Part shown: in pieces, positions 1 through 64,000 of the stretch
Numbering within the stretch: the first letter of the stretch is position 1
How the letters are laid out: each line of letters begins with the position of its first letter
Origin: Alphaproteobacteria bacterium
Lineage (GTDB): Bacteria > Pseudomonadota > Alphaproteobacteria > CAISOG01
Assembly (NCBI GenBank): GCA_044345375.1
Contig: JBIJBF010000002.1
Location: forward strand, 46,619 to 110,618
Reading direction: 5' to 3'
Length of the DNA stretch: 64,000 nucleotides
Notes under the pieces: model-generated
What the model saw: the letters and a program-made list of their open reading frames with translations, nothing else
What the model was told of the DNA's origin: nothing
Database searches by the model: none
Translations under genes and position numbers: made by a program

Positions 1-247
1 TTTGATGGGTGGCGCGGGGCAACATGCCGTATTCGGCGGTGATCCAGCCTGCCCCCTTGCCTTTCAAGAAGCCTGGCACCGACTCCTCAACGGTGGCGGT
101 GCACAGCACCTCGGTGTCGCCAAATTTGATGAAACAGGAGCCTTCCGCGTACAGATTGGCCGCCAATTCAAAACTAACCGGCCGCAGCGCCGTATAGGAT
201 CGGCCATTTTTTCGGCCAAGCGGATGGCGATGGATTTGTGCGGACAT
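1..247 (-). CDS. rph: Ribonuclease PH, N-terminal part (gene continues beyond window start)
   Basis: Reverse-strand translation of 1-247 gives [82 protein letters not shown]. This matches the canonical RNase PH N-terminus ([36 protein letters not shown]). The ATG is at 247-245. It was not in the ORF table because its stop lies outside the window. Confidence 0.85.
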
Positions 248-369
248 AACACCCTATTCCAAAGAAACGCATTTGGCCGTACACTGGTTGGCCGCAGACG
301 AGATGTAACCATTAGCATAATGCCCCCCCTATCTACAACCAAAAGTTCTTACGCGATGATGCGGTTTTC

Positions 370-1413
370 ATGATGATTGGCCAACTGAATCTGCGATCAC
401 GGGAAATTTTTCGGCAATTGGTTGAGGCGTATATGGCAACCGGGCAACCGGTGCCGTCCAAGCTGTTGGCGGATCGTTTGCATGACCGCGGCGCGGGATT
501 CTCATCCCCCAATATCCGCCTGATCATGGCGCAGCTGGAACAGTTGGGCTTGCTGTACGCGCCCCACACCTCAGCCGGCCGCCTGCCCACCTCGCACGGG
601 TTGCGCCTGTTTGTCGATGGGCTGCTGGAAATTGGGTGCTTGGCGGAGGATGAGCGGGCGCAACTGGCCAGCATGGATGGCCATGGCGGGAAAAGCGTGG
701 GCGATATGGTGGCCGATGCGGGTCAGCAGCTGGCGGGCTTGGCGGCCTGCACCAGTTTGGTGGTGGCGCCCAGCAGCCAATCCACCCTGCGGCATTTGGA
801 ATTTGTTCGGCTCAGCGATCAACGCGCCCTGGCGGTTTTGGTCAACAGCGATGGTCTGGTGGAAAACCGCTTGTTGGATTTGCCCGCAGGCTTGCCCAGC
901 GCCGCCCTGATTGAGGCCAGCAATTTTATCAACGGCCGCATGATCGGCAAAACGATTGACGAGGCCTTGGCCGATTTGCGGCAAAGCTTGGCGGCTGAAC
1001 AGTTGCAGCTGGACCAGTTGACCCAACAGCTGGTCGCCGATGGTTTGGCCTATTTCAGCGATTCTGGTGGCGACAAGCGGGTGGTGTTGCACGGCCAGGC
1101 GCAATTGCTGGATCATTTGGCGCAGGTTGAGGAGCTCAAATCGCTGTTCGATGCGTTGGATTCCAAGGAAACCGTGATCAAACTGCTGGAATTGTCTGGC
1201 CATGCTCAGGGGGTGCAAATTTATATTGGCGCGGAGAACCCCTTGTTCGCGCACACCGGCTGTTCGATGATTGTGGCCCCCTATAGCAGCGCGGATGCCA
1301 AAGTGATCGGCGCGATTGGGGTGATCGGGCCCGCCCATATGAACTATGCGCGGATTATCCCTATGGTAGACTACACCGCCAAGGTCGTAACCGCGATGTT
1401 TAACAATCTTTAA
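370..1413 (+). CDS. hrcA: Heat-inducible transcription repressor HrcA
   Basis: 347-aa ORF. The N-terminus LNLRSREIFRQLVEAYMATGQPVPSKLLADRL and the overall length are typical of HrcA. rph-hrcA-grpE synteny is common in alphaproteobacteria. The start could equally be 373. Confidence 0.9.
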   Translation: MMIGQLNLRSREIFRQLVEAYMATGQPVPSKLLADRLHDRGAGFSSPNIRLIMAQLEQLGLLYAPHTSAGRLPTSHGLRLFVDGLLEIGCLAEDERAQLASMDGHGGKSVGDMVADAGQQLAGLAACTSLVVAPSSQSTLRHLEFVRLSDQRALAVLVNSDGLVENRLLDLPAGLPSAALIEASNFINGRMIGKTIDEALADLRQSLAAEQLQLDQLTQQLVADGLAYFSDSGGDKRVVLHGQAQLLDHLAQVEELKSLFDALDSKETVIKLLELSGHAQGVQIYIGAENPLFAHTGCSMIVAPYSSADAKVIGAIGVIGPAHMNYARIIPMVDYTAKVVTAMFNNL

Positions 1414-1439
1414 CCATGATGACTTTTAAAGGAGCTATA

Positions 1440-2078
1440 ATGAACCAAGATCAAACCGCCAAGATTGAGCCGATGCTGGACAACACCTTAGAACAAACGG
1501 AGGAGCAGGTGGCGGCGGCGGCCGATGATGCGGCTGCTGCTGACCCTCTGCAGGCCGCAACCCAAACCATTGCCGCGCTGCAGCAGGAGTTGGCGCAGCT
1601 GCGCGATCAGGCGCTGCGTGCCATGGCTGACGCGGAAAACACCCGCAAACGGGCTGAACGCGAAATCTTGGAAAACAGCAAATACGCCGTGGCGCCCTTT
1701 GCCAAGGATTTGTTGGCGGTGACCGACAATTTGCAACGCGCCATCGCCAGCATCCCCACCACTGAGGTGGAGCAGGATCCGGCAATCGCCGCGGTTTTCT
1801 CAGGCATTCTGCTGACCGAAAAAGAATTGTTAAGCGTGTTGGAACGCCACCACATCAAACGGCTGGCTCCCTTGGGCGAACCGTTCAACCACGATCATCA
1901 CCAGGCGATGTTTGAGGTGGAGAGTGTCGAAAAACCGGCGGGCACGGTGGTTGAGCTGTTGCAGGCCGGCTATACCCTGCATCAACGGCTGCTGCGCCCC
2001 GCATTGGTTGGGGTGGCCAAGGGCTCAAGCAGCGCGGGGGATCAAACGGCCAGCCAAAAACTGGATACGTCAGCGTAA
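1440..2078 (+). CDS. grpE: Nucleotide exchange factor GrpE
   Basis: ORF 1416..2078. The preferred start is the ATG at 1440, preceded by AAGGAG. The sequence carries the GrpE coiled-coil and C-terminal motifs (RKRAEREILENSKYAVAPFAKDLLAVTDNLQRA...HHQAM). It lies directly downstream of hrcA. Confidence 0.9.
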   Translation: MNQDQTAKIEPMLDNTLEQTEEQVAAAADDAAAADPLQAATQTIAALQQELAQLRDQALRAMADAENTRKRAEREILENSKYAVAPFAKDLLAVTDNLQRAIASIPTTEVEQDPAIAAVFSGILLTEKELLSVLERHHIKRLAPLGEPFNHDHHQAMFEVESVEKPAGTVVELLQAGYTLHQRLLRPALVGVAKGSSSAGDQTASQKLDTSA

Positions 2079-2107
2079 GACATGGTTTTTAAGGGAAGGG
2101 CGCAACG

Positions 2108-3574
2108 ATGAAGTCAACTTGGGCAAAACTGGCGGTCTTAGGTTGGTTGGGGGTTTGCGCGCTAACCCTTCCGGTGCTGGCAACCCCGTCTGAGGATGGC
2201 GATCGCCTGTACGACAAGGGCTTTTTTCCGCAGGCCTTGGCGAAATACCAGGCCGAGTTGCGCACCACCAATGGCTGTGTTGGCACTTATGATTTGCGGC
2301 GCCCCCAGGTGCAACGGGCGCTCAAACAACTGGGGTCGATGTATGATAGTGGGGAGGGGGTGGCGGGCAATAGTCCCGATCCCAGCAAGGCGTTGCGTTG
2401 TTACACCAACCTTGGCGACTACGCCACCGCCCGTATTTTTGTGCGGCTTGGCGATATGCACACCACCGCCACCGGCTATCCCACCAACCAAGCGCCCGAT
2501 TTCCAAAAGGCCTTTAACGCCTATTGGAAGGCGGTGGGCAAGGGGGATAGCGGCGCCAAGATTAAGCTGGGGCGGATGTATCTTAATGGGCCATACCCCG
2601 CCGATGACAACCCCAATGCCTTTAACAACAACGACCGGCAACGCTATCAATACGCCGTCAATTTGCTGTTGGAATCCGCCAAATTTGACAACCCGCAATC
2701 GCAATTTTATCTGGGGCAGGTGGCGCAAAAGGGCTGGGGCTGCAACGCCAGCGACGTAAGGGCGTGGGGATGCGTGAAAAATGATGACGGCGGCAGCTAT
2801 GGCACGCCAACCCCAGCACTGGCCACCACTTGGTATGAAAAAGCTGCGCGGGGAAATTACGCGCCGGCGATGACCGCGCTGGCCAAACTGGCTGAGGGGG
2901 CTGGCAACGCGATTGCTGCCTATACCTGGTATGATTTGGCCAACAAGGCGGGCGATTCCTCCGTCAAGCCCATGGTGCCGCCCAATTGCTGGGAAAACGC
3001 CATGGCCGATCCCAGCACGATGGTTGACGGCGTGTCGGTGTTGGCGCAGGACAACCTGCCCACCTTTGTGGGCAAAAGCTGCACCGAACACACCCTGTAC
3101 AAAACCTATTCCAGCATTACCTATAACCAGGCCAACAACACGATTCTTTATAGCACCACCGATCCCACCCTGCGCACCCAGGCGCTGTATTATTACGTGA
3201 TGTGCGATGCCAATCTGTACCGTCAATCCTGCCAAGATGAAACCAGAACGCCCAAGGGGGTGTTGGCCTTGTCTTATGCGGTGACCGACCCTAACGAGCG
3301 CAGCGAAGCCCTGAAATACTGCACCAACCCTGACAACAACCCGCTGGTGCAACGGCTGAAAAGCAGCACCGACTATGTCAAAAATTCGCTGCTCAACAGC
3401 ATGAATTACAAGGATCGTTGCACGGCGCAATGCCTGTCCAAACTGTACAGCAGCAAAATCGGCCAAAGCCGGGATCCATTTTGGAACGATCCCCATAACG
3501 CCAGCTACCAAACCACCTGCGCCAACGGTTGCCCAAGCGCTAATCCGGCCTGCAGCGGCGGTGGCGGGGGGTAG
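2108..3574 (+). CDS. Secreted Cys-rich protein with degenerate Sel1-like repeats (hypothetical)
   Basis: 488-aa ORF with an N-terminal signal peptide (MKSTWAKLAVLGWLGVCALTLPVLATP). The N-terminal half has Sel1-like A..Y.KA...G...A...LG.MY motifs. The C-terminal half is Cys/Asn/Tyr-rich and ends in a GGGGG tail. The TAG stop is embedded in the recurrent 3' motif. Confidence 0.6.
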   Translation: MKSTWAKLAVLGWLGVCALTLPVLATPSEDGDRLYDKGFFPQALAKYQAELRTTNGCVGTYDLRRPQVQRALKQLGSMYDSGEGVAGNSPDPSKALRCYTNLGDYATARIFVRLGDMHTTATGYPTNQAPDFQKAFNAYWKAVGKGDSGAKIKLGRMYLNGPYPADDNPNAFNNNDRQRYQYAVNLLLESAKFDNPQSQFYLGQVAQKGWGCNASDVRAWGCVKNDDGGSYGTPTPALATTWYEKAARGNYAPAMTALAKLAEGAGNAIAAYTWYDLANKAGDSSVKPMVPPNCWENAMADPSTMVDGVSVLAQDNLPTFVGKSCTEHTLYKTYSSITYNQANNTILYSTTDPTLRTQALYYYVMCDANLYRQSCQDETRTPKGVLALSYAVTDPNERSEALKYCTNPDNNPLVQRLKSSTDYVKNSLLNSMNYKDRCTAQCLSKLYSSKIGQSRDPFWNDPHNASYQTTCANGCPSANPACSGGGGG

Positions 3575-3598
3575 AGCATTTTCCATTTCGCCCACCAC
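3572..3598 (+). repeat. Stop-codon-overlapping 3' motif, copy 1 (TAGAGCATTTTCCATTTCGCCCACCAC)
   Basis: It begins at the TAG stop of the 2108..3574 gene. It belongs to a five-member motif family in this window. Confidence 0.7.
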
Positions 3599-3669
3599 GT
3601 CGTCAGGCTACGGACTCGCCGTGCTCACGTATATAGGATACGCTCCGCGCGCCTCACCTTGCCTTGCCT

Positions 3670-3696
3670 GTGGTGAACGAAAGCGAAAACGCTCTA
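3670..3696 (-). repeat. Stop-codon-overlapping 3' motif, copy 2 (sense on minus strand: TAGAGCGTTTTCGCTTTCGTTCACCAC)
   Basis: The reverse complement begins at the TAG stop of ispE (CTA at 3694-3696). Together with copy 1 it forms an inverted pair separated by ~70 bp between convergent genes. Confidence 0.7.
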
Positions 3697-4539
3697 CTCC
3701 AAAAATCTGGTAAGCGCTAACCAATGGGCATCCGGATGGTTTTGCAGCTGGTGATAGGCTGCCTGAGCCGCCAAGGGCGGAAATATCCCAAAAAGTGCGC
3801 TGCCGCTGCCGGTCATGCCGCTTAGCAAACAGTTAGGTTGCTGTTGCAGCGCTTGCCTTAGCCTCGCCAAGCTGGGGTTCAGGGCGGCGGCCACGGGATA
3901 GAGATCGTTGTCGTCTTCTGCTCCCGCTGCCTGCGCCCCTGCGGTTTGCGCAAGTTTGGCAAACAGCTGCGCCGTCGATTGCTTGGCCTGCGGCATCACC
4001 AGCACCACCGACGCGCCGATCAGCTCTGGGGATAAGGCCATTGGTTCTACATGCTGCCCCACCCCTGTTACCACGGCTGGCTGGTTGTACAGACAAACCG
4101 GCACATCCGCGCCCAACCAATCATGCCACGGGGCGGCGTCCACCATCGCCTTATCCACGCCGGTCAGCATCATAAGCCCGCGAATCACCGCCGCTGCATC
4201 GGCGCTGCCCCCGCCCAATCCTGCGCCAGATGGGATGCGCTTGGTCAACTCGATTTGCACCGGCGGCAGGGTGGGGCAAAACCGCTGACGAAAAAGCGCT
4301 GCCGCCCTTAGCGCGAGATTGTTGGCAGTATCAGGAATATCGGCGGTGATCGCGCCATCAAGTTGCAGCTGATCGGTGGTTTCGGTGGGGGCAAGCAGGC
4401 GGATCGTCAGGTTATCCGCCAGTGCCAAAAAGGCGATGTTGCTGCGCAGCAGGTGATAGCCATCGGCCTGCCGCCCCAGAACTTTTAGGGAAAGATTCAG
4501 TTTGGCGTTGGCGTGGCCGACCCAAGTGGTGTTCGTCAT
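3694..4539 (-). CDS. ispE: 4-diphosphocytidyl-2-C-methyl-D-erythritol kinase
   Basis: 281 aa. The N-terminus AKLNLSLKVLGRQADGYHLL and the GHMP-kinase motif IPSGAGLGGGSADAAAV are present. Confidence 0.85.
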   Translation of the reverse strand: MTNTTWVGHANAKLNLSLKVLGRQADGYHLLRSNIAFLALADNLTIRLLAPTETTDQLQLDGAITADIPDTANNLALRAAALFRQRFCPTLPPVQIELTKRIPSGAGLGGGSADAAAVIRGLMMLTGVDKAMVDAAPWHDWLGADVPVCLYNQPAVVTGVGQHVEPMALSPELIGASVVLVMPQAKQSTAQLFAKLAQTAGAQAAGAEDDNDLYPVAAALNPSLARLRQALQQQPNCLLSGMTGSGSALFGIFPPLAAQAAYHQLQNHPDAHWLALTRFLE

Positions 4540-6377
4540 TTAGGCAATGGAGCAGGGGCAGCGGGGGCAGGGAGGGTGCCAACTTTTTCCACCCCGCGCT
4601 GCAATTTCCCCTCAATCTTCACACGCAGCGCGTCATTTTCCTGCGCGTCACTGGGGTCAGAGCCGCCCCGCGACAGCAGCAGCAGGGCGCGTTGCCATTG
4701 ATAGGTTGCTTCTTGCGTGCGGCCAACCTGCCAAAGGGCATCGGCGTAGTGATCGGTAATCATCGGATCGTTGGCCACCAGGCTTAACGCCTTTTCCAGC
4801 AGGGTCACCGCCGTGACGTAATCGCCCTGTTGATAGCGCGCCCAGGCCAAACTGTCGGTGATATAGCCATCATTGGGGCGTTGTTCCAGCGCCAATTGAA
4901 CCAGCTGCTCCGCCTGCGCCAGGTTGCGGTTTTGATCGATCCAGCTGTAGCCCAAATAGTTCAGCACGCTGGGTTGTTTGGGGTTCAACGCCAAGGCCTT
5001 GGTAAAATACTCCTCAGCCACTGGCCAGTTTTTGGCCTGTTCGGCGGCGATGCCAGCGGCGTAGAACAGCGGCCAATCGGTTGGTTCTGACGGTCGATCC
5101 AACAGGGTCATGGCACGTTGGTAGGAGCTTAGGGCATCGGCAAATTGCTTGGCATCCCGCTGCATATCGCCCAGCAGCAGCCAAATGTCGTAACGTTTGG
5201 GTTGGTCGCTGGCCAGTTGTTTCAGGCGGTTAACCGCCATGTCGCTTTTTTCCAGCATTTCCCAACATCTGGCCTCATCAATGCGGGCGGTCCAATTCCA
5301 CGGGCTGTCTGCGGCCACCCCACTCCAGATGGTCAACGCCTCAGGGCAGCGGTTGAAGCTGGCCAGCGTGCGCGCCAACTGCAGCTGGGCGGTTTCCGAC
5401 TTGGGGTTTAGCGACAGGGATAGCTGCAAATACTGCAACCGCGCATCGCGAAACTGGTAGCCATCCTGCAGCAACATCGCCATGGTGGTGAACAATTCGG
5501 CGATCCCATCCTCAGGCCGCTGCAACCATGGCGCAGCGGGCGGGGCAGGGGGGGATCCATCCGCCAGTGCCCGGCGTTTTTGCAGCAGCCAGCTGTTGTC
5601 AGGCTGCCCCTCTAACAGGCGGTCGTACAGGGCCAGCGCCTCATCAACCCGCCCCTGTTGCTGCAAAACCGTGGCCAAGCTTTCCACCAACTGCAGCGGG
5701 GGGGCGCGATCCTGGCCCAACGCCTTGACAAAGCTGGCCTCAGCCGCTGGCAAATCCTGCAGCCACCAGGCGACAAGCCCCACCTGCATTTCACCAAGCC
5801 AAGACAGCGGGTGGGTGCGTGGCATGGTTAACAACGCCGCCCTTGCCGCGGCTGGATCATTTTCGGCCAAGGCCAGCCAAGCTTTTAGCAGCGGGCGCAG
5901 CAGCAGGTTAAGTTCGGTGTTCGGCATGGCGTCTACAGCCTGATTGGCGGCCTTCCAATCCCGTTGGTTGACGGCCGACACCATTTCAGCCAGCTGACCA
6001 TTGGGGCTGCTGGCGCCCAGCAGCTTGAGTTGTTGATGGTTGTAGGCGGCTGAGGCAACATCCCCCTCAGCCAGCGCCAAATTCAGATTTTCCTGCCACA
6101 ACAGCCGGCTGCTGGGATCTTGCACCAGGGCCTGTTGCAGATAGGGTCGCGCCAGATCATAGCGGCCATCCTGCAAACCTTGGCGACCCGCCAGATAACC
6201 GCTCATCAAATTGTTCGATGGCTGGCCAGTTGTTTCGGCCTTTGGAACCGCCACCACGGCCTGTTCATCGATATTGGCACAGGCGCTTAGCAGGGTTAGC
6301 CCCAAAAAACAGGCGATCGTGCCAACCCCTGTTGACAGCAGCCGCTGGCGTGCTTTGATCCATAGACCAAAAGGCAA
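4536..6377 (-). CDS. TPR-repeat lipoprotein (start uncertain; longest ORF reaches 6929)
   Basis: Long minus-strand ORF with many TPR-like repeats and a lipobox (LTLLSAC-ANIDEQ). The ATG-based ORF start (6929) would overlap the UDG gene by ~480 bp. An in-frame ATG at 6452 or a TTG at 6377 gives a more sensible signal peptide. The TTG option is 33 aa before Cys, still long for a lipoprotein signal. The coordinates given use the TTG option. Confidence 0.55.
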   Translation of the reverse strand: MPFGLWIKARQRLLSTGVGTIACFLGLTLLSACANIDEQAVVAVPKAETTGQPSNNLMSGYLAGRQGLQDGRYDLARPYLQQALVQDPSSRLLWQENLNLALAEGDVASAAYNHQQLKLLGASSPNGQLAEMVSAVNQRDWKAANQAVDAMPNTELNLLLRPLLKAWLALAENDPAAARAALLTMPRTHPLSWLGEMQVGLVAWWLQDLPAAEASFVKALGQDRAPPLQLVESLATVLQQQGRVDEALALYDRLLEGQPDNSWLLQKRRALADGSPPAPPAAPWLQRPEDGIAELFTTMAMLLQDGYQFRDARLQYLQLSLSLNPKSETAQLQLARTLASFNRCPEALTIWSGVAADSPWNWTARIDEARCWEMLEKSDMAVNRLKQLASDQPKRYDIWLLLGDMQRDAKQFADALSSYQRAMTLLDRPSEPTDWPLFYAAGIAAEQAKNWPVAEEYFTKALALNPKQPSVLNYLGYSWIDQNRNLAQAEQLVQLALEQRPNDGYITDSLAWARYQQGDYVTAVTLLEKALSLVANDPMITDHYADALWQVGRTQEATYQWQRALLLLSRGGSDPSDAQENDALRVKIEGKLQRGVEKVGTLPAPAAPAPLPK

Positions 6378-6450
6378 CCGCCCCGCCCGTTGGCAGAAAG
6401 GCGGTTGGGAAAACGAACGACGCGCTAAGGATAGGGGGGCAAAATTTGTC

Positions 6451-7293
6451 ATGACGGCTAACCATAACCAAGATTCGGCCGATACAAAAGAACTTTTGCG
6501 AAAATTGCGCGCTGGCCTGGTCTGGCAGATGCAAATGGGGGTGGATGAGGTGGTTGGGCTAAATGCCCTTGAGGCTTTTGTGCCACCGGAACCGGTTGTT
6601 GCCGACAAAAAGCTGGTGTCCAAACCCACCTCGCAGGCGACGGCGGTTGCGCCTGTGGTGGTACCGCCCGGGGTTTTGCCAGCAGCGGCGCCTTCCCAGT
6701 CAGGCTCATTGGCCGATCGTTTGGATGCGCTGCAGCGGGAGGTGGCGGCGTATGAGGAGTGCGGGCTAAAAAGCTTTGCCACCAATTTGGTGTTTGGCGA
6801 TGGCAACCCCCGTGCCCCGGTGATGTTGATTGGTGAGGCGCCAGGAGCTGAGGAGGATCGCTTGGGCAAGCCCTTTGTCGGCCAAAGCGGCCAGCTGCTG
6901 GACAAGATTTTGGCCAGCATTGGCATCACCCGCGAGAGCGCCTATATCAGCAACATGATTTTTTGGCGCCCACCCGGCAACCGCCCGCCCACCGATCGCG
7001 AGATTGCCCAGTGCCTGCCCTTTGTTGAGCGTCATATCGCCCTGATCGCCCCCAAATTTCTGGTGCTGGTGGGCGGCATCGCGGTTAAGGGGATTTTGCA
7101 GCGCAAGGAGGGGATAACCAGGTTGCGCGGCCAATGGCACGACTACCGCAACCCGGCCTTTACCGAGGATCAGCCAAGCGTGCGGGCGCTGGTCACCTAT
7201 CACCCCGCCTTTTTGATGCGCAGCCCCGGCAACAAGCGCGAAAGCTGGCTGGATATGCTGAAGCTAAAGCAAGCGCTGGCGGAGGCTGATTAA
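6451..7293 (+). CDS. Family 4 uracil-DNA glycosylase (phage-polymerase-type UDG)
   Basis: The C-terminal domain carries the family-4 UDG motifs GEAPGAEEDRLGKPFVGQSGQLLDKIL...ISNMIFWRPPGNR...LVTYHPAFLMR. The ORF table start (6211) is inside the convergent TPR gene. The internal ATG at 6451 (TCATGA) is preferred. Confidence 0.8.
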   Translation: MTANHNQDSADTKELLRKLRAGLVWQMQMGVDEVVGLNALEAFVPPEPVVADKKLVSKPTSQATAVAPVVVPPGVLPAAAPSQSGSLADRLDALQREVAAYEECGLKSFATNLVFGDGNPRAPVMLIGEAPGAEEDRLGKPFVGQSGQLLDKILASIGITRESAYISNMIFWRPPGNRPPTDREIAQCLPFVERHIALIAPKFLVLVGGIAVKGILQRKEGITRLRGQWHDYRNPAFTEDQPSVRALVTYHPAFLMRSPGNKRESWLDMLKLKQALAEAD

Positions 7294-7303
7294 ACCCGGT
7301 CCC

Positions 7304-7321
7304 TAAAGCGAAAATGCTCTA
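7304..7321 (-). repeat. Stop-codon-overlapping 3' motif, copy 3 (sense on minus strand: TAGAGCATTTTCGCTTTAG)
   Basis: It abuts the orphan GST 3'-end duplicate and has the same sequence as the motif at the other gene ends. Confidence 0.65.
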
Positions 7322-7366
7322 CCCATCCAGCTCAGCATAGTGCGGCGCAGGGGGCAGGCTGACTGG
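7319..7366 (-). repeat. Orphan duplicate of the GST 3' terminus (last 13-15 codons + stop)
   Basis: The 48-bp segment ctacccatccaGctcagcAtaGtgcggCgcagggggcaggctg... is the imperfect direct repeat of 8297..8344. On the minus strand it encodes ...SLPPAPHYAELDG*, identical in amino acid sequence to the C-terminus of the intact GST. All four nucleotide differences are synonymous. Confidence 0.8.
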
Positions 7367-8296
7367 GTGATTAAGGCGCGCGACAATCAATATTTAGATT
7401 TTTTGGTTGATATTTGATTTGGCATCTGTTATTTTTACGATCAATTTATCAACTAATAAAAATCAAATGGAGAGACAAGATGCCTGACGTGATTAATTAT
7501 ATGTTATTTGAGGGCAGGTTTATGGAATACGGGAGTTTAATTACGCCGTCGGCCTACAGAACACTCAATGATGCCGTAGAAAACCCTAGATATACTGTTG
7601 GTTTTTGTGGTGGCAAAGAATATAGATATTTTGACCTGACTAAAATTAGAGCTACCAACCCTAACGCCGGATTGAACTGGAGCAACTGGGATAACGAGAA
7701 TTTGCGCGATGCGATTAACTCCTGTGGAGCCTTGGTCGACTTAAGCGGTTCGCATCTGCGTTCCGTATCTCTGAATGGGGCAAATCTGGCGGGGGCGAAT
7801 CTGAGCAATGCGAACCTGTGTGAGGCGAGCCTAAACGGTGCAGATCTAACGATGGCAAACCTGTCTTATTCTGTGATGTTTCAAGCCGGTCTAAAGGGGT
7901 CGAAGCTATTGGGGGCGCAGATGGTGAAGACGCATTTGGGGAATGCGGATCTGAGAGAGGCGGATCTGAGTTGGGCGAATCTGCAGGGGGCGAATCTGGA
8001 GAGTTACCTGTGCTACTTCAATCTGTGGGGAGAGAAGATGCAAGGGGAGAATCTGCGGGGGGCGAAGATGAAAGGGACGAATTTACAAGACGCTGAGTTT
8101 ACAGCGATATGGAAGCAACTAACAGTTGAGCAAGCCTTAGGGGCACGAAAATTGAGACCTGATCAGCGTGATTTGGTGTATCAACACAATACGTGGCTTC
8201 CAGCCCTTACAACCCAAATCTCCAACGGGTTGGAATGGGTGAATCAGCGCCATCCGGAGTTTTTCTACGGACGGTAGGTGAGGTTTTTACCTGCCC
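7367..8296 (+). mobile_element. Low-GC ~0.93-kb inserted cassette carrying a pentapeptide-repeat gene, lying between the two copies of the GST 3' end
   Basis: There is a sharp GC drop (an AT-rich promoter-like stretch at 7381-7500). The cassette is flanked by the 45-bp imperfect direct repeats 7319..7366 and 8297..8344. No recombinase is present. Confidence 0.6.
7414..8277 (+). CDS. Pentapeptide-repeat protein
   Basis: 287 aa with ~25 consecutive A(D/N)LxX pentapeptides (ANLAGANLSNANLCEASLNGADLTMANLSYS...ADLREADLSWANLQGANL). The GC content is low relative to the flanks. Confidence 0.8.
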   Translation: MIWHLLFLRSIYQLIKIKWRDKMPDVINYMLFEGRFMEYGSLITPSAYRTLNDAVENPRYTVGFCGGKEYRYFDLTKIRATNPNAGLNWSNWDNENLRDAINSCGALVDLSGSHLRSVSLNGANLAGANLSNANLCEASLNGADLTMANLSYSVMFQAGLKGSKLLGAQMVKTHLGNADLREADLSWANLQGANLESYLCYFNLWGEKMQGENLRGAKMKGTNLQDAEFTAIWKQLTVEQALGARKLRPDQRDLVYQHNTWLPALTTQISNGLEWVNQRHPEFFYGR

Positions 8297-9025
8297 CTAC
8301 CCATCCAACTCAGCGTAATGCGGGGCAGGGGGCAGGCTGGACAGGCGGTCTTGCAGCAGGCTGCGAAAGGCGGGGCGCGATTTTACCCGCGTGTACCAAT
8401 CCTTGGCGGCCAACTGCCGATCCCATGGAACATCGTTGATATAGTCCAATACGGATAGATGCGCCGCCGCCGCGCAATCGGCCACGCTGAAATGATCGCC
8501 GGCCAACCAATTGCGCCGCTCAGCCAAATAGCCGATGTAGTTCAGATGGAAGATGATGTTTTCACGACCCGCCCGAATTGCCCCCGAATCCGGCTCGCCG
8601 CGGCCGGTGATGCGCTTCATCACCCGCTCACCCAACAAATTTTTGGTCACCTCCTGCGCGAATTTTTCGTCAAACCAGCTGATCAGGCGGCGCACCTCAG
8701 CCCGCTCCTGCGGGGTTTGCCCCAGCAGGTTGATGCCGCCCTCAACCTCCTCAAGATACTCCACAATCGCCTGGCTGCCCACCACCGCCTGGTCGTTGCC
8801 ATCAATCATCACCGGCACCTGGCCCGCGGGGTTGATCGCCAAGAATTCGGGGCGCCGCTGCCAATAGGATTCCACCTCAAACGCGGCATGCAGCTTTTTC
8901 TCAGCCAGCACCAACCGCACCTTGCGCGAATAGGGGCACAGCGGAAAATGGAACAGGGTGCGAAGGCCTGGCGCCAGATGGCTGTTGTTCTGGAAATGAT
9001 TTTGGGTCGCCGTGGAATAATTCAT
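8297..9025 (-). CDS. Glutathione S-transferase family protein
   Basis: The GST N-terminal thioredoxin-like motif is present (LFHFPLCPYSRKVRLVLAEKKL...VPVMIDGN), followed by a C-terminal alpha domain. The preferred start is MNYSTAT at 9025. The ORF table gives 9049. Confidence 0.8.
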   Translation of the reverse strand: MNYSTATQNHFQNNSHLAPGLRTLFHFPLCPYSRKVRLVLAEKKLHAAFEVESYWQRRPEFLAINPAGQVPVMIDGNDQAVVGSQAIVEYLEEVEGGINLLGQTPQERAEVRRLISWFDEKFAQEVTKNLLGERVMKRITGRGEPDSGAIRAGRENIIFHLNYIGYLAERRNWLAGDHFSVADCAAAAHLSVLDYINDVPWDRQLAAKDWYTRVKSRPAFRSLLQDRLSSLPPAPHYAELDG

Positions 9026-9057
9026 GATCGTTCTTTCTTTTACTAACAAAACACTTG

Positions 9058-9783
9058 TTAAGACATGTATTGCCCGCCGTTGATGGACAGGGTTTCCCCG
9101 TTGATAAAGGCGGCGCGGCTGTCGACCAGAAACAGCACCGCGTGCGCCACCTCCTCAGCCATGCCAAGCCGGCCGGCGGGGATGGTGGCGATCACCTTTT
9201 CCAACACCTCAGGGTGCACCGCGGCGACCATTTCGGTGTTGATATAGCCGGGGGCGATGGCGTTCACCGTAATGCCCTTGCCAGCCGATTCCAGTGCCAA
9301 CGCCTTGGTAAAACCAATCACGCCAGCCTTGGCAGCGGTGTAGTTGGTTTGCCCAACCTGACCCTTTTGCCCGTTGATTGAGGCGATGTTGATGATGCGG
9401 CCGTAACCCCGATCGCGCATGCCGCCAATCACCTGGCGGCACATGTTAAAGCAGGAGTTCAGGTTGGTGACCAGCACCGATGACCACTGCTCAGGCGTCA
9501 TTTTGTGCAGGAAGCCATCGCGGGTGATGCCGGCGTTGTTGATCAAAATCTCCACCGGCCCCAACTGTTCGGCGACCAGGGCGATGCCAGCAGCACAGGC
9601 GTCAAAATCGCCCACATCCCACTGATAGGTAGGAATGCCGGTTTGTTCGGTAAATTTTTTGGCCGCCGCCTGATTGCCGGCGTAGCTGACCGCCACCCGA
9701 TGGCCAGCCTGTTGCAGCGCCAGCGCAATCACCGCGCCGATTCCGCGGGTTCCACCTGTTACCAATGCCACACGATTTGTCAT
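9058..9783 (-). CDS. phbB: Acetoacetyl-CoA reductase (short-chain dehydrogenase/reductase)
   Basis: MTNRVALVTGGTRGIGAVIALAL...NNAGITRD...YTAAKAGVIGFTKALALE...ITVNAIAPGYINTEMV. This is the classical PhaB/FabG-type signature. The preferred start is at 9783. Confidence 0.85.
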   Translation of the reverse strand: MTNRVALVTGGTRGIGAVIALALQQAGHRVAVSYAGNQAAAKKFTEQTGIPTYQWDVGDFDACAAGIALVAEQLGPVEILINNAGITRDGFLHKMTPEQWSSVLVTNLNSCFNMCRQVIGGMRDRGYGRIINIASINGQKGQVGQTNYTAAKAGVIGFTKALALESAGKGITVNAIAPGYINTEMVAAVHPEVLEKVIATIPAGRLGMAEEVAHAVLFLVDSRAAFINGETLSINGGQYMS

Positions 9784-9905
9784 GTATATGTTTCCCACGA
9801 TAGTTTTTTAGGCAGCTTAAGTTTTAGGCAAAAGCTTGGCGTTTGAGAAGGAAAATCTTTGTCCCCCTTGCAAGGGGGGGGCTACCATGGCCGGCTTATA
9901 TCTTC

Positions 9906-10054
9906 TATAGTCATTCCACTTTAAAAACTTACAGTGCTGCAAATGTCATGAGGTCTGCGATACGGTGCTCATGTACCCCATCGGTACACTCCGCTCCGTT
10001 TCTCGACCTCATGACATTTTCGCAGCTGTAACTTTTTAAATTGAAACGACTATA
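9906..10054. mobile_element. 149-bp palindromic MITE-like element, copy 1
   Basis: It has ~27-bp imperfect terminal inverted repeats (TATAGTCATTCCACTTTAAAAACTTAC ... GTAACTTTTTAAATTGAAACGACTATA) and TA-rich flanks. The whole element is a near-perfect palindrome. A second copy, ~95% identical, lies at 47748..47896. Confidence 0.75.
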
Positions 10055-10101
10055 TGGTGTTTTTTTGTTTCCAAAGCCAAGCTCTTTAAGAATTTACCCC
10101 C

Positions 10102-11862
10102 ATGACCAAGCCAACATCGGATTTTCTGCCCAGCAAGTCGTTATGGAAACGCCTGATGCAAGGCTATGTGCGGCGGGAGGTGGGCAGCTTGGCGGTAGCC
10201 CTGCTGTGCATGGCGTTGGCGGCGGGCGCAACGGCGGCCTTGGCCAAGTTGATGGAGCCGGTGCTGGATCAGGTGTTTGTGCAAAAAAACGCGGGCAGCT
10301 TAACCCGCATCGCCGGGCTGGTGCTGGCCACCTTTGTGATCAAGGGGTTGGCCACCTATGGCCAGACCGTGCTGATGACCGGCGTGGGGCTTAGAATCGT
10401 TGCCAGATTGCAAGAACAGGTGGGCAGCCACCTGCTGGGCGCGGATTTGGCCTATTTCCAACGCCACCCCACCGGTGTGCTGTTGACCCATATGATTCAG
10501 GATATTCAGCAGTTGCGCTACGCGGTGTCGAACGCCATCACCGCGATTGGCAAAGACAGCCTGACCCTGATCGCCCTGCTTGCCGTGATGTTCTGGCAGG
10601 ATTGGCGCCTGGCCTGTCTGGCCTTTATCGCCTTTCCGGTGGCGATTTTGCCGATTCGTTGGATTGGTCGGCGGGTACGGCGTGAGGCGGCCAGTGCGCA
10701 GGTGCAGCAGGCCAACCTCTCAAGCCTGTTGATGCAGCTGTTTCAGGGCATTCGCTACGTCAAGGCCTATGGGGCTGAGGGGGTGGAGTCGGCGCGGCTG
10801 GCGGCGCAGGTGGCCGACACCCAAACCCACCAGATGATGCTAACGCGGGTTAAGGCGGCGGCGCACCCCCTGATGGAGGGGTTGGGGGGCGTGGCGATCG
10901 TGCTGGTGATCATTTATGGCGGCGAGCAGGTGATGGCCGGCACCCGCACCACCGGCAGCTTTTTCTCTTTCATCACCGCCCTGCTGCTGGCCTATGAGCC
11001 GCTCAAACGCCTGACCCATCTGAACGCCAATCTGCAGGAGGGGTTGGCGAGTGCCGCCCGGGTGTTTGCCCTGCTCGACACCCCAAGGCAGGTGGTGGAT
11101 ATCCATGGCGCCGCTGCCCTGCGATCCAGCGGCGGTGAAATTCGGTTCGATCAGGTCAGCTTTGGCTATAGCGACGAACAATCGGTGCTTGACCGCCTAA
11201 GCTTTACCATTCCCGCGGGGCAAACGGTGGCGATTGTTGGGCCATCGGGGGCTGGCAAATCCACCATTGCCAACCTGATGCTGCGCTTTCAGGATCCTTT
11301 GGCTGGGCAGGTGCTGGTGGATGGCCAGGATATCGCCGCGGTGACCCAGGCCAGCCTGCGCCAATCGATCGCCTTTGTGGGTCAAGAAATTTACCTGTTT
11401 AACGCCAGCGTTAAGGATAATGTTGCGTATAATCAGGAACATGCCAGCCAGAAAAACATTGAATCGGCGGTGGCGGCGGCGGGCGCGGCCGGTTTTGTGG
11501 CGGAACTGCCCGATGGCTTGGCAAGTTTGGTGGGCGAATTGGGCAACCGCCTGTCGGGCGGCCAGCGGCAACGCATCGCCCTGGCCAGAGCGTTGCTGCG
11601 CGATGCGCCAATTCTGTTGTTGGATGAGGCCACCTCAGCCCTTGACCCGGAATCCGAACGCCACGTGCTGGCCAGCCTAAAACGGCTGCGGATGGGCAAA
11701 ACCACGGTGATGATCGCCCACCGCCTGTCAACCATTGTCGACGCCGACCAAATCTTGGTCCTATCAGCCGGCCAGTTGGTTGAGCAGGGACGGCACGAGA
11801 AACTGCTGGCCAGCGGCGGCCTGTACAGCCAACTTTATCAGCAACCTGAGGGGGGTGCGTAA
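10102..11862 (+). CDS. ABC transporter permease/ATPase, MsbA-like lipid exporter family
   Basis: 586 aa. The N-terminal region has 6 TM segments. The C-terminal NBD carries Walker A GPSGAGKST, the signature LSGGQRQRIALARALL and Walker B ILLLDEATSALD. Confidence 0.85.
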   Translation: MTKPTSDFLPSKSLWKRLMQGYVRREVGSLAVALLCMALAAGATAALAKLMEPVLDQVFVQKNAGSLTRIAGLVLATFVIKGLATYGQTVLMTGVGLRIVARLQEQVGSHLLGADLAYFQRHPTGVLLTHMIQDIQQLRYAVSNAITAIGKDSLTLIALLAVMFWQDWRLACLAFIAFPVAILPIRWIGRRVRREAASAQVQQANLSSLLMQLFQGIRYVKAYGAEGVESARLAAQVADTQTHQMMLTRVKAAAHPLMEGLGGVAIVLVIIYGGEQVMAGTRTTGSFFSFITALLLAYEPLKRLTHLNANLQEGLASAARVFALLDTPRQVVDIHGAAALRSSGGEIRFDQVSFGYSDEQSVLDRLSFTIPAGQTVAIVGPSGAGKSTIANLMLRFQDPLAGQVLVDGQDIAAVTQASLRQSIAFVGQEIYLFNASVKDNVAYNQEHASQKNIESAVAAAGAAGFVAELPDGLASLVGELGNRLSGGQRQRIALARALLRDAPILLLDEATSALDPESERHVLASLKRLRMGKTTVMIAHRLSTIVDADQILVLSAGQLVEQGRHEKLLASGGLYSQLYQQPEGGA

Positions 11863-11872
11863 GGCGATCGTA

Positions 11873-11928
11873 AATTCCCCTCCCGCGGAGGGGTGGCAGG
11901 CGCAGCCTGACGGGGTGGTTTTTTCAGG
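11873..11928. repeat. REP-like GC-rich palindromic unit (locus A)
   Basis: aattcccctcccgcggaggggtggcaggcgcagcctgacggggtgg. This is the same unit family as at 13606, 41286, 46383 and 56566. Confidence 0.8.
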
Positions 11929-11932
11929 GTGT

Positions 11933-13447
11933 TTAACGCCCCCTTTCCTGCTCTGCCAGCCTTTGCGCATCTAGATATGCCAGCGTTTCCTGTGCCGCTT
12001 GTTTGACCACGGAATCTGTCGCTTCAGCTGCGATGATTCGTAGTGTTTTGTCTGCATCTGGTGCAAGATTTCCTACCGCTTGGAAGCCCTGAATAATGGT
12101 TTGCCGCACATAACGATCGTCTTGTGTATCTTCGGCTATCCTTAACAGTGTTTCTTGTAATGGGAAATCTTGGGGTGTTTTTTGCAGAAGTGCGGTGATC
12201 GCGGCGCAACGCAGGCCAGGTGAGTTTCCTTTATAGGTTGCGGTTTCTAGCCATCTCTCGTGCGAATTTTTATTCTGATCTATAGATGTTATCGTTTCTA
12301 TCGCAGATTCCTTGACCAAGGAATCTGTCGCTTTGTTCGCGATCATGTGTAGTTTTGTGTATGCATTTGGTTCAAGGTTTTCTACCCCTTGGAAACCCTT
12401 AATAATAGCAACCCTAAGGTCAAAAATTTCTGCTTCATTTTCTGCTATTTCTAAAATTTTTAATTGCATGGAGTAATCTTGGGGTAGATATTGCAAAAGT
12501 TTGGTAATCGCTGTTTGACGTTTGCTAAGACATAGGTCTGCATTATTTGCGTTTCTACACAAATCATTTTTATTTTTTTCTAAATCAACAGACTTCAGCG
12601 TGCTATTTATATCGTTTTTTACATATTGAACCCGATGTCGTGCTGCAATTTGTTGTAGTCTTTTGTATATATTTGGTTTGGAGTATGCTATTCCGGAGAA
12701 ATTACCAATAATATTTTGTATTAATTGGCATTCTGGCGAGTAATCGTTTGTTTCTGTGTTTTCAATAACTGTTAACAAGCAATTTTGAACATGTTCATTG
12801 TTTGGCATAAGATACAAAAGAACATTAATTATTTGGATTTTATTTTTTAAATATTCTTCTTGATTGATGGCGATTTCACGCAGCCACTCTCTAACCGTCG
12901 AATGATGCCAAGCATGACGATTCCTAGGATCTGTTATATAATCCAAGATTTGCTGATGTGATTGTTGTGATTGCCGTGCGGCCGTTGTAAGAACTTGGCT
13001 AGCTCTATTAGAAAGTTCAGGGTGGCTTCTGCCGATACAGTCGCCTATTTCCTTCATGACTTCTGGGTTTTCTATCGATGGGACAAGAGCATTGATTGCT
13101 GCAAGGCCAACAACGACATGCTCGGGAGAATGTTCGTGTAACAAGGCACCAATCACCTCTTGTAGCTCGGCATTTCCTGAAACGGTATGGCCTAAGGCAT
13201 TAATCGCCGCTGCGCGAATCTCCGGTAATCGTTGCGTGTTTTGAGCGCAGGTCAGCAACTCCTGTTGCACAACAGGATATTTTGCATAGTTTTTGAAAAT
13301 CCAGATGAGAGTTTTAGTATTCGGACCGTTTTCACTGAAAACAAGATCTTTCGGATCATTAAGCCGTGGCAGCAATTTCTCGAAGAACAGCTCTGCCCAA
13401 AACCCCATTGGACGCACAAATTCCGCTGAAACTTCTGTTGTGCCCAT
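11933..13447 (-). CDS. HEAT-repeat (PBS-lyase-like) protein, hypothetical
   Basis: 504-aa ORF made of degenerate HEAT-like helical repeats. Most of the gene is AT-rich (12250-13450) and the 3' part has a diverged internal tandem duplication. It is flanked on both sides by REP-like elements. Confidence 0.6.
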   Translation of the reverse strand: MGTTEVSAEFVRPMGFWAELFFEKLLPRLNDPKDLVFSENGPNTKTLIWIFKNYAKYPVVQQELLTCAQNTQRLPEIRAAAINALGHTVSGNAELQEVIGALLHEHSPEHVVVGLAAINALVPSIENPEVMKEIGDCIGRSHPELSNRASQVLTTAARQSQQSHQQILDYITDPRNRHAWHHSTVREWLREIAINQEEYLKNKIQIINVLLYLMPNNEHVQNCLLTVIENTETNDYSPECQLIQNIIGNFSGIAYSKPNIYKRLQQIAARHRVQYVKNDINSTLKSVDLEKNKNDLCRNANNADLCLSKRQTAITKLLQYLPQDYSMQLKILEIAENEAEIFDLRVAIIKGFQGVENLEPNAYTKLHMIANKATDSLVKESAIETITSIDQNKNSHERWLETATYKGNSPGLRCAAITALLQKTPQDFPLQETLLRIAEDTQDDRYVRQTIIQGFQAVGNLAPDADKTLRIIAAEATDSVVKQAAQETLAYLDAQRLAEQERGR

Positions 13448-13605
13448 GAAAAACCCCTTAAGAAAGATATCAACGAATAAAACTATATTTTATTTTAAAT
13501 GTCAATAAATGTTATTGTAGCATAGGGTTTTTGGTTTGGTGTTGCTGTTGGCGTGCCTGGCCCGTTAGGCTGTGCCGGACAAAGCGGGGGGGCGCAAAGA
13601 AAGAA

Positions 13606-13706
13606 CCACCCCGTCAGGCTTCGCCTGCCACCCCTCCGCGGGAGGGGAATAAGTAAGACGTCCCTAAATTCCCCTCCTGCGGAGGGGTGCCCGAAGGGCG
13701 GGGTGG
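13606..13706. repeat. REP-like element cluster (two inverted units), locus B
   Basis: ccaccccgtcaggcttcgcctgccacccctccgcgggaggggaat, then after a spacer the inverted unit aattcccctcctgcggaggggtgcccgaagggcggggtgg. It lies directly downstream of rho and the HEAT gene. Confidence 0.8.
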
Positions 13707-13740
13707 TTCTTGCGGGTAATACCCCGTCAGAAAGCAACTC

Positions 13741-15003
13741 CTACTTATTCATTTCTTCGATGAAGTCGCTGTTGCTTTTGCTGGTGCGGATTTTTTCCAG
13801 CAGAAAGTCTAGGGCTTCGTTGGCGCTGCCGTAGTGGTTGATCATCATCCGCCGCAGCATGTTGACCCGTTGGAAGGCGGTTTTTTCGACAAAGCGATCG
13901 TCCATGCGGGTGCCGCTTTTGATGATGTCGATGGCGGGATAGGTGCGTTTGTCGGCCACCTTGCGGTCTAGGACGATTTCTGAGTTGCCGGTTCCCTTGA
14001 ACTCCTCAAAAATCACCTCATCCATCCGGCTGCCGGTTTCAATCAAGACCGAGCCGATGATGGTCAGGCTGCCGCCCTCCTCAATATTTCTGGCTGAGCC
14101 GAACAGGCGTTTGGGGCGTTGCATCGCGTTGGCGTCCACCCCACCGGTCAACACCTTGCCAGAAGATGGCACCACGGTGTTATAGGCGCGGGCCAGGCGG
14201 TTGATCGAATCCAGCAAAATCACGACATCGCGTTTGTGCTCGCACAGCCGGCGGGCGCGCTCAATCACCATTTCGGCCACCTGCACATGGCGGCTGGCGG
14301 GCTCATCAAAGGTTGAGCTGACCACCTCACCCTTAACCGATCGCAACATATCCGTCACCTCCTCAGGCCGCTCATCGATCAGCAGCACGATCAAGAAGAC
14401 CTCAGGGTGGTTGGCGGCGATCGAATCGGCGATGTTTTTCATCAGCACCGTTTTACCGGTACGGGTGGGCGCGACGATCAGCGTGCGCTGGCCCTTGCCC
14501 TGCGGGATCATCAGATCGATCACCCGGCCGGTGACATCCTTGGTGTCGGCCTTGTCCCGCTCCAGCGTGAAACGCTCGGTCGGGAACAGGGCGGTGTTGT
14601 TCTCAAAGGCAATCCGATGCCGCACCTGCTCAGGCGCATCGGAATTGACCTGATCGACCTTGGTCAGGGCAAAATACCGCTCGCCATCCTTGGGCGCGCG
14701 AATTTCCCCCTCCAACGCATCGCCGGTGCGCAGACCCCATTTTTTGATGTGCGAGGGGGTGACGTAAATATCATCGGGCCCGGGCAGATAATTGGCCTCA
14801 ACCGATCGCAAAAAGCCAAAGCCATCGGGCAACACCTCAATCACCCCACCGCCGGTAATGGTGATGTCTTGCTCGGTCAAACATTTCAAAATGGCAAACA
14901 TCATGTCTTGTTTGCGCATCATCGAAATATTTTCGATCTGCAAACTCTCGGCATAGGCCTGCAGTTCGGCGGGTTTCTTGCGTTTTAACTCGTTGAGATT
15001 CAT
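13741..15003 (-). CDS. rho: Transcription termination factor Rho
   Basis: 420 aa. The N-terminus [25 protein letters not shown], the RNA-binding domain and Walker A (APTRTGKT) are present. Confidence 0.92.
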
Positions 15004-15247
15004 GGGTGTGTCGTCCTAGCAAACAGAACAGTTGGGATGTGATGATGGAATTGGTCAGAACGACCGTCTATTGCCTGCGTAAAAGGGGTAAAGCCTAAGC
15101 ACATCATGGAAAAAGAGTAATGGGAAAAGCCGCAAAGCTTTTGCCCAATGGTTGTCTCGCCCAATGATTGCCTGCAATGATCTTGGCAAAATCATTCTAC
15201 CATGAAGTCATTAGCAGTTTCTAAAAAAGTCAGCAAGTGATTTTGTT

Positions 15248-15275
15248 GGTGGTGGACGAAAACGAAAATGCTCTA
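15248..15275 (-). repeat. Stop-codon-overlapping 3' motif, copy 4 (sense on minus strand: TAGAGCATTTTCGTTTTCGTCCACCAC)
   Basis: It begins at the TAG stop of putA (CTA 15273-15275). Confidence 0.7.
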
Positions 15276-18200
15276 CCCCAGCACCATCAGGCTGGCGTTA
15301 CCGCCGGCGGCTGCGGTGTTGGTGCTGATGGCGCGTTCGATCACCAGCCGTTCCAACGGCAACCCTGACGATTCCTGATCAAGGGTGATCAGCGGAATGA
15401 TCGCGCCATCGCGCTTCGCCAGCGCCTGCGCGGTGCTAAGGCGCGCGGCCGCATCGCCGTGCAGCACCACCGCCCCCAACTCCACCTCAGCATGCTGCCA
15501 ATCCGTCACCAGCGTGATGGCCGCCTGCACCAAGGCGGGCAGGCGTTGCAGCAGCGGTTTTGCCTCTATTGGCCACAGCACGCTGCAGCCCAGATTCAGC
15601 AGGGCGGCCAGCTGCATCAGGCGATCCTCCTCCCGCACAGCCAGGCTCAGCACCGATTGCCGTGGCAGCAGCTGGTAGCGGTTTTCCTCCCCCGTTGGCC
15701 CAGTCAGCAGGCTGTCGAATAGCAGCGGCGGTGCGCTTTGATAAGCGATCGCGCGGGCAGCCACCGCTGGATAACCATTGGCCTTCGCCCAGATTTGCAT
15801 AACCTCTAAGGCCTCAGCATTGGCCAAGCGGCGCGGGGTCAGCTGTTGCGAATCCCCCGCAAATGTGGCCGCGACGGTCAGCATGTCGGCCGGTGCCTCG
15901 GCCAGCAGCCGGCTTAGATAAAGCGGCCCGCCTGCCTTGGGGCCTGTGCCAGAAAGACCCTCCCCACCAAAGGGCTGCACGCCCACCACCGCGCCCACCA
16001 TGTTGCGGTTGACATAGATATTGCCAGCCTTCGCCCGCGCCACCACCGCCTCGATCACGCTGTCCAGACGGGTGTGGAGGCCAAAGGTCAGCCCATAGCC
16101 GGTGGCGTTGATCTGATCGATCAGCGGCAGCAGACCCCCCTGCTTAAAGGTGATCACATGCAGAATTGGCCCAAACACCTCCCCCTGCAGGTCATCCAGC
16201 TGGTTCAGGGTGATCAGGGTTGGCTGGATGAACAGGCCGTGCTGTTGGTCAGGTGCCGAGAGTTGGCCAAGCGGCACCACCCTAAGGCCGCGCTGTTGCA
16301 TCGCCGCCACATGCGCCTCCAGCCGTTGCAGGGCGGTGGGGTCGATGATTGGGCCGATGTCGGTGGCAAGCGCAGCAGGGTTGCCCAACTGCAGCTGGGC
16401 CATTGCGCCCTGCAGCATGGTCAGCAACGCTGGCGCCACCTCCTCCTGCACGCAAAGCACCCGCAGGGCTGAGCAGCGTTGACCAGCGCTGTCAAAGGCT
16501 GAGGTCAGGATATCGCCCACCACCTGCTCCAACAGGGCTGAGGAATCGACGATCATCGCATTTTGGCCACCGGTTTCGGCAATAAAGGTCACGGGGCGGC
16601 CACGGCTGTCCAGCCGTTGGGCGAGTTGGCGTTGGATCAGGCGGGCCACCGCGGTTGATCCGGTAAACAACACCCCCTCAACCCTGGCATCGCCCACCAA
16701 TTGCGCGCCGAGCGTGGCGCCAGAGCCGGGCAGCAGTTGCAGCGCGGTTTTGGGAATGCCCGCCTGCCACAACAGCTTAACGGTTTCGGCGGCGATCAAC
16801 CCGGTTGGTTCGGCCGGTTTGGCCAGCACCTTATTGCCCGCCGCCAATGCCGCAACGATCTGACCGGTGAAAATCGCCAGCGGGAAGTTCCATGGGCTGA
16901 TGCACAGCACCACGCCCAAGGGGGTTGGCGGCGCATCAGTGGGGTCAAGCAGGCCGCTGCGCAACTGGGCGGCGTAATAGTGCAAAAAGTCCACCGCCTC
17001 CCGCAGTTCGGATAGCGCGTTGAAACAAGTTTTGCCAGCCTCACGCATCAGCAGGCTTAGCAGCATTGGGCGCTGCTGTTGCAGCAACTGGGCGGCCTGA
17101 TCCAACATGTCCGCGCGCCTTGCCAGTGGGGTTGCTGCCCAGCTGATATCGCTATGGGCAAGCGCCAGCGCGTGTTCCGCCTCAGCCAAGGTGGCGTGGC
17201 GCAGCTGGCCAACCAGCTCAGCTCTATCGGCGGGGTTATAGACGTCGGTAACGGCGGTGATGCTGTCCACCACTAACGGCGCGGCCAGCAGCGGGCCCGC
17301 GCTCCAGACCGTGGTTTTCAGGGTATCCAGTTGGTCGCTAAGGGCGGCAAGCGCCAGTTCGTTGCGCAGATCAAGCCCCGCCGCATTGGGACGCTTCGCG
17401 CCATACAGCTTGGGTGGTTGGGGGATGCCAGCATGCGCCGCCCCATGCCCACCCTGCGCCTCAATCAGGGTGAACGGATCTTGCAGCAGCTGGTCGATGG
17501 CGACCATTGGGTTGGCCAGCTGGTTGACGAATGAGCTGTTGGCGCCGTTTTCCAGCAGGCGGCGCACCAGATAGGCCAGCAGCGTTTCATGGGTGCCCAC
17601 CGGCGCATAGACGCGGCACGGACGGGCAATGTTGGTGGCATTGGGGGGCACCTGATCATACAGGGCATCGCCCATGCCGTGCAGGCATTGAAACTCATAA
17701 GTGTCATGAGCGCGGTTCACCGCCCCCGCCAACTGCTCAACCATCGCCACGGTCAGGGCGTTGTGGGTGGCAAACTGCGGGTAGATTTGCTCAGAGGCCG
17801 CCAACAGCTTTTGCGCGCAAACCAAATAGGACAGATCGGTGTGGGTTTTTTGGGTGAACACCGGATAGTCGGCCAGCCCCGCCAGCTGTGCGCGTTTGAT
17901 TTCGCTGTCCCAATAGGCACCCTTGACCAGCCGCACCATCAACCGCCGCTGGTGGTGTTTGGCCAAATCGATGATGTGGTCGATCACATAGGGGCAGCGT
18001 TTCTGATAGGCCTGCACCACAAAGCCCAACCCCTGCCAGCCGGCCAGCGTGGGCGCCTGACAAAGCTGCTCAAGCAGGTCAAGGGAGATGTCCAGCCGTT
18101 CCGCCTCCTCAGCATCAATATTCAGGCCGATGTCGTAATGCTTGGCCAGCTCAGCCAACTCCAGCAGATCGGGCGCCAATTCTGTCAACACCCGTGCCCG

Positions 18201-19037
18201 TTGGGTGCGGTCATAGCGGGGGTGCAGCGCGGAAAGCTTGATGGAAATGCCAGGCCCCTCATGCACGCCGCGCCCGTCCGCCTGCCGGCCGATCGCGTGG
18301 ATGGCATCCAGATAGGCCTGTTTATAGGTGGCCGCGTCTTTTGCCGTCAGCGCGGCCTCCCCCAACATATCATCGGAGTAGCGAAAGCCCTTGGCCTCCA
18401 TCGCCCGCGCCCTGACCAGCGCTGCATCGATGGTCTCCCCCATCACAAATTGCTGGCCAAGCACGCGCATCCCAAGCCCCACCGCCCTGCGGATCAGTGG
18501 CGCGGTCAAACGGTAGGTCAGCCGTTTCAGTGTCTGGGCGGTGCTAGCAGCATCAACATTGGTCAATTGGCCGGTCAGCACCAGGCCAAGGGTGGCGGTG
18601 TTCACTAGCGTTGACGCACTTTTCCCCACATGGCGTCCCCATTGCTGGCGCGCCAATTTGTCGCGGATCAGGGCATCTCTGGTGGCGGCATCGGGAATGC
18701 GCAAAAAGGCCTCAGCCAGGCACATCAGGGCGATCCCCTCAGCCAGCGACAGGCCGTATTCCTGCAACAATCCCTGCACCAAATTGCGGCGCGTGGCGGC
18801 GGGATTGCTCCTGCGGGCCTGCTCAACCAGCTGGCGGGCGGTTGCCTTAGCGTTCAGCCGCAAGTCTTGGGGGAATGTTGCCGCCGCCAGCAGCGCGGCC
18901 ACCACCTGACCTTCCGGCAACAGGGTGGCATCGCTGATCGCCTGCCGCAGGGGGGGCAGGGTTGCGGGCTGGCGGTCATTTAGGTGGGAAGCAACAGACA
19001 TGGAACGCTCAATATGGGCAGAGGGGTTGGGAGACAT
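15273..19037 (-). CDS. putA: Bifunctional proline dehydrogenase / delta-1-pyrroline-5-carboxylate dehydrogenase
   Basis: 1254 aa with a PutA-type N-terminal region, a proline dehydrogenase barrel and a C-terminal aldehyde dehydrogenase domain (FTGSTAVARLI, ETGGQNAMIVD). Confidence 0.9.
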   Translation of the reverse strand: MSPNPSAHIERSMSVASHLNDRQPATLPPLRQAISDATLLPEGQVVAALLAAATFPQDLRLNAKATARQLVEQARRSNPAATRRNLVQGLLQEYGLSLAEGIALMCLAEAFLRIPDAATRDALIRDKLARQQWGRHVGKSASTLVNTATLGLVLTGQLTNVDAASTAQTLKRLTYRLTAPLIRRAVGLGMRVLGQQFVMGETIDAALVRARAMEAKGFRYSDDMLGEAALTAKDAATYKQAYLDAIHAIGRQADGRGVHEGPGISIKLSALHPRYDRTQRARVLTELAPDLLELAELAKHYDIGLNIDAEEAERLDISLDLLEQLCQAPTLAGWQGLGFVVQAYQKRCPYVIDHIIDLAKHHQRRLMVRLVKGAYWDSEIKRAQLAGLADYPVFTQKTHTDLSYLVCAQKLLAASEQIYPQFATHNALTVAMVEQLAGAVNRAHDTYEFQCLHGMGDALYDQVPPNATNIARPCRVYAPVGTHETLLAYLVRRLLENGANSSFVNQLANPMVAIDQLLQDPFTLIEAQGGHGAAHAGIPQPPKLYGAKRPNAAGLDLRNELALAALSDQLDTLKTTVWSAGPLLAAPLVVDSITAVTDVYNPADRAELVGQLRHATLAEAEHALALAHSDISWAATPLARRADMLDQAAQLLQQQRPMLLSLLMREAGKTCFNALSELREAVDFLHYYAAQLRSGLLDPTDAPPTPLGVVLCISPWNFPLAIFTGQIVAALAAGNKVLAKPAEPTGLIAAETVKLLWQAGIPKTALQLLPGSGATLGAQLVGDARVEGVLFTGSTAVARLIQRQLAQRLDSRGRPVTFIAETGGQNAMIVDSSALLEQVVGDILTSAFDSAGQRCSALRVLCVQEEVAPALLTMLQGAMAQLQLGNPAALATDIGPIIDPTALQRLEAHVAAMQQRGLRVVPLGQLSAPDQQHGLFIQPTLITLNQLDDLQGEVFGPILHVITFKQGGLLPLIDQINATGYGLTFGLHTRLDSVIEAVVARAKAGNIYVNRNMVGAVVGVQPFGGEGLSGTGPKAGGPLYLSRLLAEAPADMLTVAATFAGDSQQLTPRRLANAEALEVMQIWAKANGYPAVAARAIAYQSAPPLLFDSLLTGPTGEENRYQLLPRQSVLSLAVREEDRLMQLAALLNLGCSVLWPIEAKPLLQRLPALVQAAITLVTDWQHAEVELGAVVLHGDAAARLSTAQALAKRDGAIIPLITLDQESSGLPLERLVIERAISTNTAAAGGNASLMVLG

Positions 19038-19162
19038 GGTGATCCTTAAAAAAAACTGGTCTCAAAAAACACGGCCGTATCATGACAGGCGTTGTCGTGC
19101 TTGCAAAGTGGTTGGTGGCATGAGAATATCAAAAAAATTCTTTTAATGGGGTGGTAATAAAA

Positions 19163-20215
19163 ATGAATTCTGCCAAAAATATGCTTTGTTTGAGTGCGGA
19201 CAATGTTGCCATTTTGGTGGCTCAGCATGGCGTGGCCAATTGCATTGCGGGCATCGCTGACTACATCGTCGCGGATTTCAAGCGTTGGCAGGAGTTTGAA
19301 AAATGCGCCCGCCTGGCCAACCATTCGCCGCAGGGGGTGATTGAGCTGATGCCGATCGCCGATCAGCAGTTCTACGCGTTCAAATACGTCAATGGGCATC
19401 CCAAAAACGAACAGCTTGGCCTGCCAACCATCATGGCCTTTGGCGCGTTTTGCGAAATGGCCACCGGCGTGCCGCTGCTGGTGTGTGACTTAACCTTGGT
19501 TACCGCTTTGCGTACCGCCGCCACCTCAGCCATGGTGGCCAAACTGCTGGCGCGTCCTGATGCAACGCGGATGGCGCTGATCGGCAATGGCGCGCAAAGC
19601 GAATTCCAGGCACTGGCCTTCCACCATATGCTGGGGGTTCAGGAATTTCGCCTGTTTGATGTCGATTCCAACGCCACCGATAAGCTGCTGCGCAATCTGG
19701 CCAGCCTGGGGCTGCAGGGTCGCCGCTGCAGCAGCGTGGCCACGGCGGTGCAGGGCGTGGACATCATCACCACCGTGACCGCTGACAAAACCAACGCCAC
19801 CATCCTGCTGCCTGAGTTCATTACGCCTAGCATGCACCTTAACGCGGTGGGGGGCGATTGCCCTGGCAAGACTGAGCTGCATGCGGACATTCTGGATATG
19901 GGCACCGTGTTTGTGGAATTTACCCCGCAAAGCCGCATTGAGGGCGAGGTGCAGCAAAAGCCGCAGGATTTCCCGGTGGTGGAGTTGTGGGAGGTGTTGC
20001 AGGGGCAGCATCCTGGCCGCACATCCCCTGAAGACGTCACCATCTTTGATTCGGTGGGTTTCGCGTTGGAGGATTTTTCGGCCCTGCGCTACATCTTTGA
20101 CCTTGCCACCCAGCTTGGCATCGTTGGTTCGCCCGCGCTGGTGCCCATCCTGCCCGAGCCGAAAAATCTGTTTTCGCTGATCCCACCGTCTGCGGTGCTG
20201 GCGATGGCTTCTTAA
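19163..20215 (+). CDS. Ornithine cyclodeaminase / mu-crystallin family protein
   Basis: The OCD-family Rossmann region is present (ALIGNGAQSEFQALAFHHMLGVQEFRLFDVD...DIITTVTADK). The ORF table start is 19151. MNSAKNM at 19163 is equally possible. Confidence 0.8.
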   Translation: MNSAKNMLCLSADNVAILVAQHGVANCIAGIADYIVADFKRWQEFEKCARLANHSPQGVIELMPIADQQFYAFKYVNGHPKNEQLGLPTIMAFGAFCEMATGVPLLVCDLTLVTALRTAATSAMVAKLLARPDATRMALIGNGAQSEFQALAFHHMLGVQEFRLFDVDSNATDKLLRNLASLGLQGRRCSSVATAVQGVDIITTVTADKTNATILLPEFITPSMHLNAVGGDCPGKTELHADILDMGTVFVEFTPQSRIEGEVQQKPQDFPVVELWEVLQGQHPGRTSPEDVTIFDSVGFALEDFSALRYIFDLATQLGIVGSPALVPILPEPKNLFSLIPPSAVLAMAS

Positions 20216-20255
20216 GCGTCACCGCACACTGTTTAAAATCGCCAATATCTAACGC

Positions 20256-23200
20256 TGGCTCCCCGGGTAGGAGAGGGGTTGTTAATGCAATATTTTGATA
20301 ATCAACGATTATCTTATTTTCGATTTTCAGACATACCGTTTGATATACCGTCAAAAATGGGTTGCTGGGCAGTGCCAGCCTCCATTTATCCTATCATTGT
20401 TACGCCCGCGTTGGGGCATGGGTCAAGGCTGCTGGGGGTCACCTCCTCATGCTGGGGGTGGGGGACGTAGGAACAAGAGAGATGGTCATGGCGCAACAAC
20501 CTCTGGCACACGCAATGGCAGACCAAAACTACCCCGCTCCACCCCGTTTGGCCAGCGGGAAAGCTCCAGAGTGAAAGCGATGGCCGCTATTTAATCCGCA
20601 AGCGGTTGCTAATCGCCAAACCAAACAAAAAGATCATCAAAGCCGAAAAGATTTTGTAATCGGCGATCTGTTGCTATGGTTAGATTATCTGTCATTGAGA
20701 TCATCATGCCCCTAAGCTGGAACGAAATACGCGCAAGAGCAGGCCGCTTTGCCACGGAATGGCAGGGGCGTGGCTATGAAAAGGGCGATACTGGCCAATT
20801 CTACCACCAATTTTTTGAAGTATTTGGGCGAAGGGCGCGCGACGTAAATCTCTACTTTGAAAAGCGTGTCAAACTGCCCAGCAACACACAGGGTTTCATT
20901 GATCTTTTTTGGCCAGGAACCCTGCTTGTTGAACAAAAATCACTGGGACTAAGCCTAGAAAAAGCCCGCGTTCAGGCCACCGATTACTACCTTACCCTCA
21001 AAGATGACGAACGCCCGCGCTATATTCTGCTTTCTGATTTCCAAAACTTTGAATTGCTGGATTTGGAAACCAATGAAACGCACATTTTTACCTTAGCCGC
21101 CCTGCCCGACAACATTCGACGGTTTGACTTTGTCGCTGGCTACCAGCGTGAACAGTACAAAGACCAGCCAGAGGTGAATATCGAGGCGGCAACCCTGATG
21201 GGCAATCTGCACGCACAGTTGGAGAAGAGTGGTTATAGTGGCGTTGATCTGGAAAAACTGTTGGTGCGCCTGATGTTCTGCCTGTTTGCTGACGACACAG
21301 GGATTTTTAACCCCGACAGTTTTCTGAACTATATTGAAATTAAAACCAGTGGGGATGGACGCGACCTGGGGTCAAATCTTATTCATTTGTTTGAGACGTT
21401 GGATACCGCACCGGCCGATCGGCAAAAAACCTTAGACGAAGACCTGGCGGAATTCCCCCATGTGAATGGCAAATTGTTTGCTGGCCTGATTCGCACACCA
21501 AGTTTTGATGCACCCATGCGCCAGGCGCTGCTGCAATGCTGCCGTTTCAAATGGAACAGGGTGTCGCCCGCCCTGTTCGGATCCCTGTTTCAAATGGTTA
21601 TGTTGCCTGAGGAGCAGCGCAGGGGAGGCGCCCATTACACCAGTGAGCGCAACATCCTGAAAACCATCCACCCGCTGTTTTTGGATGAATTGCGAGAGGA
21701 GTTTGAAAAAATCCGCCATGACAAATCGACCCAGCGTGAATCCAGGCTGAAAAAGTTTCATGAGAAACTTGGCACCCTGACCTTTTTCGACCCAGCCTGC
21801 GGCTGTGGCAATTTTTTGATTTTGGCCTACCGCGAATTGCGTTTGTTAGAGCTTGAGGTGTTGGAGGCGTTGCACCCCAAACGCCAGCTGGAATTAGACG
21901 TCAAAAAACTGTCCAAGGTCGATGTTGATCAGTTTTATGGCATTGAGATTGAGGAGTTTCCCGCCCATATCGCTGAGGCCGCCATGTGGTTGGTCGATCA
22001 CCAGATGAACATGAAGCTGTCGGAATCTTTCGGCCAATCCCTTGTACGCCTACCCCTGAAAAAATCCGCCCATATTACCCAGGGTAACGCCCTGACCATC
22101 CCTTGGAAGGACATCATCGCCCCCAGCAAGCTAAGCTACATGCTGGGCAACCCACCCTTTGTGGGGTCAAAATATCAGAACGATACCCAACGCGCAGAGT
22201 TAGTGGCAGTATTCGACGGTATAATAGGCGCGGGTGTACTCGACTACGTTACAGCATGGTATTGGAAAGCGGCGCAGTATATTCAGGGGACGCGCATCAA
22301 GGTAGCTTTTGTTTCCACCAATTCCATCACCCAGGGCGAACAGGCAGGTATTCTCTGGCAGCCGCTGCTATCTCGTTACGGTATTCGCATCCAATTTGCT
22401 CACCGTACTTTCAAATGGACGATTGATGAGAAAAAAGCCAAAGGTATGCGACTTGCCGCCGTCTATTGTGTGATTGTGGGCTTTACCGCTTATGAACCAG
22501 ACGAAAAATGGTTGTTTGACTATGAAAAACCAACATCCGAACCGCACCGCGCAAAGGCAAATAACATCAACCCGTATCTGGTGGATGCAACAAACGCCGT
22601 TATCGTTAAGCGCAGCAAGCCGCTTTGTAATGTACCTGAAATAAATTTTGGAAATCAACCAATTGATGGTGGCGGCTTGATTTTAAGCGGGCAAGAAAGA
22701 AATGATATATTATCATATTATCCTGATGCATCTCCTCTGATTCGTAAATTTGTTGGCGCAGAAGAGTTGATTAACGGCTCTATGCGCTATTGTTTATGGC
22801 TAAAGAATGTTTCGCCAGCACTTTACCGCAATATCAAGCCTATTATTGAGAGGTTGGAGTATGTCAGAAAAAATAGACTTGGGAGCGCGCGGCCAGCAAC
22901 CAAAGAGCTGGCTAGTACCCCCTCATTGTTTGGCTTCATTAGCCACGAAGAAACCGATTATATCATTATTCCGTCAGTTTCTTCTGAAAGGCGCTTATAT
23001 GTGCCGATAGATATTTTCAGTCGCGATGTTATTGCCAGCAACCTTTGCCTTATTATCCCCAACGCCACGCTCTACCATTTCGGCGTGTTGACCTCGCTGA
23101 TGCATATGGATTGGATGCGTCATGTATGCGGCAGGTTAGAAAGCCGTTACCGCTATTCCAACACGCTTGTTTACAACAACTTCCCTTGGCCAGCTGCCCC

Positions 23201-23657
23201 CTCAGCTGAACAGGTTAAGGTGATTGAGGATCGGGCGCAGGCGGTGTTGGAGGCGCGGGCGCAATTTCCAAACTCCACCCTGGCTGACCTGTACGACCCA
23301 CTTACCATGCCACCCGCCTTGCTAAAGGCTCACCAAGCCCTCGACAAGGCCGTGGATGCCGCCTATCGCAAGAAACCCTTTGAGTCTGAACGCGAACGGA
23401 TTGAATATCTGTTTGCCGAATACCAACGCCTCACCGCCCCCTTGATCGGTGCCATCAAACCAAAGCCCAGGAAAAAGCGGGGTACGACCTAACCCTTCCC
23501 CCCACTTCTGACCCCATCAAACACTCACTTCCATTGCCCAGCCGATCAAAGGCTTTAGCCTCAAGGCAAACGGTGCGCCAACGCATCCCATAATCCAGAG
23601 CGGTGCAGGGCGTGGGGCTGGCTGATAGGGCAATTTGTTGTGGCTCCCCGGGTAGGA
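20256..23657 (-). mobile_element. Genomic island at the 3' end of tRNA-Asn (~3.4 kb), integrase-less, carrying a type IIL restriction-modification gene
   Basis: An exact 17-bp direct repeat TGGCTCCCCGGGTAGGA occurs at 20256..20272 and at 23641..23657, the latter being the 3' end of tRNA-Asn. The interior has lower GC than the flanks. It contains one large gene and ~430 bp plus ~150 bp of non-coding arms. Confidence 0.75.
20706..23492 (+). CDS. MmeI-family type IIL restriction-modification enzyme (fused endonuclease + N6-adenine methyltransferase + target-recognition domain)
   Basis: The N-terminus MPLSWNEIRARAGRFATEW matches the MmeI N-terminus. The PD-ExK nuclease motif IDLFWPGTLLVEQKS is present (D-X9-E-X-K). 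MTase motif I is FFDPACGCGNFL and motif IV is GNPPFVGS. The C-terminal TRD/helical region ends ...LYDPLTMPPALLKAHQALDKAVDAAY..ERIEYLFAEYQRL. The preferred start is M11 of the tabulated ORF (table start 20676). Confidence 0.75.
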   Translation: MPLSWNEIRARAGRFATEWQGRGYEKGDTGQFYHQFFEVFGRRARDVNLYFEKRVKLPSNTQGFIDLFWPGTLLVEQKSLGLSLEKARVQATDYYLTLKDDERPRYILLSDFQNFELLDLETNETHIFTLAALPDNIRRFDFVAGYQREQYKDQPEVNIEAATLMGNLHAQLEKSGYSGVDLEKLLVRLMFCLFADDTGIFNPDSFLNYIEIKTSGDGRDLGSNLIHLFETLDTAPADRQKTLDEDLAEFPHVNGKLFAGLIRTPSFDAPMRQALLQCCRFKWNRVSPALFGSLFQMVMLPEEQRRGGAHYTSERNILKTIHPLFLDELREEFEKIRHDKSTQRESRLKKFHEKLGTLTFFDPACGCGNFLILAYRELRLLELEVLEALHPKRQLELDVKKLSKVDVDQFYGIEIEEFPAHIAEAAMWLVDHQMNMKLSESFGQSLVRLPLKKSAHITQGNALTIPWKDIIAPSKLSYMLGNPPFVGSKYQNDTQRAELVAVFDGIIGAGVLDYVTAWYWKAAQYIQGTRIKVAFVSTNSITQGEQAGILWQPLLSRYGIRIQFAHRTFKWTIDEKKAKGMRLAAVYCVIVGFTAYEPDEKWLFDYEKPTSEPHRAKANNINPYLVDATNAVIVKRSKPLCNVPEINFGNQPIDGGGLILSGQERNDILSYYPDASPLIRKFVGAEELINGSMRYCLWLKNVSPALYRNIKPIIERLEYVRKNRLGSARPATKELASTPSLFGFISHEETDYIIIPSVSSERRLYVPIDIFSRDVIASNLCLIIPNATLYHFGVLTSLMHMDWMRHVCGRLESRYRYSNTLVYNNFPWPAAPSAEQVKVIEDRAQAVLEARAQFPNSTLADLYDPLTMPPALLKAHQALDKAVDAAYRKKPFESERERIEYLFAEYQRLTAPLIGAIKPKPRKKRGTT

Positions 23658-23715
23658 TTCGAACCCACGACCAATCGATTAACAGTCGACCGCTCTACCA
23701 CTGAGCTACCGGGGA
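23641..23715 (-). tRNA. tRNA-Asn (GTT)
   Basis: On the minus strand: TCCCCGGTAGCTCAGTGGTAGAGCGGTCGACTGTTAATCGATTGGTCGTGGGTTCGAATCCTACCCGGGGAGCCA. It is 75 nt with the anticodon loop CT-GTT-AA, a 7-bp acceptor stem and an encoded CCA. Confidence 0.9.
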
Positions 23716-23909
23716 ATGGCTGCTCAACAACGCCGCCGACTATAGCGGGGCGTCTGCGGCTGTACAAGGGGTTGCGGCCGTTCTGCGGTGATTTTTTTAA
23801 GTTGCAGCAGGTGCCCAAGCATCGCTATGGTACCGTTGAGTTATTTTCTGTTCCTGCTTTGCCCGTTTTGGGCGCCTGTTTTTTCATTTGTTTTTTGGGG
23901 ATATTTGCC

Positions 23910-25109
23910 GTGACCGCTGTTCATTCTTCCGTTCCTGAAGTTGTTATCGTTGCCGCCCGTCGCACCCCCATCGGCAGTTTTGCCGGCAGCTTGGCCAGCT
24001 TGTCTGGCGCTGAGCTGGGCGCGCTGGTGATTCAGGATTTGTTGGCGCAAACCAAACTGAACGCCGCTGAGGTGGACGAGGTGTTGTTGGGGCAGGTGTT
24101 GACCGCGGGTGTGGGGCAAAACGCCGCCCGTCAGGCTGCGGTTAAGGCCGGCATTCCGGTGGACAAAACCGCGATGACCATCAACCAGGTTTGCGGATCG
24201 GGTTTGCGGGCGGTTGCGCTGGGGATGCAGGCGATTGCGCTGGGCGATGCGTCGGTGGTGATTGCGGGCGGCCAAGAAAGCATGAGTCAGGCCACCCACT
24301 GCGCCTATTTGCGGACGGGGCAAAAAATGGGCGATCTGAATTTGGTCGATACCATGATTAAAGATGGGTTGTGGGAGGCCTTTAACGGCTATCACATGGG
24401 GATTACCGCCGAGAATGTCGCCAAAACCTATCAAATCAGCCGTGACACGCAGGATCAATTTGCGCTGGCCAGCCAGCATAAGGCTGAGGCGGCGCAAAAG
24501 GCCAACAAGTTTTTGGCGGAGATTGTGCCGGTAACCATCAAAAGCAAAAAGGATGAGCTGGTGGTGGCCAATGACGAATACCCACGGCATGGCGCCACGT
24601 TGGAAAGCTTGGCCAAGCTGCGTCCCGCCTTTGCCAGCGATGGCACGGTGACGGCCGGCAATGCCAGCGGTTTGAACGATGGCGCGGCGGCGGTGGTGCT
24701 GATGACCGCGGCGGCGGCGGCGCAACATGGCCTGACCCCCCTGGCACGCATCGCAGGGTGGGCAACCCGCGGGGTCGATCCAACCATCATGGGCACGGGG
24801 CCAATTCCAGCCAGCCGTGCTGCCCTGCAACGGGCAGGCTGGAACGTGCAAGATCTGGATTTGATTGAGGCGAATGAGGCCTTCGCGGCGCAGGCCTGTG
24901 CGGTGAATCAGGAAATGGGCTGGGATCTAACCAAGGTGAATGTCAACGGCGGCGCGATCGCCCTTGGCCATCCCATTGGCGCCAGCGGCGCGCGGGTGCT
25001 GGTAACCCTGCTGCATGAATTGCAACGGCGTGGCGGCAAAAAGGGGCTGGCGACCTTGTGCATCGGTGGCGGGATGGGCATCGCGCTGTGTGTGGAGGCG
25101 GCTGGTTAG
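23910..25109 (+). CDS. phbA: Acetyl-CoA C-acetyltransferase (beta-ketothiolase)
   Basis: Thiolase signatures are present ([18 protein letters not shown]..., [11 protein letters not shown], catalytic C-terminal [14 protein letters not shown]). The tabulated ORF (23640) runs across the antisense of tRNA-Asn. GTG 23910 or TTG 23895 is the likely start. Confidence 0.85.
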
Positions 25110-25206
25110 TCGAAAAAACAGGGTGCTAGAGACCGATTCTGCCAATTGTGAGCTGCGTCGAACCCCATCGACCAAAACACCAGCCGGGATAACGGCGGCC
25201 GTCACC

Positions 25207-26367
25207 TTGCCACCCATTCCCACCGATTTGCCGGCTGGCGCCACGGTTGCGGTGGCGATGTCGGGCGGGGTGGACAGCAGCGTGGTGGCGGCGGTGCTGG
25301 CTGAGCAGGGGTTTCGGGTGATCGGCATCACCCTGCAGCTTTACGATCATGGGCAGGCCTTGGGCAAAAAGGGGGCGTGCTGCGCGGGTGCGGATATTTA
25401 TGACGCGCGCCAGGTGGCCGATCGCCTGAACATTCCCCATTACGTGCTGGATTACGAAAGCCGCTTTAATCAGGCGGTGATTCAGGATTTTGCCGATTCC
25501 TATGCCCGTGGCGAAACGCCGATCCCCTGCGTGCGCTGCAACCAACGGGTCAAATTTAAAGATCTGTTGGAAATGGCGCGTGATCTGGGGGCGGCGGCGC
25601 TGGCCACCGGTCATTACGTGCAACGCGTATTGGGAGGGGATGGGCGCGCGCAGCTGCACCGCGCCGCGGACCATGTGCGCGATCAAAGCTATTTCCTGTT
25701 TGCCACCACCCAGCAGCAGCTGGATTTCCTGCGTTTCCCCCTAGGCGGCTTGGCGAACAAGGATCAAACCCGGGCATTGGCGGCGCGTTACGGCCTGGCG
25801 GTGGCGGACAAGCCCGACAGCCAAGATATTTGCTTTGTACCAACCGGTGGCTATGCCGACATCGTGGCGCGTTTGCGGCCTGATGCGGTTGAGCCGGGGG
25901 AGATTGTGCATCTGGATGGCCGCGTGATGGGCCAACATCAGGGCATTATTCACTACACCATTGGCCAGCGTAAGGGGCTGGGGATTGGTGGGCAGCAAGA
26001 TGGCGATGGCGAGCCGTTGTATGTGATTCGGCTGGACGCCGCCAACCGCCGCGTCATCGTGGGTGGTCGCCATGATTTGCGCAGCCAGGTGATGCAGCTG
26101 GCTGAGGTCAATTGGCTGGGCGATTCCCTGTCGCCAGCAAGCGCAGACCTGCCGGTGCGGGTGAAGTGGCGTTCGACCATGGAGCCGGTTGAGGCGATGC
26201 TGCGTTTTCCTAACGCCTCAGACCCCAGCAACGCGGTGGTGCATTTGCTTGGCACCCAAGATCACGGGGCGATTGCGCCAGGCCAAGCCTGTGTGTTCTA
26301 TGCGGATGAGCAGGTGTTGGGCGGTGGCTGGATTCGCAGCACCAGCTTGGCCAGCGATTCGGCCTAA
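25207..26367 (+). CDS. mnmA: tRNA-specific 2-thiouridylase MnmA
   Basis: The PP-loop [13 protein letters not shown] is present, with the conserved Cys pair (...TPIPCVRCN...) and FLRFPLGGL. The start is uncertain: in-frame GTG at 25123, TTG at 25207 or TTG at 25228. The table start 25015 overlaps the thiolase. Confidence 0.8.
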
Positions 26368-26389
26368 AAAATTGGGGGGTAACGGCGGC

Positions 26390-27748
26390 ATGAACGATCT
26401 GCAGGACAAAAACACCATTGTTGAACGCTGGCGACGCTACGCCAAGGTGACGGGGGCGATGGGCGGGCTGGCGGCGCGGATGACGGGTGAGCGGGTGTTC
26501 GGTATGACCATTGACCGTGAACGGCATGCGCAGGAACTTAAAGCCGCGTTGGGGGGCATCAAGGGCCCGTTGATGAAGGTGGCGCAGATTCTGTCCACCG
26601 TGCCCGATTTGTTGCCGCAGGAATATGTGACCGAATTGGCGCAGCTGCAATCCAACGCCCCCGCCATGGGATGGCCGTTTGTGCGGCGGCGGATGCAGAC
26701 TGAGCTGGGGCCTGATTGGCAATCCCGCTTTGCCGAATTTGGCCAAAGCGCGGCGGCGGCGGCCTCTTTGGGGCAGGTGCATCAGGCGCGTGGTCTGGAT
26801 GGCCAGCTGCTGGCCTGCAAGCTGCAATACCCCGATATGGCGGCGGCGGTTGAGGCCGATTTAAAGCAGCTGCGCATGCTGATGGCCCTGTATGAACGCT
26901 ACGACAAGGCGATTCATACGCAGGAGATTCATCAGGAAATCGCCGAACGGCTGTGGGAAGAGTTGGATTACCACCGCGAGCTGCAACAGATGCAGCTGTA
27001 CCACAACATGCTGGCGCAAGAAGATGGCGTGCAGGTGCCGGTGGGCGTGCCAGCCCTGTCCACCAGCCGCCTGCTGAGCATGAGCTGGCTGCAGGGCAGG
27101 GCGATGATGGCGGTGGTGGATCAACCCCAAGAATTTCGCAATCAAGTGGCCCTGAACATGTTTCGCGCCTGGTACGTGCCCTTTTACCACTACGGCATTA
27201 TCCATGGCGATCCGCATATGGGCAATTATTCGGTGCGTGAAGATGGCGGGGTCAACCTGCTGGATTTTGGCTGTATCCGCGTGTTTCCACCGCCCTTTGT
27301 TAAGGGGGTGATCGATTTGTACCAAGCCCTGCAAAACAACGACAATGATTTGGCGGTGGCCGCCTATGAAAGTTGGGGTTTTGGCAATTTGTCTAAGGAA
27401 ATCATCGCCGTGCTCAACCAATGGGCGGAGTTTGTCTACGCGCCGTTGATGGAGGACAAGGTGCGGCGGCTGCAGGAAACCAACTCAGGCATTTATGGGC
27501 GTGAGGTGGCGCAGGCGGTGCATCAACAGCTGCGCGAATTGGGGGGGGTTAAGCCGCCGCGCGAATTTGTGTTCATGGATCGCGCCGCGGTGGGCCTAGG
27601 ATCGGTTTTTCTGCATCTTAAGGCCGAAATCAACTGGTACCAGCTGTTTCACGATTTGATCGGCCAGTTTGATGTGGAGGCGATGGCGAAGCGGCAGCAG
27701 CAGGCTTTGACGGATGCGGGGCTTGTACCCACCTCTCACCCAGTTTAG
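26390..27748 (+). CDS. ABC1/UbiB-family atypical protein kinase
   Basis: The AarF/ABC1 kinase-domain motifs are present (SLGQVHQARGLDGQLLACKLQYPD...IIHGDPHMGNYSV...LLDFGC). The preferred start is MNDLQDK at 26390. Confidence 0.8.
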   Translation: MNDLQDKNTIVERWRRYAKVTGAMGGLAARMTGERVFGMTIDRERHAQELKAALGGIKGPLMKVAQILSTVPDLLPQEYVTELAQLQSNAPAMGWPFVRRRMQTELGPDWQSRFAEFGQSAAAAASLGQVHQARGLDGQLLACKLQYPDMAAAVEADLKQLRMLMALYERYDKAIHTQEIHQEIAERLWEELDYHRELQQMQLYHNMLAQEDGVQVPVGVPALSTSRLLSMSWLQGRAMMAVVDQPQEFRNQVALNMFRAWYVPFYHYGIIHGDPHMGNYSVREDGGVNLLDFGCIRVFPPPFVKGVIDLYQALQNNDNDLAVAAYESWGFGNLSKEIIAVLNQWAEFVYAPLMEDKVRRLQETNSGIYGREVAQAVHQQLRELGGVKPPREFVFMDRAAVGLGSVFLHLKAEINWYQLFHDLIGQFDVEAMAKRQQQALTDAGLVPTSHPV

Positions 27749-27756
27749 GGCAGCGG

Positions 27757-29283
27757 TTGTTGCGGTCTTATGTAAAAAACCTTAGCCCGGTGGCGCTGTT
27801 CTGGCTGCTTAGCCTGCTGGTGCTGGCGGTGCGTTTGGTGGCGGCCAGCCAGATGGAGCTGATGGAGGATGAGGCCTATTATTGGCTCTGGTCGCGTGAT
27901 CCGCAGCTGTCCTACTACGATCATCCGGCGATGGTGGCCTGGTTGATCCGCGGCGGCACCATGCTGTTGGGCGACACCCCGCTGGCGATTCGCCTGCCCG
28001 CCATTCTGCTGAACATCGCCACCGCCAGGGTACTGATGGCGGTGGGTTGCCAAGTTTTCGGGCAGGATCGATTGGGGGCTCGTTTGGGGTTGATCGCCGC
28101 CTGCTGGTTCTATGGCCTGCTGCTGTTTAACGTCACCGCCATCATCATGACGCCTGATGCGCCGCTGCTGTTTTGCTGGAGCCTGCTGCTGCTGGCCGCC
28201 ACCCGTATTCTAACGCTACCCTCCCAACAGGGGGCCAGCCAATACTGGGCGTTGTTGGGGTTGGCGGCGGGCCTTGGCGCCTTGAGCAAATACCCGATTT
28301 TGCTGATGGCGCCGCCGCTGCTGGCGATGTTGCTGACCTATCCTGAATTGCGCCGGTGGTTGCGCCGCCCGCATCCCTATATCGCCCTGCTGATCGCGCT
28401 GTTGGTCGCCACCCCGCTGCTGTGGTGGAACGCCACCCATGGCTGGATCGGCATTAACAAACAATGGAACCATGCCTATGGCAGCCGCACCCCGCAACCC
28501 CTGCGTTGGTTGGGGGAGTTGGTGGGCAGTGAGTTGGGGGTGGTGACGCCGCTGGTTTTGCTGGCGCTGCTGCTGGCCAGCTGGTGGGGGTTGCGCCAGG
28601 CTAAGCAGCCGGCGGTGCAGCTGTTGGCGCTTAGCAGCCTGTTGCCGCTGGCGTTTTTTCTAACCCACTGCCTAAGCGGGCGGGTGCAGGCGCATTGGCC
28701 CGCGCCGGCCTATTTGGCGGCCTGCGTGCTGGTGCCGGCTTGGCTGAAAGATCGTCAGGCGCAGGGGCGCAGGCTGAATTGGTTAGGCTGGGCCGCACCC
28801 GCCAGCGCCGCGGTGCTGAGTTTGGTGCTGTACAGCCAGGCGGTGCATCCATGGCTGCCGATTCCGCAATCGATCGATCCCACCCGCCGGTTAAGCGGTT
28901 GGGCGGAGCTTGGTCGGGGTACCGATCAGGCCTATCAGCAAAGCGGCGCCGATTTTCTGCTGGCACCTGACTACACCCTGGCCAGCCAGCTAAGTTTCTA
29001 TATGCCCCAACATCCGATGGTTTGGATGCCGGACATGGGGCGGCGTTTGCCCTTTGTCGGTGGCGCCAGCATCGATCAATTGGTAGGCAAAAACGCCCTG
29101 TACATCACCCGTGCCGATGGCGCCTATGATCAAAGCGCGGCGTTGCTTGCGCATTTCGACAGCGTCACCCCGCTTGCCCCCCCACTTTTTTCCTTGACCT
29201 TGATGCGGGATGGTCAGGATATTCGGTGGATTCATTTTTACCTTGCCAAGGGATACCGCGGTGGCCTTATCGAAAAACCTTAA
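27757..29283 (+). CDS. ArnT/PMT-like family 39 glycosyltransferase (undecaprenyl-phosphate sugar transferase to lipid A/LPS)
   Basis: 508-aa polytopic membrane protein. The N-terminus ...MEDEAYYWLWSRDPQLSYYDHPAMVAWLIRGG... is typical of GT39/GT83 ArnT-like enzymes. Confidence 0.7.
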   Translation: MLRSYVKNLSPVALFWLLSLLVLAVRLVAASQMELMEDEAYYWLWSRDPQLSYYDHPAMVAWLIRGGTMLLGDTPLAIRLPAILLNIATARVLMAVGCQVFGQDRLGARLGLIAACWFYGLLLFNVTAIIMTPDAPLLFCWSLLLLAATRILTLPSQQGASQYWALLGLAAGLGALSKYPILLMAPPLLAMLLTYPELRRWLRRPHPYIALLIALLVATPLLWWNATHGWIGINKQWNHAYGSRTPQPLRWLGELVGSELGVVTPLVLLALLLASWWGLRQAKQPAVQLLALSSLLPLAFFLTHCLSGRVQAHWPAPAYLAACVLVPAWLKDRQAQGRRLNWLGWAAPASAAVLSLVLYSQAVHPWLPIPQSIDPTRRLSGWAELGRGTDQAYQQSGADFLLAPDYTLASQLSFYMPQHPMVWMPDMGRRLPFVGGASIDQLVGKNALYITRADGAYDQSAALLAHFDSVTPLAPPLFSLTLMRDGQDIRWIHFYLAKGYRGGLIEKP

Positions 29284-30280
29284 ATCGCTGGGCTTTAAGT
29301 TGGCGCAGGGGCTGTTCACCCTGTTGTGTTTTTTTTGGATCTCCCAAAAAATTGACGGGCAGGTGTTGCGCCAGCAGCTGCACAGTTTGCATTGGGGGTG
29401 GGCAGCGGTTGGCATCATCAGTTTCTGGCTGCAGCTGCTGTTGTGGGCTTGGCGTTGGCGTATCATGCTGATCGCCGCCGCTGGTCAACAAAAAAACCTG
29501 TCACCAACCAACCGCCCCGCCCTGCTTAAGCTTTACGCCTATTACCACATTGGCGCGTTTTTTAATCAGGCGCTGCCTGGCAATATTTCCGGCGATGTCC
29601 TGCGCGGCCTGTATGTGCGGCCATGGGTTGGGGGATTGTCCCTGTCGATTGGGTTGGTGTTGGTGGAACGTTTGCTGGGGCTTGGTACGTTGTTGGGTTT
29701 GGCGGGGGTCAGCGCGTTTGGTCTGGCATCGCAACTGGACGCTCTGCCCGGCATGGGATGGTTGTTGGCGGTGCTGTGCGGCGGTTATCTGTTCGGGCTA
29801 TGGGTGGTGGCCAAACTGCCGCTGCCCAAGCTGCCTTTTGCGATTTGGGACAAGATTCGCGGCAAATTGCTGGACACCAGGGCGGTGTTGGTATCCACCC
29901 TGAAAAACCGTGCGCTGCTGCAAAAAATCTTGGCCATCTCCCTGATCGGACAACTGGTAACGGTGGTGACCATCGGCGCGAATGCGTGGGCGTTGGGGAT
30001 GACCCTGCCGCTAAGCAGTTTGTTGGTGGTGTGGCCGGTGACCAGCGTGTTGTTAACCCTGCCGATTTCCTTGGCTGGCTGGGGGCTGCGCGAGGGGGTG
30101 TTGGTGTTTTTCTTAACCCGTCAGGGCTTGTCGGTGGAGTCTGCCTTGGCGCTTTCCCTGCTGAACGGCGTGACCATCTTGCTGGCCAGCCTGCCTGGGG
30201 GGCTGCTGTGGTGGGCGATGCCCACCGCTAAACTGGCCTCAGACAAAAACTTGCAACACGCCGTTCCTGTTGTAGAGTAG
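29261..30280 (+). CDS. Flippase-like (LPG-synthase TM domain / UPF0104) membrane protein
   Basis: Polytopic membrane protein (WISQKIDGQVLRQQLHSLHWGWAAVGIISFWLQLLLWAWRWRIML...). It overlaps the upstream GT39 gene, so the start is uncertain. GTG 29261 was chosen. Confidence 0.55.
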   Translation: MALSKNLKSLGFKLAQGLFTLLCFFWISQKIDGQVLRQQLHSLHWGWAAVGIISFWLQLLLWAWRWRIMLIAAAGQQKNLSPTNRPALLKLYAYYHIGAFFNQALPGNISGDVLRGLYVRPWVGGLSLSIGLVLVERLLGLGTLLGLAGVSAFGLASQLDALPGMGWLLAVLCGGYLFGLWVVAKLPLPKLPFAIWDKIRGKLLDTRAVLVSTLKNRALLQKILAISLIGQLVTVVTIGANAWALGMTLPLSSLLVVWPVTSVLLTLPISLAGWGLREGVLVFFLTRQGLSVESALALSLLNGVTILLASLPGGLLWWAMPTAKLASDKNLQHAVPVVE

Positions 30281-30308
30281 GGCATAACATTGAACTTAGG
30301 ATGGTGAC

Positions 30309-31613
30309 ATGCATATCGATCGGATGCGACAAATTGACTACTGGATCGGCATGCCGTTGACATGGATTGCCAGCACCATCTACCGCATCAAAAAGCGTTT
30401 AACCGTGCCGGTGCCACTGCCCGATGCCGCGGCCGCCAAAAAGGTTTTGTTTATTGAGCTGTCGGAAATGGGCAGCACGGTGTTGGCCGATTCCGCCCTG
30501 CGGCGGGCGGGTGATTTGTACCCTGAGGCTGAGTTGTACTTTCTGATTTTCGCCAAAAACCGCGCCAGTCTGGATATCATGGGCACCATTCCGCGCGAAC
30601 GCCATCTGGTGATTCGCAACGACGGCCTGTTCCAATTGCTGTGGGACACGGTGGCGGTGTTGTGGCGGATTAACCAACTGAAAATCGACATCGTGATCGA
30701 TTTTGAAATGTTTTCGCGCTTTACCAGCCTGCTAAGCCTGTTCAGCGGCGCGCCAATTCGGGTGGGTTTTGACCGCTTTTATGGGGAGGGGTTGTACAGG
30801 GGGCGGCATCTGACCCACCGCGTGCTTTACAACCCCTATCAGCATATCGCCAAAACCTTTTTGAGTTTGGTGCATGCGCCGCTTGAGGATCCGGCCAATG
30901 TGCCGCTGACCAAGCGGGCGTTTACCGATGCGGAAATTGCGCTGATCCCGCAAACGGTTGAGGGAGAGGCGTTGGCCGACATGCGCCACCGCCTGCTAAC
31001 CGCCTTTCCGCAATTGGCGGATTATCCCCGTTGGCTGCTGCTGAACCCCAATGCCAGTGAGCTGATGCCCCTGCGCCGTTGGCCAGCGGATCAATACGCC
31101 GAATTGGCCACCAACCTGCTGGCCGACTATCCCGATGCAGCGCTGCTAATCACCGGTGCGCCGGGTGAGCGGTTGGAGGCTGAGGCGTTGGCCAACCGAC
31201 TGAACCAAAATGCAGCCGAATCAGCCCCCAATCGGGTGATCAGCATTGCCGGCTTTACCAAATTGGCTGAGCTGCCCGCCCTGTACACACTGGCCAGCCT
31301 GATGGTGACCAACGACAGCGGCCCATCGCATTTTGCCGCGCCGTTCCATTTGCCCTCGGTCGTGCTGTATGGCCCCGAAACCAAGGCGCTGTATGGGGCG
31401 CTGAACCCCAACGCCATCCTGTTGTTCAAGGGCTTGGCCTGCTCCCCCTGCGTGTCGCCCAGCAACCAACGCAAGTCGCCCTGCCAAGACAACCAATGCA
31501 TGAAGCAAATCACGGTTGCTGAGGTGTTGCAGGCGGTGCACACGTTGTTGCCTATAGACAAAAGTTCCGAAAAACCCAAAGCCCCCCCAAAAATCAAAGG
31601 AAAAGCATCATGA
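30309..31613 (+). CDS. Family 9 glycosyltransferase (LPS heptosyltransferase-like)
   Basis: GT9 architecture is present (KKVLFIELSEMGSTVLADSALRRAGDLYPEAELYFL...GPSHFAAPFHLPSVVLYGPETKALYGAL). It overlaps the downstream gene by 4 bp. Confidence 0.7.
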   Translation: MHIDRMRQIDYWIGMPLTWIASTIYRIKKRLTVPVPLPDAAAAKKVLFIELSEMGSTVLADSALRRAGDLYPEAELYFLIFAKNRASLDIMGTIPRERHLVIRNDGLFQLLWDTVAVLWRINQLKIDIVIDFEMFSRFTSLLSLFSGAPIRVGFDRFYGEGLYRGRHLTHRVLYNPYQHIAKTFLSLVHAPLEDPANVPLTKRAFTDAEIALIPQTVEGEALADMRHRLLTAFPQLADYPRWLLLNPNASELMPLRRWPADQYAELATNLLADYPDAALLITGAPGERLEAEALANRLNQNAAESAPNRVISIAGFTKLAELPALYTLASLMVTNDSGPSHFAAPFHLPSVVLYGPETKALYGALNPNAILLFKGLACSPCVSPSNQRKSPCQDNQCMKQITVAEVLQAVHTLLPIDKSSEKPKAPPKIKGKAS

Positions 31614-32722
31614 CCAATCTTTTCGACACCCTAACCGTTGGTGATCTCAACCTGCCCAACCGCGTGATCATGGCGCCGCTGACCCGTATGCGCAGCAGCC
31701 AGCCGGGCAATATCCCCAACGCCCTGAACGCCCGCTATTACGCCCAGCGTGCCAGCGCGGGGTTGATCGTGTCTGAGGCGACGCAGATCAGCCAGCAGGG
31801 CCAGGGCTATCCCGCCACCCCTGGCATCCATTCGGCTGAGCAGGTGGCCGGCTGGCGCCTGGTGACCGATGCGGTGCATCAGGCCAGCGGGCGTATATTT
31901 TTGCAGCTTTGGCATGTCGGGCGCATTTCCCACAGCTCGCACCAACCTGATGCGGGGTTGCCGGTGGCGCCCTCAGCCATCCAACCATCCGGCCTGACCT
32001 TTACCGCGGATTGGAAACAGGTGGCCTTTGAAACGCCGCGCGCGCTGGAAACCAACGAACTGGCTGGCATCGTCGCCGATTTTCGCAAGGGCGCAGAAAA
32101 CGCCAAGGCGGCCGGTTTTGATGGGGTTGAGGTGCACGGTGCCAACGGCTATCTGCTGGATCAGTTTTTGCAGGACGGCAGCAACCAGCGCAGCGATGCC
32201 TATGGCGGCAGCATTGAAAATCGGGCGCGCCTGTTGCTGGAGGCGGTGGACGCGGCGATTGCGGTGTGGGGCAGCGGGCGGGTGGGCGTTCGCCTGTCGC
32301 CCTATGGCAGCTTTAACGATATGCAAGACAGCGATCCAATCGCCCTGTTTACCCATGTGCTGGCGCAATTGTCGCTACGCGGCGTGGCCTATGTTCATCT
32401 GATTGAACCGCGCGCAACCGCGGCCGGCGGCAGTGACGCGGTGGCCAGCGATGCGCCCAACACCGCGCAATTGTTCCGCAAGGCCTTTGCCGGCGTGCTG
32501 ATCTCAGCCGGTGGCTATAACGCGCAAAACGCCGCGGCGGCGGTCAGCGATGGGCAGGTGGACGCGGTGGCCTTTGGCCGTTGGTTTATCTCCAACCCCG
32601 ATTTGGTGGAACGTCTGCAAAGCGGCGCTGAGCTGAACCGCTACAACCGCGCCACTTTTTATGGTGGGGGTGAGGTGGGCTATACCGATTATCCAACGCT
32701 GGCGAAACAGCAGGCGGCCTAA
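31610..32722 (+). CDS. NADH:flavin oxidoreductase, Old Yellow Enzyme family (N-ethylmaleimide reductase-like)
   Basis: LPNRVIMAPLTRMRS...LQLWHVGRISHS...GFDGVEVHGANGYLLDQFLQD...RVGVRLSPYG. These are canonical OYE motifs. Confidence 0.85.
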   Translation: MTNLFDTLTVGDLNLPNRVIMAPLTRMRSSQPGNIPNALNARYYAQRASAGLIVSEATQISQQGQGYPATPGIHSAEQVAGWRLVTDAVHQASGRIFLQLWHVGRISHSSHQPDAGLPVAPSAIQPSGLTFTADWKQVAFETPRALETNELAGIVADFRKGAENAKAAGFDGVEVHGANGYLLDQFLQDGSNQRSDAYGGSIENRARLLLEAVDAAIAVWGSGRVGVRLSPYGSFNDMQDSDPIALFTHVLAQLSLRGVAYVHLIEPRATAAGGSDAVASDAPNTAQLFRKAFAGVLISAGGYNAQNAAAAVSDGQVDAVAFGRWFISNPDLVERLQSGAELNRYNRATFYGGGEVGYTDYPTLAKQQAA

Positions 32723-32735
32723 CCCGATTCTTGGT

Positions 32736-34601
32736 TTATGCCCGCTCAAACAGCCGCTCCAGCTCATTCAGGCTTAGCTTGATATAGGTGGGGCGGCCGT
32801 GGTTGCATTGGCCGCTGTTGGGGGTTTGCTCCATCTGACGCAGCAGGGCGTTCATCTCATCCACCGTCAGGCGCTGCCCCGCCCGCACGCTGTGATGGCA
32901 GGCCAACGTGGCCAGGCGATGGTGGTGCCGTTCCGACAAGCCCAACTCCGCCTCCTCATGCAGCAACTCCTCGGCCAGATCGGTGATCAGCTTGGCCATA
33001 TCCGCATTGGCCAGGGCTGCCGGCACCTCACGCACCGTTACCGCGCTGTTGCCAAAGGCTTCGACCACCAGCCCCAATGCCAGCAGGGTGTCCTGCGCCG
33101 CCAACAACTGTTCACGAGCCGCCGCGGGTAAATCGACGATGGTGGGGATCAACAGCGCCTGCCGCTTAACCCCATGGCTGGCCAGCTGCGCCCGCAACTG
33201 CTCATACACCAGCCGTTCATGGGCGGCGTGTTGATCCACCAGCACCATGCCGTCCGCGGTTTGCGCGACAATATAGGTGTTGTGCAATTGGCCTTTCGCG
33301 TACCCTAGAGGATGGTCGGTTGCAGGGTTTGGGTGGTCTTCTTGTTGTTCTGCTGGGGCTGTGTCGGGCGTCACAACCCTGCTGGCCAGCGAGAAACTGG
33401 GCTGGGCAAAACCAGGCTGGCGCAGCGGTGTTGCGGTCAGCGGATAGCTTCTGGCGGGGCTGGCGATGGCGGCGCGACCAGACTGCAGCCGCCCCAAGCC
33501 CAAGGCGTAACGATTGCCCACCTCAGCCGCGGTTTGGATGATTGGCTGTTCCGCAAAACTGGTAACCCGAATGCTGTCCGCCGGCAGCGCCACCGCCTGT
33601 TGCCCACCGCCATCGGCCAGGGCGTTGCGGATGCCAACAATCAGCAGCCGCCGCACCTGATCCGCCTCGGCAAAGCGCACCTCGGTCTTGGCGGGGTGCA
33701 CGTTGATATCCACCAATTCCAGCGGCAGGCGCAGATCCAACAGCACGATCGGATGGCGGCGTGGCGGCATCACGTCGTGATAGGCGGCGCGCAGCACCGA
33801 CTGCAATTGCCGATCTTTAACCACCCGCCCGTTGACATACAGCCATTGCAGGCTGGCGGTGGCACGGTTAAAGCTGGGCACGCTGGCCCAACCGACGACA
33901 CCCATGGCGCCATGCTGCAGCTCAACTTGCAGCAAATTCTCGGCCACCGACGATCCCATCAGCGCCTGCATCCGCGAGGTGGGCGATTGATCGCTGGGCA
34001 GTTGCAGCAGCCATCGTCCATCCACCGCCAGGCGCAGGGCGACATGGGGGTTGGCCAGCGCCAACCGCCGCGCCCAATCCGCCACCTGTTCGCCCTCATA
34101 GGCGGGGGTGCGTTGGAATTTCAGCCGGGCTGGCGTGGCGTAGAACAAATCGCGCACCGTCACGGTGGTGCCCACCTCCCGCACCGCGGGCTGCGGCTCG
34201 CTGTTCAAGAACTCTCCCCCCGCCACCTCCAACAGCCAACCGTGATCGTCGCCTGCGGTGCGGCTAAGCAGGCTAAGGCGGCTGACCGCGGCAATCGCTG
34301 GCAGGGCCTCGCCACGAAAGCCATGGCTGGCGATGTGGGTCAGGTCATCGTCGGGCAGTTTTGAGGTGGCGTGGCGTTCAAGGGCTAACGGCAGGGCGTT
34401 TTGCCCCATGCCGCACCCGTTGTCGGCCACCTCAATCAGGCTTAGGCCGCCGCCCTCGATCCGAATGGTCAGCGCACTTGCCCCCGCATCCAACGCATTT
34501 TCTACCAATTCTTTCACCACCGCGGCCGGTCTTTCCACCACCTCACCCGCGGCGATTTGGTTAACCAAATGATTGGGCAAACGGCGTATACTGGGCAGCA
34601 T
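32736..34601 (-). CDS. mutL: DNA mismatch repair protein MutL
   Basis: The N-terminal GHKL ATPase is present (IRRLPNHLVNQIAAGEVVERPAAVVKELVENALDAGASALTIRIEGGGLSLIEVADNGCGM). The C-terminal dimerization domain is ...TPNSGQCNHGRPTYIKLSLNELERLFERA. The preferred start is 34601. The table gives 34790. Confidence 0.85.
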   Translation of the reverse strand: MLPSIRRLPNHLVNQIAAGEVVERPAAVVKELVENALDAGASALTIRIEGGGLSLIEVADNGCGMGQNALPLALERHATSKLPDDDLTHIASHGFRGEALPAIAAVSRLSLLSRTAGDDHGWLLEVAGGEFLNSEPQPAVREVGTTVTVRDLFYATPARLKFQRTPAYEGEQVADWARRLALANPHVALRLAVDGRWLLQLPSDQSPTSRMQALMGSSVAENLLQVELQHGAMGVVGWASVPSFNRATASLQWLYVNGRVVKDRQLQSVLRAAYHDVMPPRRHPIVLLDLRLPLELVDINVHPAKTEVRFAEADQVRRLLIVGIRNALADGGGQQAVALPADSIRVTSFAEQPIIQTAAEVGNRYALGLGRLQSGRAAIASPARSYPLTATPLRQPGFAQPSFSLASRVVTPDTAPAEQQEDHPNPATDHPLGYAKGQLHNTYIVAQTADGMVLVDQHAAHERLVYEQLRAQLASHGVKRQALLIPTIVDLPAAAREQLLAAQDTLLALGLVVEAFGNSAVTVREVPAALANADMAKLITDLAEELLHEEAELGLSERHHHRLATLACHHSVRAGQRLTVDEMNALLRQMEQTPNSGQCNHGRPTYIKLSLNELERLFERA

Positions 34602-34788
34602 GGCGTAACCAACGGTTAAGGGGAACATGGGGGGATGATAAAACAGAATTATCGTCAACAACCAGCAAAAAGGCGGCTTATCCGGCATCTCCGTTGGCGC
34701 AAAGCGGAAAGATTGCGTGCCAACCCGCTTAACGCTATGGATAATAGGTGCGCCGTTTTCTGTCGACGGTCTTTTCAGCGGAGGCTTC

Positions 34789-35829
34789 ATGCGCCTTAAA
34801 TCCTATCAGGCCGCCACCATGCGCGAGGCCTTGGCCCTGATTCGTCAGGAATTGGGGGATGACGCCATCATTTTGTCGTCCACCCGCGGCGATGGCGGGC
34901 GTGGGGTTAAGGTGACGGTGGCGGTGGAAACCCCAGATGCGCAGGAGATTGCGCCCAACGACAGCCGGGTGGGCAATGCCGCGGCGGAACTCAACCGATC
35001 CGAAATTCTGGATGTGTTGTCGCAGGTGTTGACCCGCCATGGGGTGCCTGAGGAGTTGAACGATCGGTTGTTGCGCAGCGCCGCCAGCCTGCCGATTCGC
35101 ATGCCGTTGCAGGGCTTGGCCGCCGCCTTGGATGCCAATTTCGGCTTTAACCCATTCCCGCTGAAACAGGTGATGAAACCGCTGTTTTTCGTAGGTCCGC
35201 CAGGGGTGGGCAAAACCGCCACCTTGGCCAAATTGGCGGCGCGCACGGTGCTTAGCGGGATGGAGCCGGTGATCGCCACCGCCGATACCATGCGGGCAGC
35301 AGCGGTTGCCCAATTGCAAACCTATACCAACGCCCTGCAATTGCCTTTGACGGTGATTGAAAGCCCCTCCGACCTGCGCCGGCTGCTGGCGGCGGCCAAA
35401 CCCCATCAAATTGTGTTGGTGGACAGCGGTGGGATTAACCCGTGGTTGGGGGAGGAGATTGTGCAGTTGCAACAGCTGCTTGATCAGGAGATGCCGATCG
35501 AACCGGTGTTGGTGCTGGCGGCAGGTGGCGATGCGCTGGAAATGGCTGAGGCGGCCGCCCATTTCCGCACCCATCTGCCGATCAGCCGTTTGCTGGTCAC
35601 CAAGCTGGATCTGGCCAGACGGCTGGGTGGGTTGCTGACCGCCGCCTTTAACGGCCGTTTGTATTTGGCCGACGTGGCGATGAGCCCGCAGGTGGCGGAT
35701 GGGCTGAACGCGCTTAGCCCCCTTACCCTAGCCCGCCTGTTGTTGGCCAGCTATCAGGATCCACGTGCCCCCTATCACCCACCCGCCAATGCGCCTGAGC
35801 CTTTGGTGGGCGCCAAAGTCTATAGTTAA
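34789..35829 (+). CDS. flhF: Flagellar biosynthesis GTPase FlhF
   Basis: SRP-type GTPase. G1 is FFVGPPGVGKTATLAKLA, and DTMRAAAVAQLQTY and VLVDSGG are present. It is followed by flhG. The preferred start is MRLKSYQ at 34789. Confidence 0.75.
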   Translation: MRLKSYQAATMREALALIRQELGDDAIILSSTRGDGGRGVKVTVAVETPDAQEIAPNDSRVGNAAAELNRSEILDVLSQVLTRHGVPEELNDRLLRSAASLPIRMPLQGLAAALDANFGFNPFPLKQVMKPLFFVGPPGVGKTATLAKLAARTVLSGMEPVIATADTMRAAAVAQLQTYTNALQLPLTVIESPSDLRRLLAAAKPHQIVLVDSGGINPWLGEEIVQLQQLLDQEMPIEPVLVLAAGGDALEMAEAAAHFRTHLPISRLLVTKLDLARRLGGLLTAAFNGRLYLADVAMSPQVADGLNALSPLTLARLLLASYQDPRAPYHPPANAPEPLVGAKVYS

Positions 35830-35865
35830 CCGATTCCCAACCCTTTTTGTGGTAAAGCTAGCAAG

Positions 35866-36678
35866 ATGATCAGCACCCCCCCGCTCCCTACACCAGCCTT
35901 ATCTTTGGTGACCCCCAAGATCGCCAACGGCATCGCCATCGCCTCAGGCAAGGGGGGGGTTGGCAAGACTTGGCTGTCGATCAGCTTGGCGCATGCCCTT
36001 AGCCAGTTAACCAGTATGCGCAGCGCAAGCCCCAAACCGATTTTGCTGTTCGATGGCGATTTGGGCTTGGCCAATATTGATATCCAATTGGGGCTGATGC
36101 CGACCAGGGATTTGGCGCAGGTGCTGGCCAATCAATTGCGGCTGGCTGAGGTGGTGCTGCAACCCAGCAACGCCCCGTTCAAGGTGATTGCGGGCCGCAG
36201 CGGTGCGGGCAATCTGGCCAATTTGCCGCCGGTGCGGCTGCACGGTTTGATCGCCGAATTGGCTGAGCTGGCGCCATCCTATGATCGCCTGCTGATCGAT
36301 TTGGGCGCTGGCATTGACCGCACGGTTAAAATGCTGACCAGCGCTTGCCAAACCTGCATCGTGGTCACCACCGCTGATCCCACCGCGCTGACCGACGCCT
36401 ATGCCTTTGTCAAACTCAGTTACGCGCAGGATCCAAATGTCGATTTGCGGGTGGTGGTGAACCAGGCCGGCACGGTGGCTGAGGGGCAAAAAACTTATGA
36501 GACTTTGGCCAAGGCCTGCACCAATTTTCTGCACCAGATGCCCCCCCTGCTGGGCATTGTGCGCACCGACAAAAAGGTGACGGAGTCGATTCGCGCCCAA
36601 ACCCCGCTGTTAACCCGTTCGCCCAACACCACGGCGGCTGAGGATGTGTTGGCGATTGCCCAAAAATTGTTGGGTTAA
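35866..36678 (+). CDS. flhG: MinD-like ATPase FlhG/FleN (flagellar number regulator)
   Basis: Deviant Walker A IAIASGKGGVGKTWLSISLA is present. It has a ParA/MinD fold and sits immediately after flhF. Confidence 0.75.
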   Translation: MISTPPLPTPALSLVTPKIANGIAIASGKGGVGKTWLSISLAHALSQLTSMRSASPKPILLFDGDLGLANIDIQLGLMPTRDLAQVLANQLRLAEVVLQPSNAPFKVIAGRSGAGNLANLPPVRLHGLIAELAELAPSYDRLLIDLGAGIDRTVKMLTSACQTCIVVTTADPTALTDAYAFVKLSYAQDPNVDLRVVVNQAGTVAEGQKTYETLAKACTNFLHQMPPLLGIVRTDKKVTESIRAQTPLLTRSPNTTAAEDVLAIAQKLLG

Positions 36679-37197
36679 ATGGCGGTTGTGGCGCTGATTG
36701 CCGCGGCTGCCGGCAAAAATCAGGTGATCGGCAGGGATGGCGCTATGCCCTGGCACCTGCCGGCGGATTTCAAATATTTCAAACGCATCACGCTGGGGCA
36801 TCCCGTGCTGATGGGGCGCGCCACCTACGACAGCATTTTGCAACAATTGGGCAAACCGCTGCCGCAACGGCGCAACCTGGTGCTGACCCGCGACCTTGAC
36901 TGGCAGGATGATCGGGTTGCGGTGTTTCATGATTTGGAGGCGGCGCTGGCCAGCGTGGGGGCAGACGACACCCTGTTTGTGATTGGCGGCGGCCAGCTGT
37001 ACCGCCAAACCCTTGGCTTGGCGCAGCATGTCTATCTCACCCATATTGATGCTGAGATTGCGGGCGACACCTTTTTCCCGCCTCTGGATCCCGCCCTGTG
37101 GCGCCAAAGCCAGTGCGAACATCTTGTGGATCAGGGGTTGCCGCTAAGATTTTGCCGCTATGACGCGGTTATTCCTCCAACGGCGGTGGTTGCATAA
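36679..37197 (+). CDS. folA: Dihydrofolate reductase
   Basis: 172 aa. VVALIAAAAGKNQVIGRDGAMPWHLPADFKYFKRITLGHPVLMGRATYDSI... is the classic DHFR signature. Confidence 0.85.
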   Translation: MAVVALIAAAAGKNQVIGRDGAMPWHLPADFKYFKRITLGHPVLMGRATYDSILQQLGKPLPQRRNLVLTRDLDWQDDRVAVFHDLEAALASVGADDTLFVIGGGQLYRQTLGLAQHVYLTHIDAEIAGDTFFPPLDPALWRQSQCEHLVDQGLPLRFCRYDAVIPPTAVVA

Positions 37198-37275
37198 ACT
37201 CTTTGGTTGCGGCCAGCCCGATCCATACGCTAAGATGGCCATACGGTAAGATGGCGGTAACGGAGCTGTGTTAGG

Positions 37276-38124
37276 ATGACCAAGATGAGAACAAATTTTG
37301 CCCAAAAAAAATCTGCTGCCGCTGTTAACCGCAGGGGTGGTTTTGCGCTGGGCATCATCTTTTTGGTGTTGGCGTTGATCGGCGGGATTTTGGGCGCGAT
37401 TGCTCTGCTGGGGGGCACCAGTCAAAACAACGCCGGCAGCGCGGATGAGCGGTTGATCACCAACGAAACCGTTTCGATGTTGGGCGGTGCGCAACGTGCC
37501 TATCTGGGTATGATGACAACCAACGGCTTGCGGGTGAATCAGGTGTTTGCCTATCGATCAGCGGGTGTAAGCAGCACCATTTTTAACCGACCAACCAATC
37601 TGTTGGGCCCGCGCGGCAGTTGGAGTTTGCCGCAACTGAATGTCAACGCCTATGCCGGCACGCCGGCCTGCAACCAGACGTCGTTTTTAAACGAAGCTAC
37701 CGGGGCAACCAACGGTTGCTTTTTGTATTTTACCAGGGTGTGGAGCAGCAATTATGGGGCAGGCCTAACGATCAGCAGCACTATTCCCGCTGCTGGCGAT
37801 ATCAGTCGAACCGCCACCTATATCGTTTACACACTGCCAATTGCCAACAAAATTGCCGCGCAAATCAACAACGCGCTGTGGGGATCAGGGCTGGGCGTTG
37901 CCCTTGATAACACCGCGACCTTAAGCGCCCTGCAAAAGCTGGGACCGCCCACCACTGATGGCGACACAACGATTGTGGTAACCCCTGATGCCGTGTTGGC
38001 GGGTGTAACGCCGGAAACCATCGCCCTCGCCAAGTTTCCCTTGGTCAACGGCGCGGTGCGTGCTGAGGGGATGTTGTTGAACGACGTTGGCAATATCTAT
38101 TTCAAGACTATTGCGGCGTATTAG
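37276..38124 (+). CDS. Hypothetical membrane-anchored Thr/Asn/Gly-rich protein (pilin-like N-terminus?)
   Basis: 282 aa. It has a basic N-terminal stretch followed by a hydrophobic helix (RRGGFALGIIFLVLALIGGILGAIALLGG), then a low-complexity T/N/G/A-rich extracytoplasmic region. Function unknown. Confidence 0.5.
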   Translation: MTKMRTNFAQKKSAAAVNRRGGFALGIIFLVLALIGGILGAIALLGGTSQNNAGSADERLITNETVSMLGGAQRAYLGMMTTNGLRVNQVFAYRSAGVSSTIFNRPTNLLGPRGSWSLPQLNVNAYAGTPACNQTSFLNEATGATNGCFLYFTRVWSSNYGAGLTISSTIPAAGDISRTATYIVYTLPIANKIAAQINNALWGSGLGVALDNTATLSALQKLGPPTTDGDTTIVVTPDAVLAGVTPETIALAKFPLVNGAVRAEGMLLNDVGNIYFKTIAAY

Positions 38125-38135
38125 GATCCGCTACT

Positions 38136-38152
38136 CCGAGGCCTAGGCCTCG
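38136..38152. terminator. Perfect GC hairpin CCGAGGCCTAGGCCTCG between convergent genes (putative bidirectional terminator)
   Basis: A 7-bp stem with a 2-nt loop lies between the stop of the 37276..38124 gene and the stop of purD. A second hairpin GAGGCGTTAAGCCTC follows at 38165..38179. Confidence 0.45.
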
Positions 38153-38170
38153 TGATAACCCCCAGAGGCG

Positions 38171-39433
38171 TTAAGCCTCGACTTCATGATACCCAATATC
38201 CGTGCGCCAACGCAGCTGGTTGTTGCCGCCCAAATGCTGCGTCAGATCCTGCATCAATTGGGGGCGGATGCTGGCCACGGTGTCGCCCAGCCGCACCACG
38301 GTTAGCACCCGACCACCGTTGTTGACCACCGCGCCGTCAGGGTTGCGCCTTGTGCCGGCGTGAAACACCAGGGTGTCGGGATCGGCCTCTAGCGCCTCTA
38401 GCCCTCGAATTTCAGTGGATCCTGCGGAGCCTGTGGGGTATTCGCGATCGCTGACCACCACCCCCAGCGCCGCCTGGGGCGACCAGTGCAGCGTGCGGTT
38501 GTTCAGCTGCCCATGCACGCTGGCCAGCATCAGGTCGACCAGATCGTCCTGCAGCCGCGGCATCAACACCTGCGCCTCAGGATCGCCAAAGCGCACGTTG
38601 TATTCGATCAGTTTGGGCCCCTGTTCGGTTAGCATCAGGCCGGCGTAAAAAATGCCCTGAAAGGCAATGCCCTGTTTGCGCAGGCCGGCCATGGTGGGTT
38701 CAATGATGCGGTCCATCACCACCCCCTCCAATACAGGCGTTGCATCGGCGACGGCGGAATAAACGCCCATGCCGCCGGTGTTCAAGCCCTGATCGCCATC
38801 AAAGGCGCGTTTGTAATCACGGGCGCTGGTCATCGGCACCACGTTTTTGCCATCGGCAATTGCAAAAAAACTCAGCTCTGGCCCCTGCATCAACTCCTCA
38901 AGCACCAATTCGGCATGATCTTGCATCAGGCTGTCCACCGCGGCCATGGCGGTGTCAAGGTCATGGGCGATGATCACCCCCTTGCCGGCGGCCAAGCCAT
39001 CGGCCTTTAGCACCAAGGGCACGCCCAAGCGTTGGACCAGTTGTTTGGCATCCTCAACGGTTTTGACCCGATGAAAGGCGGCGGTGGGAATGCCCTGAGC
39101 CGCGCATAAATCCTTGGTGAAGCCCTTGGATCCTTCCAGCTGCGCGGCGGCGGCGGTTGGGCCAAAGGCGGGGATGTTCCAGGCCTGCAGGCGATCCACC
39201 AGGCCCAGCACCAACGGCACCTCAGCCCCTGGCACCACCAGATCGGGCTTGAATTGCTGGCAAAACCGCACCATCCCATCCACATCATCGCCCGCCATCG
39301 GCACCGATTCCGCCATCGCCGCGATGCCAGCGTTGCCGCCCAAACACACCAATTCGTCGCACAGGCTGGATTGGCGGATTTTCCACGCCAACGCATGCTC
39401 ACGCGCCCCCCCGCCGATCAACAAAATTTTCAT
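38171..39433 (-). CDS. purD: Phosphoribosylamine--glycine ligase
   Basis: MKILLIGGGAREHALAWKI...ATP-grasp motifs...VLTVV. The preferred start is at 39433. Confidence 0.9.
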   Translation of the reverse strand: MKILLIGGGAREHALAWKIRQSSLCDELVCLGGNAGIAAMAESVPMAGDDVDGMVRFCQQFKPDLVVPGAEVPLVLGLVDRLQAWNIPAFGPTAAAAQLEGSKGFTKDLCAAQGIPTAAFHRVKTVEDAKQLVQRLGVPLVLKADGLAAGKGVIIAHDLDTAMAAVDSLMQDHAELVLEELMQGPELSFFAIADGKNVVPMTSARDYKRAFDGDQGLNTGGMGVYSAVADATPVLEGVVMDRIIEPTMAGLRKQGIAFQGIFYAGLMLTEQGPKLIEYNVRFGDPEAQVLMPRLQDDLVDLMLASVHGQLNNRTLHWSPQAALGVVVSDREYPTGSAGSTEIRGLEALEADPDTLVFHAGTRRNPDGAVVNNGGRVLTVVRLGDTVASIRPQLMQDLTQHLGGNNQLRWRTDIGYHEVEA

Positions 39434-39503
39434 CGTAGCGCTCCTAACCTTTGATGATCTATGGTGTGCCACCATAACCGATCATCGGCAGCGTGCAAAG
39501 GCG

Positions 39504-39872
39504 TTAGCGGGCGAACGTGAGTTGGTGGGGTTCTTGTTTATTGAGCAGGCGGGTGGCTAGCTCTTTAACATCCCAATATGGACTGGTTTTGGCAAGCTCT
39601 ACCAACGCCAGCCATGCCCTTTCGCGGCCTTCCATTTCGAATGGATCTTCTTCTGGCATGGTTTTTCCTGATGCAATATTGGCCAGTTTTTGTACAGCAT
39701 TTAAGCGTTTTGGTTCGTTTGGATCCCCTGCTACCATCTCCCAGTAGCCAATTGGATTTTTATTGCGCATTTTGTGGTCGGCCAACGATCGGCGCGCAGC
39801 CAGCCACATCGTCCCAGTTGACCAAATTTCACCAAGAAAACCCAAAACTGGTGTAAATGGTTGTTGTGTCAT
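39504..39872 (-). CDS. Hypothetical protein (122 aa)
   Basis: Intact ORF co-directional with, and just upstream of, purD. No recognisable motifs. Coding status is supported only by its length and by conservation-neutral composition. Confidence 0.35.
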   Translation of the reverse strand: MTQQPFTPVLGFLGEIWSTGTMWLAARRSLADHKMRNKNPIGYWEMVAGDPNEPKRLNAVQKLANIASGKTMPEEDPFEMEGRERAWLALVELAKTSPYWDVKELATRLLNKQEPHQLTFAR

Positions 39873-40073
39873 GCTGGTGTCTTCAGGAAGCGTGTCAGGG
39901 TTGGGTGATCAATCGATCGCCACAAGGGATAAAAACCTATCTTTTTTGCAGAAAAAATCAACCAAAAAATAATGGATTCGCCCTATTTCTCAGAACCGCT
40001 GCAATCCCCCCGCCAAAGCCATTTTCTTGCCGCAAATTTCTGTTCTGGTACAATCAGCTTTGGGAGACGCAAC

Positions 40074-40748
40074 ATGCATCATGGGAAAACTGCTGCCAAC
40101 AGGGTGTTACGGTTGATGGCCATGCTGGCGATGATTGCTGGCGTGGGTGGTGGGCTGGCTGGCTGTACCCATGCGCCGCCGCCGCCGGTTTATGGCGATT
40201 TAAGCTTTGATGATCAGCCCAAAATGGTGTTTGCGCTTGCTAAGCTGCAAATCGTCAATGGCTACACGGTGCCAGAAGGCGAATCGGGTCATATCGAAAC
40301 CCAACTGCCGCTGTCGTTGCCGCGCACCATGGCGCGCTGGGCCAGCGATCGGATTCAAACGGTGGGCGAAAACGCGGGTGGTTTTACCGCTGACGCGAAC
40401 GCCGCGTCCCCGAAAAAACTGGTGTTCAAAATTGTTGAGGCCAGCATGCGCGAAACCCCGCTGGCAAAAAAGGAACAGGGGTTGCGCGGTGACTTTACCA
40501 ACGAGCAGGCCTTTCGTTACGACGCAACCCTCAGCGCGGTGTTGGAGGTGCGGGATGGTTTGGGCATGAAGGTGGCGGCGGCTGAGGCCAGCGTCAGCCG
40601 ATCCTCAACCATCGATGAAAAGGCGACGTTGTTGGACAAGGAACGCCTGTGGTACAACATGACCAAGGCGATGATGGCCGATTTGGACAAGGTGTTAACC
40701 AGCAACATCGATCAATATCTGCGCCGCTACCTCAGCAATGAACCCTAA
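40074..40748 (+). CDS. Lipoprotein, hypothetical
   Basis: Signal peptide with lipobox MHHGKTAANRVLRLMAMLAMIAGVGGGLAG-C. The tabulated ORF starts earlier, at 39972. Function unknown. Confidence 0.5.
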   Translation: MHHGKTAANRVLRLMAMLAMIAGVGGGLAGCTHAPPPPVYGDLSFDDQPKMVFALAKLQIVNGYTVPEGESGHIETQLPLSLPRTMARWASDRIQTVGENAGGFTADANAASPKKLVFKIVEASMRETPLAKKEQGLRGDFTNEQAFRYDATLSAVLEVRDGLGMKVAAAEASVSRSSTIDEKATLLDKERLWYNMTKAMMADLDKVLTSNIDQYLRRYLSNEP

Positions 40749-41271
40749 TCCCGATCCAACCCCGCTGGTTGAGCTGCAAAAACAGCTGTGCCAATACGCC
40801 ACCCGGTATTTGGGGCGGTTTAACAGCACCTCTGCCAAATTGACTGGGGTGTTGGGGCGGTATATTGAGCGGCACCAGCAACCGCAGCTGCGCCCCTATA
40901 TCACTGAATTGGTGCAGCGGATGGCCGACAATGGCTTTCTCAACGACGGTGAATTTGCCTTGCATGCCGCGCACAAGGCCTTGGCGGCGGGCAAATCGCG
41001 GCATCAGGCGATGGCGTGGTTGTTGCAAAAACAGCTGCCGGCCGCGCTTAGCAGCCAGGCGGTTGTAACGGTCTATGACCAAGACTTGGACGATGGCGAT
41101 GCCCCGATGGAGCTGCTGGCCGCCCAGCATTTTGCCAGAAAACGTTGCCTGGGTGGCTATCAGGATCTGGATGATCGGGCGGCGCGCTTCCCCAAGGAGT
41201 TCGCCAAAATGGCGCGGGCGGGGTTTGCTTCCACATTGTGTCGGCAGGTTTTGCTGGAATCTGCTGTGTAG
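40738..41271 (+). CDS. recX: RecX-like regulatory protein
   Basis: 177 aa with three-helix repeat features resembling RecX (YATRYLGRFNSTSAKLTGVL..., LRPYITELVQRMADNGFLNDGEFA, LLAAQHFARKRCLGG). It overlaps the preceding lipoprotein gene by 11 bp. Confidence 0.5.
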   Translation: MNPNPDPTPLVELQKQLCQYATRYLGRFNSTSAKLTGVLGRYIERHQQPQLRPYITELVQRMADNGFLNDGEFALHAAHKALAAGKSRHQAMAWLLQKQLPAALSSQAVVTVYDQDLDDGDAPMELLAAQHFARKRCLGGYQDLDDRAARFPKEFAKMARAGFASTLCRQVLLESAV

Positions 41272-41285
41272 GGGGGGCGTAAGGA

Positions 41286-41419
41286 CCACCCCGTCAGGCT
41301 TCGCCTGCCACCCCTCCGTTATCATTTTGTCAGGCAAAGCCTGACGGGGGGGAGGGGAATAAGTGCGTCGGGTAATTCCCTTCCTGCGGAGGGGTGGCAG
41401 GCAAAGCCTGACGGGGTGG
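41286..41419. repeat. REP-like element cluster (three units), locus C
   Basis: ccaccccgtcaggcttcgcctgccacccctcc ... caggcaaagcctgacggggggaggggaat ... aattcccttcctgcggaggggtggcaggcaaagcctgacggggtgg. It lies between recX-like and polA. Confidence 0.8.
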
Positions 41420-41444
41420 TTGCTGCGGAAGGGTTGCTGAACTT

Positions 41445-44177
41445 TTAATGCGCCTCCCCCCAATTGTTCCCAATCTTCGCCTCAACCACCAATGGCAGGT
41501 GCAGCTTCACGGCGGGTTCGGCGGCTGTCGCCATCGCCGCGCAAATCGGTGGCAACAGGCGTTGCAACTCACCTTCCGGCCCCTCAAGCAGCAGCTCATC
41601 ATGCACCTGCAGCAGCAGGCGGGTTTGGGCATTTTGCTGGCGCAGCAGGGCATCCACCCGCGTCATCGCCCGTTTGATCAGATCGGCGGCGGTTCCCTGC
41701 AGCGGCGCGTTGATCGCCGCCCGTTCGGCAAATTGGCGGCGGGCGGGGTTTTTGTCCTGAATTTCTGGCACCAGGCAGCGTCGCCCGAACAGGGTGGTGA
41801 CATAGCCCTGCTGCCGCGCCGCCGTCCGCATCGCCTCCATATAGTCTTGAATGCCGGGGTAGCGGGCAAAATAGCGTTTGATGATGTCGGCGGCCTCCCC
41901 ATTGCCCACCCCCAATTGCGCGGCCAGGCCAAAGGCGCTGATGCCATAGATAATGCCGAAATTGACCGCCTTGGCGCTGCGCCGCAGCGCGGCATCCACC
42001 TGGTCCAGCGGGGTGTGAAACACCTCAGCCGCGGTCAGGGCGTGGATATCCACCCCATCGCTAAAGGCCTGGCGCAGGCTGGGCACGTCGGCCATATGCG
42101 CCAACAGCCGCAGCTCAATCTGGCTGTAATCGGCCGACAACAATTTCCAGCCCGCCTCGGCGATAAAGGCGGTGCGCAGGGCCTTGCCCTCAGCGCTGCG
42201 AATCGGGATGTTTTGCAGGTTCGGATCGATGGAGCTAAACCGCCCGGTGCTGGTTTGCGCCAGCAAAAAGGTGGTGTGCACCCGCGCTGATGCTTGTGCC
42301 GTGGCCAGTTTCAACAACGCCTCAACATAGGTGGATTGCAGCTTGGCGATTTGCCGCCAGGCCAGCACCTTTTCGGCGATCACATGGCCAGCGGCCGCCA
42401 ATGGCTCCAGCACCTCAACCCCCGTTTCGTAACTGCCCGATTTGCCGCGTTTGGATGCCGGCAAGCCCAACTCCTCAAACAACACCTCGCCCAGCTGTTT
42501 GGGCGAGCCGATCAGGAAGCGTTTGCCGTTGGCCAGCCGATACACCTCCTCAGCCAGCTCCGCCAATTTGGCGGCAAAGCGTTGGTTAAGCTGACGCAAA
42601 AAGGGCACATCCAGCCGCACGCCTGCCCGCTCCATCCGCGCCACCACCGCTGGGATCGGGCGATCGACTTGGGCATACACCGCCAGCCCCTGCACCGCCA
42701 ACAGCGCCTGTTGCAGCTGCGGGAACAGGGTCAGCAGGGTGGCGGCTGGGGTTTCGTCTGGTTTTTCTTCTGGCGTTTCTGGGTGGAAACGTGCGGCGAT
42801 GCTGGGCAAATCTTGCTTCCCGCGTGATGCGTTGGCGATATAGCCCATCAGTTGCAGATCCTCAACCCCCTCACCCACGATGGTCAGTTCCGGATAAAGC
42901 CGCCACAGGCTTTTCCAATCCACGCCAATTTTGGTGATGCGGTTGTCCTGCAGCAGCGGGTTGAGCAGATCGGCCACCGCCTGGCGGGGCAGGGCTGGGG
43001 CGGGGGTGCTGTCTGGATCAAGCGTGGATGAGGGGGAAAGCAAATCGCGGATGGGGGCGGCACCCGCTGGATTGCTAAGCGCCACCGATACTTGCTCAGC
43101 CGCTTGCATGGCCAGCAGCAGTTGCATCCCCCCTTCATTCTTTAGATAGGTCACCGCCAGCTGCCCCACCTCCGCCACCCCCGCCAACCAATCCGCCAAT
43201 GTCTGCAGGCTGGTGATGGGGCGATTCACCGCAGGGGTTGGGTTGTTGGTGGGGGAAATGGTTGTTTTTGCGGTGTTTCCTGTTGCAACCGCGCCACTAT
43301 CGCCGCCTAAGCGGTTGACCAGTTGGCGAAAACCTTGCTCGACAAAAAACGCCCGCAGGCTGTCAGGATTGGGGGCAACGGCTTGAATGTTTGCTAGGGC
43401 AATGGGGCAGGGCACATCATCTTTTAAGCGCACCAATTGGCGGGAAATGCGCGCCAGCTCAGCGTTCTCCTGCAACGCTTGCCGCCGTTTGGGCTGCGTA
43501 ATTTGATCCAGATTGGCCAACAGATTGTCGACGCTGCCAAAGCGGTTGATCAATTCCGCCGCGGTTTTGATGCCGATGCCGGGCACGCCTGGCACATTAT
43601 CGCTGCTGTCACCAGCCAGCGCCTGCACCTCAACCACCTTGTCGGGGGTGACCCCAAACTTAACCAGCACCTCAGCCTCAGCCAGCGGCAGGTTTTTGAT
43701 CGGGTCCAGCAGCTGCACATTCGGCCGAACCAGCTGCATCAAATCCTTGTCGCTGGAAACGATGGTGACGCCTTGGCCCCCCCGTTCCGCCGCCGCGGCG
43801 TAGCTGGCTAGCAGGTCATCGGCCTCAACCCCCGCCAGCTCCACCTGCGGCAGGCCAAAGGCGGTGGTGGCATCGCGGATCAGCGCAAATTGCGGAATCA
43901 AATCCGCAGGCGGATCGGGGCGGTTGGCCTTATAGGCGGGGTAAATATCTTGGCGAAAGGTGGTGCGCCCCGCGTCAAACACCACCAGCAGCGGCACGCC
44001 CGGATGGTTTTGCTGCAGCCGCAACAACATGCTGCAATAGCCATAAACCGCCCCCACCGGCACCCCGGCAGGGTTGGTCAAGGGGGGCAGGGCGTGATAA
44101 GCGCGAAACAGGAACCCCGACGCGTCCAACAGCAACAACGACGGGGTTTTCCCAGTTTCTATGGGGTTGTTGGCCAC
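41445..44177 (-). CDS. polA: DNA polymerase I
   Basis: 910 aa. The 5'-3' exonuclease N-terminus is LLLLDASGFLFRAYHALPPL. Polymerase motifs A/B/C are present (DYSQIELRLLAHM, RRSAKAVNFGIIYGIS, LLLQVHDELLLE). Confidence 0.92.
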   Translation of the reverse strand: MANNPIETGKTPSLLLLDASGFLFRAYHALPPLTNPAGVPVGAVYGYCSMLLRLQQNHPGVPLLVVFDAGRTTFRQDIYPAYKANRPDPPADLIPQFALIRDATTAFGLPQVELAGVEADDLLASYAAAAERGGQGVTIVSSDKDLMQLVRPNVQLLDPIKNLPLAEAEVLVKFGVTPDKVVEVQALAGDSSDNVPGVPGIGIKTAAELINRFGSVDNLLANLDQITQPKRRQALQENAELARISRQLVRLKDDVPCPIALANIQAVAPNPDSLRAFFVEQGFRQLVNRLGGDSGAVATGNTAKTTISPTNNPTPAVNRPITSLQTLADWLAGVAEVGQLAVTYLKNEGGMQLLLAMQAAEQVSVALSNPAGAAPIRDLLSPSSTLDPDSTPAPALPRQAVADLLNPLLQDNRITKIGVDWKSLWRLYPELTIVGEGVEDLQLMGYIANASRGKQDLPSIAARFHPETPEEKPDETPAATLLTLFPQLQQALLAVQGLAVYAQVDRPIPAVVARMERAGVRLDVPFLRQLNQRFAAKLAELAEEVYRLANGKRFLIGSPKQLGEVLFEELGLPASKRGKSGSYETGVEVLEPLAAAGHVIAEKVLAWRQIAKLQSTYVEALLKLATAQASARVHTTFLLAQTSTGRFSSIDPNLQNIPIRSAEGKALRTAFIAEAGWKLLSADYSQIELRLLAHMADVPSLRQAFSDGVDIHALTAAEVFHTPLDQVDAALRRSAKAVNFGIIYGISAFGLAAQLGVGNGEAADIIKRYFARYPGIQDYMEAMRTAARQQGYVTTLFGRRCLVPEIQDKNPARRQFAERAAINAPLQGTAADLIKRAMTRVDALLRQQNAQTRLLLQVHDELLLEGPEGELQRLLPPICAAMATAAEPAVKLHLPLVVEAKIGNNWGEAH

Positions 44178-44179
44178 CC

Positions 44180-45136
44180 TTATTTTTTAGGCTGCTCAGC
44201 GGGTTTGGCTGCTGGCTCTGCTTTGCTGCTCTCAGCTGGCTTGGCATCGGTCTTAGCATCGGTAAGGGGCTTGCCGTCCAGATCAAAACGCTCAATTTTC
44301 GCATCCTTGCGCAGATCCGCGACGATTTTATCGGCCAATTCCCGTGAACGTGATTCTTTCAGCTCAGCCTTGCTTTCTTCAAAGCTGGGCGGGGTTGATG
44401 GTTTGCGCTCCTCAACCTTAATCAAATGCCAACCAAATTGGCTTTGCACCGGCGCCTTGCTGACCTCACCCACCTTCAGGCCAAAGGCCGCCTCCTCAAA
44501 CGGTTTGACCATTTGACCCTTGCCGAAAAAGCCTAAATCGCCACCGCTTGAGGCCGATCCATCTTTCGAAGCCTCCTTGGCCAGGGCGGCAAAATCCTCA
44601 CCCTTTTTGAGGCGTGCCAACAGCTTGTCGGCCTCCTCCTTCGTCGGTACCAGAATATGCCGTGCCCGCACCTGATCCTCGGCCTTAAAGCTTTTGATCG
44701 ATTCGTCATAGGCCTTTTTCAGCACCTCATCGGTCAATTGCTTGTCGATTTGGCGGTGCACCCAAATTTGCTCAATCACCCGATCTTGCAGCAGGGCGAT
44801 CTGCTTGCGCACCTCAGGATCCTGCTCAAATTTTTCTGACTTGGCCTTGGCCAACACCAGTTTGCCATCCACCAAGCGATCCACCAGACGGGGGTACAGG
44901 GCTGACAGCGGCTGCTGCTGGGCAAAGGGGGGCAGTTGGGATTGCAACGCCTCCAAATCCGCGCGCGTAATCGCCGTGCCGTTCACCTTGGCGACAACTG
45001 GGTCGCTGGCCAATGCCAAGGGCTGGCCAGAAAACCACAACACCGCCACCACCGCCGTTGTCACCGCAGCGGCAACCAAGGATTGCCGAACATGATGGGG
45101 TTGAACGCGGCGGGCACGGGAAAAAACGGTGGACAT
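44180..45136 (-). CDS. Parvulin-type peptidyl-prolyl cis-trans isomerase (SurA/PrsA-like), periplasmic
   Basis: It has a signal/anchor and a parvulin domain ([63 protein letters not shown]) with a Lys/Ala/Glu-rich C-terminal tail. The preferred start is at 45136. Confidence 0.75.
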
Positions 45137-45368
45137 CAAACAAACTCCTTCAAGACAACGGGAACGGAACCAACAGGTGCCTTCATCTATAGAGCAGGAT
45201 GGTGTGCATGGCAACCGCGCTTGCTAAGCCATGCCGGCCTTAAAAAGGCCTTGCGGGTGGGCGCAAGAGTGCTTACAAATAAGCAAGTTTTGGCTTACAG
45301 GGCTTTCGCCGTAGCAATGGCTGTTGTTTTTGCGCGGCATCACATTTTTAATTGGCAAAATCAAAATC

Positions 45369-46328
45369 ATGACCACCGCTGCATCTACCAAACGGCCAGT
45401 TCATCACGATACCCCATCCAACGCGCCTAAAGTGATTGATTTCTTGGGCAAGCGCAAAATCGCGGTGGGCTTTTCCTTATTTCTGACCATCGGCGCGGTG
45501 TTGCTGTTGCTGCTGCGCGGGCTGAACTTTGGCATCGATTTTGCTGGCGGCGTGTTGGTTGAGGCAACCCTGCCCGCCAAGCCGGACTTGGCCAAGATTC
45601 GTGATCAGCTGAATCAGTTGCAGCTGGGCAGCGTGGAATTGCAGGAGTTGGGCGATGCCAATACCCTGCTGATCCGCCTGCGCCTGCCCAAGGATCAGGA
45701 GGCGGCGCAGGGTTATGTGCTGACCCAGGTCAAAACCGTGCTCGGCGATGGCGCGATCTATCGGCGGGTGGAAACCGTGGGGCCCAAGGTGGGCCAGGAG
45801 CTGATCGGCAGCGCGGTTTGGGCGTTGGTGTTGTCGATGATTGGGATTGGCATTTATGTTTGGGCGCGTTTTGAATGGCAATTTGGCGTGACCGCCTTGG
45901 TGGCCACCCTGCACGATATTTTAACCACGGCTGGGATGTTGGCCTTGTTGGGGCGGGAGTTTAACTTGGTTGAGGTGGCGGCGCTGCTGACCCTGGCTGG
46001 CTATTCGATCAACGACACCATCGTGGTGTTCGACCGTGTGCGCGAAAATCTGCGCAAATACAAGACCATGCCGCTGGCGCAGCTGTTGAACATGAGCGTC
46101 ACCGAAACCCTTTCCCGCACCATTATGACCGCCAGCACGGTGATGCTGGCCACGCTGGCCATGCTGTTTTTTGGCAGTGAGGTGACCCATACATTCTGCC
46201 TGGCGATGGCCTGGGGGATTCTGATCGGCACCTATTCCTCCATCTATGTGGCCAGCGCCGTGCTGCTCTACCTGCCGCCGCTGCGCCCGGTGGATGTGCA
46301 GGCGCGGTCTGTTGGTGATTCGCGATAA
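45369..46328 (+). CDS. secF: Protein-export membrane protein SecF
   Basis: FGIDFAGGVLVEA...GPKVGQELIGSAVWALVLSMIGIGIYVWARFEWQFGV...LHDILTTAGMLAL. There is no secD immediately upstream in this window. Confidence 0.8.
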   Translation: MTTAASTKRPVHHDTPSNAPKVIDFLGKRKIAVGFSLFLTIGAVLLLLLRGLNFGIDFAGGVLVEATLPAKPDLAKIRDQLNQLQLGSVELQELGDANTLLIRLRLPKDQEAAQGYVLTQVKTVLGDGAIYRRVETVGPKVGQELIGSAVWALVLSMIGIGIYVWARFEWQFGVTALVATLHDILTTAGMLALLGREFNLVEVAALLTLAGYSINDTIVVFDRVRENLRKYKTMPLAQLLNMSVTETLSRTIMTASTVMLATLAMLFFGSEVTHTFCLAMAWGILIGTYSSIYVASAVLLYLPPLRPVDVQARSVGDSR

Positions 46329-46382
46329 AGATAGCGATTTGCGATAAAGAACCACACCGCCCCCCACTTAAACACCTAAGGG

Positions 46383-46468
46383 CACCCCTCCAAGAGGGAG
46401 GGGAATTGATGCGGCCGTCTTATTCCCCTCCCTCTTGGAGGGGTGGCAGGCGAAGCCTGACGGGGTGG
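46383..46468. repeat. REP-like element pair, locus D
   Basis: cacccctccaagagggaggggaatt...attcccctccctcttggaggggtggcaggcgaagcctgacggggtgg. It lies downstream of secF and rpsD, which are convergent. Confidence 0.8.
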
Positions 46469-46564
46469 TTTTGCCTGCCTGAATCTTCCAAAAAAATGGC
46501 CCATCTCGAATCTGAGATAGGCCATTTTTGATAATGTTTGAAGGTCTTTCCTGGGAAAGAAACC

Positions 46565-47182
46565 CTACTGCGAGTAGAACTCAACCACCAGATTGGGTTC
46601 CATCTGCACCGGATAGGGCACCTCAGCCATTTTGGGGGCATGCAGGAATTTGCAGGTCATCAGCTTGTGGTTGACTTCCAAATATTCAGGCGTGTCACGC
46701 TCAGGCGATTCAACCGCTGCCAACAACACCTCAAGCTGTTTGGAGCTTTCCCGCACGCTGATGACATCATTGGCGGACACGAGATAGGAGGAGATGTTGA
46801 CGCGGCGACCATTGACCTGGATATGGCCATGGTTCACAAACTGACGTGCCGCAAACATGGTTGGCACAAATTTGGCGCGGTAGACCACCGTGTCCAAACG
46901 GCATTCCAACAGGCCAATCAGGTTTTCTGAGGTGTCGCCCTTGCGGCGTTGCGCCTCAGCAAAAAAGCGTCGGAATTGCCGTTCCGACAGATTGGCGTAA
47001 TAGCCCTTAAGTTTTTGTTTGGCCATCAAATGCACACCAAAATCCGACAATTTGCGGCCACGGGTGCCGTGTTGGCCTGGCCGTGTTTGGCGGCGGTTGT
47101 GTGGGCTTTTGGCGCGTCCCCAAAGATTTAAGCCCAGGCGACGATCAATTTTGTATTTAGCAGCAATCCGTTTGGTCATGAC
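46565..47182 (-). CDS. rpsD: 30S ribosomal protein S4
   Basis: [30 protein letters not shown]...[15 protein letters not shown]... is the S4 signature. The preferred start is at 47182. Confidence 0.92.
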
Positions 47183-47284
47183 CGATCCAGCGTTCCTTGT
47201 TTGTATCAACAGAATAAGAAAAAGACTGTTGGAGATTTTTGCCCCAATGTCAAATGTTTTTGCAAATTTTTCGTGGGAGGCGGG

Positions 47285-47551
47285 TTAGGCCAGCACAAAA
47301 CGCCGCCCGCAATAGCCACAATCTTTCCATCCCGCCGCGGTCAGGTTGATAAACACCCGTGGGTGGCCGAGTACGCCGCCGCCATCGCAAAACACCTTGG
47401 CCGTCGTCGCCGTCACCTTTTCCGCAAATAGGGGGTCATCAACCGCAGCAGGGGGGGTGGGGTGCGCCGATGCGGTCGGCTTTTTGTCGGTCTTTTTGGC
47501 TGCAGGAGTTGTGGTGGTAGGGGCTGAAGCCGTTTTTTTAACCGGTGGCAT
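47285..47551 (-). CDS. Zinc-finger (CHCC-type, NDUFS6-like) domain protein
   Basis: The C-terminus VFCDGGGGVLGHPRVFINL...CGYCGRRF is a zf-CHCC motif. The N-terminus is low-complexity and P/T/A/K-rich. Confidence 0.6.
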   Translation of the reverse strand: MPPVKKTASAPTTTTPAAKKTDKKPTASAHPTPPAAVDDPLFAEKVTATTAKVFCDGGGVLGHPRVFINLTAAGWKDCGYCGRRFVLA

Positions 47552-47603
47552 AGCATGACGCCTTTTTGCTCATGGGAGGATAAGGGCAGAAAACTTTAGC
47601 GGC

Positions 47604-47679
47604 TGGTGCCCGCAGCCAGAATCGAACTGACGACCTAACGATTACGAATCGTTTGCTCTACCAACTGAGCTATGCGGGC
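47604..47679 (-). tRNA. tRNA-Thr (CGT)
   Basis: On the minus strand: GCCCGCATAGCTCAGTTGGTAGAGCAAACGATTCGTAATCGTTAGGTCGTCAGTTCGATTCTGGCTGCGGGCACCA. It is 76 nt with the anticodon loop TT-CGT-AA. Confidence 0.85.
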
Positions 47680-47747
47680 TTAACACCACGCAAACTAACG
47701 CTTTTGCGACAGGGTGGCAAGATCAGGAATTGGTTTTGGGGGGAATT

Positions 47748-47896
47748 TATCGTCATTCCACTTTAAAAACTTACAGTGCTGCAAATGTCATGGGGTCTGC
47801 GATACGGTGCTCATGTACGCGTAGGTACACTCCGCTCCGTTTCTCGACCTCATGACATTTTCGCAGTCTGTAACTTTTTAAATTGAAACGACTATA
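47748..47896. mobile_element. 149-bp palindromic MITE-like element, copy 2
   Basis: ~95% identical to 9906..10054. It lies between tRNA-Thr and serA, which are divergent. Confidence 0.75.
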
Positions 47897-47980
47897 CTTT
47901 AAGCGGGCAATGTGCGCAAAATTTCTGCATCAATTTTGCCCAAACATGTTCCATCACCACTTAATCAGGGAATTTTCCTT

Positions 47981-49579
47981 ATGTCTTCAGCTGCCCCCAA
48001 AATTCTGATCGCCGACGATCTTTCCCCCGCTGCGGTTGCGGTGTTTGCCAAGGCTGGGTTGCAGGCGGACGTCAAAACCAAATTGCCGGTTGAGGAGTTG
48101 ATGGCGATTCTGCCCGCCTATGAGGGGTTGGCGGTGCGTTCCAGCACCAAGGTGACCGCACAGGTTTTGGCCGCCACCACCAACTTGCGGGTGATTGGCC
48201 GCGCGGGGATCGGGGTTGACAATATTGATGTCAAGGCCGCCTCAGCCTCCGGCGTGGTGGTGATGAACACGCCCTTTGGCAATTCGGTGACCACGGCGGA
48301 GCATGCCTTTGCGCTGTTGATGGCCTTGGCGCGCCAACTGCCAGCGGCGGATGCCAGCACGCGGGCGGGCAAATGGGAAAAATCCCGCTTCATGGGCGTT
48401 GAATTGCTGGACAAGCTGTTGGGCGTGATCGGTTGCGGCAACATCGGCGCGCATGTCGCGGTGCGCGCCAAGGCCTTTGGCATGCGGGTGTTGGCCTATG
48501 ACCCCTATCTCACCAACGAACGTGCCGCCCATTTGGGGGTGGAAAAGGTTGAGTTGGAGGGTTTGCTGGCCAACGCCGATTTCATCACCCTGCACACCCC
48601 AATGACCGAAAGCACGCACCATCTTTTGAACGCCACCACCCTGGCCAAAACCAAGCGCGGCGTGCGCCTGATCAACTGTGCCAGGGGCGGCCTGATCGAC
48701 GAACAGGCGTTGCAGGATGCGCTGGCCAGCGGCCAGGTGGCGGGCGCGGCGCTGGACGTGTTTGAAACCGAACCGGCGCGGGAGCATCCGTTGTTTGCCG
48801 ATGAACGGGTGATCTTCACCCCGCATTTGGGTGCCTCAACCGCTGAGGCGCAGGAAAAGGTGGCGGTGCAGGTGGCTGAGCAAATGGTCGACTTCCTGCT
48901 GCATGGCGCGGTCAGCAACGCCGTCAACCTGCCCTCGGTCAAGGCGGATGAGTTGGAGCATTTGAGCCCCTATCTGAAATTGGCCGAGCAATTGGGGCAA
49001 TTGGCTGGCCAAATTACCGGCAAGGCCATTCAGGCGGTGGAATTGGCCTATGAGGGGGCGGCGGCGCAGTTGAACACCAAGGCGCTGAGCAATCTGGCGA
49101 TTTGCGGCCTGCTTAGCCCGATTTTGAACGATGTGAATCAGGTCAACGCGGCGCAACTGGCGGCGGCACGCGGCATCAAATTGCAGGAGGTTAAGCGGGA
49201 GCGCAACCCCGACTTCCAAAGCCTGATCCGCCTAACCGTGACCACCGAATCAGGAAACACGACCTTTGCCGGCACCATTTTGGGCGGCAAGCTGCCCCGC
49301 ATTGTTGAGCTGGATGGGGTGCATATCGAGGCTGAGTTGGGGGCGCAAATGCTGTACATGCGCAACGCCGACCGCCCAGGCTTTATTGGCGCGCTGGGGC
49401 AATGTTTGGGCCAGCATGGCATCAACATCGCAACCTTTCATTTGGGGCGCACCGGCCCGCAGCAAACCGCGATTACCCTGCTGCAAACCGATCAACCGGT
49501 GCCAGCTGATGTGGTGAAATCGTTGCAGCAACTGCCGCATGTGGAACGGGTGGTCACCCTGTCGCTAAGCGCGGCTTAG
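47981..49579 (+). CDS. serA: D-3-phosphoglycerate dehydrogenase
   Basis: The NAD-binding motif GVIGCGNIGAHVA is present, with a catalytic domain and a C-terminal ACT domain. The preferred start is MSSAAPKILIADD at 47981. Confidence 0.9.
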   Translation: MSSAAPKILIADDLSPAAVAVFAKAGLQADVKTKLPVEELMAILPAYEGLAVRSSTKVTAQVLAATTNLRVIGRAGIGVDNIDVKAASASGVVVMNTPFGNSVTTAEHAFALLMALARQLPAADASTRAGKWEKSRFMGVELLDKLLGVIGCGNIGAHVAVRAKAFGMRVLAYDPYLTNERAAHLGVEKVELEGLLANADFITLHTPMTESTHHLLNATTLAKTKRGVRLINCARGGLIDEQALQDALASGQVAGAALDVFETEPAREHPLFADERVIFTPHLGASTAEAQEKVAVQVAEQMVDFLLHGAVSNAVNLPSVKADELEHLSPYLKLAEQLGQLAGQITGKAIQAVELAYEGAAAQLNTKALSNLAICGLLSPILNDVNQVNAAQLAAARGIKLQEVKRERNPDFQSLIRLTVTTESGNTTFAGTILGGKLPRIVELDGVHIEAELGAQMLYMRNADRPGFIGALGQCLGQHGINIATFHLGRTGPQQTAITLLQTDQPVPADVVKSLQQLPHVERVVTLSLSAA

Positions 49580-49600
49580 CGGGGCGGGGGTTCGCATATT

Positions 49601-50845
49601 ATGGCGTTGATTGTGCAAAAATTTGGCGGAACCTCAGTCGCCGATGTCGACCGCATTCGCAACGCGGCTTTGCTGGTGCAGGCAAGCGTGGCGGCGGGGC
49701 ATCAGGTGGTGGTGGTGGTTTCCGCGATGGCCGGCACCACCAACCAATTGTTGGCCTGGTGCAACGATCTTTCGGCGTTGGATGCCCCCGAACATTGGGC
49801 CAATGCGGATACCGTGGTGGCCAGTGGTGAGCAGATTACCTGCGGCCTGATGGCGCTGGCGCTGCAACAACTGGGGGTGCCGGCGCGCAGCTGGGCGGGA
49901 TGGCAGGTGCCGATCACCACCACCGACAGTTTCTCCAAGGCTACCATTACCGCGATCAACCCCGATGCCCTGTATGCGGATTTGGCGGCAGGGTTGGTGG
50001 CGGTGGTGGCGGGCTTTCAGGGGGTGACCGTGGGGGGGCGCATCAGCACGCTGGGGCGGGGTGGATCGGATTTGTCCGCGGTGGCGCTGGCGGCGGCTCT
50101 TAAGGCCGATCGCTGCGATATTTACACCGACGTGGATGGGGTCTACACCGCCGATCCCCGCATCGTCACTGATGCCAGAAAACTGGGGCAGGTGACCTAT
50201 GAGGAAATGTTGGAGATGGCCTCAGCCGGGGCCAAGGTGTTGCAAACCCGGTCGGTGGCCCTGGCCATGAAATACAACGTGCCCCTGCAGGTGCTGTCGT
50301 CTTTTCGCGACATGCCTGGAACTTTTGTCGTAGAGGATGAGAAAAAAATGGAACAAGAAGTCGTAACCGGCCTAACCCACAGCCGTGATGAGGCCAAAAT
50401 CACCCTGTTTGACGTGCCGGATCGCCCAGGCGTGGCCGCCAGCATCTTTGGCCCATTGGCTGAGGCGGAAATCAACGTCGACATGATCGTGCAAAGCGTG
50501 TCGCCGGATGGCCGCCAGACCGACATGACCTTTACCGTGCCCAAGGGCGATTTAACCCGCGCCACCGCTGCCCTACAGGCCGCCCACCCAACCATCGGCT
50601 ATGAAAAGCTGGTGGCGGATGCCAAGGTGGTCAAGGTGTCGGTGGTGGGGGTTGGCATGCGCAGCCACGCCGGGGTGGCGGCCACCATGTTTGCCTGCCT
50701 ATCGGCCAAGGGCATCAACATTCAGGTCATCTCCACCTCAGAAATCAAAATCAGCGTGCTGATCGCTGAGGAATATCTGGAACTGGCGGTACGCAGCCTG
50801 CACAGCGCCTATGGCTTGGATGTTGCATCTGATCCTGCTGTTTAA
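49601..50845 (+). CDS. Aspartate kinase
   Basis: MALIVQKFGGTSVADVDRIRNAA...VVVVSAMAGTTNQLL... with tandem C-terminal ACT domains. Confidence 0.9.
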   Translation: MALIVQKFGGTSVADVDRIRNAALLVQASVAAGHQVVVVVSAMAGTTNQLLAWCNDLSALDAPEHWANADTVVASGEQITCGLMALALQQLGVPARSWAGWQVPITTTDSFSKATITAINPDALYADLAAGLVAVVAGFQGVTVGGRISTLGRGGSDLSAVALAAALKADRCDIYTDVDGVYTADPRIVTDARKLGQVTYEEMLEMASAGAKVLQTRSVALAMKYNVPLQVLSSFRDMPGTFVVEDEKKMEQEVVTGLTHSRDEAKITLFDVPDRPGVAASIFGPLAEAEINVDMIVQSVSPDGRQTDMTFTVPKGDLTRATAALQAAHPTIGYEKLVADAKVVKVSVVGVGMRSHAGVAATMFACLSAKGINIQVISTSEIKISVLIAEEYLELAVRSLHSAYGLDVASDPAV

Positions 50846-50930
50846 GCGTCCTTAAGGTTTTGCGTCGGTTTGTTGTCATACGGCCGTTGTATGATGTGCG
50901 TGAACGACGTCAGGCTAAGAAAGGATCAAG

Positions 50931-52037
50931 ATGGAACGCTACATCGCCTTGTTAAAAGAATTCCTGCAGGAGCTCACAGCCTCGTCAGAGGTTTCTGCTG
51001 AGGCGCTTTTTGCCGAAACGCAGGCCAAGGCAAAGGGCGGGGATGTGGTGGCGCAACGAAATTTGGGTGTGCTCTACGCCCTTGGGGCTGGGGTTGGCCA
51101 AGACGCGGCCAAGGCGCTGCACTGGTTTCAATTGGCGGCGTATAGCGACGATGCCGTGGCGCAATATATCTTGGGCGTGATTTATGAGGAGGGGGCGGGG
51201 GAAGACAGCGATCCTGCTGAGGCGCTCAAATGGTATCGTAATTCGGCCGAGCAGGGGTATGCAACCGCGCAAAACTGTCTTGGTTGGATGTACCGTTGGG
51301 GCGTTGGGGTGCCCCAGGATTACGCTGAAGCGGTCAAGTGGTACCGCAAAGCCGCGAAGCAGGGGGATGCAAAGGCGCAAAGAAATCTTGCTGTCATGTA
51401 TTATGAGGGTTATGGGGTTCGCAAAGACGCTGCAAAGGCGATGGTATGGTTCAGAGAGGCGGCAGAACAAGGAAATGTATCTGCGCAATTCTTGCTTGGA
51501 GCTATGTATTCCGCAGGTGGGGAAGATTTGCCTAAGAACAATATCGAAGCGGTCAAATGGTACCGCAAAGCCGCTGAGCAGGGGGATGTATCCGCGCAAT
51601 TCTTGCTTGGGACTATGTATTTCGTAGGTGACGGATTGCCTCGGAACGATATCGAAGCGGTCAAATGGTACCGCAAAGCAGCGAAGCAGGGTTATGCATC
51701 CGCCCAACACTCGCTTGGGGTTATGTATGAGTGGGGGTGGGGCGTTCCCAAAGACGCAGCCACGGCGGTCAAATGGTACCGCAAATCAGCGAAGCAGGGC
51801 GATAGGTATGGACAGAGAGATCTTGGCCTGAGTTATGCCAATGGCCATGGGGTGCCCAAGAACAAGGAAAAAGCCTATATCTGGTTGGAGCGAGCTGTTG
51901 CACAGGGGAAGGAGGATGCCTGCAAAATGCGCGATGAAATTGCCGCCCAACTAACCCCAGCGCAGCTTGCCCGTGCGAAAAAGGCGGCCAGCCAGCCTTT
52001 GGACGTGGAGGTGTTCGACGCTGAATCAACCGCTTGA
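50931..52037 (+). CDS. Sel1-repeat protein (9 tandem Sel1 repeats), no signal peptide
   Basis: Repeated 36-aa units of the form AEAVKWYRKAAEQGDVSAQFLLGTMYFVGDGLPRND. The DNA at 51100-51850 is a tandem array of ~108-bp repeats with lower GC. Confidence 0.75.
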   Translation: MERYIALLKEFLQELTASSEVSAEALFAETQAKAKGGDVVAQRNLGVLYALGAGVGQDAAKALHWFQLAAYSDDAVAQYILGVIYEEGAGEDSDPAEALKWYRNSAEQGYATAQNCLGWMYRWGVGVPQDYAEAVKWYRKAAKQGDAKAQRNLAVMYYEGYGVRKDAAKAMVWFREAAEQGNVSAQFLLGAMYSAGGEDLPKNNIEAVKWYRKAAEQGDVSAQFLLGTMYFVGDGLPRNDIEAVKWYRKAAKQGYASAQHSLGVMYEWGWGVPKDAATAVKWYRKSAKQGDRYGQRDLGLSYANGHGVPKNKEKAYIWLERAVAQGKEDACKMRDEIAAQLTPAQLARAKKAASQPLDVEVFDAESTA

Positions 52038-52067
52038 CCTGTTGGGTGATCCCCGCTTTGATAGGTC

Positions 52068-53462
52068 ATGCGCAGCATCCGTCCCTATCTGATTTCCTGG
52101 TTGATTTTGAACCTGCCCTTGGCCCTGCTGGCCGTGCTGATGGGCGGCGGGGTTCGGCCTAAGCTGTTGGTGCTTTTGTCGGCGGTGCTATCCGCCGTGG
52201 TGTTGGCGCGGTGGCGTTTGGAGCGGCAAAAACTGATCACGGCGATTGCGCAGGATCAGCCGCTAACCGCTGGTTGGTTGCGCCTGAATGAGCAGGCTGA
52301 GGTGGCGATTGCGGGGATGCGCAGGCTGCATCAGCAAAAAATTGCCGAATCCTTGGCGGCGGTGGCGCACTGGCAAAGCCTGTTGAATGAGATCAGCCAA
52401 CCGGTGCTGCTGACCGATGAGATGCAACGGATTACCTATGCCAACCCCGCCGCCCTGACCGCTTTCGGTGACCATGTTGTTGGCCTGTTGCTGGGCCAGG
52501 CGATTCGCGCCAACAATCTGTTGGCAGCGGCTGAGGCGTGCTTTCAGGATAAGAATCCGCGGGATTTGGAGGCCAGCTTGGTGGATGGCGATGCCCTGTG
52601 GATCTACCGCATCAGCCTGCGCCTGATCGCCCCAGTTAAAAAAGCCTATCAAGCCGCTGGCGCCAGCACTTCGCCCAATTTGCTGGTGTTTGCTGAGGAT
52701 ATTACCGAGCTGCGGGCGCAGGAGCAGGCGCGGGTGGATTTTGTCGCCAACGCCAGCCACGAGCTGCGCACCCCGCTGGCCAGCGTGCTGGGCTTTGTGG
52801 AAACCTTGCAGGGCCCCGCGCGGGAGGATGTGGCGGCCAGAGATCGCTTCCTGACCATTATTCATGAGGAGGCCGGCCGCATGGCGCGGCTGGTTAACAG
52901 CCTGCTAAGCCTTAGCCAGGTTGAGCAGAACAGCGAGCTGCCGGATGAGCTGGTGGATTTGGTGCCGCTGGTGCGGGAGGTGGCGCAGAGTCTGGAAATG
53001 CAGTCCAAGCAACGGCAGATGCCGATTGTGTTGGATCTGCCGGATCAGCTGACGGTGGTGGGCGATGATGATCAGTTGGCGCAGGTGGTGCGCAACCTGC
53101 TGGACAACGCGCTGAAATACGGCAGGGGCGGCACGCCGATTGTGCTGAAAGCCAGCCAAGATGCCAGCCAAGATGATAGGGTGTGGCACATTCGGGTGAC
53201 CGATCAGGGCGATGGCATCCCCCCCGAATCGCTATCGCGCCTGACCGAACGGTTTTATCGGGTGGACAAGGCGCGGGCGCGATCGGTGGGGGGCAGCGGG
53301 CTGGGGCTGGCGATTGTGAAGAAAATTCTGCAGCGTCACGGCGGCGATCTGGTGATCGACAGCACCCTGGGGCAGGGCAGCGTGTTCACCATCCAGCTGC
53401 CGGTCGCGGCCGGCACCGCTGTACCGATCCAGCCAGATCAGCAGGATCAGGACGCGGCCTGA
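52068..53462 (+). CDS. Sensor histidine kinase (PhoR-like)
   Basis: N-terminal TM segments and a PAS-like region are followed by H-box FVANASHELRTPLASV, N-box LLDNALKY, and G-boxes DQGDGIP and GGSGLGLAIVK. Confidence 0.75.
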   Translation: MRSIRPYLISWLILNLPLALLAVLMGGGVRPKLLVLLSAVLSAVVLARWRLERQKLITAIAQDQPLTAGWLRLNEQAEVAIAGMRRLHQQKIAESLAAVAHWQSLLNEISQPVLLTDEMQRITYANPAALTAFGDHVVGLLLGQAIRANNLLAAAEACFQDKNPRDLEASLVDGDALWIYRISLRLIAPVKKAYQAAGASTSPNLLVFAEDITELRAQEQARVDFVANASHELRTPLASVLGFVETLQGPAREDVAARDRFLTIIHEEAGRMARLVNSLLSLSQVEQNSELPDELVDLVPLVREVAQSLEMQSKQRQMPIVLDLPDQLTVVGDDDQLAQVVRNLLDNALKYGRGGTPIVLKASQDASQDDRVWHIRVTDQGDGIPPESLSRLTERFYRVDKARARSVGGSGLGLAIVKKILQRHGGDLVIDSTLGQGSVFTIQLPVAAGTAVPIQPDQQDQDAA

Positions 53463-53464
53463 GT

Positions 53465-53812
53465 TTAGAAGTCAAGCTGCGTGGCATCAATCCCCAAGCC
53501 CTTCGCGATTTTTTCGCGGCTGGCTTTGCGGATGGTTTTTTTGGCCTCCAACTGCGCGTAGGAGCCTTGGGTAATGCCCATACGGCTGGCCACCTCAGTC
53601 TGGGTCAGCTCAAGATATTCCCGCCACGCCCGTGCGGCTGAGCAGTCATCCGTCAACGCCCGATCCACCACCGCTAGGGGGATGGCTGGTTCCGCCCTCA
53701 TTGGCTTGTTGTGCAACAAGCTTTGGTAGTCGGCAAAGGGCAGCACGGCAAAAGCGGGATGGCCATGTTGGTCACGCAGAATTTGCACGGTATCAATAGG
53801 TATGTTCATCAC
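53465..53812 (-). CDS. HTH (XRE-like) antitoxin, HigA-like
   Basis: 115 aa. The C-terminal HTH is LELTQTEVASRMGITQGSYAQLEAKK. It lies downstream of, and overlaps by 20 bp, a RelE/ParE-fold toxin gene. Confidence 0.6.
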   Translation of the reverse strand: MMNIPIDTVQILRDQHGHPAFAVLPFADYQSLLHNKPMRAEPAIPLAVVDRALTDDCSAARAWREYLELTQTEVASRMGITQGSYAQLEAKKTIRKASREKIAKGLGIDATQLDF

Positions 53813-54047
53813 GTTTTTTCACCTCCTCAATTGAAACAATGCGCACCGCGCCATCGTAATTAAAAAACACCCGAAAATTGCCAACGCGCAGCCGATACTG
53901 GCAGGCGTGATCAACCAGCACCCTAACGTTGCTGCAGTTTGGCATCTCAGCAAGTTTGTAACACGCGTCAATAATAACCCTGCTGTCCGCGCCTTGTAAC
54001 TTACGCAACTGCTTGGCAGCTTTGTGGGTAATTTCAACGTCGTTCAT
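53793..54047 (-). CDS. RelE/ParE-superfamily toxin (HigB-like, toxin-first arrangement)
   Basis: 84 aa. KAAKQLRKL...YRLRVGNFRVFFNYDGAVRIVSIEEVKKRDEHTY is a typical RelE/HigB core. Confidence 0.65.
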   Translation of the reverse strand: MNDVEITHKAAKQLRKLQGADSRVIIDACYKLAEMPNCSNVRVLVDHACQYRLRVGNFRVFFNYDGAVRIVSIEEVKKRDEHTY

Positions 54048-54176
54048 GGGTTTTATTATGGGCTAATTATTGGTTTTGTCAAGTTCTATCCAATAATAAT
54101 TTTACGCCAGCATGCGGTACCAACACCACAAAAATCCCGCTTGCGCCGGTTGGGCAATGGCGGCACAATCGCCGGC

Positions 54177-56525
54177 ATGACCCAGATATCTTATTCCGCT
54201 GACGCCGTTGTTGCCAATGGCGGCTCAACCGCCCATACCACCCTGCCGCCCTATCTGTTGGGGTTGAACGAGCCGCAACGGCAGGCGGTGGAAACGCTTG
54301 AGGGGTCGGTGCTGGTGCTGGCGGGGGCGGGCACCGGCAAAACCAAGGTGTTGACCAGCCGTATCGGCCATCTGCTGCTGGCGCGCAAGGCCTTTGCCAA
54401 TCAGGTGCTGGCCGTGACCTTTACCAACAAGGCGGCGCGGGAAATGCGCGAACGGCTTAGCCATTTGGTCGGCGGCGTGGCGGAGAGTGTGTGGCTGGGC
54501 ACCTTTCACAGCCTGTGCGTGCGGATTTTGCGCAAACATGCTGAGGCGGTGGGGCTGGCGCCCAGCTTTACGATTCTGGACGCCGATGACCAATTGCGCC
54601 TGATCAAAAAATTGCTGCCCAACTACGCGCTGGACGAAAAACGCTACCCGCCCCGCATGCTGGCCGCCACCATTCAGCGGTGGAAGGATCGCGGGCTGCT
54701 GCCCCACCAATTGACCAGTGCCGATTTGGGCAGCGCGGTTTATATGAAGATCCGCGATTTGTACGCCGAGTATCAGGCACGCCTGCAAAACTTAAACGCC
54801 TGCGATTTTGGCGATTTGATCCTGCTGTGCCTGCATTTGTTCAAAACCGATGCTGAGATTTTGGCGCAGTACCAACAGCAGTTCCGCTATATTTTGGTGG
54901 ATGAGTATCAAGATACCAACGTCGCGCAATATATGTGGCTTAGGCTGCTGGCGCAAAACCATCGCAACCTGTGCTGCGTGGGGGATGATGACCAATCGAT
55001 CTACAGCTGGCGCGGCGCTGAGGTGGGGAATATTTTACGGTTTGGCGAGGATTTTCCGGGCGCGGTGATTATCCGGCTGGAACAAAACTACCGCTCAACC
55101 CCTGAGATTTTGCAGGCGGCCAGCGGGTTGATCGCCAACAACGAGGGGCGTTTGGGCAAAACCTTGTGGACGGAGGCCACCACCGGCACCCCAATCGCGG
55201 TCTGGCATTTGTGGGACGATGCTGAGGAGGCGCGCAGCATTGGCGATCAGGTGGAACTGCTGCGTCGTGAGGGTCATTTGTTGGGCGATATGGCGATTTT
55301 GGTGCGGGCGGGCTTTCAAACCCGCAGCTTTGAGGAGCGGTTTTTGGCGATCGGCTTGCCCTATCGCGTGATCGGCGGGCCGCGCTTTTACGAACGGGCT
55401 GAGGTGCGTGACGCGTTGGCCTATCTGCGCCTGGTGGTGCAGCCATCCGACGACATGGCCTTTGAGCGCGTCATCAACACCCCCAAACGTGGGTTGGGGG
55501 AGGCCAGCCTGCAGCTGCTGAACCAAACCGCGCGCAGCCTGCAGATTCCGCTGTTGGGCGCGGCCACCCAATTGGTGGATACGGAGGAGTTAAAGCCGGC
55601 GGCGCGTAAAGCCCTGCAATCTTTTGTCGACCAGATTCGCCGTTGGCGCAGCCAGATTGAGGCGCAACCGCCCGCCGAGTTGGCCGGCATGGTGTTGGAC
55701 GAATCCGGCTACACCGCGATGTGGAAAAACGATCCGGCGCCCGATTCGGCCGGTCGCTTAGAAAACCTGAAAGAACTGCTGCGCGCGATTGAGGGTTTTG
55801 ACACCATCACCGGTTTTCTGGAACATATCGCCCTGGTGATGGACAACGCCAGCGAGAATGCTGAGGATATGGTCACCATCATGACCCTGCACGCCGCCAA
55901 GGGGCTGGAATACCAAACCGTGTTTTTGCCGGGGTGGGAGGAGGGGTTGTTCCCCCACCAAAAAGCCCTGGACGAAACCGGCCCGGCGGGGTTGGAGGAG
56001 GAGCGGCGCTTGGCCTATGTTGGCATTACCCGCGCCAAAAAATCCCTGACCATCACCCATGCCGCCAACCGCCGCGTGCATGGGCAGTGGCAGCAGAACG
56101 CGCCATCACGGTTTTTGGAGGAGTTGCCCGCCCAGTTGGTTGAGCTGCGCCAAAGCTTTCAGCAGGGCTCGCAACGGTTGGAATCGGTAGGGCAAGGTTC
56201 AGGCCAAGGCCAAGGATGGGGGCGCAACCGTTTTGGTGGTGATGGGGGAGGGGGTGGCGCGCGCCGCGGCAATGACGGTGGCGGCTCGAACAGCTATGCC
56301 AAACAGTTGCTTGGCCAGAACCGCAGCAACAGCTATGCCCCACCATCTGGTGTTGCCTTAGCCCCGCGGGCGGATGGCCTGGCAATCGGCGCACGGGTTC
56401 GCCACGAACTGTTTGGTCAGGGCATCGTGACGGCGGTTGACGGCACCAAACTTGAGGTGCGCTTTGACGGCATCGGCAGCAAAAAAGTCATGGCCGGCTT
56501 TGTCCGGGCGGTTTCGAGTGGGTAG
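54177..56525 (+). CDS. uvrD: ATP-dependent DNA helicase UvrD/PcrA family
   Basis: LNEPQRQAVETLEGSVLVLAGAGTGKTKVLTSRI (motif I), DEYQDTN, and a Gly-rich C-terminal tail. The preferred start is MTQISY at 54177. Confidence 0.85.
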   Translation: MTQISYSADAVVANGGSTAHTTLPPYLLGLNEPQRQAVETLEGSVLVLAGAGTGKTKVLTSRIGHLLLARKAFANQVLAVTFTNKAAREMRERLSHLVGGVAESVWLGTFHSLCVRILRKHAEAVGLAPSFTILDADDQLRLIKKLLPNYALDEKRYPPRMLAATIQRWKDRGLLPHQLTSADLGSAVYMKIRDLYAEYQARLQNLNACDFGDLILLCLHLFKTDAEILAQYQQQFRYILVDEYQDTNVAQYMWLRLLAQNHRNLCCVGDDDQSIYSWRGAEVGNILRFGEDFPGAVIIRLEQNYRSTPEILQAASGLIANNEGRLGKTLWTEATTGTPIAVWHLWDDAEEARSIGDQVELLRREGHLLGDMAILVRAGFQTRSFEERFLAIGLPYRVIGGPRFYERAEVRDALAYLRLVVQPSDDMAFERVINTPKRGLGEASLQLLNQTARSLQIPLLGAATQLVDTEELKPAARKALQSFVDQIRRWRSQIEAQPPAELAGMVLDESGYTAMWKNDPAPDSAGRLENLKELLRAIEGFDTITGFLEHIALVMDNASENAEDMVTIMTLHAAKGLEYQTVFLPGWEEGLFPHQKALDETGPAGLEEERRLAYVGITRAKKSLTITHAANRRVHGQWQQNAPSRFLEELPAQLVELRQSFQQGSQRLESVGQGSGQGQGWGRNRFGGDGGGGGARRGNDGGGSNSYAKQLLGQNRSNSYAPPSGVALAPRADGLAIGARVRHELFGQGIVTAVDGTKLEVRFDGIGSKKVMAGFVRAVSSG

Positions 56526-56565
56526 GGACCGTTGGTAGTTTCAGTGGAGGAGGTGTCAGCAAGAA

Positions 56566-56610
56566 CCACCCCGTCAGGCTTCGCCTGCCACCCCTCCGCG
56601 GGAGGGGAAT
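56566..56610. repeat. REP-like unit, locus E
   Basis: ccaccccgtcaggcttcgcctgccacccctccgcgggaggggaat lies between uvrD and pheT, which are convergent. Confidence 0.8.
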
Positions 56611-56634
56611 TTAGGGCATCCAATATCCCCCCCC

Positions 56635-59085
56635 CTAACCCCGCAGTTTGGCGCCGGTTTGGGTGATGGCTTGGTGGGTGAGTTTGGTGACGATGGCTTG
56701 GATTTGCGCCTCGCTAAGGGTTTCTTGTTGGGGTTGGATGGTCAGGCTGATCGCCACCGATTTTTCGCCAGCCGCCAGCGGGTGGCCGCGGTAGACATCA
56801 AACACCTCAACCGCCGCCAACAGCGGTTCGCGGGCGGATTCAATGGCCTTTAACACCTCACCCACCGCTTGGTTGTCCTGCAAAATCAGGGCGATATCGC
56901 GCACCACCGGCTGCAACGGGTTCAGCGCAAATTCGGCCTTGCGGGCATCCTGCATGGCCGGCAGGGGGGGCAGGCGATCCAAGAACAGCTCAAAGGCAAC
57001 CGCCGGTTCGGGCAGATCAAGGAACTGCAACAATCTGGGGTGCAGCGCGCCGGCCAGCGCCACCGGCGGCTTGTGCGGCACCAGATAAAAGGCGGCGGCC
57101 TGACCCGGGTGATAGGCCGGATGGTCGGTGAGGGGTTGAACTTTAAGCGCGCTGGCCTTCACCCCCATTGCCGCAGCCAATGCCAACAAATCGGCCTTGG
57201 CATCGTAAAAATCCACCGCTCTTGGGCTGCTGGCATGGTGACGGGGGCCGGTTTGGCCAAGGCGCAGGCCGGCCAGCTGCATCTCCTGCTGCGGGGTTTT
57301 GTCCAGCTTGGGGGTGGCGCTGTGGTAAATCGGCGCGATTTCAAACCAGCCGCCATCCGTTATGCCGTGGTTCAGGTTGCGGCCAGCCGCCTGCAGCAGG
57401 CCGATCAAAACGGTGGGGCGCATGGTGTTCAGGTCGCTGGCGATCGGGTCGGTTAGGCGCAAATCGGGGTTCAGCTGTTTGTTGCTGGGCAAAAACCGTT
57501 CGGCCACCGCGCCATCAACAAAGGAAAAGCTGATGGTTTCGGTCAACCCACGGCTGGCCAGCAGCCGACGGGCGGGCAGGGCGCGGCCAAGCCAATCGGG
57601 TTGCAGCTTGGTGATTTGCGGCATGGCCGGAATCGGCGGCATGCAGGCGGGCACCTGGCCATAGCCATGCAGCCGCAACACCTCCTCAACCAGATCCTCA
57701 GCAATGGTTAAATCGGGGCGCCAGCTGGGGATGGTGACCAGGCACACGCCGTTTTTGGGCGGGCTGACCACGCAGCCCAGCGCGGTTAAATAGGCCTCAA
57801 TGGATGCCAATGGCAGCTCCAAGCCGCCCAGTCGCTGCACCAAATCATGGGCAAAATCGATCTGATGCGGGGTGTAAAAGGCCAAATCGCCCGCCACCAC
57901 CGCGGCGGTTGCCTGCCCCCCTGCTAGGTTCAGAATCTGATCGGTGATCCAATCCAAGCCGGTCAGGGTGCTGGCGGGATCAACCCCGCGCTCAAACCGC
58001 TGGCGGGCATCGCCCTGAATATCCAGCGCGCGCCCTGCCCGCGCGATGCGGATGGGGTCAAACCAGGCCGATTCCACGAACACATTGGTGGTGTCAAGAC
58101 TGCAGCTGCTGTTCTGCCCGCCCATAATGCCGGCCAGGCTAACGATGCCGCTGGCATCACAAATCACGGTTGCGCCGGCGGGAAGGGTATAGTGTTTGCC
58201 GTTCAGCGCCGCAAATTCCTCGCCCTCATTGGACAGGCGCAGGGTCAGCTGTTCGCCCACCAATTGATCGGCATCAAAGACATGCAGCGGCCGGCATTGA
58301 TCGATGTTCAGATAGTTGGTCAGGTCGACCAAAATGGAGTGCGGGGTGATGCCAATTGCCAGCAACCGCTGTTGCAGCCAATCAGGGCTGGGGCCGTTGC
58401 GCACGCCGCGGATCAGGCGGCCGGTAAACAGCGGGCAGGGCAGGGGGGAGGTTTCTGCAAAGTCCAGCACCACGCTGATCGGGCAGGGCTGCGTGGCGGT
58501 GATGCTTGGCGGTGTTTGTGATGCAAAGCTGCCGATGCCGGCCGCGGCCAGATCCCGCGCCAGCCCGCGCACCCCAAAACAATCGGGGCGGTTGGGGGTT
58601 AGATCCAAATCGATCAACGGGTCATCCAGCCCCAAGACCTCAATCAATTTGTGACCGATCGGGGTGTCAGCCGGCAGCTCCATGATCCCATCATCCTCGG
58701 TGCCCAACCCCAATTCGCGCGCTGAACACAACATCCCCTCAGACGGCACGTCACGAATTTTGCTGGCCTCAAGCTTTTTGCCGGTGGATGGAATCACCTG
58801 GCCAGGCAGCGCCAGCGCCACCACCAACCCCTCCCGCGCATTGGGCGCGCCGCAGACGATTTGCAGGTTGCTGCTGGCGGTTTCCACCACGCAGACCTTC
58901 AGCCGATCGGCATTGGGGTGCGGCATGGTTTTAACGATCCGCGCCGTGGTAAAGTCGGCCAGCCCAGCCGCGCGATCCACCACCCCATCCACCTCATGGC
59001 CGATATTGGTCAAGCTGTCGGCAATTTCCGCCAAACTGGCGGTGGTGGCCAGATGATCCTTTAGCCAGTTTAGGGTGAGTTTCAC
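56635..59085 (-). CDS. pheT: Phenylalanine--tRNA ligase beta subunit
   Basis: KLTLNWLKDHL... with tRNA-binding, B3/B4 and B5 domains. The GTG start at 59085 overlaps the pheS stop (GTGA). Confidence 0.9.
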   Translation of the reverse strand: MKLTLNWLKDHLATTASLAEIADSLTNIGHEVDGVVDRAAGLADFTTARIVKTMPHPNADRLKVCVVETASSNLQIVCGAPNAREGLVVALALPGQVIPSTGKKLEASKIRDVPSEGMLCSARELGLGTEDDGIMELPADTPIGHKLIEVLGLDDPLIDLDLTPNRPDCFGVRGLARDLAAAGIGSFASQTPPSITATQPCPISVVLDFAETSPLPCPLFTGRLIRGVRNGPSPDWLQQRLLAIGITPHSILVDLTNYLNIDQCRPLHVFDADQLVGEQLTLRLSNEGEEFAALNGKHYTLPAGATVICDASGIVSLAGIMGGQNSSCSLDTTNVFVESAWFDPIRIARAGRALDIQGDARQRFERGVDPASTLTGLDWITDQILNLAGGQATAAVVAGDLAFYTPHQIDFAHDLVQRLGGLELPLASIEAYLTALGCVVSPPKNGVCLVTIPSWRPDLTIAEDLVEEVLRLHGYGQVPACMPPIPAMPQITKLQPDWLGRALPARRLLASRGLTETISFSFVDGAVAERFLPSNKQLNPDLRLTDPIASDLNTMRPTVLIGLLQAAGRNLNHGITDGGWFEIAPIYHSATPKLDKTPQQEMQLAGLRLGQTGPRHHASSPRAVDFYDAKADLLALAAAMGVKASALKVQPLTDHPAYHPGQAAAFYLVPHKPPVALAGALHPRLLQFLDLPEPAVAFELFLDRLPPLPAMQDARKAEFALNPLQPVVRDIALILQDNQAVGEVLKAIESAREPLLAAVEVFDVYRGHPLAAGEKSVAISLTIQPQQETLSEAQIQAIVTKLTHQAITQTGAKLRG

Positions 59086-60170
59086 AGCACATCTCCAAAC
59101 GGGCCAAAGCCGTAGTGACCCAGCCAACGCAAATCGCCCTCAAAAAACGGGCGCAGATCTTTGACGCCGTATTTCAACATGGTCAGGCGGTCAAGCCCCA
59201 TGCCAAAGGCAAAGCCCTGATACACGGTTGGATCAATGCCGCCGTTGCGCAAGACCGTGGGGTGGATCATGCCGGCGCCCAAAATTTCCAGCCAATGCTC
59301 GCCGTCACGGGCAATGCGCCCCTTGGCCTTGGACCAGGCAATATCCATCTCCGCCGATGGCTCGGTAAAGGGGAAATAATGGGGGCGAAAGCGCATGGGC
59401 AGGTCAGGAATGCCAAAAAACTTGGTCAACACCGTCTGCAAACAGCCCTTTAGGTGGGAAAAATTGATGCCGCGGTCGATCACAAAGCCTTCCAATTGGT
59501 GAAACATCGGCGAATGGGTGGCGTCGCTGTCCTGCCGGTAAACCTTGCCCGGCACCACCATCGCCAGCGGTGCGCCGTGGGTCAGCATCAAACGAATTTG
59601 CGCTGAGGAGGTTTGGGTGCGCAGCATGGTGGGCAGGCCGTTGGCGTCACGGCCGTTCAGGAAAAAGCTGTCTTGGCTTTCCCGCGCGGGGTGGTGGGGC
59701 TGAAAGTTCAGGCTGCCAAAATTTTCCCAATCGTCCACCACATCCGGCCCCTCACCCACCGCAAAGCCCAGCCCGCGAAAAATCGCCAGCAGTTCGGTGG
59801 TGGTTTGGCTGATCGGGTGGATGCGCCCCATCCGTTCGGGGCGCGCCGACAGGGTGACATCGATCGATTCATTGGCCAATCGCGCGTTTAGGGCGGCATC
59901 GGCAAGGGTCAGGCGGCGATCGTTAAGCGCGGATTCCAGTTGGTCACGGATGCGGTTCAGCATGGCACCGTGTTCGCGCCGCCCCTCAACCGGCAGGGTG
60001 GCCACGGCCTTAAGCTGCTCGGTCAGGCGACCCTTGCGCCCCAACAAATCGACCCGCAACTGCTCAAGCCGATCCAGCTCAGCGCAGCCAGCAATCTCAG
60101 CCAGCCACGCGGCGGCATCGGGCGAAGCCTCAATCGGCATGCTGTTGACTGGCGCGGCGCTTGACGTCAT
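59082..60170 (-). CDS. pheS: Phenylalanine--tRNA ligase alpha subunit
   Basis: 362 aa with class II aaRS motifs (FRPHYFPFTEPSAEMD, GFAFGMGLDRLTML). Confidence 0.92.
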   Translation of the reverse strand: MTSSAAPVNSMPIEASPDAAAWLAEIAGCAELDRLEQLRVDLLGRKGRLTEQLKAVATLPVEGRREHGAMLNRIRDQLESALNDRRLTLADAALNARLANESIDVTLSARPERMGRIHPISQTTTELLAIFRGLGFAVGEGPDVVDDWENFGSLNFQPHHPARESQDSFFLNGRDANGLPTMLRTQTSSAQIRLMLTHGAPLAMVVPGKVYRQDSDATHSPMFHQLEGFVIDRGINFSHLKGCLQTVLTKFFGIPDLPMRFRPHYFPFTEPSAEMDIAWSKAKGRIARDGEHWLEILGAGMIHPTVLRNGGIDPTVYQGFAFGMGLDRLTMLKYGVKDLRPFFEGDLRWLGHYGFGPFGDVL

Positions 60171-60176
60171 GGCCAG

Positions 60177-60533
60177 CTACGCAGCGGCGCGTTTGGCCTG
60201 CTCAACCAATTGCGTAAAATTGGCTGGCTGGTGGATGGCCAGTTCGGCCAACACCTTGCGATCAATCTCAATACCAGCCAGGCCAAGCCCGTTGATAAAG
60301 GCGCTATAGGTGATGCCATGGGCACGCACACCGGCGTTGATCCGCACGATCCACAATTTGCGCATGTCGCGTTTTTTGTTGCGACGGTCGCGATAGGCGT
60401 ACTGCAGACCCTTTTCAACTTTTTCAATCGCAACGCGAAAACAAGTGGAATTACGGCCGCGATAGCCCTTGGCCATATCCAGAATTTTTTTGTGGCGGGC
60501 GCGAACCTGAACACCGCGTTTTACCCGTGCCAT
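60177..60533 (-). CDS. rplT: 50S ribosomal protein L20
   Basis: [27 protein letters not shown]... is the L20 signature. Confidence 0.95.
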
Positions 60534-60560
60534 GATAACTCTCCTATTAAAAACAAAAAT

Positions 60561-60758
60561 TTATGCGTAGGGCATGTAGATGGCCAAACGGCCGGTATCG
60601 GTAGAATGCACCACGGTGGTGCCGCGGGCATCACGAATGCGTTTTTGTGGGCGGCAGCGCATGTTGTGGCGCTTTCCTGCATAGGGGCGCAACCAAAGCC
60701 CGCTGGCGGTTCTGGAAAAACGCTTTTTGGCAGCGCTTTTGGTTTTCAATTTTGTCAT
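60561..60758 (-). CDS. rpmI: 50S ribosomal protein L35
   Basis: MTKLKTKSAAKKRFSRTASG..., 65 aa. Confidence 0.9.
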   Translation of the reverse strand: MTKLKTKSAAKKRFSRTASGLWLRPYAGKRHNMRCRPQKRIRDARGTTVVHSTDTGRLAIYMPYA

Positions 60759-60934
60759 GATATCGACCTACAAAAATTTACAGTTCTGTTTGACCTAATT
60801 GCCGTTCATCCACTATAGTCCGTGGCTTACCACAATCAAGATTTCTTACGCGAACGAAACTTATAACCTAGTTTATAAGCGATTAGCAAGATCTTTTTGT
60901 GGTCTATTTTTTGCAAACCTTATGAGCCACCCGT

Positions 60935-61951
60935 TTGATGTCCCCAATTTTTTCTGCCCTTGCTAGTTCGTCGGCACAGTTTCATGCAGCAGGGGGGGTA
61001 GAGGGGGCGCCCAGCTTAACAGATGTGCAGGCAGCGATGCTGAGGCTGCACCGGTTTCACTTAGCCACCACGCCGTTGCTGCCATCGCCCGATTTGGCTG
61101 CGCAGATTTCTGGGCAGGTTTGGTTAAAGGCTGAGCATCGTCAGGTCACCGGCAGTTTTAAATTGCGCGGCGCCCTGAACCGGCTGTTGCAGTTCAACGA
61201 GGCGGAGCGGCAGGCGGGGGTGGTTTCCTACTCCTCAGGCAATTTTGGCATTGCGGTGGCGTTTGGCGGCTGGAATCTGGGCATTCCGGTGACCATTGTG
61301 GTGCCCCAAGATGCGCCGGCGGCGAAATTGCACAAAATTCGGTTGATGGGCGCCAAGATTGTGTTGGCCGATCGCACCAGCGACAACCGCATCCAACTGG
61401 CCCGTGATTTGGCGCAACAAACCGGCGCGGTGCTGCTGCCCTTTGCGGATCAGCCGCAGGTGATTGCCGGCGCGGGCACGGTGGTGTTGGAAATGCTGGA
61501 ACAGTTGCGGGCGCAAAGCCTCGACACGGTTTTGGTGCCCTGTGGCGGGGGCAGTTTGACGGCGGGCAGCGCGCTGGTGCTGCAATCCCTTAGCCCCAAA
61601 ACGCGGGTGATCGCGGTGGAACCGGTGGGGCTGGACGATACCGCGCGGTCTTTGGCGGCGGGCAAAATTTTGGCCAATGATCCGGCGGCGCGCAGCATCT
61701 GTGATTCATTGCTGACCCGCCAACCCAGCCCTTTGACCTTCGCGATGCTGCAGGCTGGTCAAGCCGCCAACCAACTGGCCTGCATGGCGGTCGAAGATAT
61801 CGCGGTGCAACATGCGGTGGTGTGGTTGGCGAAACGGCTGCATCAGGTGGTTGAGCCTGGCGGGGCGATCGCCCTGGCCGCCCTGCTTAGCCAGCCACAA
61901 AATTTTGTCGGGCAACGGGTTGGGGTGCTGCTGACCGGGGCGAACGGATAG
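60935..61951 (+). CDS. PLP-dependent threonine/serine dehydratase-like enzyme
   Basis: The PLP-binding lysine is in LKAEHRQVTGSFKLRGALN. A Gly-rich loop (SSGNFGIAVA) and the tryptophan-synthase-beta-like fold II are present. The TAG stop is embedded in the 3' motif. Confidence 0.7.
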   Translation: MMSPIFSALASSSAQFHAAGGVEGAPSLTDVQAAMLRLHRFHLATTPLLPSPDLAAQISGQVWLKAEHRQVTGSFKLRGALNRLLQFNEAERQAGVVSYSSGNFGIAVAFGGWNLGIPVTIVVPQDAPAAKLHKIRLMGAKIVLADRTSDNRIQLARDLAQQTGAVLLPFADQPQVIAGAGTVVLEMLEQLRAQSLDTVLVPCGGGSLTAGSALVLQSLSPKTRVIAVEPVGLDDTARSLAAGKILANDPAARSICDSLLTRQPSPLTFAMLQAGQAANQLACMAVEDIAVQHAVVWLAKRLHQVVEPGGAIALAALLSQPQNFVGQRVGVLLTGANG

Positions 61952-61968
61952 AGCATTTTCCGTTTTGG
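61949..61968 (+). repeat. Stop-codon-overlapping 3' motif, copy 5 (TAGAGCATTTTCCGTTTTGG)
   Basis: It begins at the TAG stop of the 60935..61951 gene. Confidence 0.65.
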
Positions 61969-62020
61969 GCTTTAGGAGGCTCTTGACAAATTCTTGGTTG
62001 AGAGCAATATGGTCTAGTTA

Positions 62021-62080
62021 TTGCAGTGCAACATTTTTTCTGGTTTGTAACTTTTCAAAAAAGATTCTGTTGCGTTGCAA
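62021..62080 (+). promoter_or_regulatory. Two palindromic TGC-N3-GCA sites (TTGCAGTGCAA at 62021-62031; TTGCGTTGCAA at 62070-62080) upstream of the phasin gene: putative PhaR operator pair
   Basis: Both lie in the AT-rich 5' region 40-100 bp upstream of the phasin start. A TTGACA -35-like hexamer is at 61984. Confidence 0.4.
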
Positions 62081-62119
62081 AATTCACCTGTTTTCACAGT
62101 TTAAAAGGGGTATTTTAAG

Positions 62120-62686
62120 ATGACCACCAACACCAATAACAACACCATCAATAGCGCAAAATCCAAAGCAGCTGAGGCTTTGTCAGCAACCACCGCTTCC
62201 GCTAATGAGGCGATTCGGGGTGCGATCAAAACCGGTTCTGAGTTTGCCCAAACCTCTGCCGATCAGGCCAGCAAGGCCGTCAGCAAAATCGTAAGCTTCA
62301 CCGCACAAAATGCCAACAAAACCAATTCTACCTTGGTGGAATCTTTTGACGGTTTTTCTGGCTATGTGCGTGAAAACCTGAACGCCATTACCAAATCCAA
62401 CGCCGATCTGTTGGCTGGGTTTGAGGCGATCACCAAGCAAATCTTCAGCTTTGCGCAAAGCCAATTGGAATCAAGCCTTAGCTTGCAAAAAAGCTTGGTG
62501 GGCAGCAAAAATCTGCGGGATGCCTTTGAAACCCAGTTGGAATATGCCAAATCCTCCTATGAGCAGGGCATTAACGAGCTGACCAAAATCTCTGAGAATG
62601 TGTTGAAAGTGGCCAACCAGTCGGCTGAGCCTATTCAAAGCCGCATCAACAACACCATCGAAAAAGCCTTTAAATCGTCGATCTAG
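62120..62686 (+). CDS. Phasin (PHA granule-associated protein)
   Basis: 188-aa Ala/Ser/Gln-rich alpha-helical protein of phasin type (...[53 protein letters not shown]...). It has lower GC than the flanks. Confidence 0.65.
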
Positions 62687-62814
62687 TTCGATCAACGGTT
62701 TTAGGTGATCTTGAAAAGGGCTGGATATTGCTTCCAGCCCTTTTTGCGTTAGACTGGGGCTCAAGTCTTTTTTGCTCATCCATCTTGCCCCCTATCGATC
62801 GCCCTTTTTTAAGC

Positions 62815-63135
62815 ATGAAGCCTGTAGAAAACCCGTGGTCGGATGCCGCTGATACGCAGGTAAAGCCACGTGAGCGGGTTAAGAAGCCCTCGCTTTACCG
62901 CGTGCTGCTGCTCAATGATGATTTCACCCCGATGGAATTTGTTGTAGAAATTTTGGAGACGGTTTTTGCAAAACCCACCGATGAGGCCCTGGCGATCATG
63001 TTGCGGGTTCACCACCATGGGGTGGGGGTCTGCGGCGTGTTTAGCTTTGAGATTGCCGAAACCAAAATGCACCAGGTGTTGCAGCATGCCAAGGCCTGTG
63101 GCCACCCCTTGCAATGCACGATGGAGAAACTTTAG
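62815..63135 (+). CDS. clpS: ATP-dependent Clp protease adaptor ClpS
   Basis: [28 protein letters not shown]...[27 protein letters not shown] is canonical ClpS. The preferred start is MKPVENPW at 62815. Confidence 0.85.
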
Positions 63136-63182
63136 CCCATTTCCTCTCAAAAGAAAGCCCCCGTAAAGAAAGTCTGGCACCC

Positions 63183-64000
63183 ATGTTAAGCCGTCACTTA
63201 GAGATTACCCTGCACCGAGCCCTTGATCTGGCGCGTAAACGCCACCATGAGTTTGCGACGCTGGAACATTTGCTGCTGGCGCTGACCGATGATCCTGATG
63301 CGGTGGCGGCTTTGCGTGGATGCGCGGTGGATATCGGCCGGCTGCAACAGGCTTTGCGCGGCTATATCGACGACGAACTGACCAATTTGGTCAACCAAAA
63401 GGCCGATGACCCAAAGCCAACCGCGGGGTTTCAGCGGGTGGTGCAGCGGGCGGTGATTCATGTGCAGTCCTCTGGCCGCCATGAGGTGACAGGGGCGAAT
63501 TTGTTGGTGGCGATGTTTTCTGAGCGGGAATCGCACGCCGTCTATTTCTTGCAGCTGCAGGAGGTTACCCGTTTTGATGTGGTGAATTTTCTGTCGCATG
63601 GTATTGCGAAAGCAGGGGTGGCAGCCGAAACTGCTGGCGCAGCGGAGGAGGGGGGCAAGGCTGAGGAGGGCGACGCCGCCTCTGCCCGCAACCGTCGTGC
63701 CACGGCTTTGGAAACCTATTGCGCCAATTTGAACGAGCGGGCGGCTGCCGGTAAAATTGACCCCCTGATTGGCCGTGAGGCGGAGTTGGAGCGAACCGTG
63801 CATATTCTGTGCCGTCGCACCAAAAACAACCCGCTGTATGTCGGCGATCCTGGGGTGGGCAAGACCGCGCTGGCTGAGGGGTTGGCGCTGCGGATCATCA
63901 ACGGCAAGGTGCCGGAAAAATTAAAGGATTCCGTGGTCTATTCCTTGGACATGGGCGCGCTGCTGGCCGGCACGCGCTACCGCGGCGATTTTGAGGAGCG
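63183..64000 (+). CDS. clpA: ATP-dependent Clp protease ATP-binding subunit ClpA (N-terminal part; continues beyond window)
   Basis: [37 protein letters not shown]... (ClpA N-domain) and [39 protein letters not shown] (Walker A of D1) are present. There is no stop before the window end. Confidence 0.85.

Follow-up and report, generated by a model that had tools for sequence, protein, structure and literature searches.

Repeats at gene stop codons of an alphaproteobacterial genome are very probably the ends of an IS630-derived miniature transposon

The window analyzed here, a 64-kb stretch of an alphaproteobacterial genome, carries five copies of a short repeat. Its 19-nt pattern, TAGAGCRTTTTCSNTTTYG, matches five times against 0.05 expected by chance in a pattern count over the window, and its 10-nt core, GAGCRTTTTC, was likewise found five times against an expectation of 0.33. 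The copies open with a TAG at 3572 (+), 3696 (-), 7321 (-), 15275 (-), and 61949 (+). All five were located by pattern search at the places reported in an initial annotation of this DNA, and three of them continue with CACCAC, as had been counted there. The copies and the features next to them are as follows.

3572 to 3696: complete 125-bp element, very likely a MITE (TA to TA inclusive), lying between ispE and the Cys-rich/Sel1-like gene, two convergent genes whose stop codons are the TAGs at its ends
3572 to 3598, plus strand: left terminal inverted repeat, TAGAGCATTTTCCATTTCGCCCACCAC, opening with the TAG that terminates the ORF at 2108-3574
3670 to 3696, minus strand: right terminal inverted repeat, TAGAGCGTTTTCGCTTTCGTTCACCAC, opening with the TAG that terminates ispE (3694-4539)
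7303 to 7321, minus strand: solo end fragment of 19 nt, 10 nt from the UDG stop
7322 to 7364, minus strand: orphan duplicate of the GST gene's final 43 nt, closed by the TAG of the 7321 repeat
8297 to 9025, minus strand: intact GST gene with its own end, GGATGGG TAG GGGC, and no repeat
15249 to 15275, minus strand: solo full-length repeat of 27 nt, opening with the TAG that terminates putA (15273-19037)
61949 to 61970, plus strand: solo end fragment of about 22 nt, opening with the TAG that terminates a PLP-dependent serine racemase/threonine dehydratase-like gene (60938-61951)

The initial annotation had the motif begin exactly at a gene's stop codon in every case. This is true of four of the five TAGs, which are the exact stops of the long ORFs 2108-3574 (+), 3694-4539 (-), 15273-19037 (-), and 60935-61951 (+), whereas the 7321 copy closes a frame of only 24 codons. 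Frames of at least 250 codons are closed by 17 of the 651 TAGs in the window, which gives a P value of about 2.3e-6 for four in five motif TAGs. Alignment of the flanks, proposed in the initial annotation, extends the likeness to 3 to 4 nt upstream of the TAG (GGGG, GGAG, TGGG, GGGG, and CGGA), a feature overlooked there, and the bases before the TA read GRR at all five copies. Stop codon usage in the window is unusual, 20 of about 49 genes ending in TAG at a GC content of 57.8%, and the coding density of this genome is about 92%.

The copies at 3572 (+) and 3696 (-), formerly treated as separate with neither the inverted-repeat pair nor the transposon family recognized, are the inverted 27-nt ends of one element and are identical at 22 of 27 positions. 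This 125-bp element has no ORF, has TA at either end, and forms a single long hairpin when folded (-57.4 kcal/mol; z = -3.2). The isolated 27-nt unit forms no hairpin and has no self-complementarity, so that the earlier statement that the motif lacks a hairpin holds for each single copy but not for the 3572/3696 pair. Neither strand has a U-tract after the hairpin of the intact copy: one continues with CUCCAAAAA, the other with CCCCCCGCC. An intrinsic (Rho-independent) terminator was rejected, since the solo copies lack a hairpin and the intact copy's hairpin lacks a U-tract; in agreement with the initial annotation, no copy combines a GC-rich hairpin with a U-tract. All strain contigs carry the 125-bp element, and several contigs break inside it. 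Its geometry, a doublet of about 125 bp whose units are about 70 nt apart at an extragenic site between convergent genes, is REPIN-like, and four of the five copies have G-TAG at the 5' end. They could then be read as REP sequences moved by a RAYT (Y1) transposase, with the inverted pair as a REPIN doublet and the solo copies as REP singlets starting with GTAG. This is extremely unlikely, because the 27-nt unit is not palindromic and a hairpin needs both units, the sequence matches DDE (IS630) ends with TA flanks, and the window showed no RAYT gene.

The matching ends belong to IS630-family insertion sequences of other organisms, and the matches listed in the metagenome motif scan, which brought the link to IS630 to light, likewise came from organisms other than the window's own. 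One metagenome IS (L158, 822-1947) is 1,126 bp long, with TA flanks, ends complementary at 23 of 24 positions, and the same 19-nt terminal sequence; its ORFs match PF01710 HTH_Tnp_IS630 (E = 3.7e-6) and PF13358 DDE_3 (E = 3e-30). A second (L178, 221-1280) is 1,060 bp long, shares the terminal sequence, and likewise combines TA flanks with ORFs for HTH_Tnp_IS630 and DDE_3, and in L162 the C terminus of a DDE_3 protein stops 20 nt inside the end. On the Bradyrhizobium barranii plasmid NZ_CP096256.1, an element annotated in RefSeq as "IS630 family transposase" has the ends TAGAGCATTTTCCGA and TAGAGCGTTTTCCGA and is flanked C-TA...TA-G. The same ends occur on several 103- to 116-bp MITE families in metagenomes. 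An IS630 transposase with these ends was not found in about 75 kb read from this organism, tblastn of the window being negative; a weak tblastn match of an IS630 HTH at 46790-46909, antisense to rpsD, was rejected as spurious.

The motif is thus, with high confidence, the terminal inverted repeat of an IS630-derived (Tc1/mariner superfamily) non-autonomous MITE, present as one intact copy and three solo ends; we infer that the solo ends are decayed MITEs and that the copies went into the TA of stops already in place. The element is an example of an already known kind and not a new kind. The initial annotation's candidate, in which a dispersed miniature element provides the stop codon, was right in essence, by way of the IS630-type ends, with the family unrecognized. 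Membership in a known IS family, named there as an outcome contrary to its reading, is what was found, the motif being an IS630-family terminal inverted repeat.

IS630-family elements with this end have TA on both sides and G as the first base, and for this reason each junction reads TAG on the outward-facing strand; the TA flanks on both sides are consistent with the TA target duplication of the family. The copies would have entered the TA of TAA or TAG stops that already existed, where insertion would rebuild the stop in place and leave the protein unchanged, and would therefore be almost free of cost to the host. PutA, IspE, and GST terminate at natural C termini. The PutA C terminus, GGNASLMVLG, aligns to the last residue of Sinorhizobium meliloti PutA 5kf6, and the IspE C terminus, LTRFLE, aligns with LTRKLDP of a sister lineage, within one residue. 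These natural ends, together with the native TAG of GST in strains without the element, fit insertion into a stop-codon TA. The PLP-enzyme gene stops 5 to 16 residues short of its homologs, and its TAG may therefore not mark the ancestral stop. Readthrough of the TAG into a peptide S-(I/V)-F-x-F-x-H-H was also considered and dropped, because transposons share the inverted-repeat end and the last residue of PutA is the natural one.

The "orphan GST terminus" reported at 7321 proved to be a 43-nt duplicate of the genuine GST 3' end at 8297 (SLPPAPHYAELDG, then the stop). Strains L252 and L253 lack the 43-nt copy, the 7321 repeat, and the pentapeptide gene, and their GST gene ends in GGATGG(G/T) TAG GGGG, with no repeat and the native TAG at the identical position. 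Judged by its sequence, the intact GST end without the repeat is the equivalent of an empty site with a native TAG. The comparison of the empty (GGG-TA-GGGG) and filled (GGG-TA-GAGC..) sites fits on the left side only, the right side being rearranged, and is confounded by a larger rearrangement that also alters the final four codons of UDG. Differences among strains in whether the GST copy carries the pentapeptide gene are part of this larger rearrangement, which has its own 43-nt duplication. Nothing is integrated at the other four copies, which speaks against the earlier suggestion of an attachment site for a gene-3'-end island. A tRNA fragment or attachment site, to which the D-arm-like GGTAGAGC might point, was dropped, there being no tRNA-like remainder.

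The solo ends vary within the species. In three strains, the putA repeat has a 1-nt insertion, TAGAG[G]CATTTTC, and the solo end at 61949 differs among strains by substitutions and a 15-nt tandem duplication. On these sequences, the decay between strains looks neutral, and such variation argues against a constrained RNA signal. The initial annotation had considered a conserved 3'-UTR RNA element, and the 19 to 27 nt after the stop could have been kept or co-opted for a regulator, an RNase, termination, or mRNA stability. Three solo copies do retain 19 to 27 near-identical nt with the rest of the element gone, every copy is sense-oriented directly after a gene, and the strong hairpin of the intact copy lies at the 3' ends of both convergent mRNAs, as reported for Correia elements (PMC2229807). 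A functional 3'-end signal is nevertheless very unlikely, since the solo copies have neither secondary structure nor a U-tract, strains of the same species differ inside the core, the motif is absent from most gene ends, and the same sequence is the transposase-binding end in unrelated phyla. A search of the window with Rfam 15 at the gathering threshold found two tRNAs only and no family for the motif. Viral contigs scanned for the long form with CACCAC gave no match, and blastn of the element against plasmids gave chance matches only. Genome contigs scanned with AGAGCRTTTTCNNTTTNG, a pattern that is too unspecific, gave 120 matches, all chance-like and none followed by CACCAC, and a protein search for paralogs with the Sel1-repeat protein was dominated by generic Sel1 proteins.

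Under the IS630-derived MITE interpretation, copies without a stop codon would since have been deleted in the compact genome. A copy whose first triplet is a gene's only stop could not be fully deleted, which would explain the survival of gene-proximal ends only, and a stop on both sides would explain the retention of the one intact copy. When this copy is taken out in silico, the junction reads GGGGGG-TA-CTCC and neither gene keeps a stop, so that a single simple insertion cannot account for it; two insertions, with recombination or deletion afterwards, are its probable origin. The 64-kb window contains one complete copy together with three solo ends, and a PWM search for degenerate ends nearby found no partner for the three solo copies. 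One site is present or absent among strains, inside the larger rearrangement, and no extra or strain-specific insertions were found in 165 kb of strain contigs. With no transposase gene in the window and no strain-specific insertions, the element family appears to be inactive in this species now.

The association with stops could alternatively have been made at insertion and not by later survival, with the same IS630-derived element choosing a GRR-TA(R) target or a gene-3'-end feature. GRR precedes the TA at all five flanks in the window, compared with Y-TA-R at IS copies elsewhere, and among GRR-TA sites in the window the repeat occupies four of seven at stop codons versus none of 26 intergenic ones (P = 0.0009), a pattern not predicted by random TA insertion. 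Intact, presumably young peat-bog MITEs lie on real gene stops at 4 to 5 of 17 sampled ends. IS630 prefers CTAG as its target, in keeping with the flanks of the Bradyrhizobium copy. The stop-codon bias also recurs outside the window, which counts for the MITE interpretation itself: among the metagenome copies listed, the TAG closes frames of at least 200 codons in 15 of 107, compared with 2 and 4 in the two alternative frames and with 3.9% of random TAGs; Pfam supports seven of these genes, one of which, encoding a TonB-dependent receptor, ends on the usual aromatic residue. A bias towards natural stops is seen in unrelated MITE families too. Against targeting at insertion, the window offers only five sites in one genome, some of the intergenic set lies in promoters, where selection would act against insertions, most copies in other organisms lie away from stops, and DDE transposases have no known means of sensing a reading frame. 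Targeting at insertion is rather unlikely. Also unlikely is the wider proposal that TA/G-ended IS630 repeats are adapted across many phyla to enter preferentially the TA of TAA and TAG stops and to rebuild a silent TAG. If insertion were so directed, it would over time turn stops into TAG and leave anchored solo ends, and it could contribute to the use of TAG in 20 of about 49 genes here.

The identification explains a puzzling motif as transposon relics and provides a clear case in which the two ends of one MITE are the stop codons of two convergent genes. Genome annotation should expect TAGAGCRTTTTC after stops in many bacteria and should not take it for a regulatory signal. The single aspect of broader interest is that ends of this class are biased towards natural stops; if the bias were created at insertion, it would amount to a safe-haven strategy, undocumented for IS630-family elements in the literature searched.

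The window element resembles IS630-family ISs in having TA at each end and a repeat of about 25 to 30 nt, with TAGAGC(A/G)TTTTCC... identical over the first 13 to 14 nt to the Bradyrhizobium copy and 19 to 20 nt of the L158 and L178 ends identical to those of the window. It differs in being 125 bp long without a transposase, in the inner ..CACCAC of the repeat, which is specific to the window's lineage, and in its G/A-TA flanks, those of the ISs being C/T-TA. The pneumococcal RUP is an IS630-Spn1-derived MITE inserting at TA (PMC2229807); it and the window element are alike non-coding, about 107 to 125 bp long, multicopy, and bounded by ends that match an IS630-family IS (PMC2229807). The sequence and host of RUP are unrelated, and it is reported mainly in or near IS elements, with no stop-codon role noted. 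Pneumococcal BOX repeats form the stop codon of 36 coding sequences without truncation (PMC3049150), and like the element described here they supply stop codons, in their case of many well-characterized genes with no evident truncation (PMC3049150), but they are modular (boxA/B/C), have other ends and another presumed transposase, and show no TA-plus-G logic. The Correia or NEMIS elements of Neisseria resemble the window element in a length of 100 to 155 bp and in inverted ends of about 26 bp, and have a TA duplication and a transcript that forms a long hairpin able to affect neighboring mRNAs; their sequence is unrelated, and their ends make promoters and carry IHF sites, with no stop-codon role described.

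Inspection of the sequence confirmed all five copies of the motif TAG-AGC(A/G)TTTTC that the initial annotation had located, here named by the position of their TAG.

3572, + strand, end of a Cys-rich/Sel1-like gene
3696, - strand, end of ispE
7321, - strand, orphan GST gene end
15275, - strand, end of putA
61949, + strand, end of a PLP enzyme gene (serine racemase/threonine dehydratase-like)

The motif is real and nonrandom: TAGAGCRTTTTCSNTTTYG with at most 2 mismatches gives 5 matches in the window against 0.05 expected from shuffles, and the 10-nt core GAGCRTTTTC occurs at the same five sites and nowhere else in the window. The resemblance among copies reaches 3 to 4 nt upstream (GGGG, GGAG, TGGG, GGGG, and CGGA). 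Four of the five TAGs are the exact stops of ORFs of 488, 281, 1254, and 338 codons; the TAG at 7321 closes only a 24-codon frame. The window contains 651 TAG triplets, and frames of at least 250 codons end at just 17 of them, so that four of five at the motif has a P of about 2e-6. The assignment of the 7321 copy to an orphan GST end was borne out, as the last 43 nt of its frame are a second copy of the 3' end of the GST gene that stands intact at 8297, and SLPPAPHYAELDG precedes the stop in both; what this copy follows is therefore a genuine gene terminus, cut off from the rest of the gene.

A metagenome scan with a 19-nt pattern returned at least 120 loci (none from the source organism among the matches listed), many of which are ends of repeated elements, including a family of 115- to 116-bp elements from peat-bog samples (17 distinct insertion sites among the matches listed) and further families of 103 to 107 bp. 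Palindromes of about 40 bp (TAGAGC...GCTCTA) were also matched; these are two abutting IS630-type ends, e.g., TAGAGCGTTTTCCGTTTCGATGGAATCGAAACGGGGCTCTAG, in several unrelated contigs (L187, L219, L223, L232, L235, L139, and L210), some directly on long-gene stops. Other matches are ends of complete insertion sequences. In contig L158, a 1126-bp element (822-1947), with ends complementary at 23 of 24 positions and TA on both sides, carries two ORFs matching PF01710 (HTH_Tnp_IS630) and PF13358 (DDE_3); contig L178 holds a similar element (221-1280), and in contig L162 the C-terminus of a DDE_3 ORF lies 20 nt inside the element end. A motif-ended copy on a Bradyrhizobium barranii RefSeq plasmid, annotated "IS630 family transposase," has ends TAGAGCATTTTCCGA and TAGAGCGTTTTCCGA and flanks C|TA...TA|G. 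Since these elements share the same ends, the motif is, as judged from sequence, most probably what IS630 (Tc1/mariner) family members carry as their terminal inverted repeat.

The copies at 3572 and 3696 face each other and bound one element of 125 bp. Its terminal inverted repeats of 27 nt are 22/27 identical, TA stands at each extremity, and as RNA it is predicted to fold into a single long hairpin (-57.4 kcal/mol, z = -3.2). A miniature element had been among the proposed candidates, which was right in substance: the element appears to be an IS630-derived MITE. No partner end was detected for the copies at 7321, 15275, and 61949, even at very low score thresholds, and an Rfam search of the window found two tRNAs only. 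Three metagenome contigs of the source species (L123, L124, and L245) end inside the 125-bp element at differing positions, which suggests that related sequence elsewhere in the genome disrupts assembly.

The window holds two other repeat families. GC-rich hairpins (ACCACCCCGTCAGGCTTCGCCTGCCACCCCTCCGCGGGAGGGGAAT) occupy intergenic spacers, and the 125-bp MITE interior (3594-3615, CACCACGTCGTCAGGCTACGG) resembles part of them; a 149-bp MITE has inverted ends of about 50 nt starting TATAGTCATTCCAC, which do not coincide with gene stops.

11848-11925, 13598-13716, 41278-41423, 46398-46472, and 56556-56616, both orientations, GC-rich hairpin repeats
9906-10054 and 47748-47896, 149-bp MITE copies, 97-100% identical, the second having a tRNA gene (47607-47679) about 70 nt away

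Repeats also occur within genes. The HEAT-repeat protein (11933-13447), whose gene has internal repeats of about 309 nt, varies in length among strains (504, 499, and 396 residues; L252-L256), and a 368-residue Sel1-repeat gene contains five tandem 108-nt units (51219-51885); a homology search with its protein found generic Sel1 proteins only.

TA is the duplicated target of the IS630 family, and with G as the element's first base each junction reads TAG, so that an element landing on a stop codon's TA would rebuild the stop and leave the protein unchanged. By comparison with homologs, the motif TAGs appear to lie at natural protein ends. The PutA C-terminus (NTAAAGGNASLMVLG) aligns to the final residue of S. 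meliloti PutA (5kf6, 1235/1235), IspE ends LTRFLE versus LTRKLDP in the nearest lineage, and the PLP enzyme stops just past its last conserved motif, 5 to 16 residues short of its homologs. In strain contigs L252 and L253, the 3' end of GST reads GGATGG(G/T) TAG GGGGTTGGC and leads into the UDG stop, without the repeat and without the pentapeptide gene, and the orphan end in the window reads GGATGGG TAG AGCATTTTC. These same-species contigs probably represent the empty site, the pentapeptide gene and UDG end also differing there; because they carry a repeat-free TAG, a native TAG would once have stood at the exact place of the repeat TAG. Unchanged protein ends and a native TAG at GST are as predicted by insertion into stop-codon TA.

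Strains differ in carrying or lacking the pentapeptide-repeat gene (7480-8277) together with its AT-rich upstream region. In those that carry them, the 43-nt duplicate of the GST terminus (4 mismatches) bounds the segment, and the four final UDG codons (AEAD versus ADSA) differ with their presence.

7322-8296 of the window, pentapeptide-variable region
12640-12800 of L252, the same region
9145-9305 of L253, the same region

Stop usage in a rough 49-gene set is TAA 22, TAG 20, and TGA 7, unusual at 57.8% GC; repeat-free TAG stops are followed by G in 12 of 16 cases.

The association of motif copies with stop codons extends to the metagenomes. Of 107 copies among the matches listed, the TAG closes a frame of at least 200 codons in 15, against 2 and 4 in the other two frames and 3.9% for random TAGs. 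Pfam showed seven of these genes to be real, with domains reaching the C-terminus (MFS transporter, DAHP synthase, sugar isomerase, Nramp, GH42, histidine kinase, and TonB-dependent receptor, the last ending in its usual aromatic residue), and in contig L188 a 347-residue alcohol dehydrogenase gene takes its stop from a 103-bp MITE.

A conserved 3'-UTR RNA or protein-binding site had also been proposed, and strain variation speaks against such constraint. In three strain contigs the core of the putA copy is one base longer (TAGAG[G]CATTTTC), and the 61949 copy differs between strains by substitutions and a 15-nt tandem duplication; given these changes, both copies are drifting neutrally. Strain contigs that span the central part of the window (165 kb) contain no further copies, nor does the stretch of about 11 kb past its ends, and the 64-kb window contains no transposase; the IS630-type family looks extinct in the source organism. 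In a genome this compact (about 92% coding in the rough 49-gene set), functionless copies would have been deleted, and ends supplying a gene's sole stop could not be removed completely, which together would explain the solo ends and the perfect stop association. The organism belongs to an uncultured lineage known from metagenome contigs only; IspE identity outside the species is at most 44%, the nearest named relatives being Alphaproteobacteria (35-40%). A sister lineage (L247 and L248) keeps the UDG-TPR-ispE synteny and has no motif copy in 17 kb.

Some points do not fit the explanation proposed here. Removal of the intact 125-bp element leaves GGGGGG-TA-CTCC, and because this restores a stop for neither gene, the element would need two insertions followed by recombination or one insertion with an in-frame deletion. 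The bases before TA are GRR in 5/5 copies versus a pyrimidine flank in IS copies elsewhere, and GRR-TA sites in the window are occupied in 4/7 cases at stop codons versus 0/26 in intergenic sequence (P = 0.0009). Transposition that truly prefers gene ends is therefore possible, if less likely, and whether the end class homes to stop codons is the more interesting question. The element itself is of a well-known kind, the pneumococcal RUP being the same kind of element as the 125-bp MITE (PMC2229807), and stop-providing repeats have precedent: pneumococcal BOX repeats, a published parallel for repeat-encoded stops, provide the stop codons of 36 CDSs, with no truncation evident (PMC3049150).

Follow-up and report, generated by a model that had tools for sequence, protein, structure and literature searches.

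How can a gene take foreign DNA into its last codons and still yield the same protein? The question is raised by a locus in the window (the whole stretch of 64,000 nt from an alphaproteobacterium that was analysed here), where a family-4 uracil-DNA glycosylase (UDG) gene (6451–7293, plus strand; Pfam UDG, 1.7e-35; TIGR00758, 2.7e-61) and a gene first taken for a GST (8297–9025, minus strand) converge on about 1 kb of additional DNA carrying a gene for a pentapeptide-repeat protein (PRP). The original prediction described this DNA as an integrative cassette that had replaced the 3′ end of the GST gene with an imported copy. What we observe is a strain-variable accessory islet of ~1 kb between UDG and the gene called fzlA below, that is, a real and fairly ordinary gene-end insertion. 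The two repeat copies at its edges are two different alleles of the species’ own gene pool.

Identity of the Interrupted Gene

The 242-aa product of the interrupted gene does have a GST fold, but it is FzlA-like and no ordinary GST. With the NF050814 profile (FtsZBindFzlA) it aligns over positions 5–227 of 228 (5.1e-87) and scores 291.4 bits, just below the cut-off of 300, and it matches the FzlA structure PDB 5nr1 over its full length (3e-66; query residues 22–241 against chain residues 5–227). Homologues of the product also carry the FzlA name. Judged from this homology, the “GST” gene is the probable cell-division gene fzlA. Its C-terminal tail reads ...HYAELDG, against ...HYA[DEN]LDF in about 50 homologues, the final residue being G here and usually F elsewhere. 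[quoted passage not shown]

The Duplicated Terminus

The repeat search returned a single direct repeat of this kind near the locus, a pair of 43-nt copies (7319–7361 and 8297–8339) with 39 of 43 positions identical (91%) and 978 bp from start to start. The repeat had been predicted and is real; however, the extents of ~45 bp given for it (7319–7366 and 8297–8344) were too long, as similarity ends at 7361 and 8339. In a control for chance covering the 3–6 kb flanks of about 50 other loci, with Nisaea L012 and L014 set aside, the best match of the 45-nt fzlA terminus was at most 28 of 45.

Translated on the minus strand, both copies give SLPPAPHYAELDG followed by a stop. The copy at 8297–8339 is attached to fzlA and completes it, and the copy at 7319–7361 is an orphan, cut 40 nt upstream of its stop. 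The copies differ at 7330, 7337, 7340 and 7346 against 8308, 8315, 8318 and 8324, and on translation each of the four differences is synonymous, as had been claimed; by chance, four out of four would have a probability of 0.003 if substitutions were uniform and of 0.02 if only transitions occurred. All four fall within the 25 stop-proximal nucleotides, and the distal 15-nt block (CAGCCTGCCCCCTGC) is identical in both copies. With a copy of the gene’s last 43 bases on either side of the insert, the FzlA protein remains intact, and this reconstituted gene encodes the same protein in occupied and empty strains. By eye, neither terminal inverted repeats nor a target-site duplication could be made out convincingly at the cassette ends.

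The Insert and Its Gene

The unique interior of the insert (7362–8296) is lower in GC (0.47) than the window as a whole (0.58) and contains a single substantial open reading frame (7480–8277, plus strand), which bears out its description as an AT-rich insert encoding PRP alone. The PRP gene is convergent with fzlA and has a GC3 of 0.55, against 0.70–0.75 in adjacent genes. Upstream of it lies an AT-rich leader (7362–7479, plus strand; GC 0.31) with a promoter-like site (7407–7435; TTGATA and TATTTT 17 nt apart, with an extended −10) and a GGAGAG ribosome-binding site (7469–7474). Downstream, a trailer of 19 nt (8278–8296) separates the PRP stop from the fzlA stop, and no intrinsic terminator is predicted between the two genes. 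The promoter-like site may aim RNA polymerase antisense into fzlA. The insert gene looks foreign and is an orphan with its own promoter-like leader.

The 265-aa PRP passes the gathering threshold of Pfam PF00805 (78 bits against 20.2; 3.5e-22), its repeats spanning residues ~86–205. Outside its own cluster, matches are confined to this repeat region. An exhaustive HMMER search with the N-terminal 88 residues returned only the protein’s own cluster and weak matches to proteins with the InlB-B-repeat (Flg_new_2) domain, the C-terminal part is without homologues beyond this species, and no full-length homologue was found outside the species’ own clusters. With the gyrase protectors Qnr, MfpA and AlbG the protein shares pentapeptide repeats and a predicted right-handed β-helix (PF00805), and it gives weak matches to QnrB1 structures; unlike them, it has extra N- and C-terminal regions without homologues, and it lies far under the NCBIfam cut-offs (Qnr, 35.3 against 240; MfpA, 30.2 against 360; QnrB, 27.3 against 460). 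A Qnr/MfpA-like PRP, as first proposed, is not what these scores describe. The single-sequence AlphaFold model of PRP was unusably poor (mean pLDDT 47), and PADLOC gave no match for it. Rfam returned nothing for the cassette and nothing for the post-stop motif described in the next section.

The statement that no recombinase was left behind is accurate: PRP is the only open reading frame of the insert, and no recombinase lies within 8 kb on either side, where all called genes are housekeeping. A search for the cassette elsewhere, for example beside an integrase, had also been suggested. No copy turned up at another locus, in another species or beside an integrase; plasmid and phage collections contained no BLAST match to it, and neither PRP nor the 36-nt fzlA terminus pattern appeared in viral contigs. 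Without other loci, other species or an adjacent integrase, nothing shows a mobile integrative unit.

Empty and Occupied Alleles

Conspecific metagenome contigs (97–99.9% identical) display both empty and occupied sites and therefore reveal a segregating insertion. At least eight samples, assembled independently, show the two-copy arrangement, which is thus no artefact of assembly.

In the window, the stop of the orphan is followed by a post-stop motif (TAGAGCATTTTCGCTTTAGG..., 7294–7321 on the minus strand, counted from the orphan’s TAG). In the form TAGAGCATTTTCG, it is found at further stop codons too (7 matches where 1.1 were expected), and it is a solo arm of a dispersed element present elsewhere in the genome; paired copies of the motif at 3572–3696 form a hairpin. 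It had been predicted that an empty site would read UDG, motif, GST with a single terminus. The single terminus was found (UDG stop, 9 bp, fzlA stop), but the motif is in none of the sampled conspecific empty sites, and the predicted allele as a whole was not found among them. A scan of a further metagenome-contig collection, one without this species, for the junction of motif and orphan gave 0 hits.

BLAST alignments with the empty-site contigs L045, L047, L048, L049, L051 and L052 break at 7283 and 8294. The full structural difference thus runs from 7284 to 8293, where 1010 bp stand for 16 bp (TAGCGCTTAAGCCAAC) in the empty alleles. This exchange alters the final three UDG residues, encoded with the stop at 7284–7293: the protein ends in ...AEAD in the occupied allele and in ...ADSA at the empty sites. 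Since the sampled empty sites have no motif and another UDG end, the occupied allele is no simple insertion into them but a three-part chimera, made of a motif-type native fzlA end, foreign DNA (7362–8293) and an empty-type fzlA end. The last 3 nt of the trailer (8294–8296) agree with the empty-site flank. The left end with AEAD and the motif occurs on at least three UDG backgrounds, and the cassette is present wherever the contig is long enough (L069 and L073). Exact-protein look-ups of UDG variants ending in AEAD returned these same two occupied sites only, while L070 ends at the UDG stop.

The alleles of the two copies can be traced within the species. Each base specific to the orphan also occurs in the functional gene of one or another strain with an empty site (three of the four diagnostic bases in L048 and one in L051), in agreement with the claim that both copies come from functional alleles. 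The orphan was further proposed to be the native terminus, and here too the evidence concurs. Its allele tracks an L048-like UDG flank, and the motif, as the 17-nt TAGAGCATTTTCGCTTT, also follows the fzlA stop in the sister-genus MAGs L001 and L003. L048 shares the UDG haplotype of the window (1 mismatch in 461 nt), and on the fzlA side it differs at five sites only, all in the terminus. By these allele comparisons, the orphan copy looks like a displaced native-type end.

The companion claim, that the downstream copy was imported with the cassette, finds no support. The attached copy and at least 1.5 kb of its flank (8294–9800) are 100% identical to the empty-site contig L045. The copy is the commonest empty-site allele, shared with L045, L049 and L052 and identical at 46 of 46 positions when the 3 nt beyond the stop are included; nothing, therefore, shows that it arrived with foreign DNA. 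The fzlA-side flank has the L045 haplotype, and the UDG-side flank with the orphan is L048-like, a combination that later recombination could also yield.

These junctions also bear on whether the occupied state might be ancestral, with the empty sites produced by deletion, or whether a local tandem duplication unrelated to acquisition might account for the repeats. The orphan does have beside it a flank of the motif type, which the sister genus shares and the sampled empty sites lack. However, recombination between the repeats would retain both the motif and a UDG ending in AEAD, neither of which is present at the empty sites. Their flank (GGGGTTGGCTTAAGCGCTATC) resembles that of the sister-genus L002 and L054 and is, therefore, no deletion scar. 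Moreover, the cassette hardly varies, in contrast to the diverse alleles of the empty sites, and the interior is compositionally foreign. From the junction sequences we reject a derivation of the empty sites by deletion from the occupied allele, and we regard an ancestral occupied state or an unrelated local duplication as very improbable.

Spread and Decay of the Cassette

The cassette region (7125–8428) has zero SNPs across six contigs, and a second cassette allele is 3 SNPs apart, whereas the flanks differ by 1–3%. The cassette is, thus, younger than the diversity of the species. Haplotype switches occur on the left between 7193 and 7254 (in L069) and on the right at 8356 or 8429, and such switches on both sides are signatures of flanking homologous recombination. 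By this route the block, itself devoid of mobility genes, moves between strain backgrounds.

In one lineage, the cassette is being destroyed by IS insertions: the TA at 7372–7373 in the leader is the insertion point of an IS630-family element in another allele. The divergent left end of L072 had been a candidate for a larger original element and was rejected, as L074 reveals this IS630-family insertion at the TA. That result touches on a further account of the locus, in which the insert would be the remnant of a much larger island or prophage between the repeats, internally deleted down to PRP. Decayed islands are common, and the repeats would be the surviving att sites. Nevertheless, the insert is very compact, with a leader, one intact open reading frame, a short trailer and no pseudogene debris, and no other or larger occupant at fzlA was seen among contigs with the exact FzlA protein (22 read, 10 distinct contexts). 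Such a remnant is, in our judgement, quite improbable.

Origin of the Occupied Allele

Genomic islands and ICEs that reside in the 3′ ends of protein-coding or tRNA genes bring a replacement end with them, as do ICESt1 and ICESt3 at fda in Streptococcus thermophilus. The locus is like them in its target-end repeats, intact gene, native end at the far side, empty sites and foreign cargo. This is the canonical anatomy of site-specific integration, by which a circular cassette or a larger element, with an attP holding the last ~43 bp of fzlA, would have been inserted by a tyrosine or serine recombinase that was lost or acted in trans. The repeats would then be attL and attR, and what remains would resemble a cis-mobilizable element (CIME). 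The confinement of the differences to the stop-proximal 25 nt is also in favour of such an event, as the 15-nt identical distal block could hold the crossover.

CIMEs, mentioned in two reports (PMC5704250, PMC7563491), are att-flanked units without recombination or transfer genes. The present insert is like them in its short cargo, in its attL/attR-like repeats and in having no integrase or mobilisation genes; however, CIMEs are defined by sharing att sites with a cognate integrative element, and none using the fzlA terminus was found among the viral contigs scanned and the fzlA contigs read. The locus differs from 3′-end islands and ICEs in several respects. It holds no recombinase gene or fragment, its ~0.93 kb contain one gene and only 118 nt plus 19 nt of non-coding DNA, and there is no sign of the unit elsewhere, whether at another locus, in another species or on the plasmid, phage and viral contigs that were searched. 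In addition, the replacement end, which the element is supposed to have borne, is identical at all 46 positions to a chromosomal allele of the same species. We consider site-specific integration a possible but rather doubtful origin.

We slightly favour homology-anchored displacement without a dedicated recombinase over integrase-mediated integration, and propose it tentatively, at somewhat less than an even chance, as the origin of the occupied allele. The incoming DNA would have combined the PRP gene with an fzlA 3′ end from the same species, and the recipient would have been a “UDG(AEAD)–motif–fzlA” allele, which we infer and which is absent from the sample. The incoming DNA would pair homologously on the fzlA side, and its other end would join 43 bp inside the recipient’s own fzlA end. 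This second join may have arisen by homology-facilitated illegitimate recombination or, if the incoming DNA was circular, through a crossover over the short homology of the 15-nt block; whichever it was, the native fzlA end would be pushed downstream as the orphan. With a tail that is probably essential in this species as well, survivors would be limited to events in which a complete terminus remains.

Homology-facilitated illegitimate recombination and arrays of displaced C-terminal ends are described for Rhs, CDI and T6SS effector loci (PMC5361080, PMC3240628), which the locus would resemble in its homology anchor, its illegitimate other end and its old 3′ end orphaned downstream. At those loci, however, the displaced ends are differing toxin tips, whereas here the old and the new end specify a single peptide, and the cargo is a gene in its own right, convergent with fzlA. 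Other considerations count against displacement. The architecture exactly fits a tyrosine-integrase attL/attR pair too, with a block of identity that extends from the gene interior to the stop codon and with all four differences in its stop-proximal 25 nt, as a crossover at its distal end would leave them; a donor with PRP already linked to an fzlA end is needed, and this linkage is seen solely in the occupied allele; and the allele pattern could stem from later recombination and not from the founding event.

A Parallel in Nisaea

Nisaea provides an independent parallel at fzlA. About 3 kb downstream of that gene is a decayed orphan copy of its terminus together with intergenic flank (69 nt at 78% identity; E = 3e-12), and a single convergent RTX gene separates the two. 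Beyond the orphan, L012 carries another tandem RTX unit. The site is empty in related Nisaea genomes. The 5′ boundary of the orphan is 40 nt before the stop here and 45 nt before it in Nisaea, and these near-equal values hint at a site preference. An orphan terminus whose boundary falls within 5 nt of the same codon position speaks for site-specific integration; yet the Nisaea duplication spans intergenic DNA and comes with tandem units, which is more like homology-driven displacement, and the array-like pattern of L012 resembles the C-terminal displacement of Rhs and T6SS loci (PMC5361080).

It is also conceivable that, in Alphaproteobacteria, single-gene cassettes without a recombinase dock repeatedly at the fzlA 3′ end, each bringing a copy of the tail. 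The cargo would be a repeat-protein gene convergent with fzlA (PRP in this species, RTX/beta-propeller in Nisaea), and cassette capture would be anchored on the terminus of an essential gene in place of an attI/attC site. The Nisaea case, being independent, and the close agreement of the two 5′ boundaries leave room for a docking site of this kind, although we think it improbable.

Significance

The locus provides a clean natural case of an accessory gene lodged without harm in the final codons of a gene of the FzlA family, whose counterpart in Caulobacter is essential for division; the insertion is harmless because the tail-coding end is duplicated. One population displays together the empty and occupied states, the recombinant backgrounds and the IS-mediated decay. 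The annotation is corrected in two places, from “GST” to FzlA-like and in that PRP is not a Qnr protein, and the reading of the insert as an integrative cassette is weakened, since the seemingly imported gene end is a conspecific allele. If the parallel in Nisaea shares the same mechanism, the fzlA terminus would be a previously unrecognised insertion hotspot. In Caulobacter, FzlA is a dose-limiting activator of constriction (PMC10683668); it may be speculated that the antisense promoter-like site of the PRP gene could affect the control of division in this organism.

Results

The gene upstream of the insert encodes a family-4 uracil-DNA glycosylase (UDG), and the convergent gene on the other side (8297–9025, minus strand), initially read as a GST, is FzlA-like as judged by similarity: its product scored 5.1e-87 and 291 bits against the NCBIfam model FtsZBindFzlA, just below the curated cut-off of 300, aligned over its full length with Caulobacter FzlA (PDB 5nr1, 3e-66) and has several 60%-identical homologues with the source name FzlA. 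Caulobacter FzlA is an essential constriction activator; its C-terminal tail, one of two essential surfaces, binds the FtsK translocase domain, and D227K at the penultimate residue is lethal (PMC10683668). The C-terminus reads ...LDG* in the window, ...LDS* in the sister genus and ...(L/V)DF* in all other retrieved homologues; the terminal residue has been termed invariant in the literature (PMC10683668).

Around the locus a repeat search found only one such pair, a direct repeat of 43 bp at 7319–7361 (the orphan copy) and 8297–8339 (the copy attached to fzlA), 978 bp apart start to start and identical at 39/43 positions. The pair is present as originally noted, with extents (to 7366 and 8344) that were slightly overlong, since similarity ends at 7361 and 8339. 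On the minus strand each copy encodes SLPPAPHYAELDG*, exactly the FzlA C-terminal tail, and terminates with TAG. The four differences between them, confined to the stop-proximal 25 nt, are synonymous without exception, as had been stated (chance 0.003 under uniform substitution, 0.02 with transitions only). If the Caulobacter findings apply to this organism, the essential tail would explain this synonymy, and an insertion here would be survivable only with a complete terminus still attached.

The interior (7362–8296) is, as noted before, of low GC (0.47 vs 0.58 for the window; 0.31 in the 118-nt leader) and holds a single credible gene at 7480–8277 (plus strand; Pfam Pentapeptide, 3.5e-22), which encodes the pentapeptide-repeat protein (PRP). 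GC3 of this gene is 0.55 vs 0.70–0.75 for neighbouring genes, and upstream of it lie a promoter-like site (TTGATA-17-TATTTT) and a ribosome-binding site (GGAGAG). Elsewhere in the window, tandem repeats with a period of ~108 nt within a coding region (51219–51885) mark another repeat-protein gene, possibly Sel1/TPR-like. A second low-GC islet (~11930–13450, GC 0.38) encodes a 504-aa HEAT-like protein, whose ORF length is strain-dependent (396, 499 or 504 aa); its flanks (11848–11925 and 13598–13716) are inverted copies of a REP-like 52–75-nt element also found at 41278–41423, 46398–46472 and 56558–56610.

Occupied and empty sites

Same-species contigs from many lake metagenomes, obtained by exact-protein look-up, comprised occupied sites 99.9–100% identical to the window (L038–L044, L046, L050, L053) and empty sites 97–99% identical to it (L045, L047, L048, L049, L051, L052), in which the fzlA stop is followed by 9 bp and the UDG stop. 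The arrangement recurs in independent assemblies, which rules out an assembly artefact; the presence/absence polymorphism is real, and the predicted insertion at a gene 3′ end is supported by the occurrence of both alleles within the species. Aligned with any of the sampled empty sites, the window loses its match at 7283 and regains it at 8294, with 1010 bp in place of 16 bp. The last three UDG residues also differ, giving AEAD in the occupied allele vs ADSA at empty sites, and a 25-nt spacer with the motif TAGAGCATTTTCG stands where empty sites have GCCAACCCC. These junction sequences rule out empty sites as deletions from the occupied allele. The AEAD ending is found on three different UDG backgrounds, and every such variant is occupied where contig reach allows a call (L069, L073); contig L070 stops at the UDG stop. 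The empty site that had been expected, with the motif between UDG and GST, was not found among the sampled contigs, as all sampled empty sites lack the motif. The short spacing of the convergent stops in empty-site strains (L045, L047, L048 etc.; window 7293/8297) leaves no terminator space, and their last UDG codons overlap sequence that is intergenic beside fzlA in the sister genus.

On comparison with these contigs and with sister-genus MAGs, the orphan appears to be the native-type end, in agreement with the original reading. Over 461 nt of the UDG flank, empty-site contig L048 has 1 mismatch to the window, and on the fzlA side it differs only at five sites within the terminus; it carries the orphan bases at 3/4 diagnostic positions, the fourth being found in L051. 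In sister-genus MAGs L001 and L003 (77% FzlA identity) the fzlA stop is followed by the same TAGAGCATTTTCGCTTT as after the orphan, and in L002 and L054 by GGGTTAGCGGCTTAAGCGCC, similar to the empty-site flank of this species, GGGGTTGGCTTAAGCGCTATC. Both flank types are thus long-standing alternatives, which makes an ancestor of the motif type plausible. Empty-site L045 is identical to the attached copy, to the 3 nt past the stop of that copy and to a further 1.5 kb, so that import of the copy with the cassette is not demonstrable; both copies do derive from functional alleles, as conspecific empty-site genes carry their bases. The occupied allele is thus a three-part chimera of motif-type native end, foreign DNA and empty-site-type fzlA end.

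The motif, TAGAGCRTTTTCS..., always starts at a TAG stop codon. It is found in the window at 3572–3584(+), 3684–3696(−), 7309–7321(−), 15263–15275(−) and 61949–61961(+), and in the sister genus at positions 1285 and 3444 of L001 and 3030 of L003; it has no Rfam match. The copies at 3572–3696 pair into a hairpin of 125 nt that separates two convergent genes (z = −3.2). Since it is present at the fzlA stop of some sister-genus MAGs and absent in others, the motif behaves like a small mobile or palindromic 3′-end element. A separate 150-bp repeat (97–100% identical) at 9906–10054, in the phbB–ABC transporter spacer, and at 47748–47896, next to tRNA-Thr, may represent a small RNA gene or a MITE; in L003 a related sequence comes after the motif at fzlA.

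Spread, decay and the search for mobility

The region 7125–8428 has 0 SNPs across six occupied contigs. A second cassette allele (L071, L072, L074) is distinguished by three substitutions, at 7423, 7657 and 7900, two of which are coding changes, N60H and S141A. The left haplotype switches 30–90 bp from the insert edge (between 7193 and 7254 in L069 and L070) and the right one at 8356 or 8429, which indicates that the block was transferred among backgrounds by flanking homologous recombination. An IS30-family element of 1213 bp truncates the PRP gene of the second allele (L072 315–1527; insertion point at window ~7559–7562; transposase with HTH_38 and rve domains), and what looked like a longer element was resolved as an IS630-family insertion at TA 7372–7373 in the leader (L074 1–643; HTH_28/29/32/33 transposase N-terminus). 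As these elements disrupt the second allele, the PRP gene is dispensable.

Neither the insert nor the 8 kb to each side of it contains a recombinase, in line with the absence first reported; cassette DNA matched no plasmid or phage record, and neither PRP nor fzlA terminus was present in the viral contigs searched. A mobile integrative cassette was thus not borne out. That the insert was drawn from a larger, since decayed island seems very improbable. Beyond its own cluster, no full-length homologue of the PRP turned up among 5.8 billion clustered proteins, and among 1.8 billion representatives its N-terminal 88 residues matched only that cluster, besides weak matches to InlB-B-repeat (Flg_new_2) proteins. 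The PRP belongs to neither the Qnr nor the MfpA family, as scores of 35 bits against Qnr and 30 against MfpA are far below the cut-offs of 240 and 360, and a Qnr-like function was not borne out; the PRP is in no PADLOC family. Weak sub-threshold matches to the secretion-system effectors PipB and PipB2, and other low-GC islets with repeat-protein genes in the same genome, lead us to guess that it may have an effector-like role.

Discussion

When ~50 fzlA loci were screened for a further copy of the terminus, two stood out, those of Nisaea denitrificans (L012) and N. nitritireducens (L014). About 3 kb downstream of fzlA, both species carry a decayed duplicate (69 nt, 78% identity, E = 3e-12) that spans the final 45 nt of the gene together with ~25 nt of its 3′ flank, and a single convergent RTX/beta-propeller gene separates the two copies (L012 6739–9790; L014 6739–10126). 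Four other Nisaea sites are empty (L009, L011, L013, L019). In L012 another RTX unit, itself diverged, sits in tandem beyond the orphan and makes the structure array-like. The duplicated terminus has its 5′ boundary 40 nt ahead of the stop in the window species and 45 nt ahead of it in Nisaea.

Taken together, the comparisons show that the tail-coding end of fzlA was duplicated and the native-type orphan displaced, that both copies are conspecific, and that the allele spread by flanking recombination and, in its second form, is decaying through IS elements. How the first join was made is less certain. Classical integrase-mediated integration at the fzlA 3′ end is a close competitor, though somewhat less likely than the account favoured here: the anatomy is canonical, the copies differ only near the stop and the terminus boundary recurs in a second lineage, Nisaea. 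We slightly favour homology-anchored displacement without a dedicated recombinase, because each copy is a conspecific allele, the fzlA side matches one haplotype and the orphan with the UDG side another, no recombinase or other mobility trace is found, and the Nisaea case takes in intergenic DNA and tandem units. The join would then have occurred by homology-facilitated illegitimate recombination or by short-homology crossover of a circular molecule. This is also the process put forward to account for the arrays of orphans seen at Rhs and T6SS loci (PMC5361080).

Insertion at a gene end is an already known kind of event, of which this locus is one more instance. Its interest is moderate, and lies in the independent Nisaea parallel and in the target, the tail of a gene from the FzlA family, which in Caulobacter supplies an essential division protein.

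Follow-up and report, generated by a model that had tools for sequence, protein, structure and literature searches.

The two 149-bp palindromic repeats of the 64-kb window (the whole stretch of DNA that was analysed) are, with a probability that we put at about 0.9, copies of a MITE, a non-autonomous DNA transposon that stems from an IS of the IS630/Tc1-mariner type. This origin, which the first-pass annotation of the window had proposed, is supported by the membership of the repeats in a multi-copy family, by TA duplication on insertion, and by the match of their terminal inverted repeats (TIRs) to the ends of IS630-family elements. The family is undescribed and of a well-known kind; it is not a new kind of element.

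Copy A occupies positions 9906..10054 and copy B positions 47748..47896, both in + orientation, which for copy A is assigned by the family model (nhmmer scores of 178 bits in the + orientation versus 68 bits in the - orientation). The 149 bp of copy A include a TA at each end, and the element proper (9908-10052, 145 bp) consists of a left TIR (9908..9934, + strand; TAGTCATTCCACTTTAAAAACTTACAG), a right TIR (10026..10052, - strand; reverse complement TAGTCGTTTCAATTTAAAAAGTTACAG) and, at the tip of the hairpin, a central core that is the most conserved part of the family (9956..10004, + strand; CTGCGATACGGTGCTCATGTAC, a variable loop and GTACACTCCGCTCCGTTTCTCG). The left TA (9906..9907, no strand) would be one half of a target-site duplication with its partner at 10053-10054; we infer the duplication at copy A itself from a sister copy described below, the same-species contigs being filled in every case. 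Copies A and B are 94.7-95.3% identical in a full-length alignment with 7 differences, which comprise TATAG in copy A versus TATCG in copy B at the left end, one A/G difference, a different loop, and two 1-nt indels. Homology between them ends abruptly at TAT(A/C)GTC on the left and GACTATA on the right, beyond which the flanks are unrelated, and a degenerate 25-nt pattern (GTCRTTYCAMTTTAAAAASTTACAG) matches the window at the four termini alone, where 0 matches are expected by chance. The inverted repeat is 50 nt long with 82% complementarity, and each copy folds over its whole length into one long hairpin (-66.4 kcal/mol, z = -10.6, for RNA of the + strand; -82.1 kcal/mol, z = -14.0, for the - strand). 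No third copy was found within the 64-kb window by blastn with short words or by nhmmer. The coordinates given in the first-pass annotation are exact, as are the identity of about 95%, and the imperfect TIRs of about 27 bp and the whole-element hairpin that it described are real; its "TA-rich flanks" are an error, since the repeat unit itself begins and ends with the dinucleotide TA.

Gene calls and TIGR models confirm that the neighbours previously named for copy A (phbB/msbA-like) and copy B (tRNA-Thr/serA) are divergently oriented. To the left of copy A lies a gene for acetoacetyl-CoA reductase (PhaB-like SDR; 9058..9783, - strand; TIGR01829, 336 bits with a cut-off of 302), with its start codon 122 nt from the element, and to the right lies a gene for an MsbA-like ABC exporter (10102..11862, + strand; TIGR02203, 532 bits, under the equivalog cut-off of 602), with its start codon 47 nt away. 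Copy B is preceded by tRNA-Thr (CGU) (47604..47679, - strand) and followed at a distance of 84 nt by the start codon of serA, encoding D-3-phosphoglycerate dehydrogenase (PGDH; 47981..49579, + strand; TIGR01327, 670 bits with a cut-off of 454). An exact-protein look-up located the copy A locus, element included, in three lake/other metagenome assemblies (L001-L003), and the copy B locus in nine more contigs, of which L124-L127 span the region in full; JGI 3300042387, JGI 3300033994 and ENA ERZ27272083 represent the same population as the window. The element-inclusive spacing is unchanged in every same-species contig that spans either site, and no empty site was found for either window copy, every spanning contig being filled. 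Both copies are fixed in the sampled population and are separate insertions into intergenic TA sites. Four Logan contigs begin inside the right TIR of copy B, 114 nt upstream of serA, and Logan contig L004 begins inside the right inverted repeat of copy A; short-read contigs break inside the element because a multi-copy repeat does this to assemblies. The MsbA-like protein has its homologues in Alphaproteobacteria, at identities of just 76% for the closest and 57% for the next, so that the source of the window belongs to a poorly sampled uncultured lineage; synteny at copy A is absent from the nearest relatives (MsbA 76% identical).

Other repeats of the window are of different kinds. A second, unrelated family consists of GC-rich REP-like palindromic units of 50-75 bp (...CCACCCCGTCAGGCTTCGCCTGCCACCCCTCCGCGGGAGGGGAAT...) at 11848-11925, 13598-13716, 41278-41429, 46398-46477 and 56556-56616, which occur in both orientations, some pairs being 96-100% complementary. 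Two inverted units of 52 nt (11874-11925 and 13599-13650; 96% complementary) bracket a stretch of low G+C (11874-13650; 0.44 versus about 0.58 for the window) that encodes a 504-aa HEAT-repeat protein (11933-13447, - strand) and may be an acquired cassette. Tandem coding repeats are present at 51219-51885, in units of about 108 nt, and at 7770-8070, in 15-nt units of the pentapeptide type within a gene that has Pfam Pentapeptide matches.

The genome-wide copy count that had been suggested as a check on the MITE reading revealed a dispersed, multi-copy family in related genomes and metagenomes. The exact 25-nt TIR pattern of the window subfamily has 0 matches in the genome and metagenome collections, from which the source organism is absent, and shorter, more degenerate patterns were required for finding relatives. 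A scan of one genome per species with a 20-nt TIR pattern (TAGTCRTTYCAMTTTAAAAA) matched 65 genome loci, concentrated in a few alphaproteobacterial MAGs that share the G+C of the window (0.57-0.58); the counts, which are lower bounds from fetched loci that contain the exact 20-mer, are 17 instances in Loclat_bin-11545, 15 in ME2017 bin46 and 14 in ZLKRG11. Metagenomes, scanned likewise, contributed another 47 loci. The full copies recovered number 50 distinct sequences, 30 of them 149 bp and 12 of them 179 bp in length, with further subfamilies of 119 bp and 129 bp; all start with TATAGTC, end with GACTATA and have unrelated flanks. Identity is 93% within the main 149-bp class and 86% between that class and the window copies, and the centre of the MFD03250 subfamily is unrelated to that of the other members. 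No protein matching translations of the element was found in a database of 5.8 billion sequences, and no plasmid match was found by blastn.

What sets the 179-bp form apart from the 149-bp form is an additional block of 30 nt in the right half of the core. The block (CGCCGTCGCTGCGCTATGGCGCGCC(C/T)(A/G)GC) is bounded by short CCGC repeats, and orthologous copies of unequal length (149 versus 179-180 bp) were observed in two cases: L023 1282-1430 versus L062 2712-2891, and L094 1459-1607 versus L007 167-347. The two lengths may therefore be states that change into each other in place, through deletion between the CCGC repeats, and not separate lineages. Orthologous insertions are common to species-level MAGs with flanks 91-92% identical; the family thus predates the splits between genomes whose flanking sequences differ by 8-9%. 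When genes were called simply as the longest ORFs, 49 of the 50 copies fell between genes, and neither orientation relative to neighbouring genes is preferred. Among the 42 copies with a called gene on both sides, the arrangement is divergent for 11, convergent for 11 and tandem for 20. The location between divergent genes that was pointed out for both window copies is thus not a trait of the family; it is a coincidence of two.

Insertion of the element duplicates the dinucleotide TA. When both flanks of each copy were joined by a single TA and matched against all fetched DNA, one orthologous pair of empty and filled sites was obtained (L008/L094). The empty site reads ...CATCAGCAA-TA-GAATGCCGCC... 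(inner part ...CAGCAA-TA-GAATGCC...), and the filled site reads ...CATCGGCAT-TA-[TAGTC...AACTA]-TA-GAATGCTGCC... (inner part ...GGCAT-TA-[element]-TA-GAATGCT...). Because a single TA in L008 corresponds to TA-element-TA in L094, the element proper comprises 145 bp and the TA is duplicated, as demonstrated by this single clean pair, which concerns a sister copy of those in the window. Across 46 copies, the terminal TA is present at 38 left ends and 44 right ends, a pyrimidine precedes the TA (position -1) in 41, and a purine follows it (position +1) in 38, so that the target is a palindromic YTAR. Such a symmetric preference outside the element is the signature of target choice by a transposase and is not a property of the repeat. 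Thus, the Tc1/IS630-like target duplication that the first-pass annotation had considered consistent with the flanks is now seen as an exact event at one site and as a YTAR preference throughout the 46 copies.

A search for ISs of the IS630/Tc1 family with the same TIRs, which had also been suggested, was successful. The left TIR of the window element together with its TA is identical at 22/22 nt to the end of an IS in L093 and at 21/22 nt to the left end of an IS in L121, both of which encode DDE_3 transposases. The L121 IS (1148-2073, 926 bp) has the TIRs TATAGTCATTCCACTTTAAAA and, as reverse complement, TATAGTCATTCCACTTGAAAA, and contains two ORFs that, joined by a -1 shift at an A8 run, give a 284-aa DDE transposase; the L093 IS (689-1410) is a decayed copy that matches Pfam DDE_3 (E = 3e-24) and, weakly, HTH_Tnp_IS630. 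Further relatives of the IS630 family with TATAGT ends are found in L122 (a single 282-aa ORF), in L134 (a Neochlamydia plasmid) and in L031 (a Streptococcus locus), and database relatives are annotated as IS630 family transposase or ISFtu1 transposase; the Conchiformibius IS630 copy L133 has no recognisable TATAGT ends. The TIR-matching ISs belong to other organisms of lower G+C and have nothing in common with the MITE beyond about 21 nt; therefore, they identify the parent subgroup, not the parent itself. With the L121 transposase as query, tblastn found no member of this IS630 transposase subgroup, either in the window or among the fetched alphaproteobacterial loci (about 290 kb in all, about 8 kb around each hit); MAGs often lose IS copies. 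The end sequence that would mark the cognate IS630 element of the window MITE is TATAGTCATTCC. In another community, AT-rich contigs (G+C 0.30-0.36) of JGI metagenome Ga0209737 (L080, L081, L084, L085, L089, L097, L107, L114 and L116) contain many repeats that begin with precisely the same 22-nt end (TATAGTCATTCCACTTTAAAAA) but run on into another interior (...GTATATTTTTGCACCGTCATTGCGGGCTTG...). Small elements seem to have arisen separately from this one IS630 subgroup in hosts that are not related.

Among known elements, the window MITE resembles RUP of Streptococcus pneumoniae, an IS630-family MITE for which IS630-Spn1 is the proposed mobiliser (PMC2229807, PMC3049150). Both are non-coding elements of about 100-150 bp with TIRs like those of IS630-family ISs (PMC2229807, PMC3049150), and both insert at TA with duplication and are intergenic, multi-copy and folded into a long stem-loop. 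The window MITE differs from RUP in having no sequence similarity to it, in being hosted by uncultured alphaproteobacteria, in matching ISs of the TATAGT-end subgroup (L121 with its -1 frameshift at the A8 run), and in that no cognate IS was seen among the fetched loci of its host lineage. With ISFtu1-like ISs of the IS630 family (DDE_3, TA target) it shares the outer 21-22 nt of the TIR (L121, L093) and the TA flanks, whereas it has no transposase gene, shares no interior sequence past the TIR, and is a near-palindrome and not a simple internal deletion.

The element is also like the Correia elements of Neisseria (CREE/NEMIS). Both kinds of element are of similar size, with TATAG...CTATA termini, a TA target and a whole-length fold, and both come in a short and a long version set apart by an internal block (Correia elements, about 107 and 155 bp; present family, 149 and 179 bp). 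The repeat published for Correia elements, tatagtggattaaatttaaatcagg (PMC5039591), agrees with the right TIR of the window copies at 17/22 ungapped positions, with a permutation p of 0.004 for the 16 positions after TATAGT; in the alignment, TATAGTCGTTTCAATTTAAAAA at 10026-10054 and 47868-47896 stands against the Correia sequence tatagtggattaaatttaaat. An end of the Neochlamydia IS630 element (TATAGTGGTTTGAATTTTAAAT; L134, about 1460-1497) likewise agrees with the Correia repeat at 17/22 ungapped positions. Neither end of the window element has the 26-bp Correia repeat TATAGTGGATTAA(C/A)A..., agreement with the four published variants being limited to 12-17/22 positions (PMC5039591). A scan detected no outward sigma-70 promoters of the Correia kind in either window copy, and reading of the sequence by eye detected no IHF site with a WATCAA-type core in the element. 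Membership in the Correia family was rejected, the TIR being just partly similar (14-17 of 22 positions) and the interior unrelated; the hosts also differ at the phylum level. MITEs with TATA ends are thought to derive from IS630 (PMC4853749), and the enzyme that mobilises Correia elements was reported as undetermined (PMC2649163). The similarity of the TATAGT ends (including TATAGTGG) suggests, at the level of sequence, that Correia elements may derive from the same IS630 subgroup.

Several copies of the MITE are interrupted by other elements. In L039, an IS110-family element (2337-3723; Pfam DEDD_Tnp_IS110 and Transposase_20) lies exactly at the midpoint of a sister MITE of 129 bp, and the insertion is flanked by CT at either side (...GAAAAGCT-CT/.../CT-GGGCACC, slashes marking the limits of the IS); the same sister MITE is uninterrupted in L025 (7839-7967), and in L060 (5685-5917) it contains a 104-nt relic of the left end of the IS110 element, all three loci being on MAG chromosome OY970150.1. 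The left non-coding end of the L039 IS contains GTAAAAGCTCTGTGCC, which equals the left flank of the target extended by CT and then by the right flank GGCAC in reverse complement; this target-like segment reads AAAAGCTCT-GTGCC. The non-coding end presumably resembles a guide (bridge) RNA programmed for the MITE centre, as in the 2024 work on IS110/IS621, and it had no match in Rfam. This IS110 element was considered and rejected as the MITE parent, L025 showing the same MITE uninterrupted and the IS having its own ends inside the MITE. Another candidate for parent was a 9-kb contig of GCA_964687945.1 (L007), which ends on both sides in truncated copies (1-347 and 8716-9024); these are not the ends of an IS but two MITE copies of the 179-bp type, their right arms interrupted by other elements. 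One of them adjoins a reading frame that we take to be the C-terminus of an IS30-family transposase (...ENTNGRLRRE..., ...LNWLTPLEAF...), and the other is broken at TA and followed by a short N-terminal ORF (MEKRDARKLGLAAQAEV...) with no Pfam match. The L007 and IS110 cases suggest that other ISs often insert into the MITE.

According to the mechanism that we propose for the family, a DDE transposase encoded by a full-length IS630-family element would act in trans on the 145-bp element, which has TIRs of about 27 bp and is without coding capacity: the enzyme would bind both repeats, excise the element and insert it at a TA, preferably within YTAR, the TA becoming duplicated in the process. No matching transposase was found in the window or the fetched alphaproteobacterial loci, and some insertions occur in more than one species, which makes it probable that the copies are old and no longer move. 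The window copies are most likely old, immobile passengers without a dedicated function. Their restriction to intergenic sites reflects, in our reading, the loss of copies that damaged genes.

Two explanations that dispense with a DDE transposase were weighed. Segmental duplication of promoter DNA within this genome, without any mobile element, could be entertained while just two copies were known in the 64-kb window, both between divergent genes and both upstream of genes on the + strand; it is scarcely credible now that dozens of copies are known at unrelated loci in other genomes, that homology between copies stops exactly at the termini of the inverted repeats, that a TA duplication is visible at an orthologous pair of empty and filled sites, and that the TIRs match IS630 ends. 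The result that the first-pass annotation had named as favouring such a duplication, namely two copies and no others together with no TIR-matching transposase, did not occur, and we regard this explanation as excluded. REP and REPIN sequences are short GC-rich palindromes that cause no target duplication and are associated with a RAYT gene. Spread of the element as a palindrome of this type by a RAYT (an IS200/IS605-like tyrosine transposase), or by another single-strand hairpin mechanism in place of a DDE enzyme, would accommodate a near full-length palindrome that is intergenic and multi-copy, as well as the lack of a DDE partner in the fetched loci of the host lineage, and the window does hold a separate GC-rich REP-like family. 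This mechanism is nonetheless very improbable for an element that duplicates its TA target, prefers YTAR and carries long TIRs identical to IS630 ends; no RAYT gene lies beside any copy in the ORF lists inspected, and a length of 145 bp with AT-rich 27-bp end repeats and defined termini is atypical of REP/REPIN (PMC2817692).

The MITE origin itself is compatible with a later acquisition of function. Column identity in an alignment of 31 copies (A3) is 98-99% in the core (columns 51-71 and 79-99), compared with 95% in the TIRs and 90-92% in the arms, and the 7-nt loop within the core varies freely (72%); columns 51-99 correspond to 9956-10004 and 47798-47846 of the window copies. In three out of four orthologous pairs whose flanks can be compared, identity is higher for the MITE than for the DNA beside it (96% versus 91-92%; 98.7% versus 96.5-98%; 95% versus 88%), the fourth pair having different subfamilies at the same site (flanks 92%, MITE 82%). 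All 50 copies fold more strongly as - strand RNA (-65 versus -49 kcal/mol); this bias arises where an A·C mismatch of one strand becomes a G·U pair in the other. Compensatory change is found in a few stem pairs, such as pair 44-106, which is CG in 22 sequences and UA in 8. A purely passive reading predicts neither the conservation of the central 50-bp core above the TIRs, nor the greater conservation of the MITE than of its flanks, nor the fold bias towards one strand. All of these observations can be counted in favour of co-option, in which the conserved central hairpin of an element of MITE origin would have come to serve as a structured RNA or protein-binding site tuning its neighbours (phaB/msbA-like and serA); the RNA might, for example, be a processing site in 5' or 3' UTRs, for RNase III or another enzyme, in the manner reported for Correia and ERIC elements; such effects are documented for Correia elements (PMC10969869, PMC2649163). 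Against this stand the random orientation relative to genes and the equal use of all gene arrangements, the lack of any Rfam match to the element (none at the gathering score and none at E <= 1), and the unrelated centre of the MFD03250 subfamily. The compensatory changes follow subfamilies and therefore represent few independent events, and the core conservation and strand asymmetry could come from inheritance from one master copy or from gene conversion among copies. The earlier suggestion that the element might provide promoters or terminators found no support, in that a promoter scan detected no sigma-70-like promoter inside either window copy and a terminator scan detected no intrinsic terminator at either. 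We consider co-option unlikely, and its more specific form, in which the 50-bp module (CTGCGATACGGTGCTCATGTAC, loop, GTACACTCCGCTCCGTTTCTCG) of a domesticated MITE is kept by selection as a structured RNA or protein-binding site at many loci, quite unlikely.

Identification of the two repeats as copies of an IS630-type MITE accounts for two conserved intergenic hairpins and for the short-read assembly breaks at the same positions. It adds an undescribed MITE family and its likely parent IS630 subgroup to what is known of poorly sampled uncultured freshwater alphaproteobacteria, and it provides a clean example of TA duplication with a YTAR target. The likeness between the TATAGT ends and those of Correia elements hints at the type of transposase by which the latter may have been dispersed. 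If the element were domesticated, the family would be a dispersed regulatory element in a freshwater alphaproteobacterial lineage rather than inert junk.

Follow-up and report, generated by a model that had tools for sequence, protein, structure and literature searches.

The segment of about 3.4 kb found directly downstream of a tRNA-Asn gene, at positions 20256..23657 of the window (i.e., the whole analysed stretch of 64,000 nucleotides), may be read, with a probability of about 0.72, as an att-flanked, integrase-less remnant of the kind known as cis-mobilizable elements (CIMEs), which carries an intact gene for a Type IIL restriction-modification enzyme. The CIMEs are decayed remnants of ICEs or IMEs that keep both attL and attR, while the genes for integration and transfer have been lost. 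There is nothing unusual in this islet and its enzyme, which represent a well-known type of defence enzyme within a mobile element that has decayed; the practical value of the locus is modest and current understanding is left unchanged, although it does illustrate how a defence gene may persist after its mobile element is gone and subsequently be spread via ordinary recombination.

The boundaries of the islet are formed by direct repeats of the tRNA end. The tRNA-Asn(GTT) gene was identified on the minus strand at 23641..23715 (ARAGORN; Rfam tRNA, 72 bits), and its 3' terminal 17 nt make up the proximal copy of the att core (23641..23657), of which the distal copy, at 20256..20272, is an exact duplicate. 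When two mismatches were allowed, this core, TGGCTCCCCGGGTAGGA, was found exactly twice in the 64-kb window, at these two positions, whereas in 100 shuffled sequences the matches averaged 0.02 and never numbered two, which sets the repeat described in the initial annotation above the chance expectation. The identity between the copies covers exactly 17 bp, and the flanking bases differ on both sides; the motif TAACGC (20250..20255), which directly precedes the distal copy, is read as the native flank downstream of the tRNA. A decayed second tRNA-Asn gene was also considered as the source of the repeat and was ruled out, given that the similarity to the tRNA ends abruptly after 17 bp, a sharp edge that fits a site-specific crossover.

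The DNA between the repeats is compositionally foreign, including the leader that precedes the gene. The GC content of the bounded segment is 0.497, in comparison with 0.569 and 0.603 in the 10 kb on either side, and the GC3 of the islet gene is 0.553, in comparison with 0.69-0.75 in seven neighbouring host genes. The only credible gene, at 20706..23492, is preceded by a non-coding leader of 433 bp (20273..20705, plus strand), in which neither a gene nor an integrase remnant could be recognised, and is followed by a non-coding stretch of 148 bp on the tRNA side (23493..23640). The tRNA-adjacent end of an element of this type is the usual place of the integrase gene, and nothing in this end resembles the integrase remnant that is found in the sister islet described below. 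The Pfam searches of the leader, covering its ORFs and all six frames, returned no match at E<=10, the other ORFs of the bounded segment and the frames of the non-coding ends also lacked a match, and the only structured RNA recognised by Rfam in the islet was the tRNA. In addition, the leader matched no Rfam family, no plasmid DNA, and none of the other fetched loci, no consensus sigma-70 promoter was found within it upstream of the gene, and neither of the two non-coding ends resembled plasmids, the sister islet or any other locus that was fetched. Around the gene itself, neither a further pair of repeats nor a duplicated target site was found. The lower GC and the absence of an integrase, both asserted in the initial annotation, were thus borne out. 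As a separate observation, an exact match of 16 bp, which is unexplained, links positions 23600..23615 in the tRNA-proximal end of the islet to positions 19745..19760 in the interior of the neighbouring cyclodeaminase gene.

The same site is occupied by other cargo in a sister population. In the sister loci (L041-L046), the flanks are 97.5% and 99.2% identical to those of the window, and the homology on the right side resumes exactly at 23641, although a different segment of 1.64 kb, which includes a phage-type P63C/phrog_2384 gene, lies at this site. Its boundaries are two copies of a 21-bp repeat (9042..9062 and 10660..10680 in L041) that is made up of TAACGC followed by 15 nt of the core. 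Adjacent to the tRNA, the sister cargo contains the frameshifted N-terminus of an integrase, which was recognised as Arm-DNA-bind_3 in the raw frame (E=1.3e-11) and more strongly once the three pieces of its reading frame had been joined by hand (E=5.8e-24). The two cargos have nothing in common except for the repeat, and they are thus independent elements; the presence of a different, repeat-bounded cargo in the sister population points to a used att site with strain-variable contents. On the left side, the homology is lost at 20183, in the final codons of the cyclodeaminase gene and 72 bp ahead of the repeat, which indicates that one of the distal junctions, if not both, has been remodelled. 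An island at a tRNA att site, as initially proposed, is therefore upheld by the repeat, by the composition of the segment, and by the sister cargo with its decayed integrase.

The search of related strains for an empty tRNA-Asn site, which had been suggested at the outset, brought to light this different cargo but no empty site. The exact-protein look-ups returned only occupied sites, and the empty junction, ATATCTAACGC-core-TTCGAACC, had zero matches in the metagenome contigs, as did the control, a pattern taken at the occupied locus from the spacer between tRNA and thiolase, so that this collection evidently does not include the organism and its null result carries little weight. The relatives of the cyclodeaminase in genome contigs do not exceed 61% identity and lack a tRNA within 10 kb, and the protein search gave a single relative with 81% identity, whose 1.9-kb contig ends 26 bp past the stop codon. 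Given this, the insertion is deduced from the anatomy of the locus and its alternative occupancy, rather than seen directly.

The open reading frame of the islet gene spans 20676..23492 on the plus strand, and the similarity to both MmeI and the closest paralogue begins exactly at the ATG at 20706 (MPLSWNEIR), which results in a protein of 928 aa plus stop, the length previously reported. All five MmeI Pfam domains were found in order, with 76-292 bits each against a cut-off of 27: the PD-(D/E)XK endonuclease domain MmeI_N (PF20464, aa 11-175, 20736..21230, E=9.5e-38), the helical spacer MmeI_hel (PF20465, aa 181-258, 21246..21479, E=3.3e-21), the gamma-class N6-adenine methyltransferase domain MmeI_Mtase (PF20473, aa 340-604, 21723..22517, E=3.2e-87), the target recognition domain MmeI_TRD (PF20466, aa 628-830, 22587..23195, E=1.5e-73), and the C-terminal domain MmeI_C (PF20467, aa 835-913, 23208..23444, E=3e-32). 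The PADLOC model REase_MTase_IIG scored 1171 bits, and residues 1-913 aligned to residues 1-906 of MmeI (PDB 5hr4, E=1e-288), with 49.8% identity over 913 residues. The nuclease motif IDLFWPGTLLVEQKS is present as D66-X9-E76-X-K78, a triad that aligns with D70/E80/K82 of MmeI and is invariant in 60 homologues, and the methyltransferase motifs I (DPACGCGNF, aa 362) and IV (NPPF, aa 482) are identical to those of MmeI. The initial assignment to the MmeI family, together with each of its motifs, is thus confirmed. A component of BREX (PglX) or DISARM (DrmMI) was considered and rejected, with an E-value of ~0.007 for PglX, 74 bits for DrmMI against the 1171 bits of REase_MTase_IIG, and no partner genes nearby.

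In the MmeI family, a single polypeptide binds an asymmetric site of 6-7 bp through its C-terminal recognition domain, AdoMet-dependent methylation of the penultimate adenine, confined to one of the strands, protects the host DNA, and the N-terminal PD-ExK nuclease cuts unmodified invading DNA ~20/18 nt downstream. We infer an equivalent activity for the islet protein from its conserved sequence. It resembles the prototype Type IIL enzyme, MmeI of Methylophilus methylotrophus (PDB 5HR4; TCCRAC 20/18), in its single chain of five domains (928 vs 919 aa, similar from end to end), in its motifs, in the lack of a companion methyltransferase, and, within the recognition domain, in the Glu/Arg pair that gives C at position 6 and the Arg at position 810.

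The recognition domain differs from that of MmeI, on the other hand, in the contacts at positions 1-4 of the site (A723->R, F737->G, Y738->F, Y642->F, K645->Q, E751->S, A774->L), and the site of the islet enzyme is thus not expected to be TCCRAC. The contact residues, mapped by alignment onto those of MmeI (PMC4833311 and PMC2731914), are F648, Q651, R729, G743, F744, S757, V758, N779, L780, L811, E812, R814, and R816. Under the published rules, which are given in MmeI numbering, S751 with N773 specifies C, L774 with R810 specifies G, E806 with R808 specifies C only, and an Arg at 723 goes with C:G at position 1 (PMC2731914, PMC4833311). The predicted bases at positions 3-6 are therefore C-G-A-C, with G only at position 4, as in the engineered MmeI variant A774L, and position 1 is possibly C. 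NmeAIII of Neisseria meningitidis (GCCGAG 21/19), another member of the family, likewise reads C at position 3 through a Ser/Asn pair and G at position 4 through a Leu/Arg pair, and differs in having Lys/Asp, and thus G, at position 6, where the islet enzyme has Glu/Arg, for C (PMC2731914). For the closest paralogue, a C-to-G switch at position 6 is predicted, and the contrast between Glu/Arg (predicted ..CGAC) and the Lys/Asp of the close relatives (predicted ..CGAG) would be the natural counterpart of the engineered position-6 switch of MmeI. Since the CGAC tail is common to the known enzymes ApyPI, DrdIV, and RceI, and the first two bases are not predicted, the new specificity put forward in the initial annotation is not established. 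The combination of Phe648/Gln651 with Arg729/Gly743/Phe744 is one that the published rules do not decode, and it may offer a data point for the engineering of Type IIL specificity.

The islet is embedded in the same arrangement of genes in all the contigs, with an ornithine cyclodeaminase on one side and, on the other, the tRNA-Asn followed by a thiolase, MnmA, and UbiB. No companion methyltransferase or specificity subunit was found in this neighbourhood, and the gene is indeed solitary, as first described, which is the norm for the MmeI family and no peculiarity (PMC2731913). Five contigs, each from a different sample, share one identical version of the gene, and a single substitution, S178R, the only amino-acid difference among all the sampled strains, was found in one strain with 1.1% divergence in the DNA that surrounds the islet. 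In the comparison with strain L023, the tract between 20009 and 24880, which includes the islet together with 250 bp to its left and 1.2 kb to its right, contains one difference, when ~37 would be expected in the islet alone. The density of SNPs against L023 is also patchy elsewhere, with another tract of 2.9 kb having zero differences, so the recombination that these data suggest is suggestive only.

The homologues of the enzyme are found in a variety of contexts, including 265 plasmid records and the Leptospira phage LE1. The closest paralogue (in L024), with 88% identity in amino acids and 79.6% in nucleotides, is similar over the coding sequence only (20706..23441), and is a pseudogene, its product broken into 739 + 159 aa in each of three independent contigs. 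It lies at a tRNA-Met gene, beside genes for an AlpA-like HTH_17 protein, a toprim/DUF6371 protein, and a DUF3987 helicase, and no repeat of the tRNA-Met end was found around it in L024. Three other homologues, P0002 (80%), P0003 (77%), and P0010 (72%), each stand alone between housekeeping genes, and neither a flanking tRNA-end repeat nor an integrase was found at these loci.

In the most probable origin of the islet, an ancestral element would have integrated site-specifically into the 3' end of the tRNA-Asn gene through a P4-like tyrosine integrase of the Arm-DNA-bind_3 type, duplicating the 17-bp core, and the integrase, together with any other genes of the element, would have been lost later, presumably by deletion, although no integrase remnant is present in the islet. 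The remaining cargo enzyme would bind an asymmetric site, methylate one strand, and cut unmodified invading DNA, while the islet itself would be inherited vertically. It is probably no longer self-mobile, and homologous recombination within the conserved flanks probably carries it from one related strain to another. Of the two possibilities raised initially, a decayed element or one mobilised in trans, the former is thus the best fit and the latter is not supported.

The continued mobility of the islet, whether excised and integrated in trans by an integrase from the genome or from an incoming element, or mobilised in cis following tandem joining, is quite unlikely. Both att copies are intact and identical, the different small cargo in the sister population is what cassette exchange predicts, and both integrase cross-talk among the asn-tDNA islands (PMC4891358) and CIME-ICE tandem transfer (PMC5704250) are documented, but the low-GC stretches and larger ORFs scanned in the window yielded no integrase, and each contig with the islet has it at a single locus. 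The viral contigs, for their part, yielded no close relatives, no circle junction (CAATTTGTTG-core-GAGGGGTTG), and no second copy of its left end, and the near-identity across strains reaches into the host flanks, which argues for homologous, rather than site-specific exchange. A bolder version, in which the tRNA-Asn 3' end would be an exchange point for small, att-flanked, integrase-less cassettes, with the integrase acting in trans, and the recognition sequence of the enzyme, ?-?-C-G-A-C with an unprecedented Phe/Gln pair at position 2, would be new to the characterised Type IIL enzymes, appears highly improbable; if true, it would describe an integron-like or CIME-like cassette system in which the MmeI-type enzyme or the P63C/phrog_2384 gene is carried according to the population.

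It is unlikely, too, though somewhat less so, that the repeat is left from an earlier island, by now fully decayed, into which the MmeI-like gene arrived later, through illegitimate or homology-facilitated recombination or gene replacement. A later arrival would account for the similarity to the nearest paralogue, which sets in at the start codon and stops short of the end of the coding sequence, for the lone genes P0002, P0003, and P0010, for the variation between strains 72 bp outside the repeat, and for the 16-bp match that ties the tRNA-proximal end to the cyclodeaminase gene. Against this, the entire bounded segment is foreign in composition, nothing else within it could represent the older element, and the gene is flanked by no second repeats or target-site duplication. 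The protein might also be a methyltransferase-only or inactive relic that provides no defence, as the MmeI homologues are often disrupted in databases (PMC2731913), the closest paralogue is split, and no promoter-like site was detected upstream. However, the full-length reading frame, the intact nuclease triad and methyltransferase motifs, and the near-invariance of the protein among the sampled strains make this very unlikely.

Among the known systems, the remnant resembles the CIMEs in being att-flanked, with both 17-bp cores intact, and in its lack of recombination or transfer genes, the restriction-modification enzyme being its single gene, although the CIMEs were defined on derivatives of streptococcal ICEs and IMEs. 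The asn tRNA islands of the Enterobacteriaceae, such as the HPI of Yersinia and E. coli and the GIE492 of Klebsiella, are also integrated at the tRNA-Asn 3' end and have a direct repeat of a 17-bp core, the sequence of which differs from that of the islet because the tRNA sequence differs. These islands are much larger, at 10-200 kb, and usually carry an integrase, unlike the islet, with its 3.4 kb and one gene. In E. coli, a pattern like that of the tract common to the window and L023, the spread of the HPI at the asn tRNA within the species by homologous recombination of its flanks, has been shown experimentally (PMC2606025). The asn tRNA site of the Enterobacteriaceae is likewise a hotspot with alternative cargos, and a figure legend describing the Klebsiella islands includes annotations for restriction-modification and methyltransferase genes (PMC4891358).

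The tRNA-Asn(GTT) gene lies on the minus strand at 23641..23715 (ARAGORN, with Rfam in agreement at 72 bits), and its 3'-terminal 17 nt, the encoded CCA included, read on the plus strand as the repeat TGGCTCCCCGGGTAGGA. A search of the 64-kb window that tolerated up to two mismatches returned exactly two copies, at 20256..20272 and 23641..23657, and their match is limited to these 17 bp, given that the neighbouring bases differ on either side. Dinucleotide-shuffled sequences contained 0.02 matches on average and never two, and a chance origin was rejected, as was a second, decayed tRNA gene as the source of the repeat. The bounded segment, or islet, has a GC of 0.497, versus 0.569 and 0.603 in the left and right 10-kb flanks, and its gene has a GC3 of 0.553, versus 0.69-0.75 in seven neighbouring host genes, which bears out the repeat-bounded, lower-GC segment of the initial annotation. 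A 16-bp exact direct repeat, GCGGTGCAGGGCGTGG, is also found in the interior of the cyclodeaminase gene (19745..19760) and at the non-coding, tRNA-adjacent end of the islet (23600..23615). It is no dispersed motif; of 2000 shuffles, one produced a match of this length. The pair may be due to chance or be the trace of an earlier rearrangement.

The open reading frame of the islet gene spans 20676..23492, and the ATG at 20706 (MPLSWNEIR), which yields 928 aa, is the preferred start because both the MmeI similarity and the nucleotide similarity of the paralogue begin there. Its assignment as a single MmeI-type gene was upheld by a Pfam HMM search, which found all five domains (in order, MmeI_N, MmeI_hel, MmeI_Mtase, MmeI_TRD and MmeI_C) with scores of 76-292 bits (cut-off, 27), and by the only solved structure matched, MmeI itself (5hr4), to which residues 1-913 align along 1-906 (E=1e-288); identity to MmeI is 49.8%. 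The nuclease triad D66/E76/K78 is the counterpart of D70/E80/K82 in MmeI, and the methyltransferase motifs are present at residues 362 (motif I, DPACGCGNF) and 482 (NPPF). MmeI-family enzymes methylate one strand of an asymmetric site and cut unmodified DNA about 20 nt away, and, by this family knowledge, the islet product, an intact Type IIL enzyme, is predicted to methylate one strand and to cut ~20 nt away. PADLOC returned REase_MTase_IIG (1171 bits), with marginal matches to PglX and DrmMI, and membership of BREX or DISARM was rejected. The surrounding genes are all housekeeping genes (PutA and ornithine cyclodeaminase, then the tRNA, thiolase, MnmA and UbiB), and no second methyltransferase gene was found from PutA to UbiB; as a rule, the MmeI family lacks a companion methyltransferase (PMC2731913).

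The protein is present, in this arrangement, on contigs of at least six samples, in five of which the islet sequence is identical. No integrase was detected in the islet, as the initial annotation had proposed, given that neither its small ORFs nor a six-frame translation of the 433-bp leader has a Pfam match at E<=10. None was found either among the other low-GC genes of the window. The relatives offered no empty tRNA-Asn site (a collection-wide junction search also missed its positive control), but the site is differently occupied in a sister population (L041-L046), reached through cyclodeaminase protein variants, of which P0272 led to six contigs from other samples.

In these contigs, where synteny is as in the window and the flanks are 97.5% and 99.2% identical, the cyclodeaminase gene and tRNA-Asn are separated by a different 1.64-kb segment of GC 0.45 (L041 9022..10665, equivalent to window 20184..23640; also in L042-L046), beyond which the match to the window starts again precisely at the tRNA 3' end, 23641. 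The segment encodes a 347-aa P63C-domain protein (Pfam, 2.8e-18; phrog_2384, 6e-87), whose gene is split in L042 and which had no PADLOC match. Directly beside the tRNA is a truncated integrase N-terminus, frameshifted over three reading frames, which matches Arm-DNA-bind_3 at E=1.3e-11 in one uninterrupted frame and at 5.8e-24 with the three frame pieces joined by hand. The sister islet is bounded by the 21-bp repeat TAACGCTGGCTCCCCGGGTAG, made up of TAACGC and 15 core nucleotides, and no other similarity to the window islet was found. Given this different cargo with an integrase remnant, and only the repeat in common, the comparison indicates that the tRNA-Asn end has served as an attachment site, that its cargo varies between strains and that a P4-type integrase has acted there. 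Of the two core copies in the window, the distal one is preceded by TAACGC and the tRNA-proximal one is not, a pattern that would be expected from a circular element integrating into a native ...TAACGC-tRNA junction. On the left, homology ends 72 bp short of the distal repeat (window 20184..20255 versus L041 9022..9041), within the last codons of the cyclodeaminase, which has 350 aa in the window and 342 aa in the sister strain; as the C-terminus in the window is closer to that of an 81% relative (L034), it was probably the sister junction that was remodelled.

The best reading of the islet is a decayed integrative element, in which an element would have integrated at the tRNA-Asn 3' end, leaving two att cores, and the integrase would then have been lost, while both cores and the Type IIL enzyme gene stayed. 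This origin, already suggested in the initial annotation, agrees with the repeat, the foreign GC, and the other cargo and integrase remnant at the same site in the sister population, and is better supported than continued mobilisation of the islet in trans or the later entry of the enzyme gene into an older remnant; a loss of the enzyme's nuclease activity is likewise less supported. The retention of both att cores without an integrase matches the published definition of a cis-mobilizable element, or CIME (PMC5704250). In Klebsiella, tRNA-Asn genes are likewise documented hotspots, where different cargos are found and the core repeat measures 17 bp, as at the window site; a figure legend of the study (PMC4891358) lists annotations for restriction-modification and methyltransferases among the features of the islands.

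Outside the islet, strain L023, which also carries it, diverges from the window at 1.1% of sites. Across 20009..24880, a tract of 4.9 kb made up of the islet with 250 bp and 1.2 kb of host sequence beside it, the only difference is S178R, in the enzyme; for the islet alone, about 37 would be expected. This pattern fits a recent transfer by homologous recombination in the flanking DNA, a route demonstrated for the HPI at asn tRNA (PMC2606025); the reading is only suggestive because SNP density is patchy elsewhere too.

The nearest paralogue, P0014 (88% aa and 79.6% nt identity, confined to window 20706..23441), is a split pseudogene of 739 + 159 aa at L024 10001..12781 (also in L025 and a contig of JGI 3300059473). 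In the stretch from a photolyase gene to tRNA-Met, it adjoins AlpA-like HTH_17, toprim/DUF6371 and DUF3987 helicase (phrog_2373) genes, of a kind characteristic of small integrative or satellite elements; this locus yielded neither an integrase nor a tRNA-end repeat. Further close homologues (72-80%) are lone genes wedged among housekeeping genes, and 265 plasmid records as well as Leptospira phage LE1 contain homologues. The islet gene is an ordinary new member of the MmeI family within a remnant tRNA islet.

Contact residues differ widely among the 60 nearest homologues, and rapid diversification of specificity is known in the family. From the MmeI-DNA structure and covariation (PMC4833311, PMC2731914), site position 1 is contacted by MmeI residues 723, 737 and 738, position 2 by 642 and 645, position 3 by 751 and 773, position 4 by 774 and 810, and position 6 by 806 and 808. 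At position 1, the islet enzyme has R729/G743/F744, where Arg at 723 is associated with C:G, but the customary Glu at 738 is absent, and the first base is possibly C. Position 2 (F648/Q651) combines a Phe known from A-recognising enzymes with a Gln known from G-recognising ones. The S757/N779 pair at position 3 is that of NmeAIII, for C, and L780/R816 at position 4 resembles MmeI A774L and again NmeAIII, for G only; position 5 is the target adenine, invariant in the family, and E812/R814 at position 6 is a pair reported to specify C exclusively. The predicted site is therefore ?-?-C-G-A-C. Characterised enzymes with a CGAC tail include ApyPI (ATCGAC), DrdIV (TACGAC) and RceI (CATCGAC), and a specificity new among Type IIL enzymes is possible. 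The homologues P0010 and P0050 and the L024 paralogue have identical contact residues except for Lys/Asp at position 6, a naturally occurring form of the engineered C-to-G switch; for P0014, in which these replace Glu/Arg, a site ending in ..CGAG, not ..CGAC, is predicted.

Elsewhere in the window, a 504-aa HEAT-repeat protein gene (11933..13447, minus strand) has a GC of 0.416 and a GC3 of 0.358, versus a backbone of 0.6 GC. It is strain-variable: its product has 396 aa in L041, and a comparison with L023 gives 63 differences per kb immediately next to the gene. The gene is flanked by 52-nt inverted repeats (11874..11925 and 13599..13650). A dispersed palindrome resembling REP (repetitive extragenic palindrome), ATTCCCCTCCCGCGGAGGGGTG, is present in five copies with <=2 mismatches, where chance would give none, at 11874..11895, 13629..13650, 13668..13689, 41375..41396 and 56589..56610.
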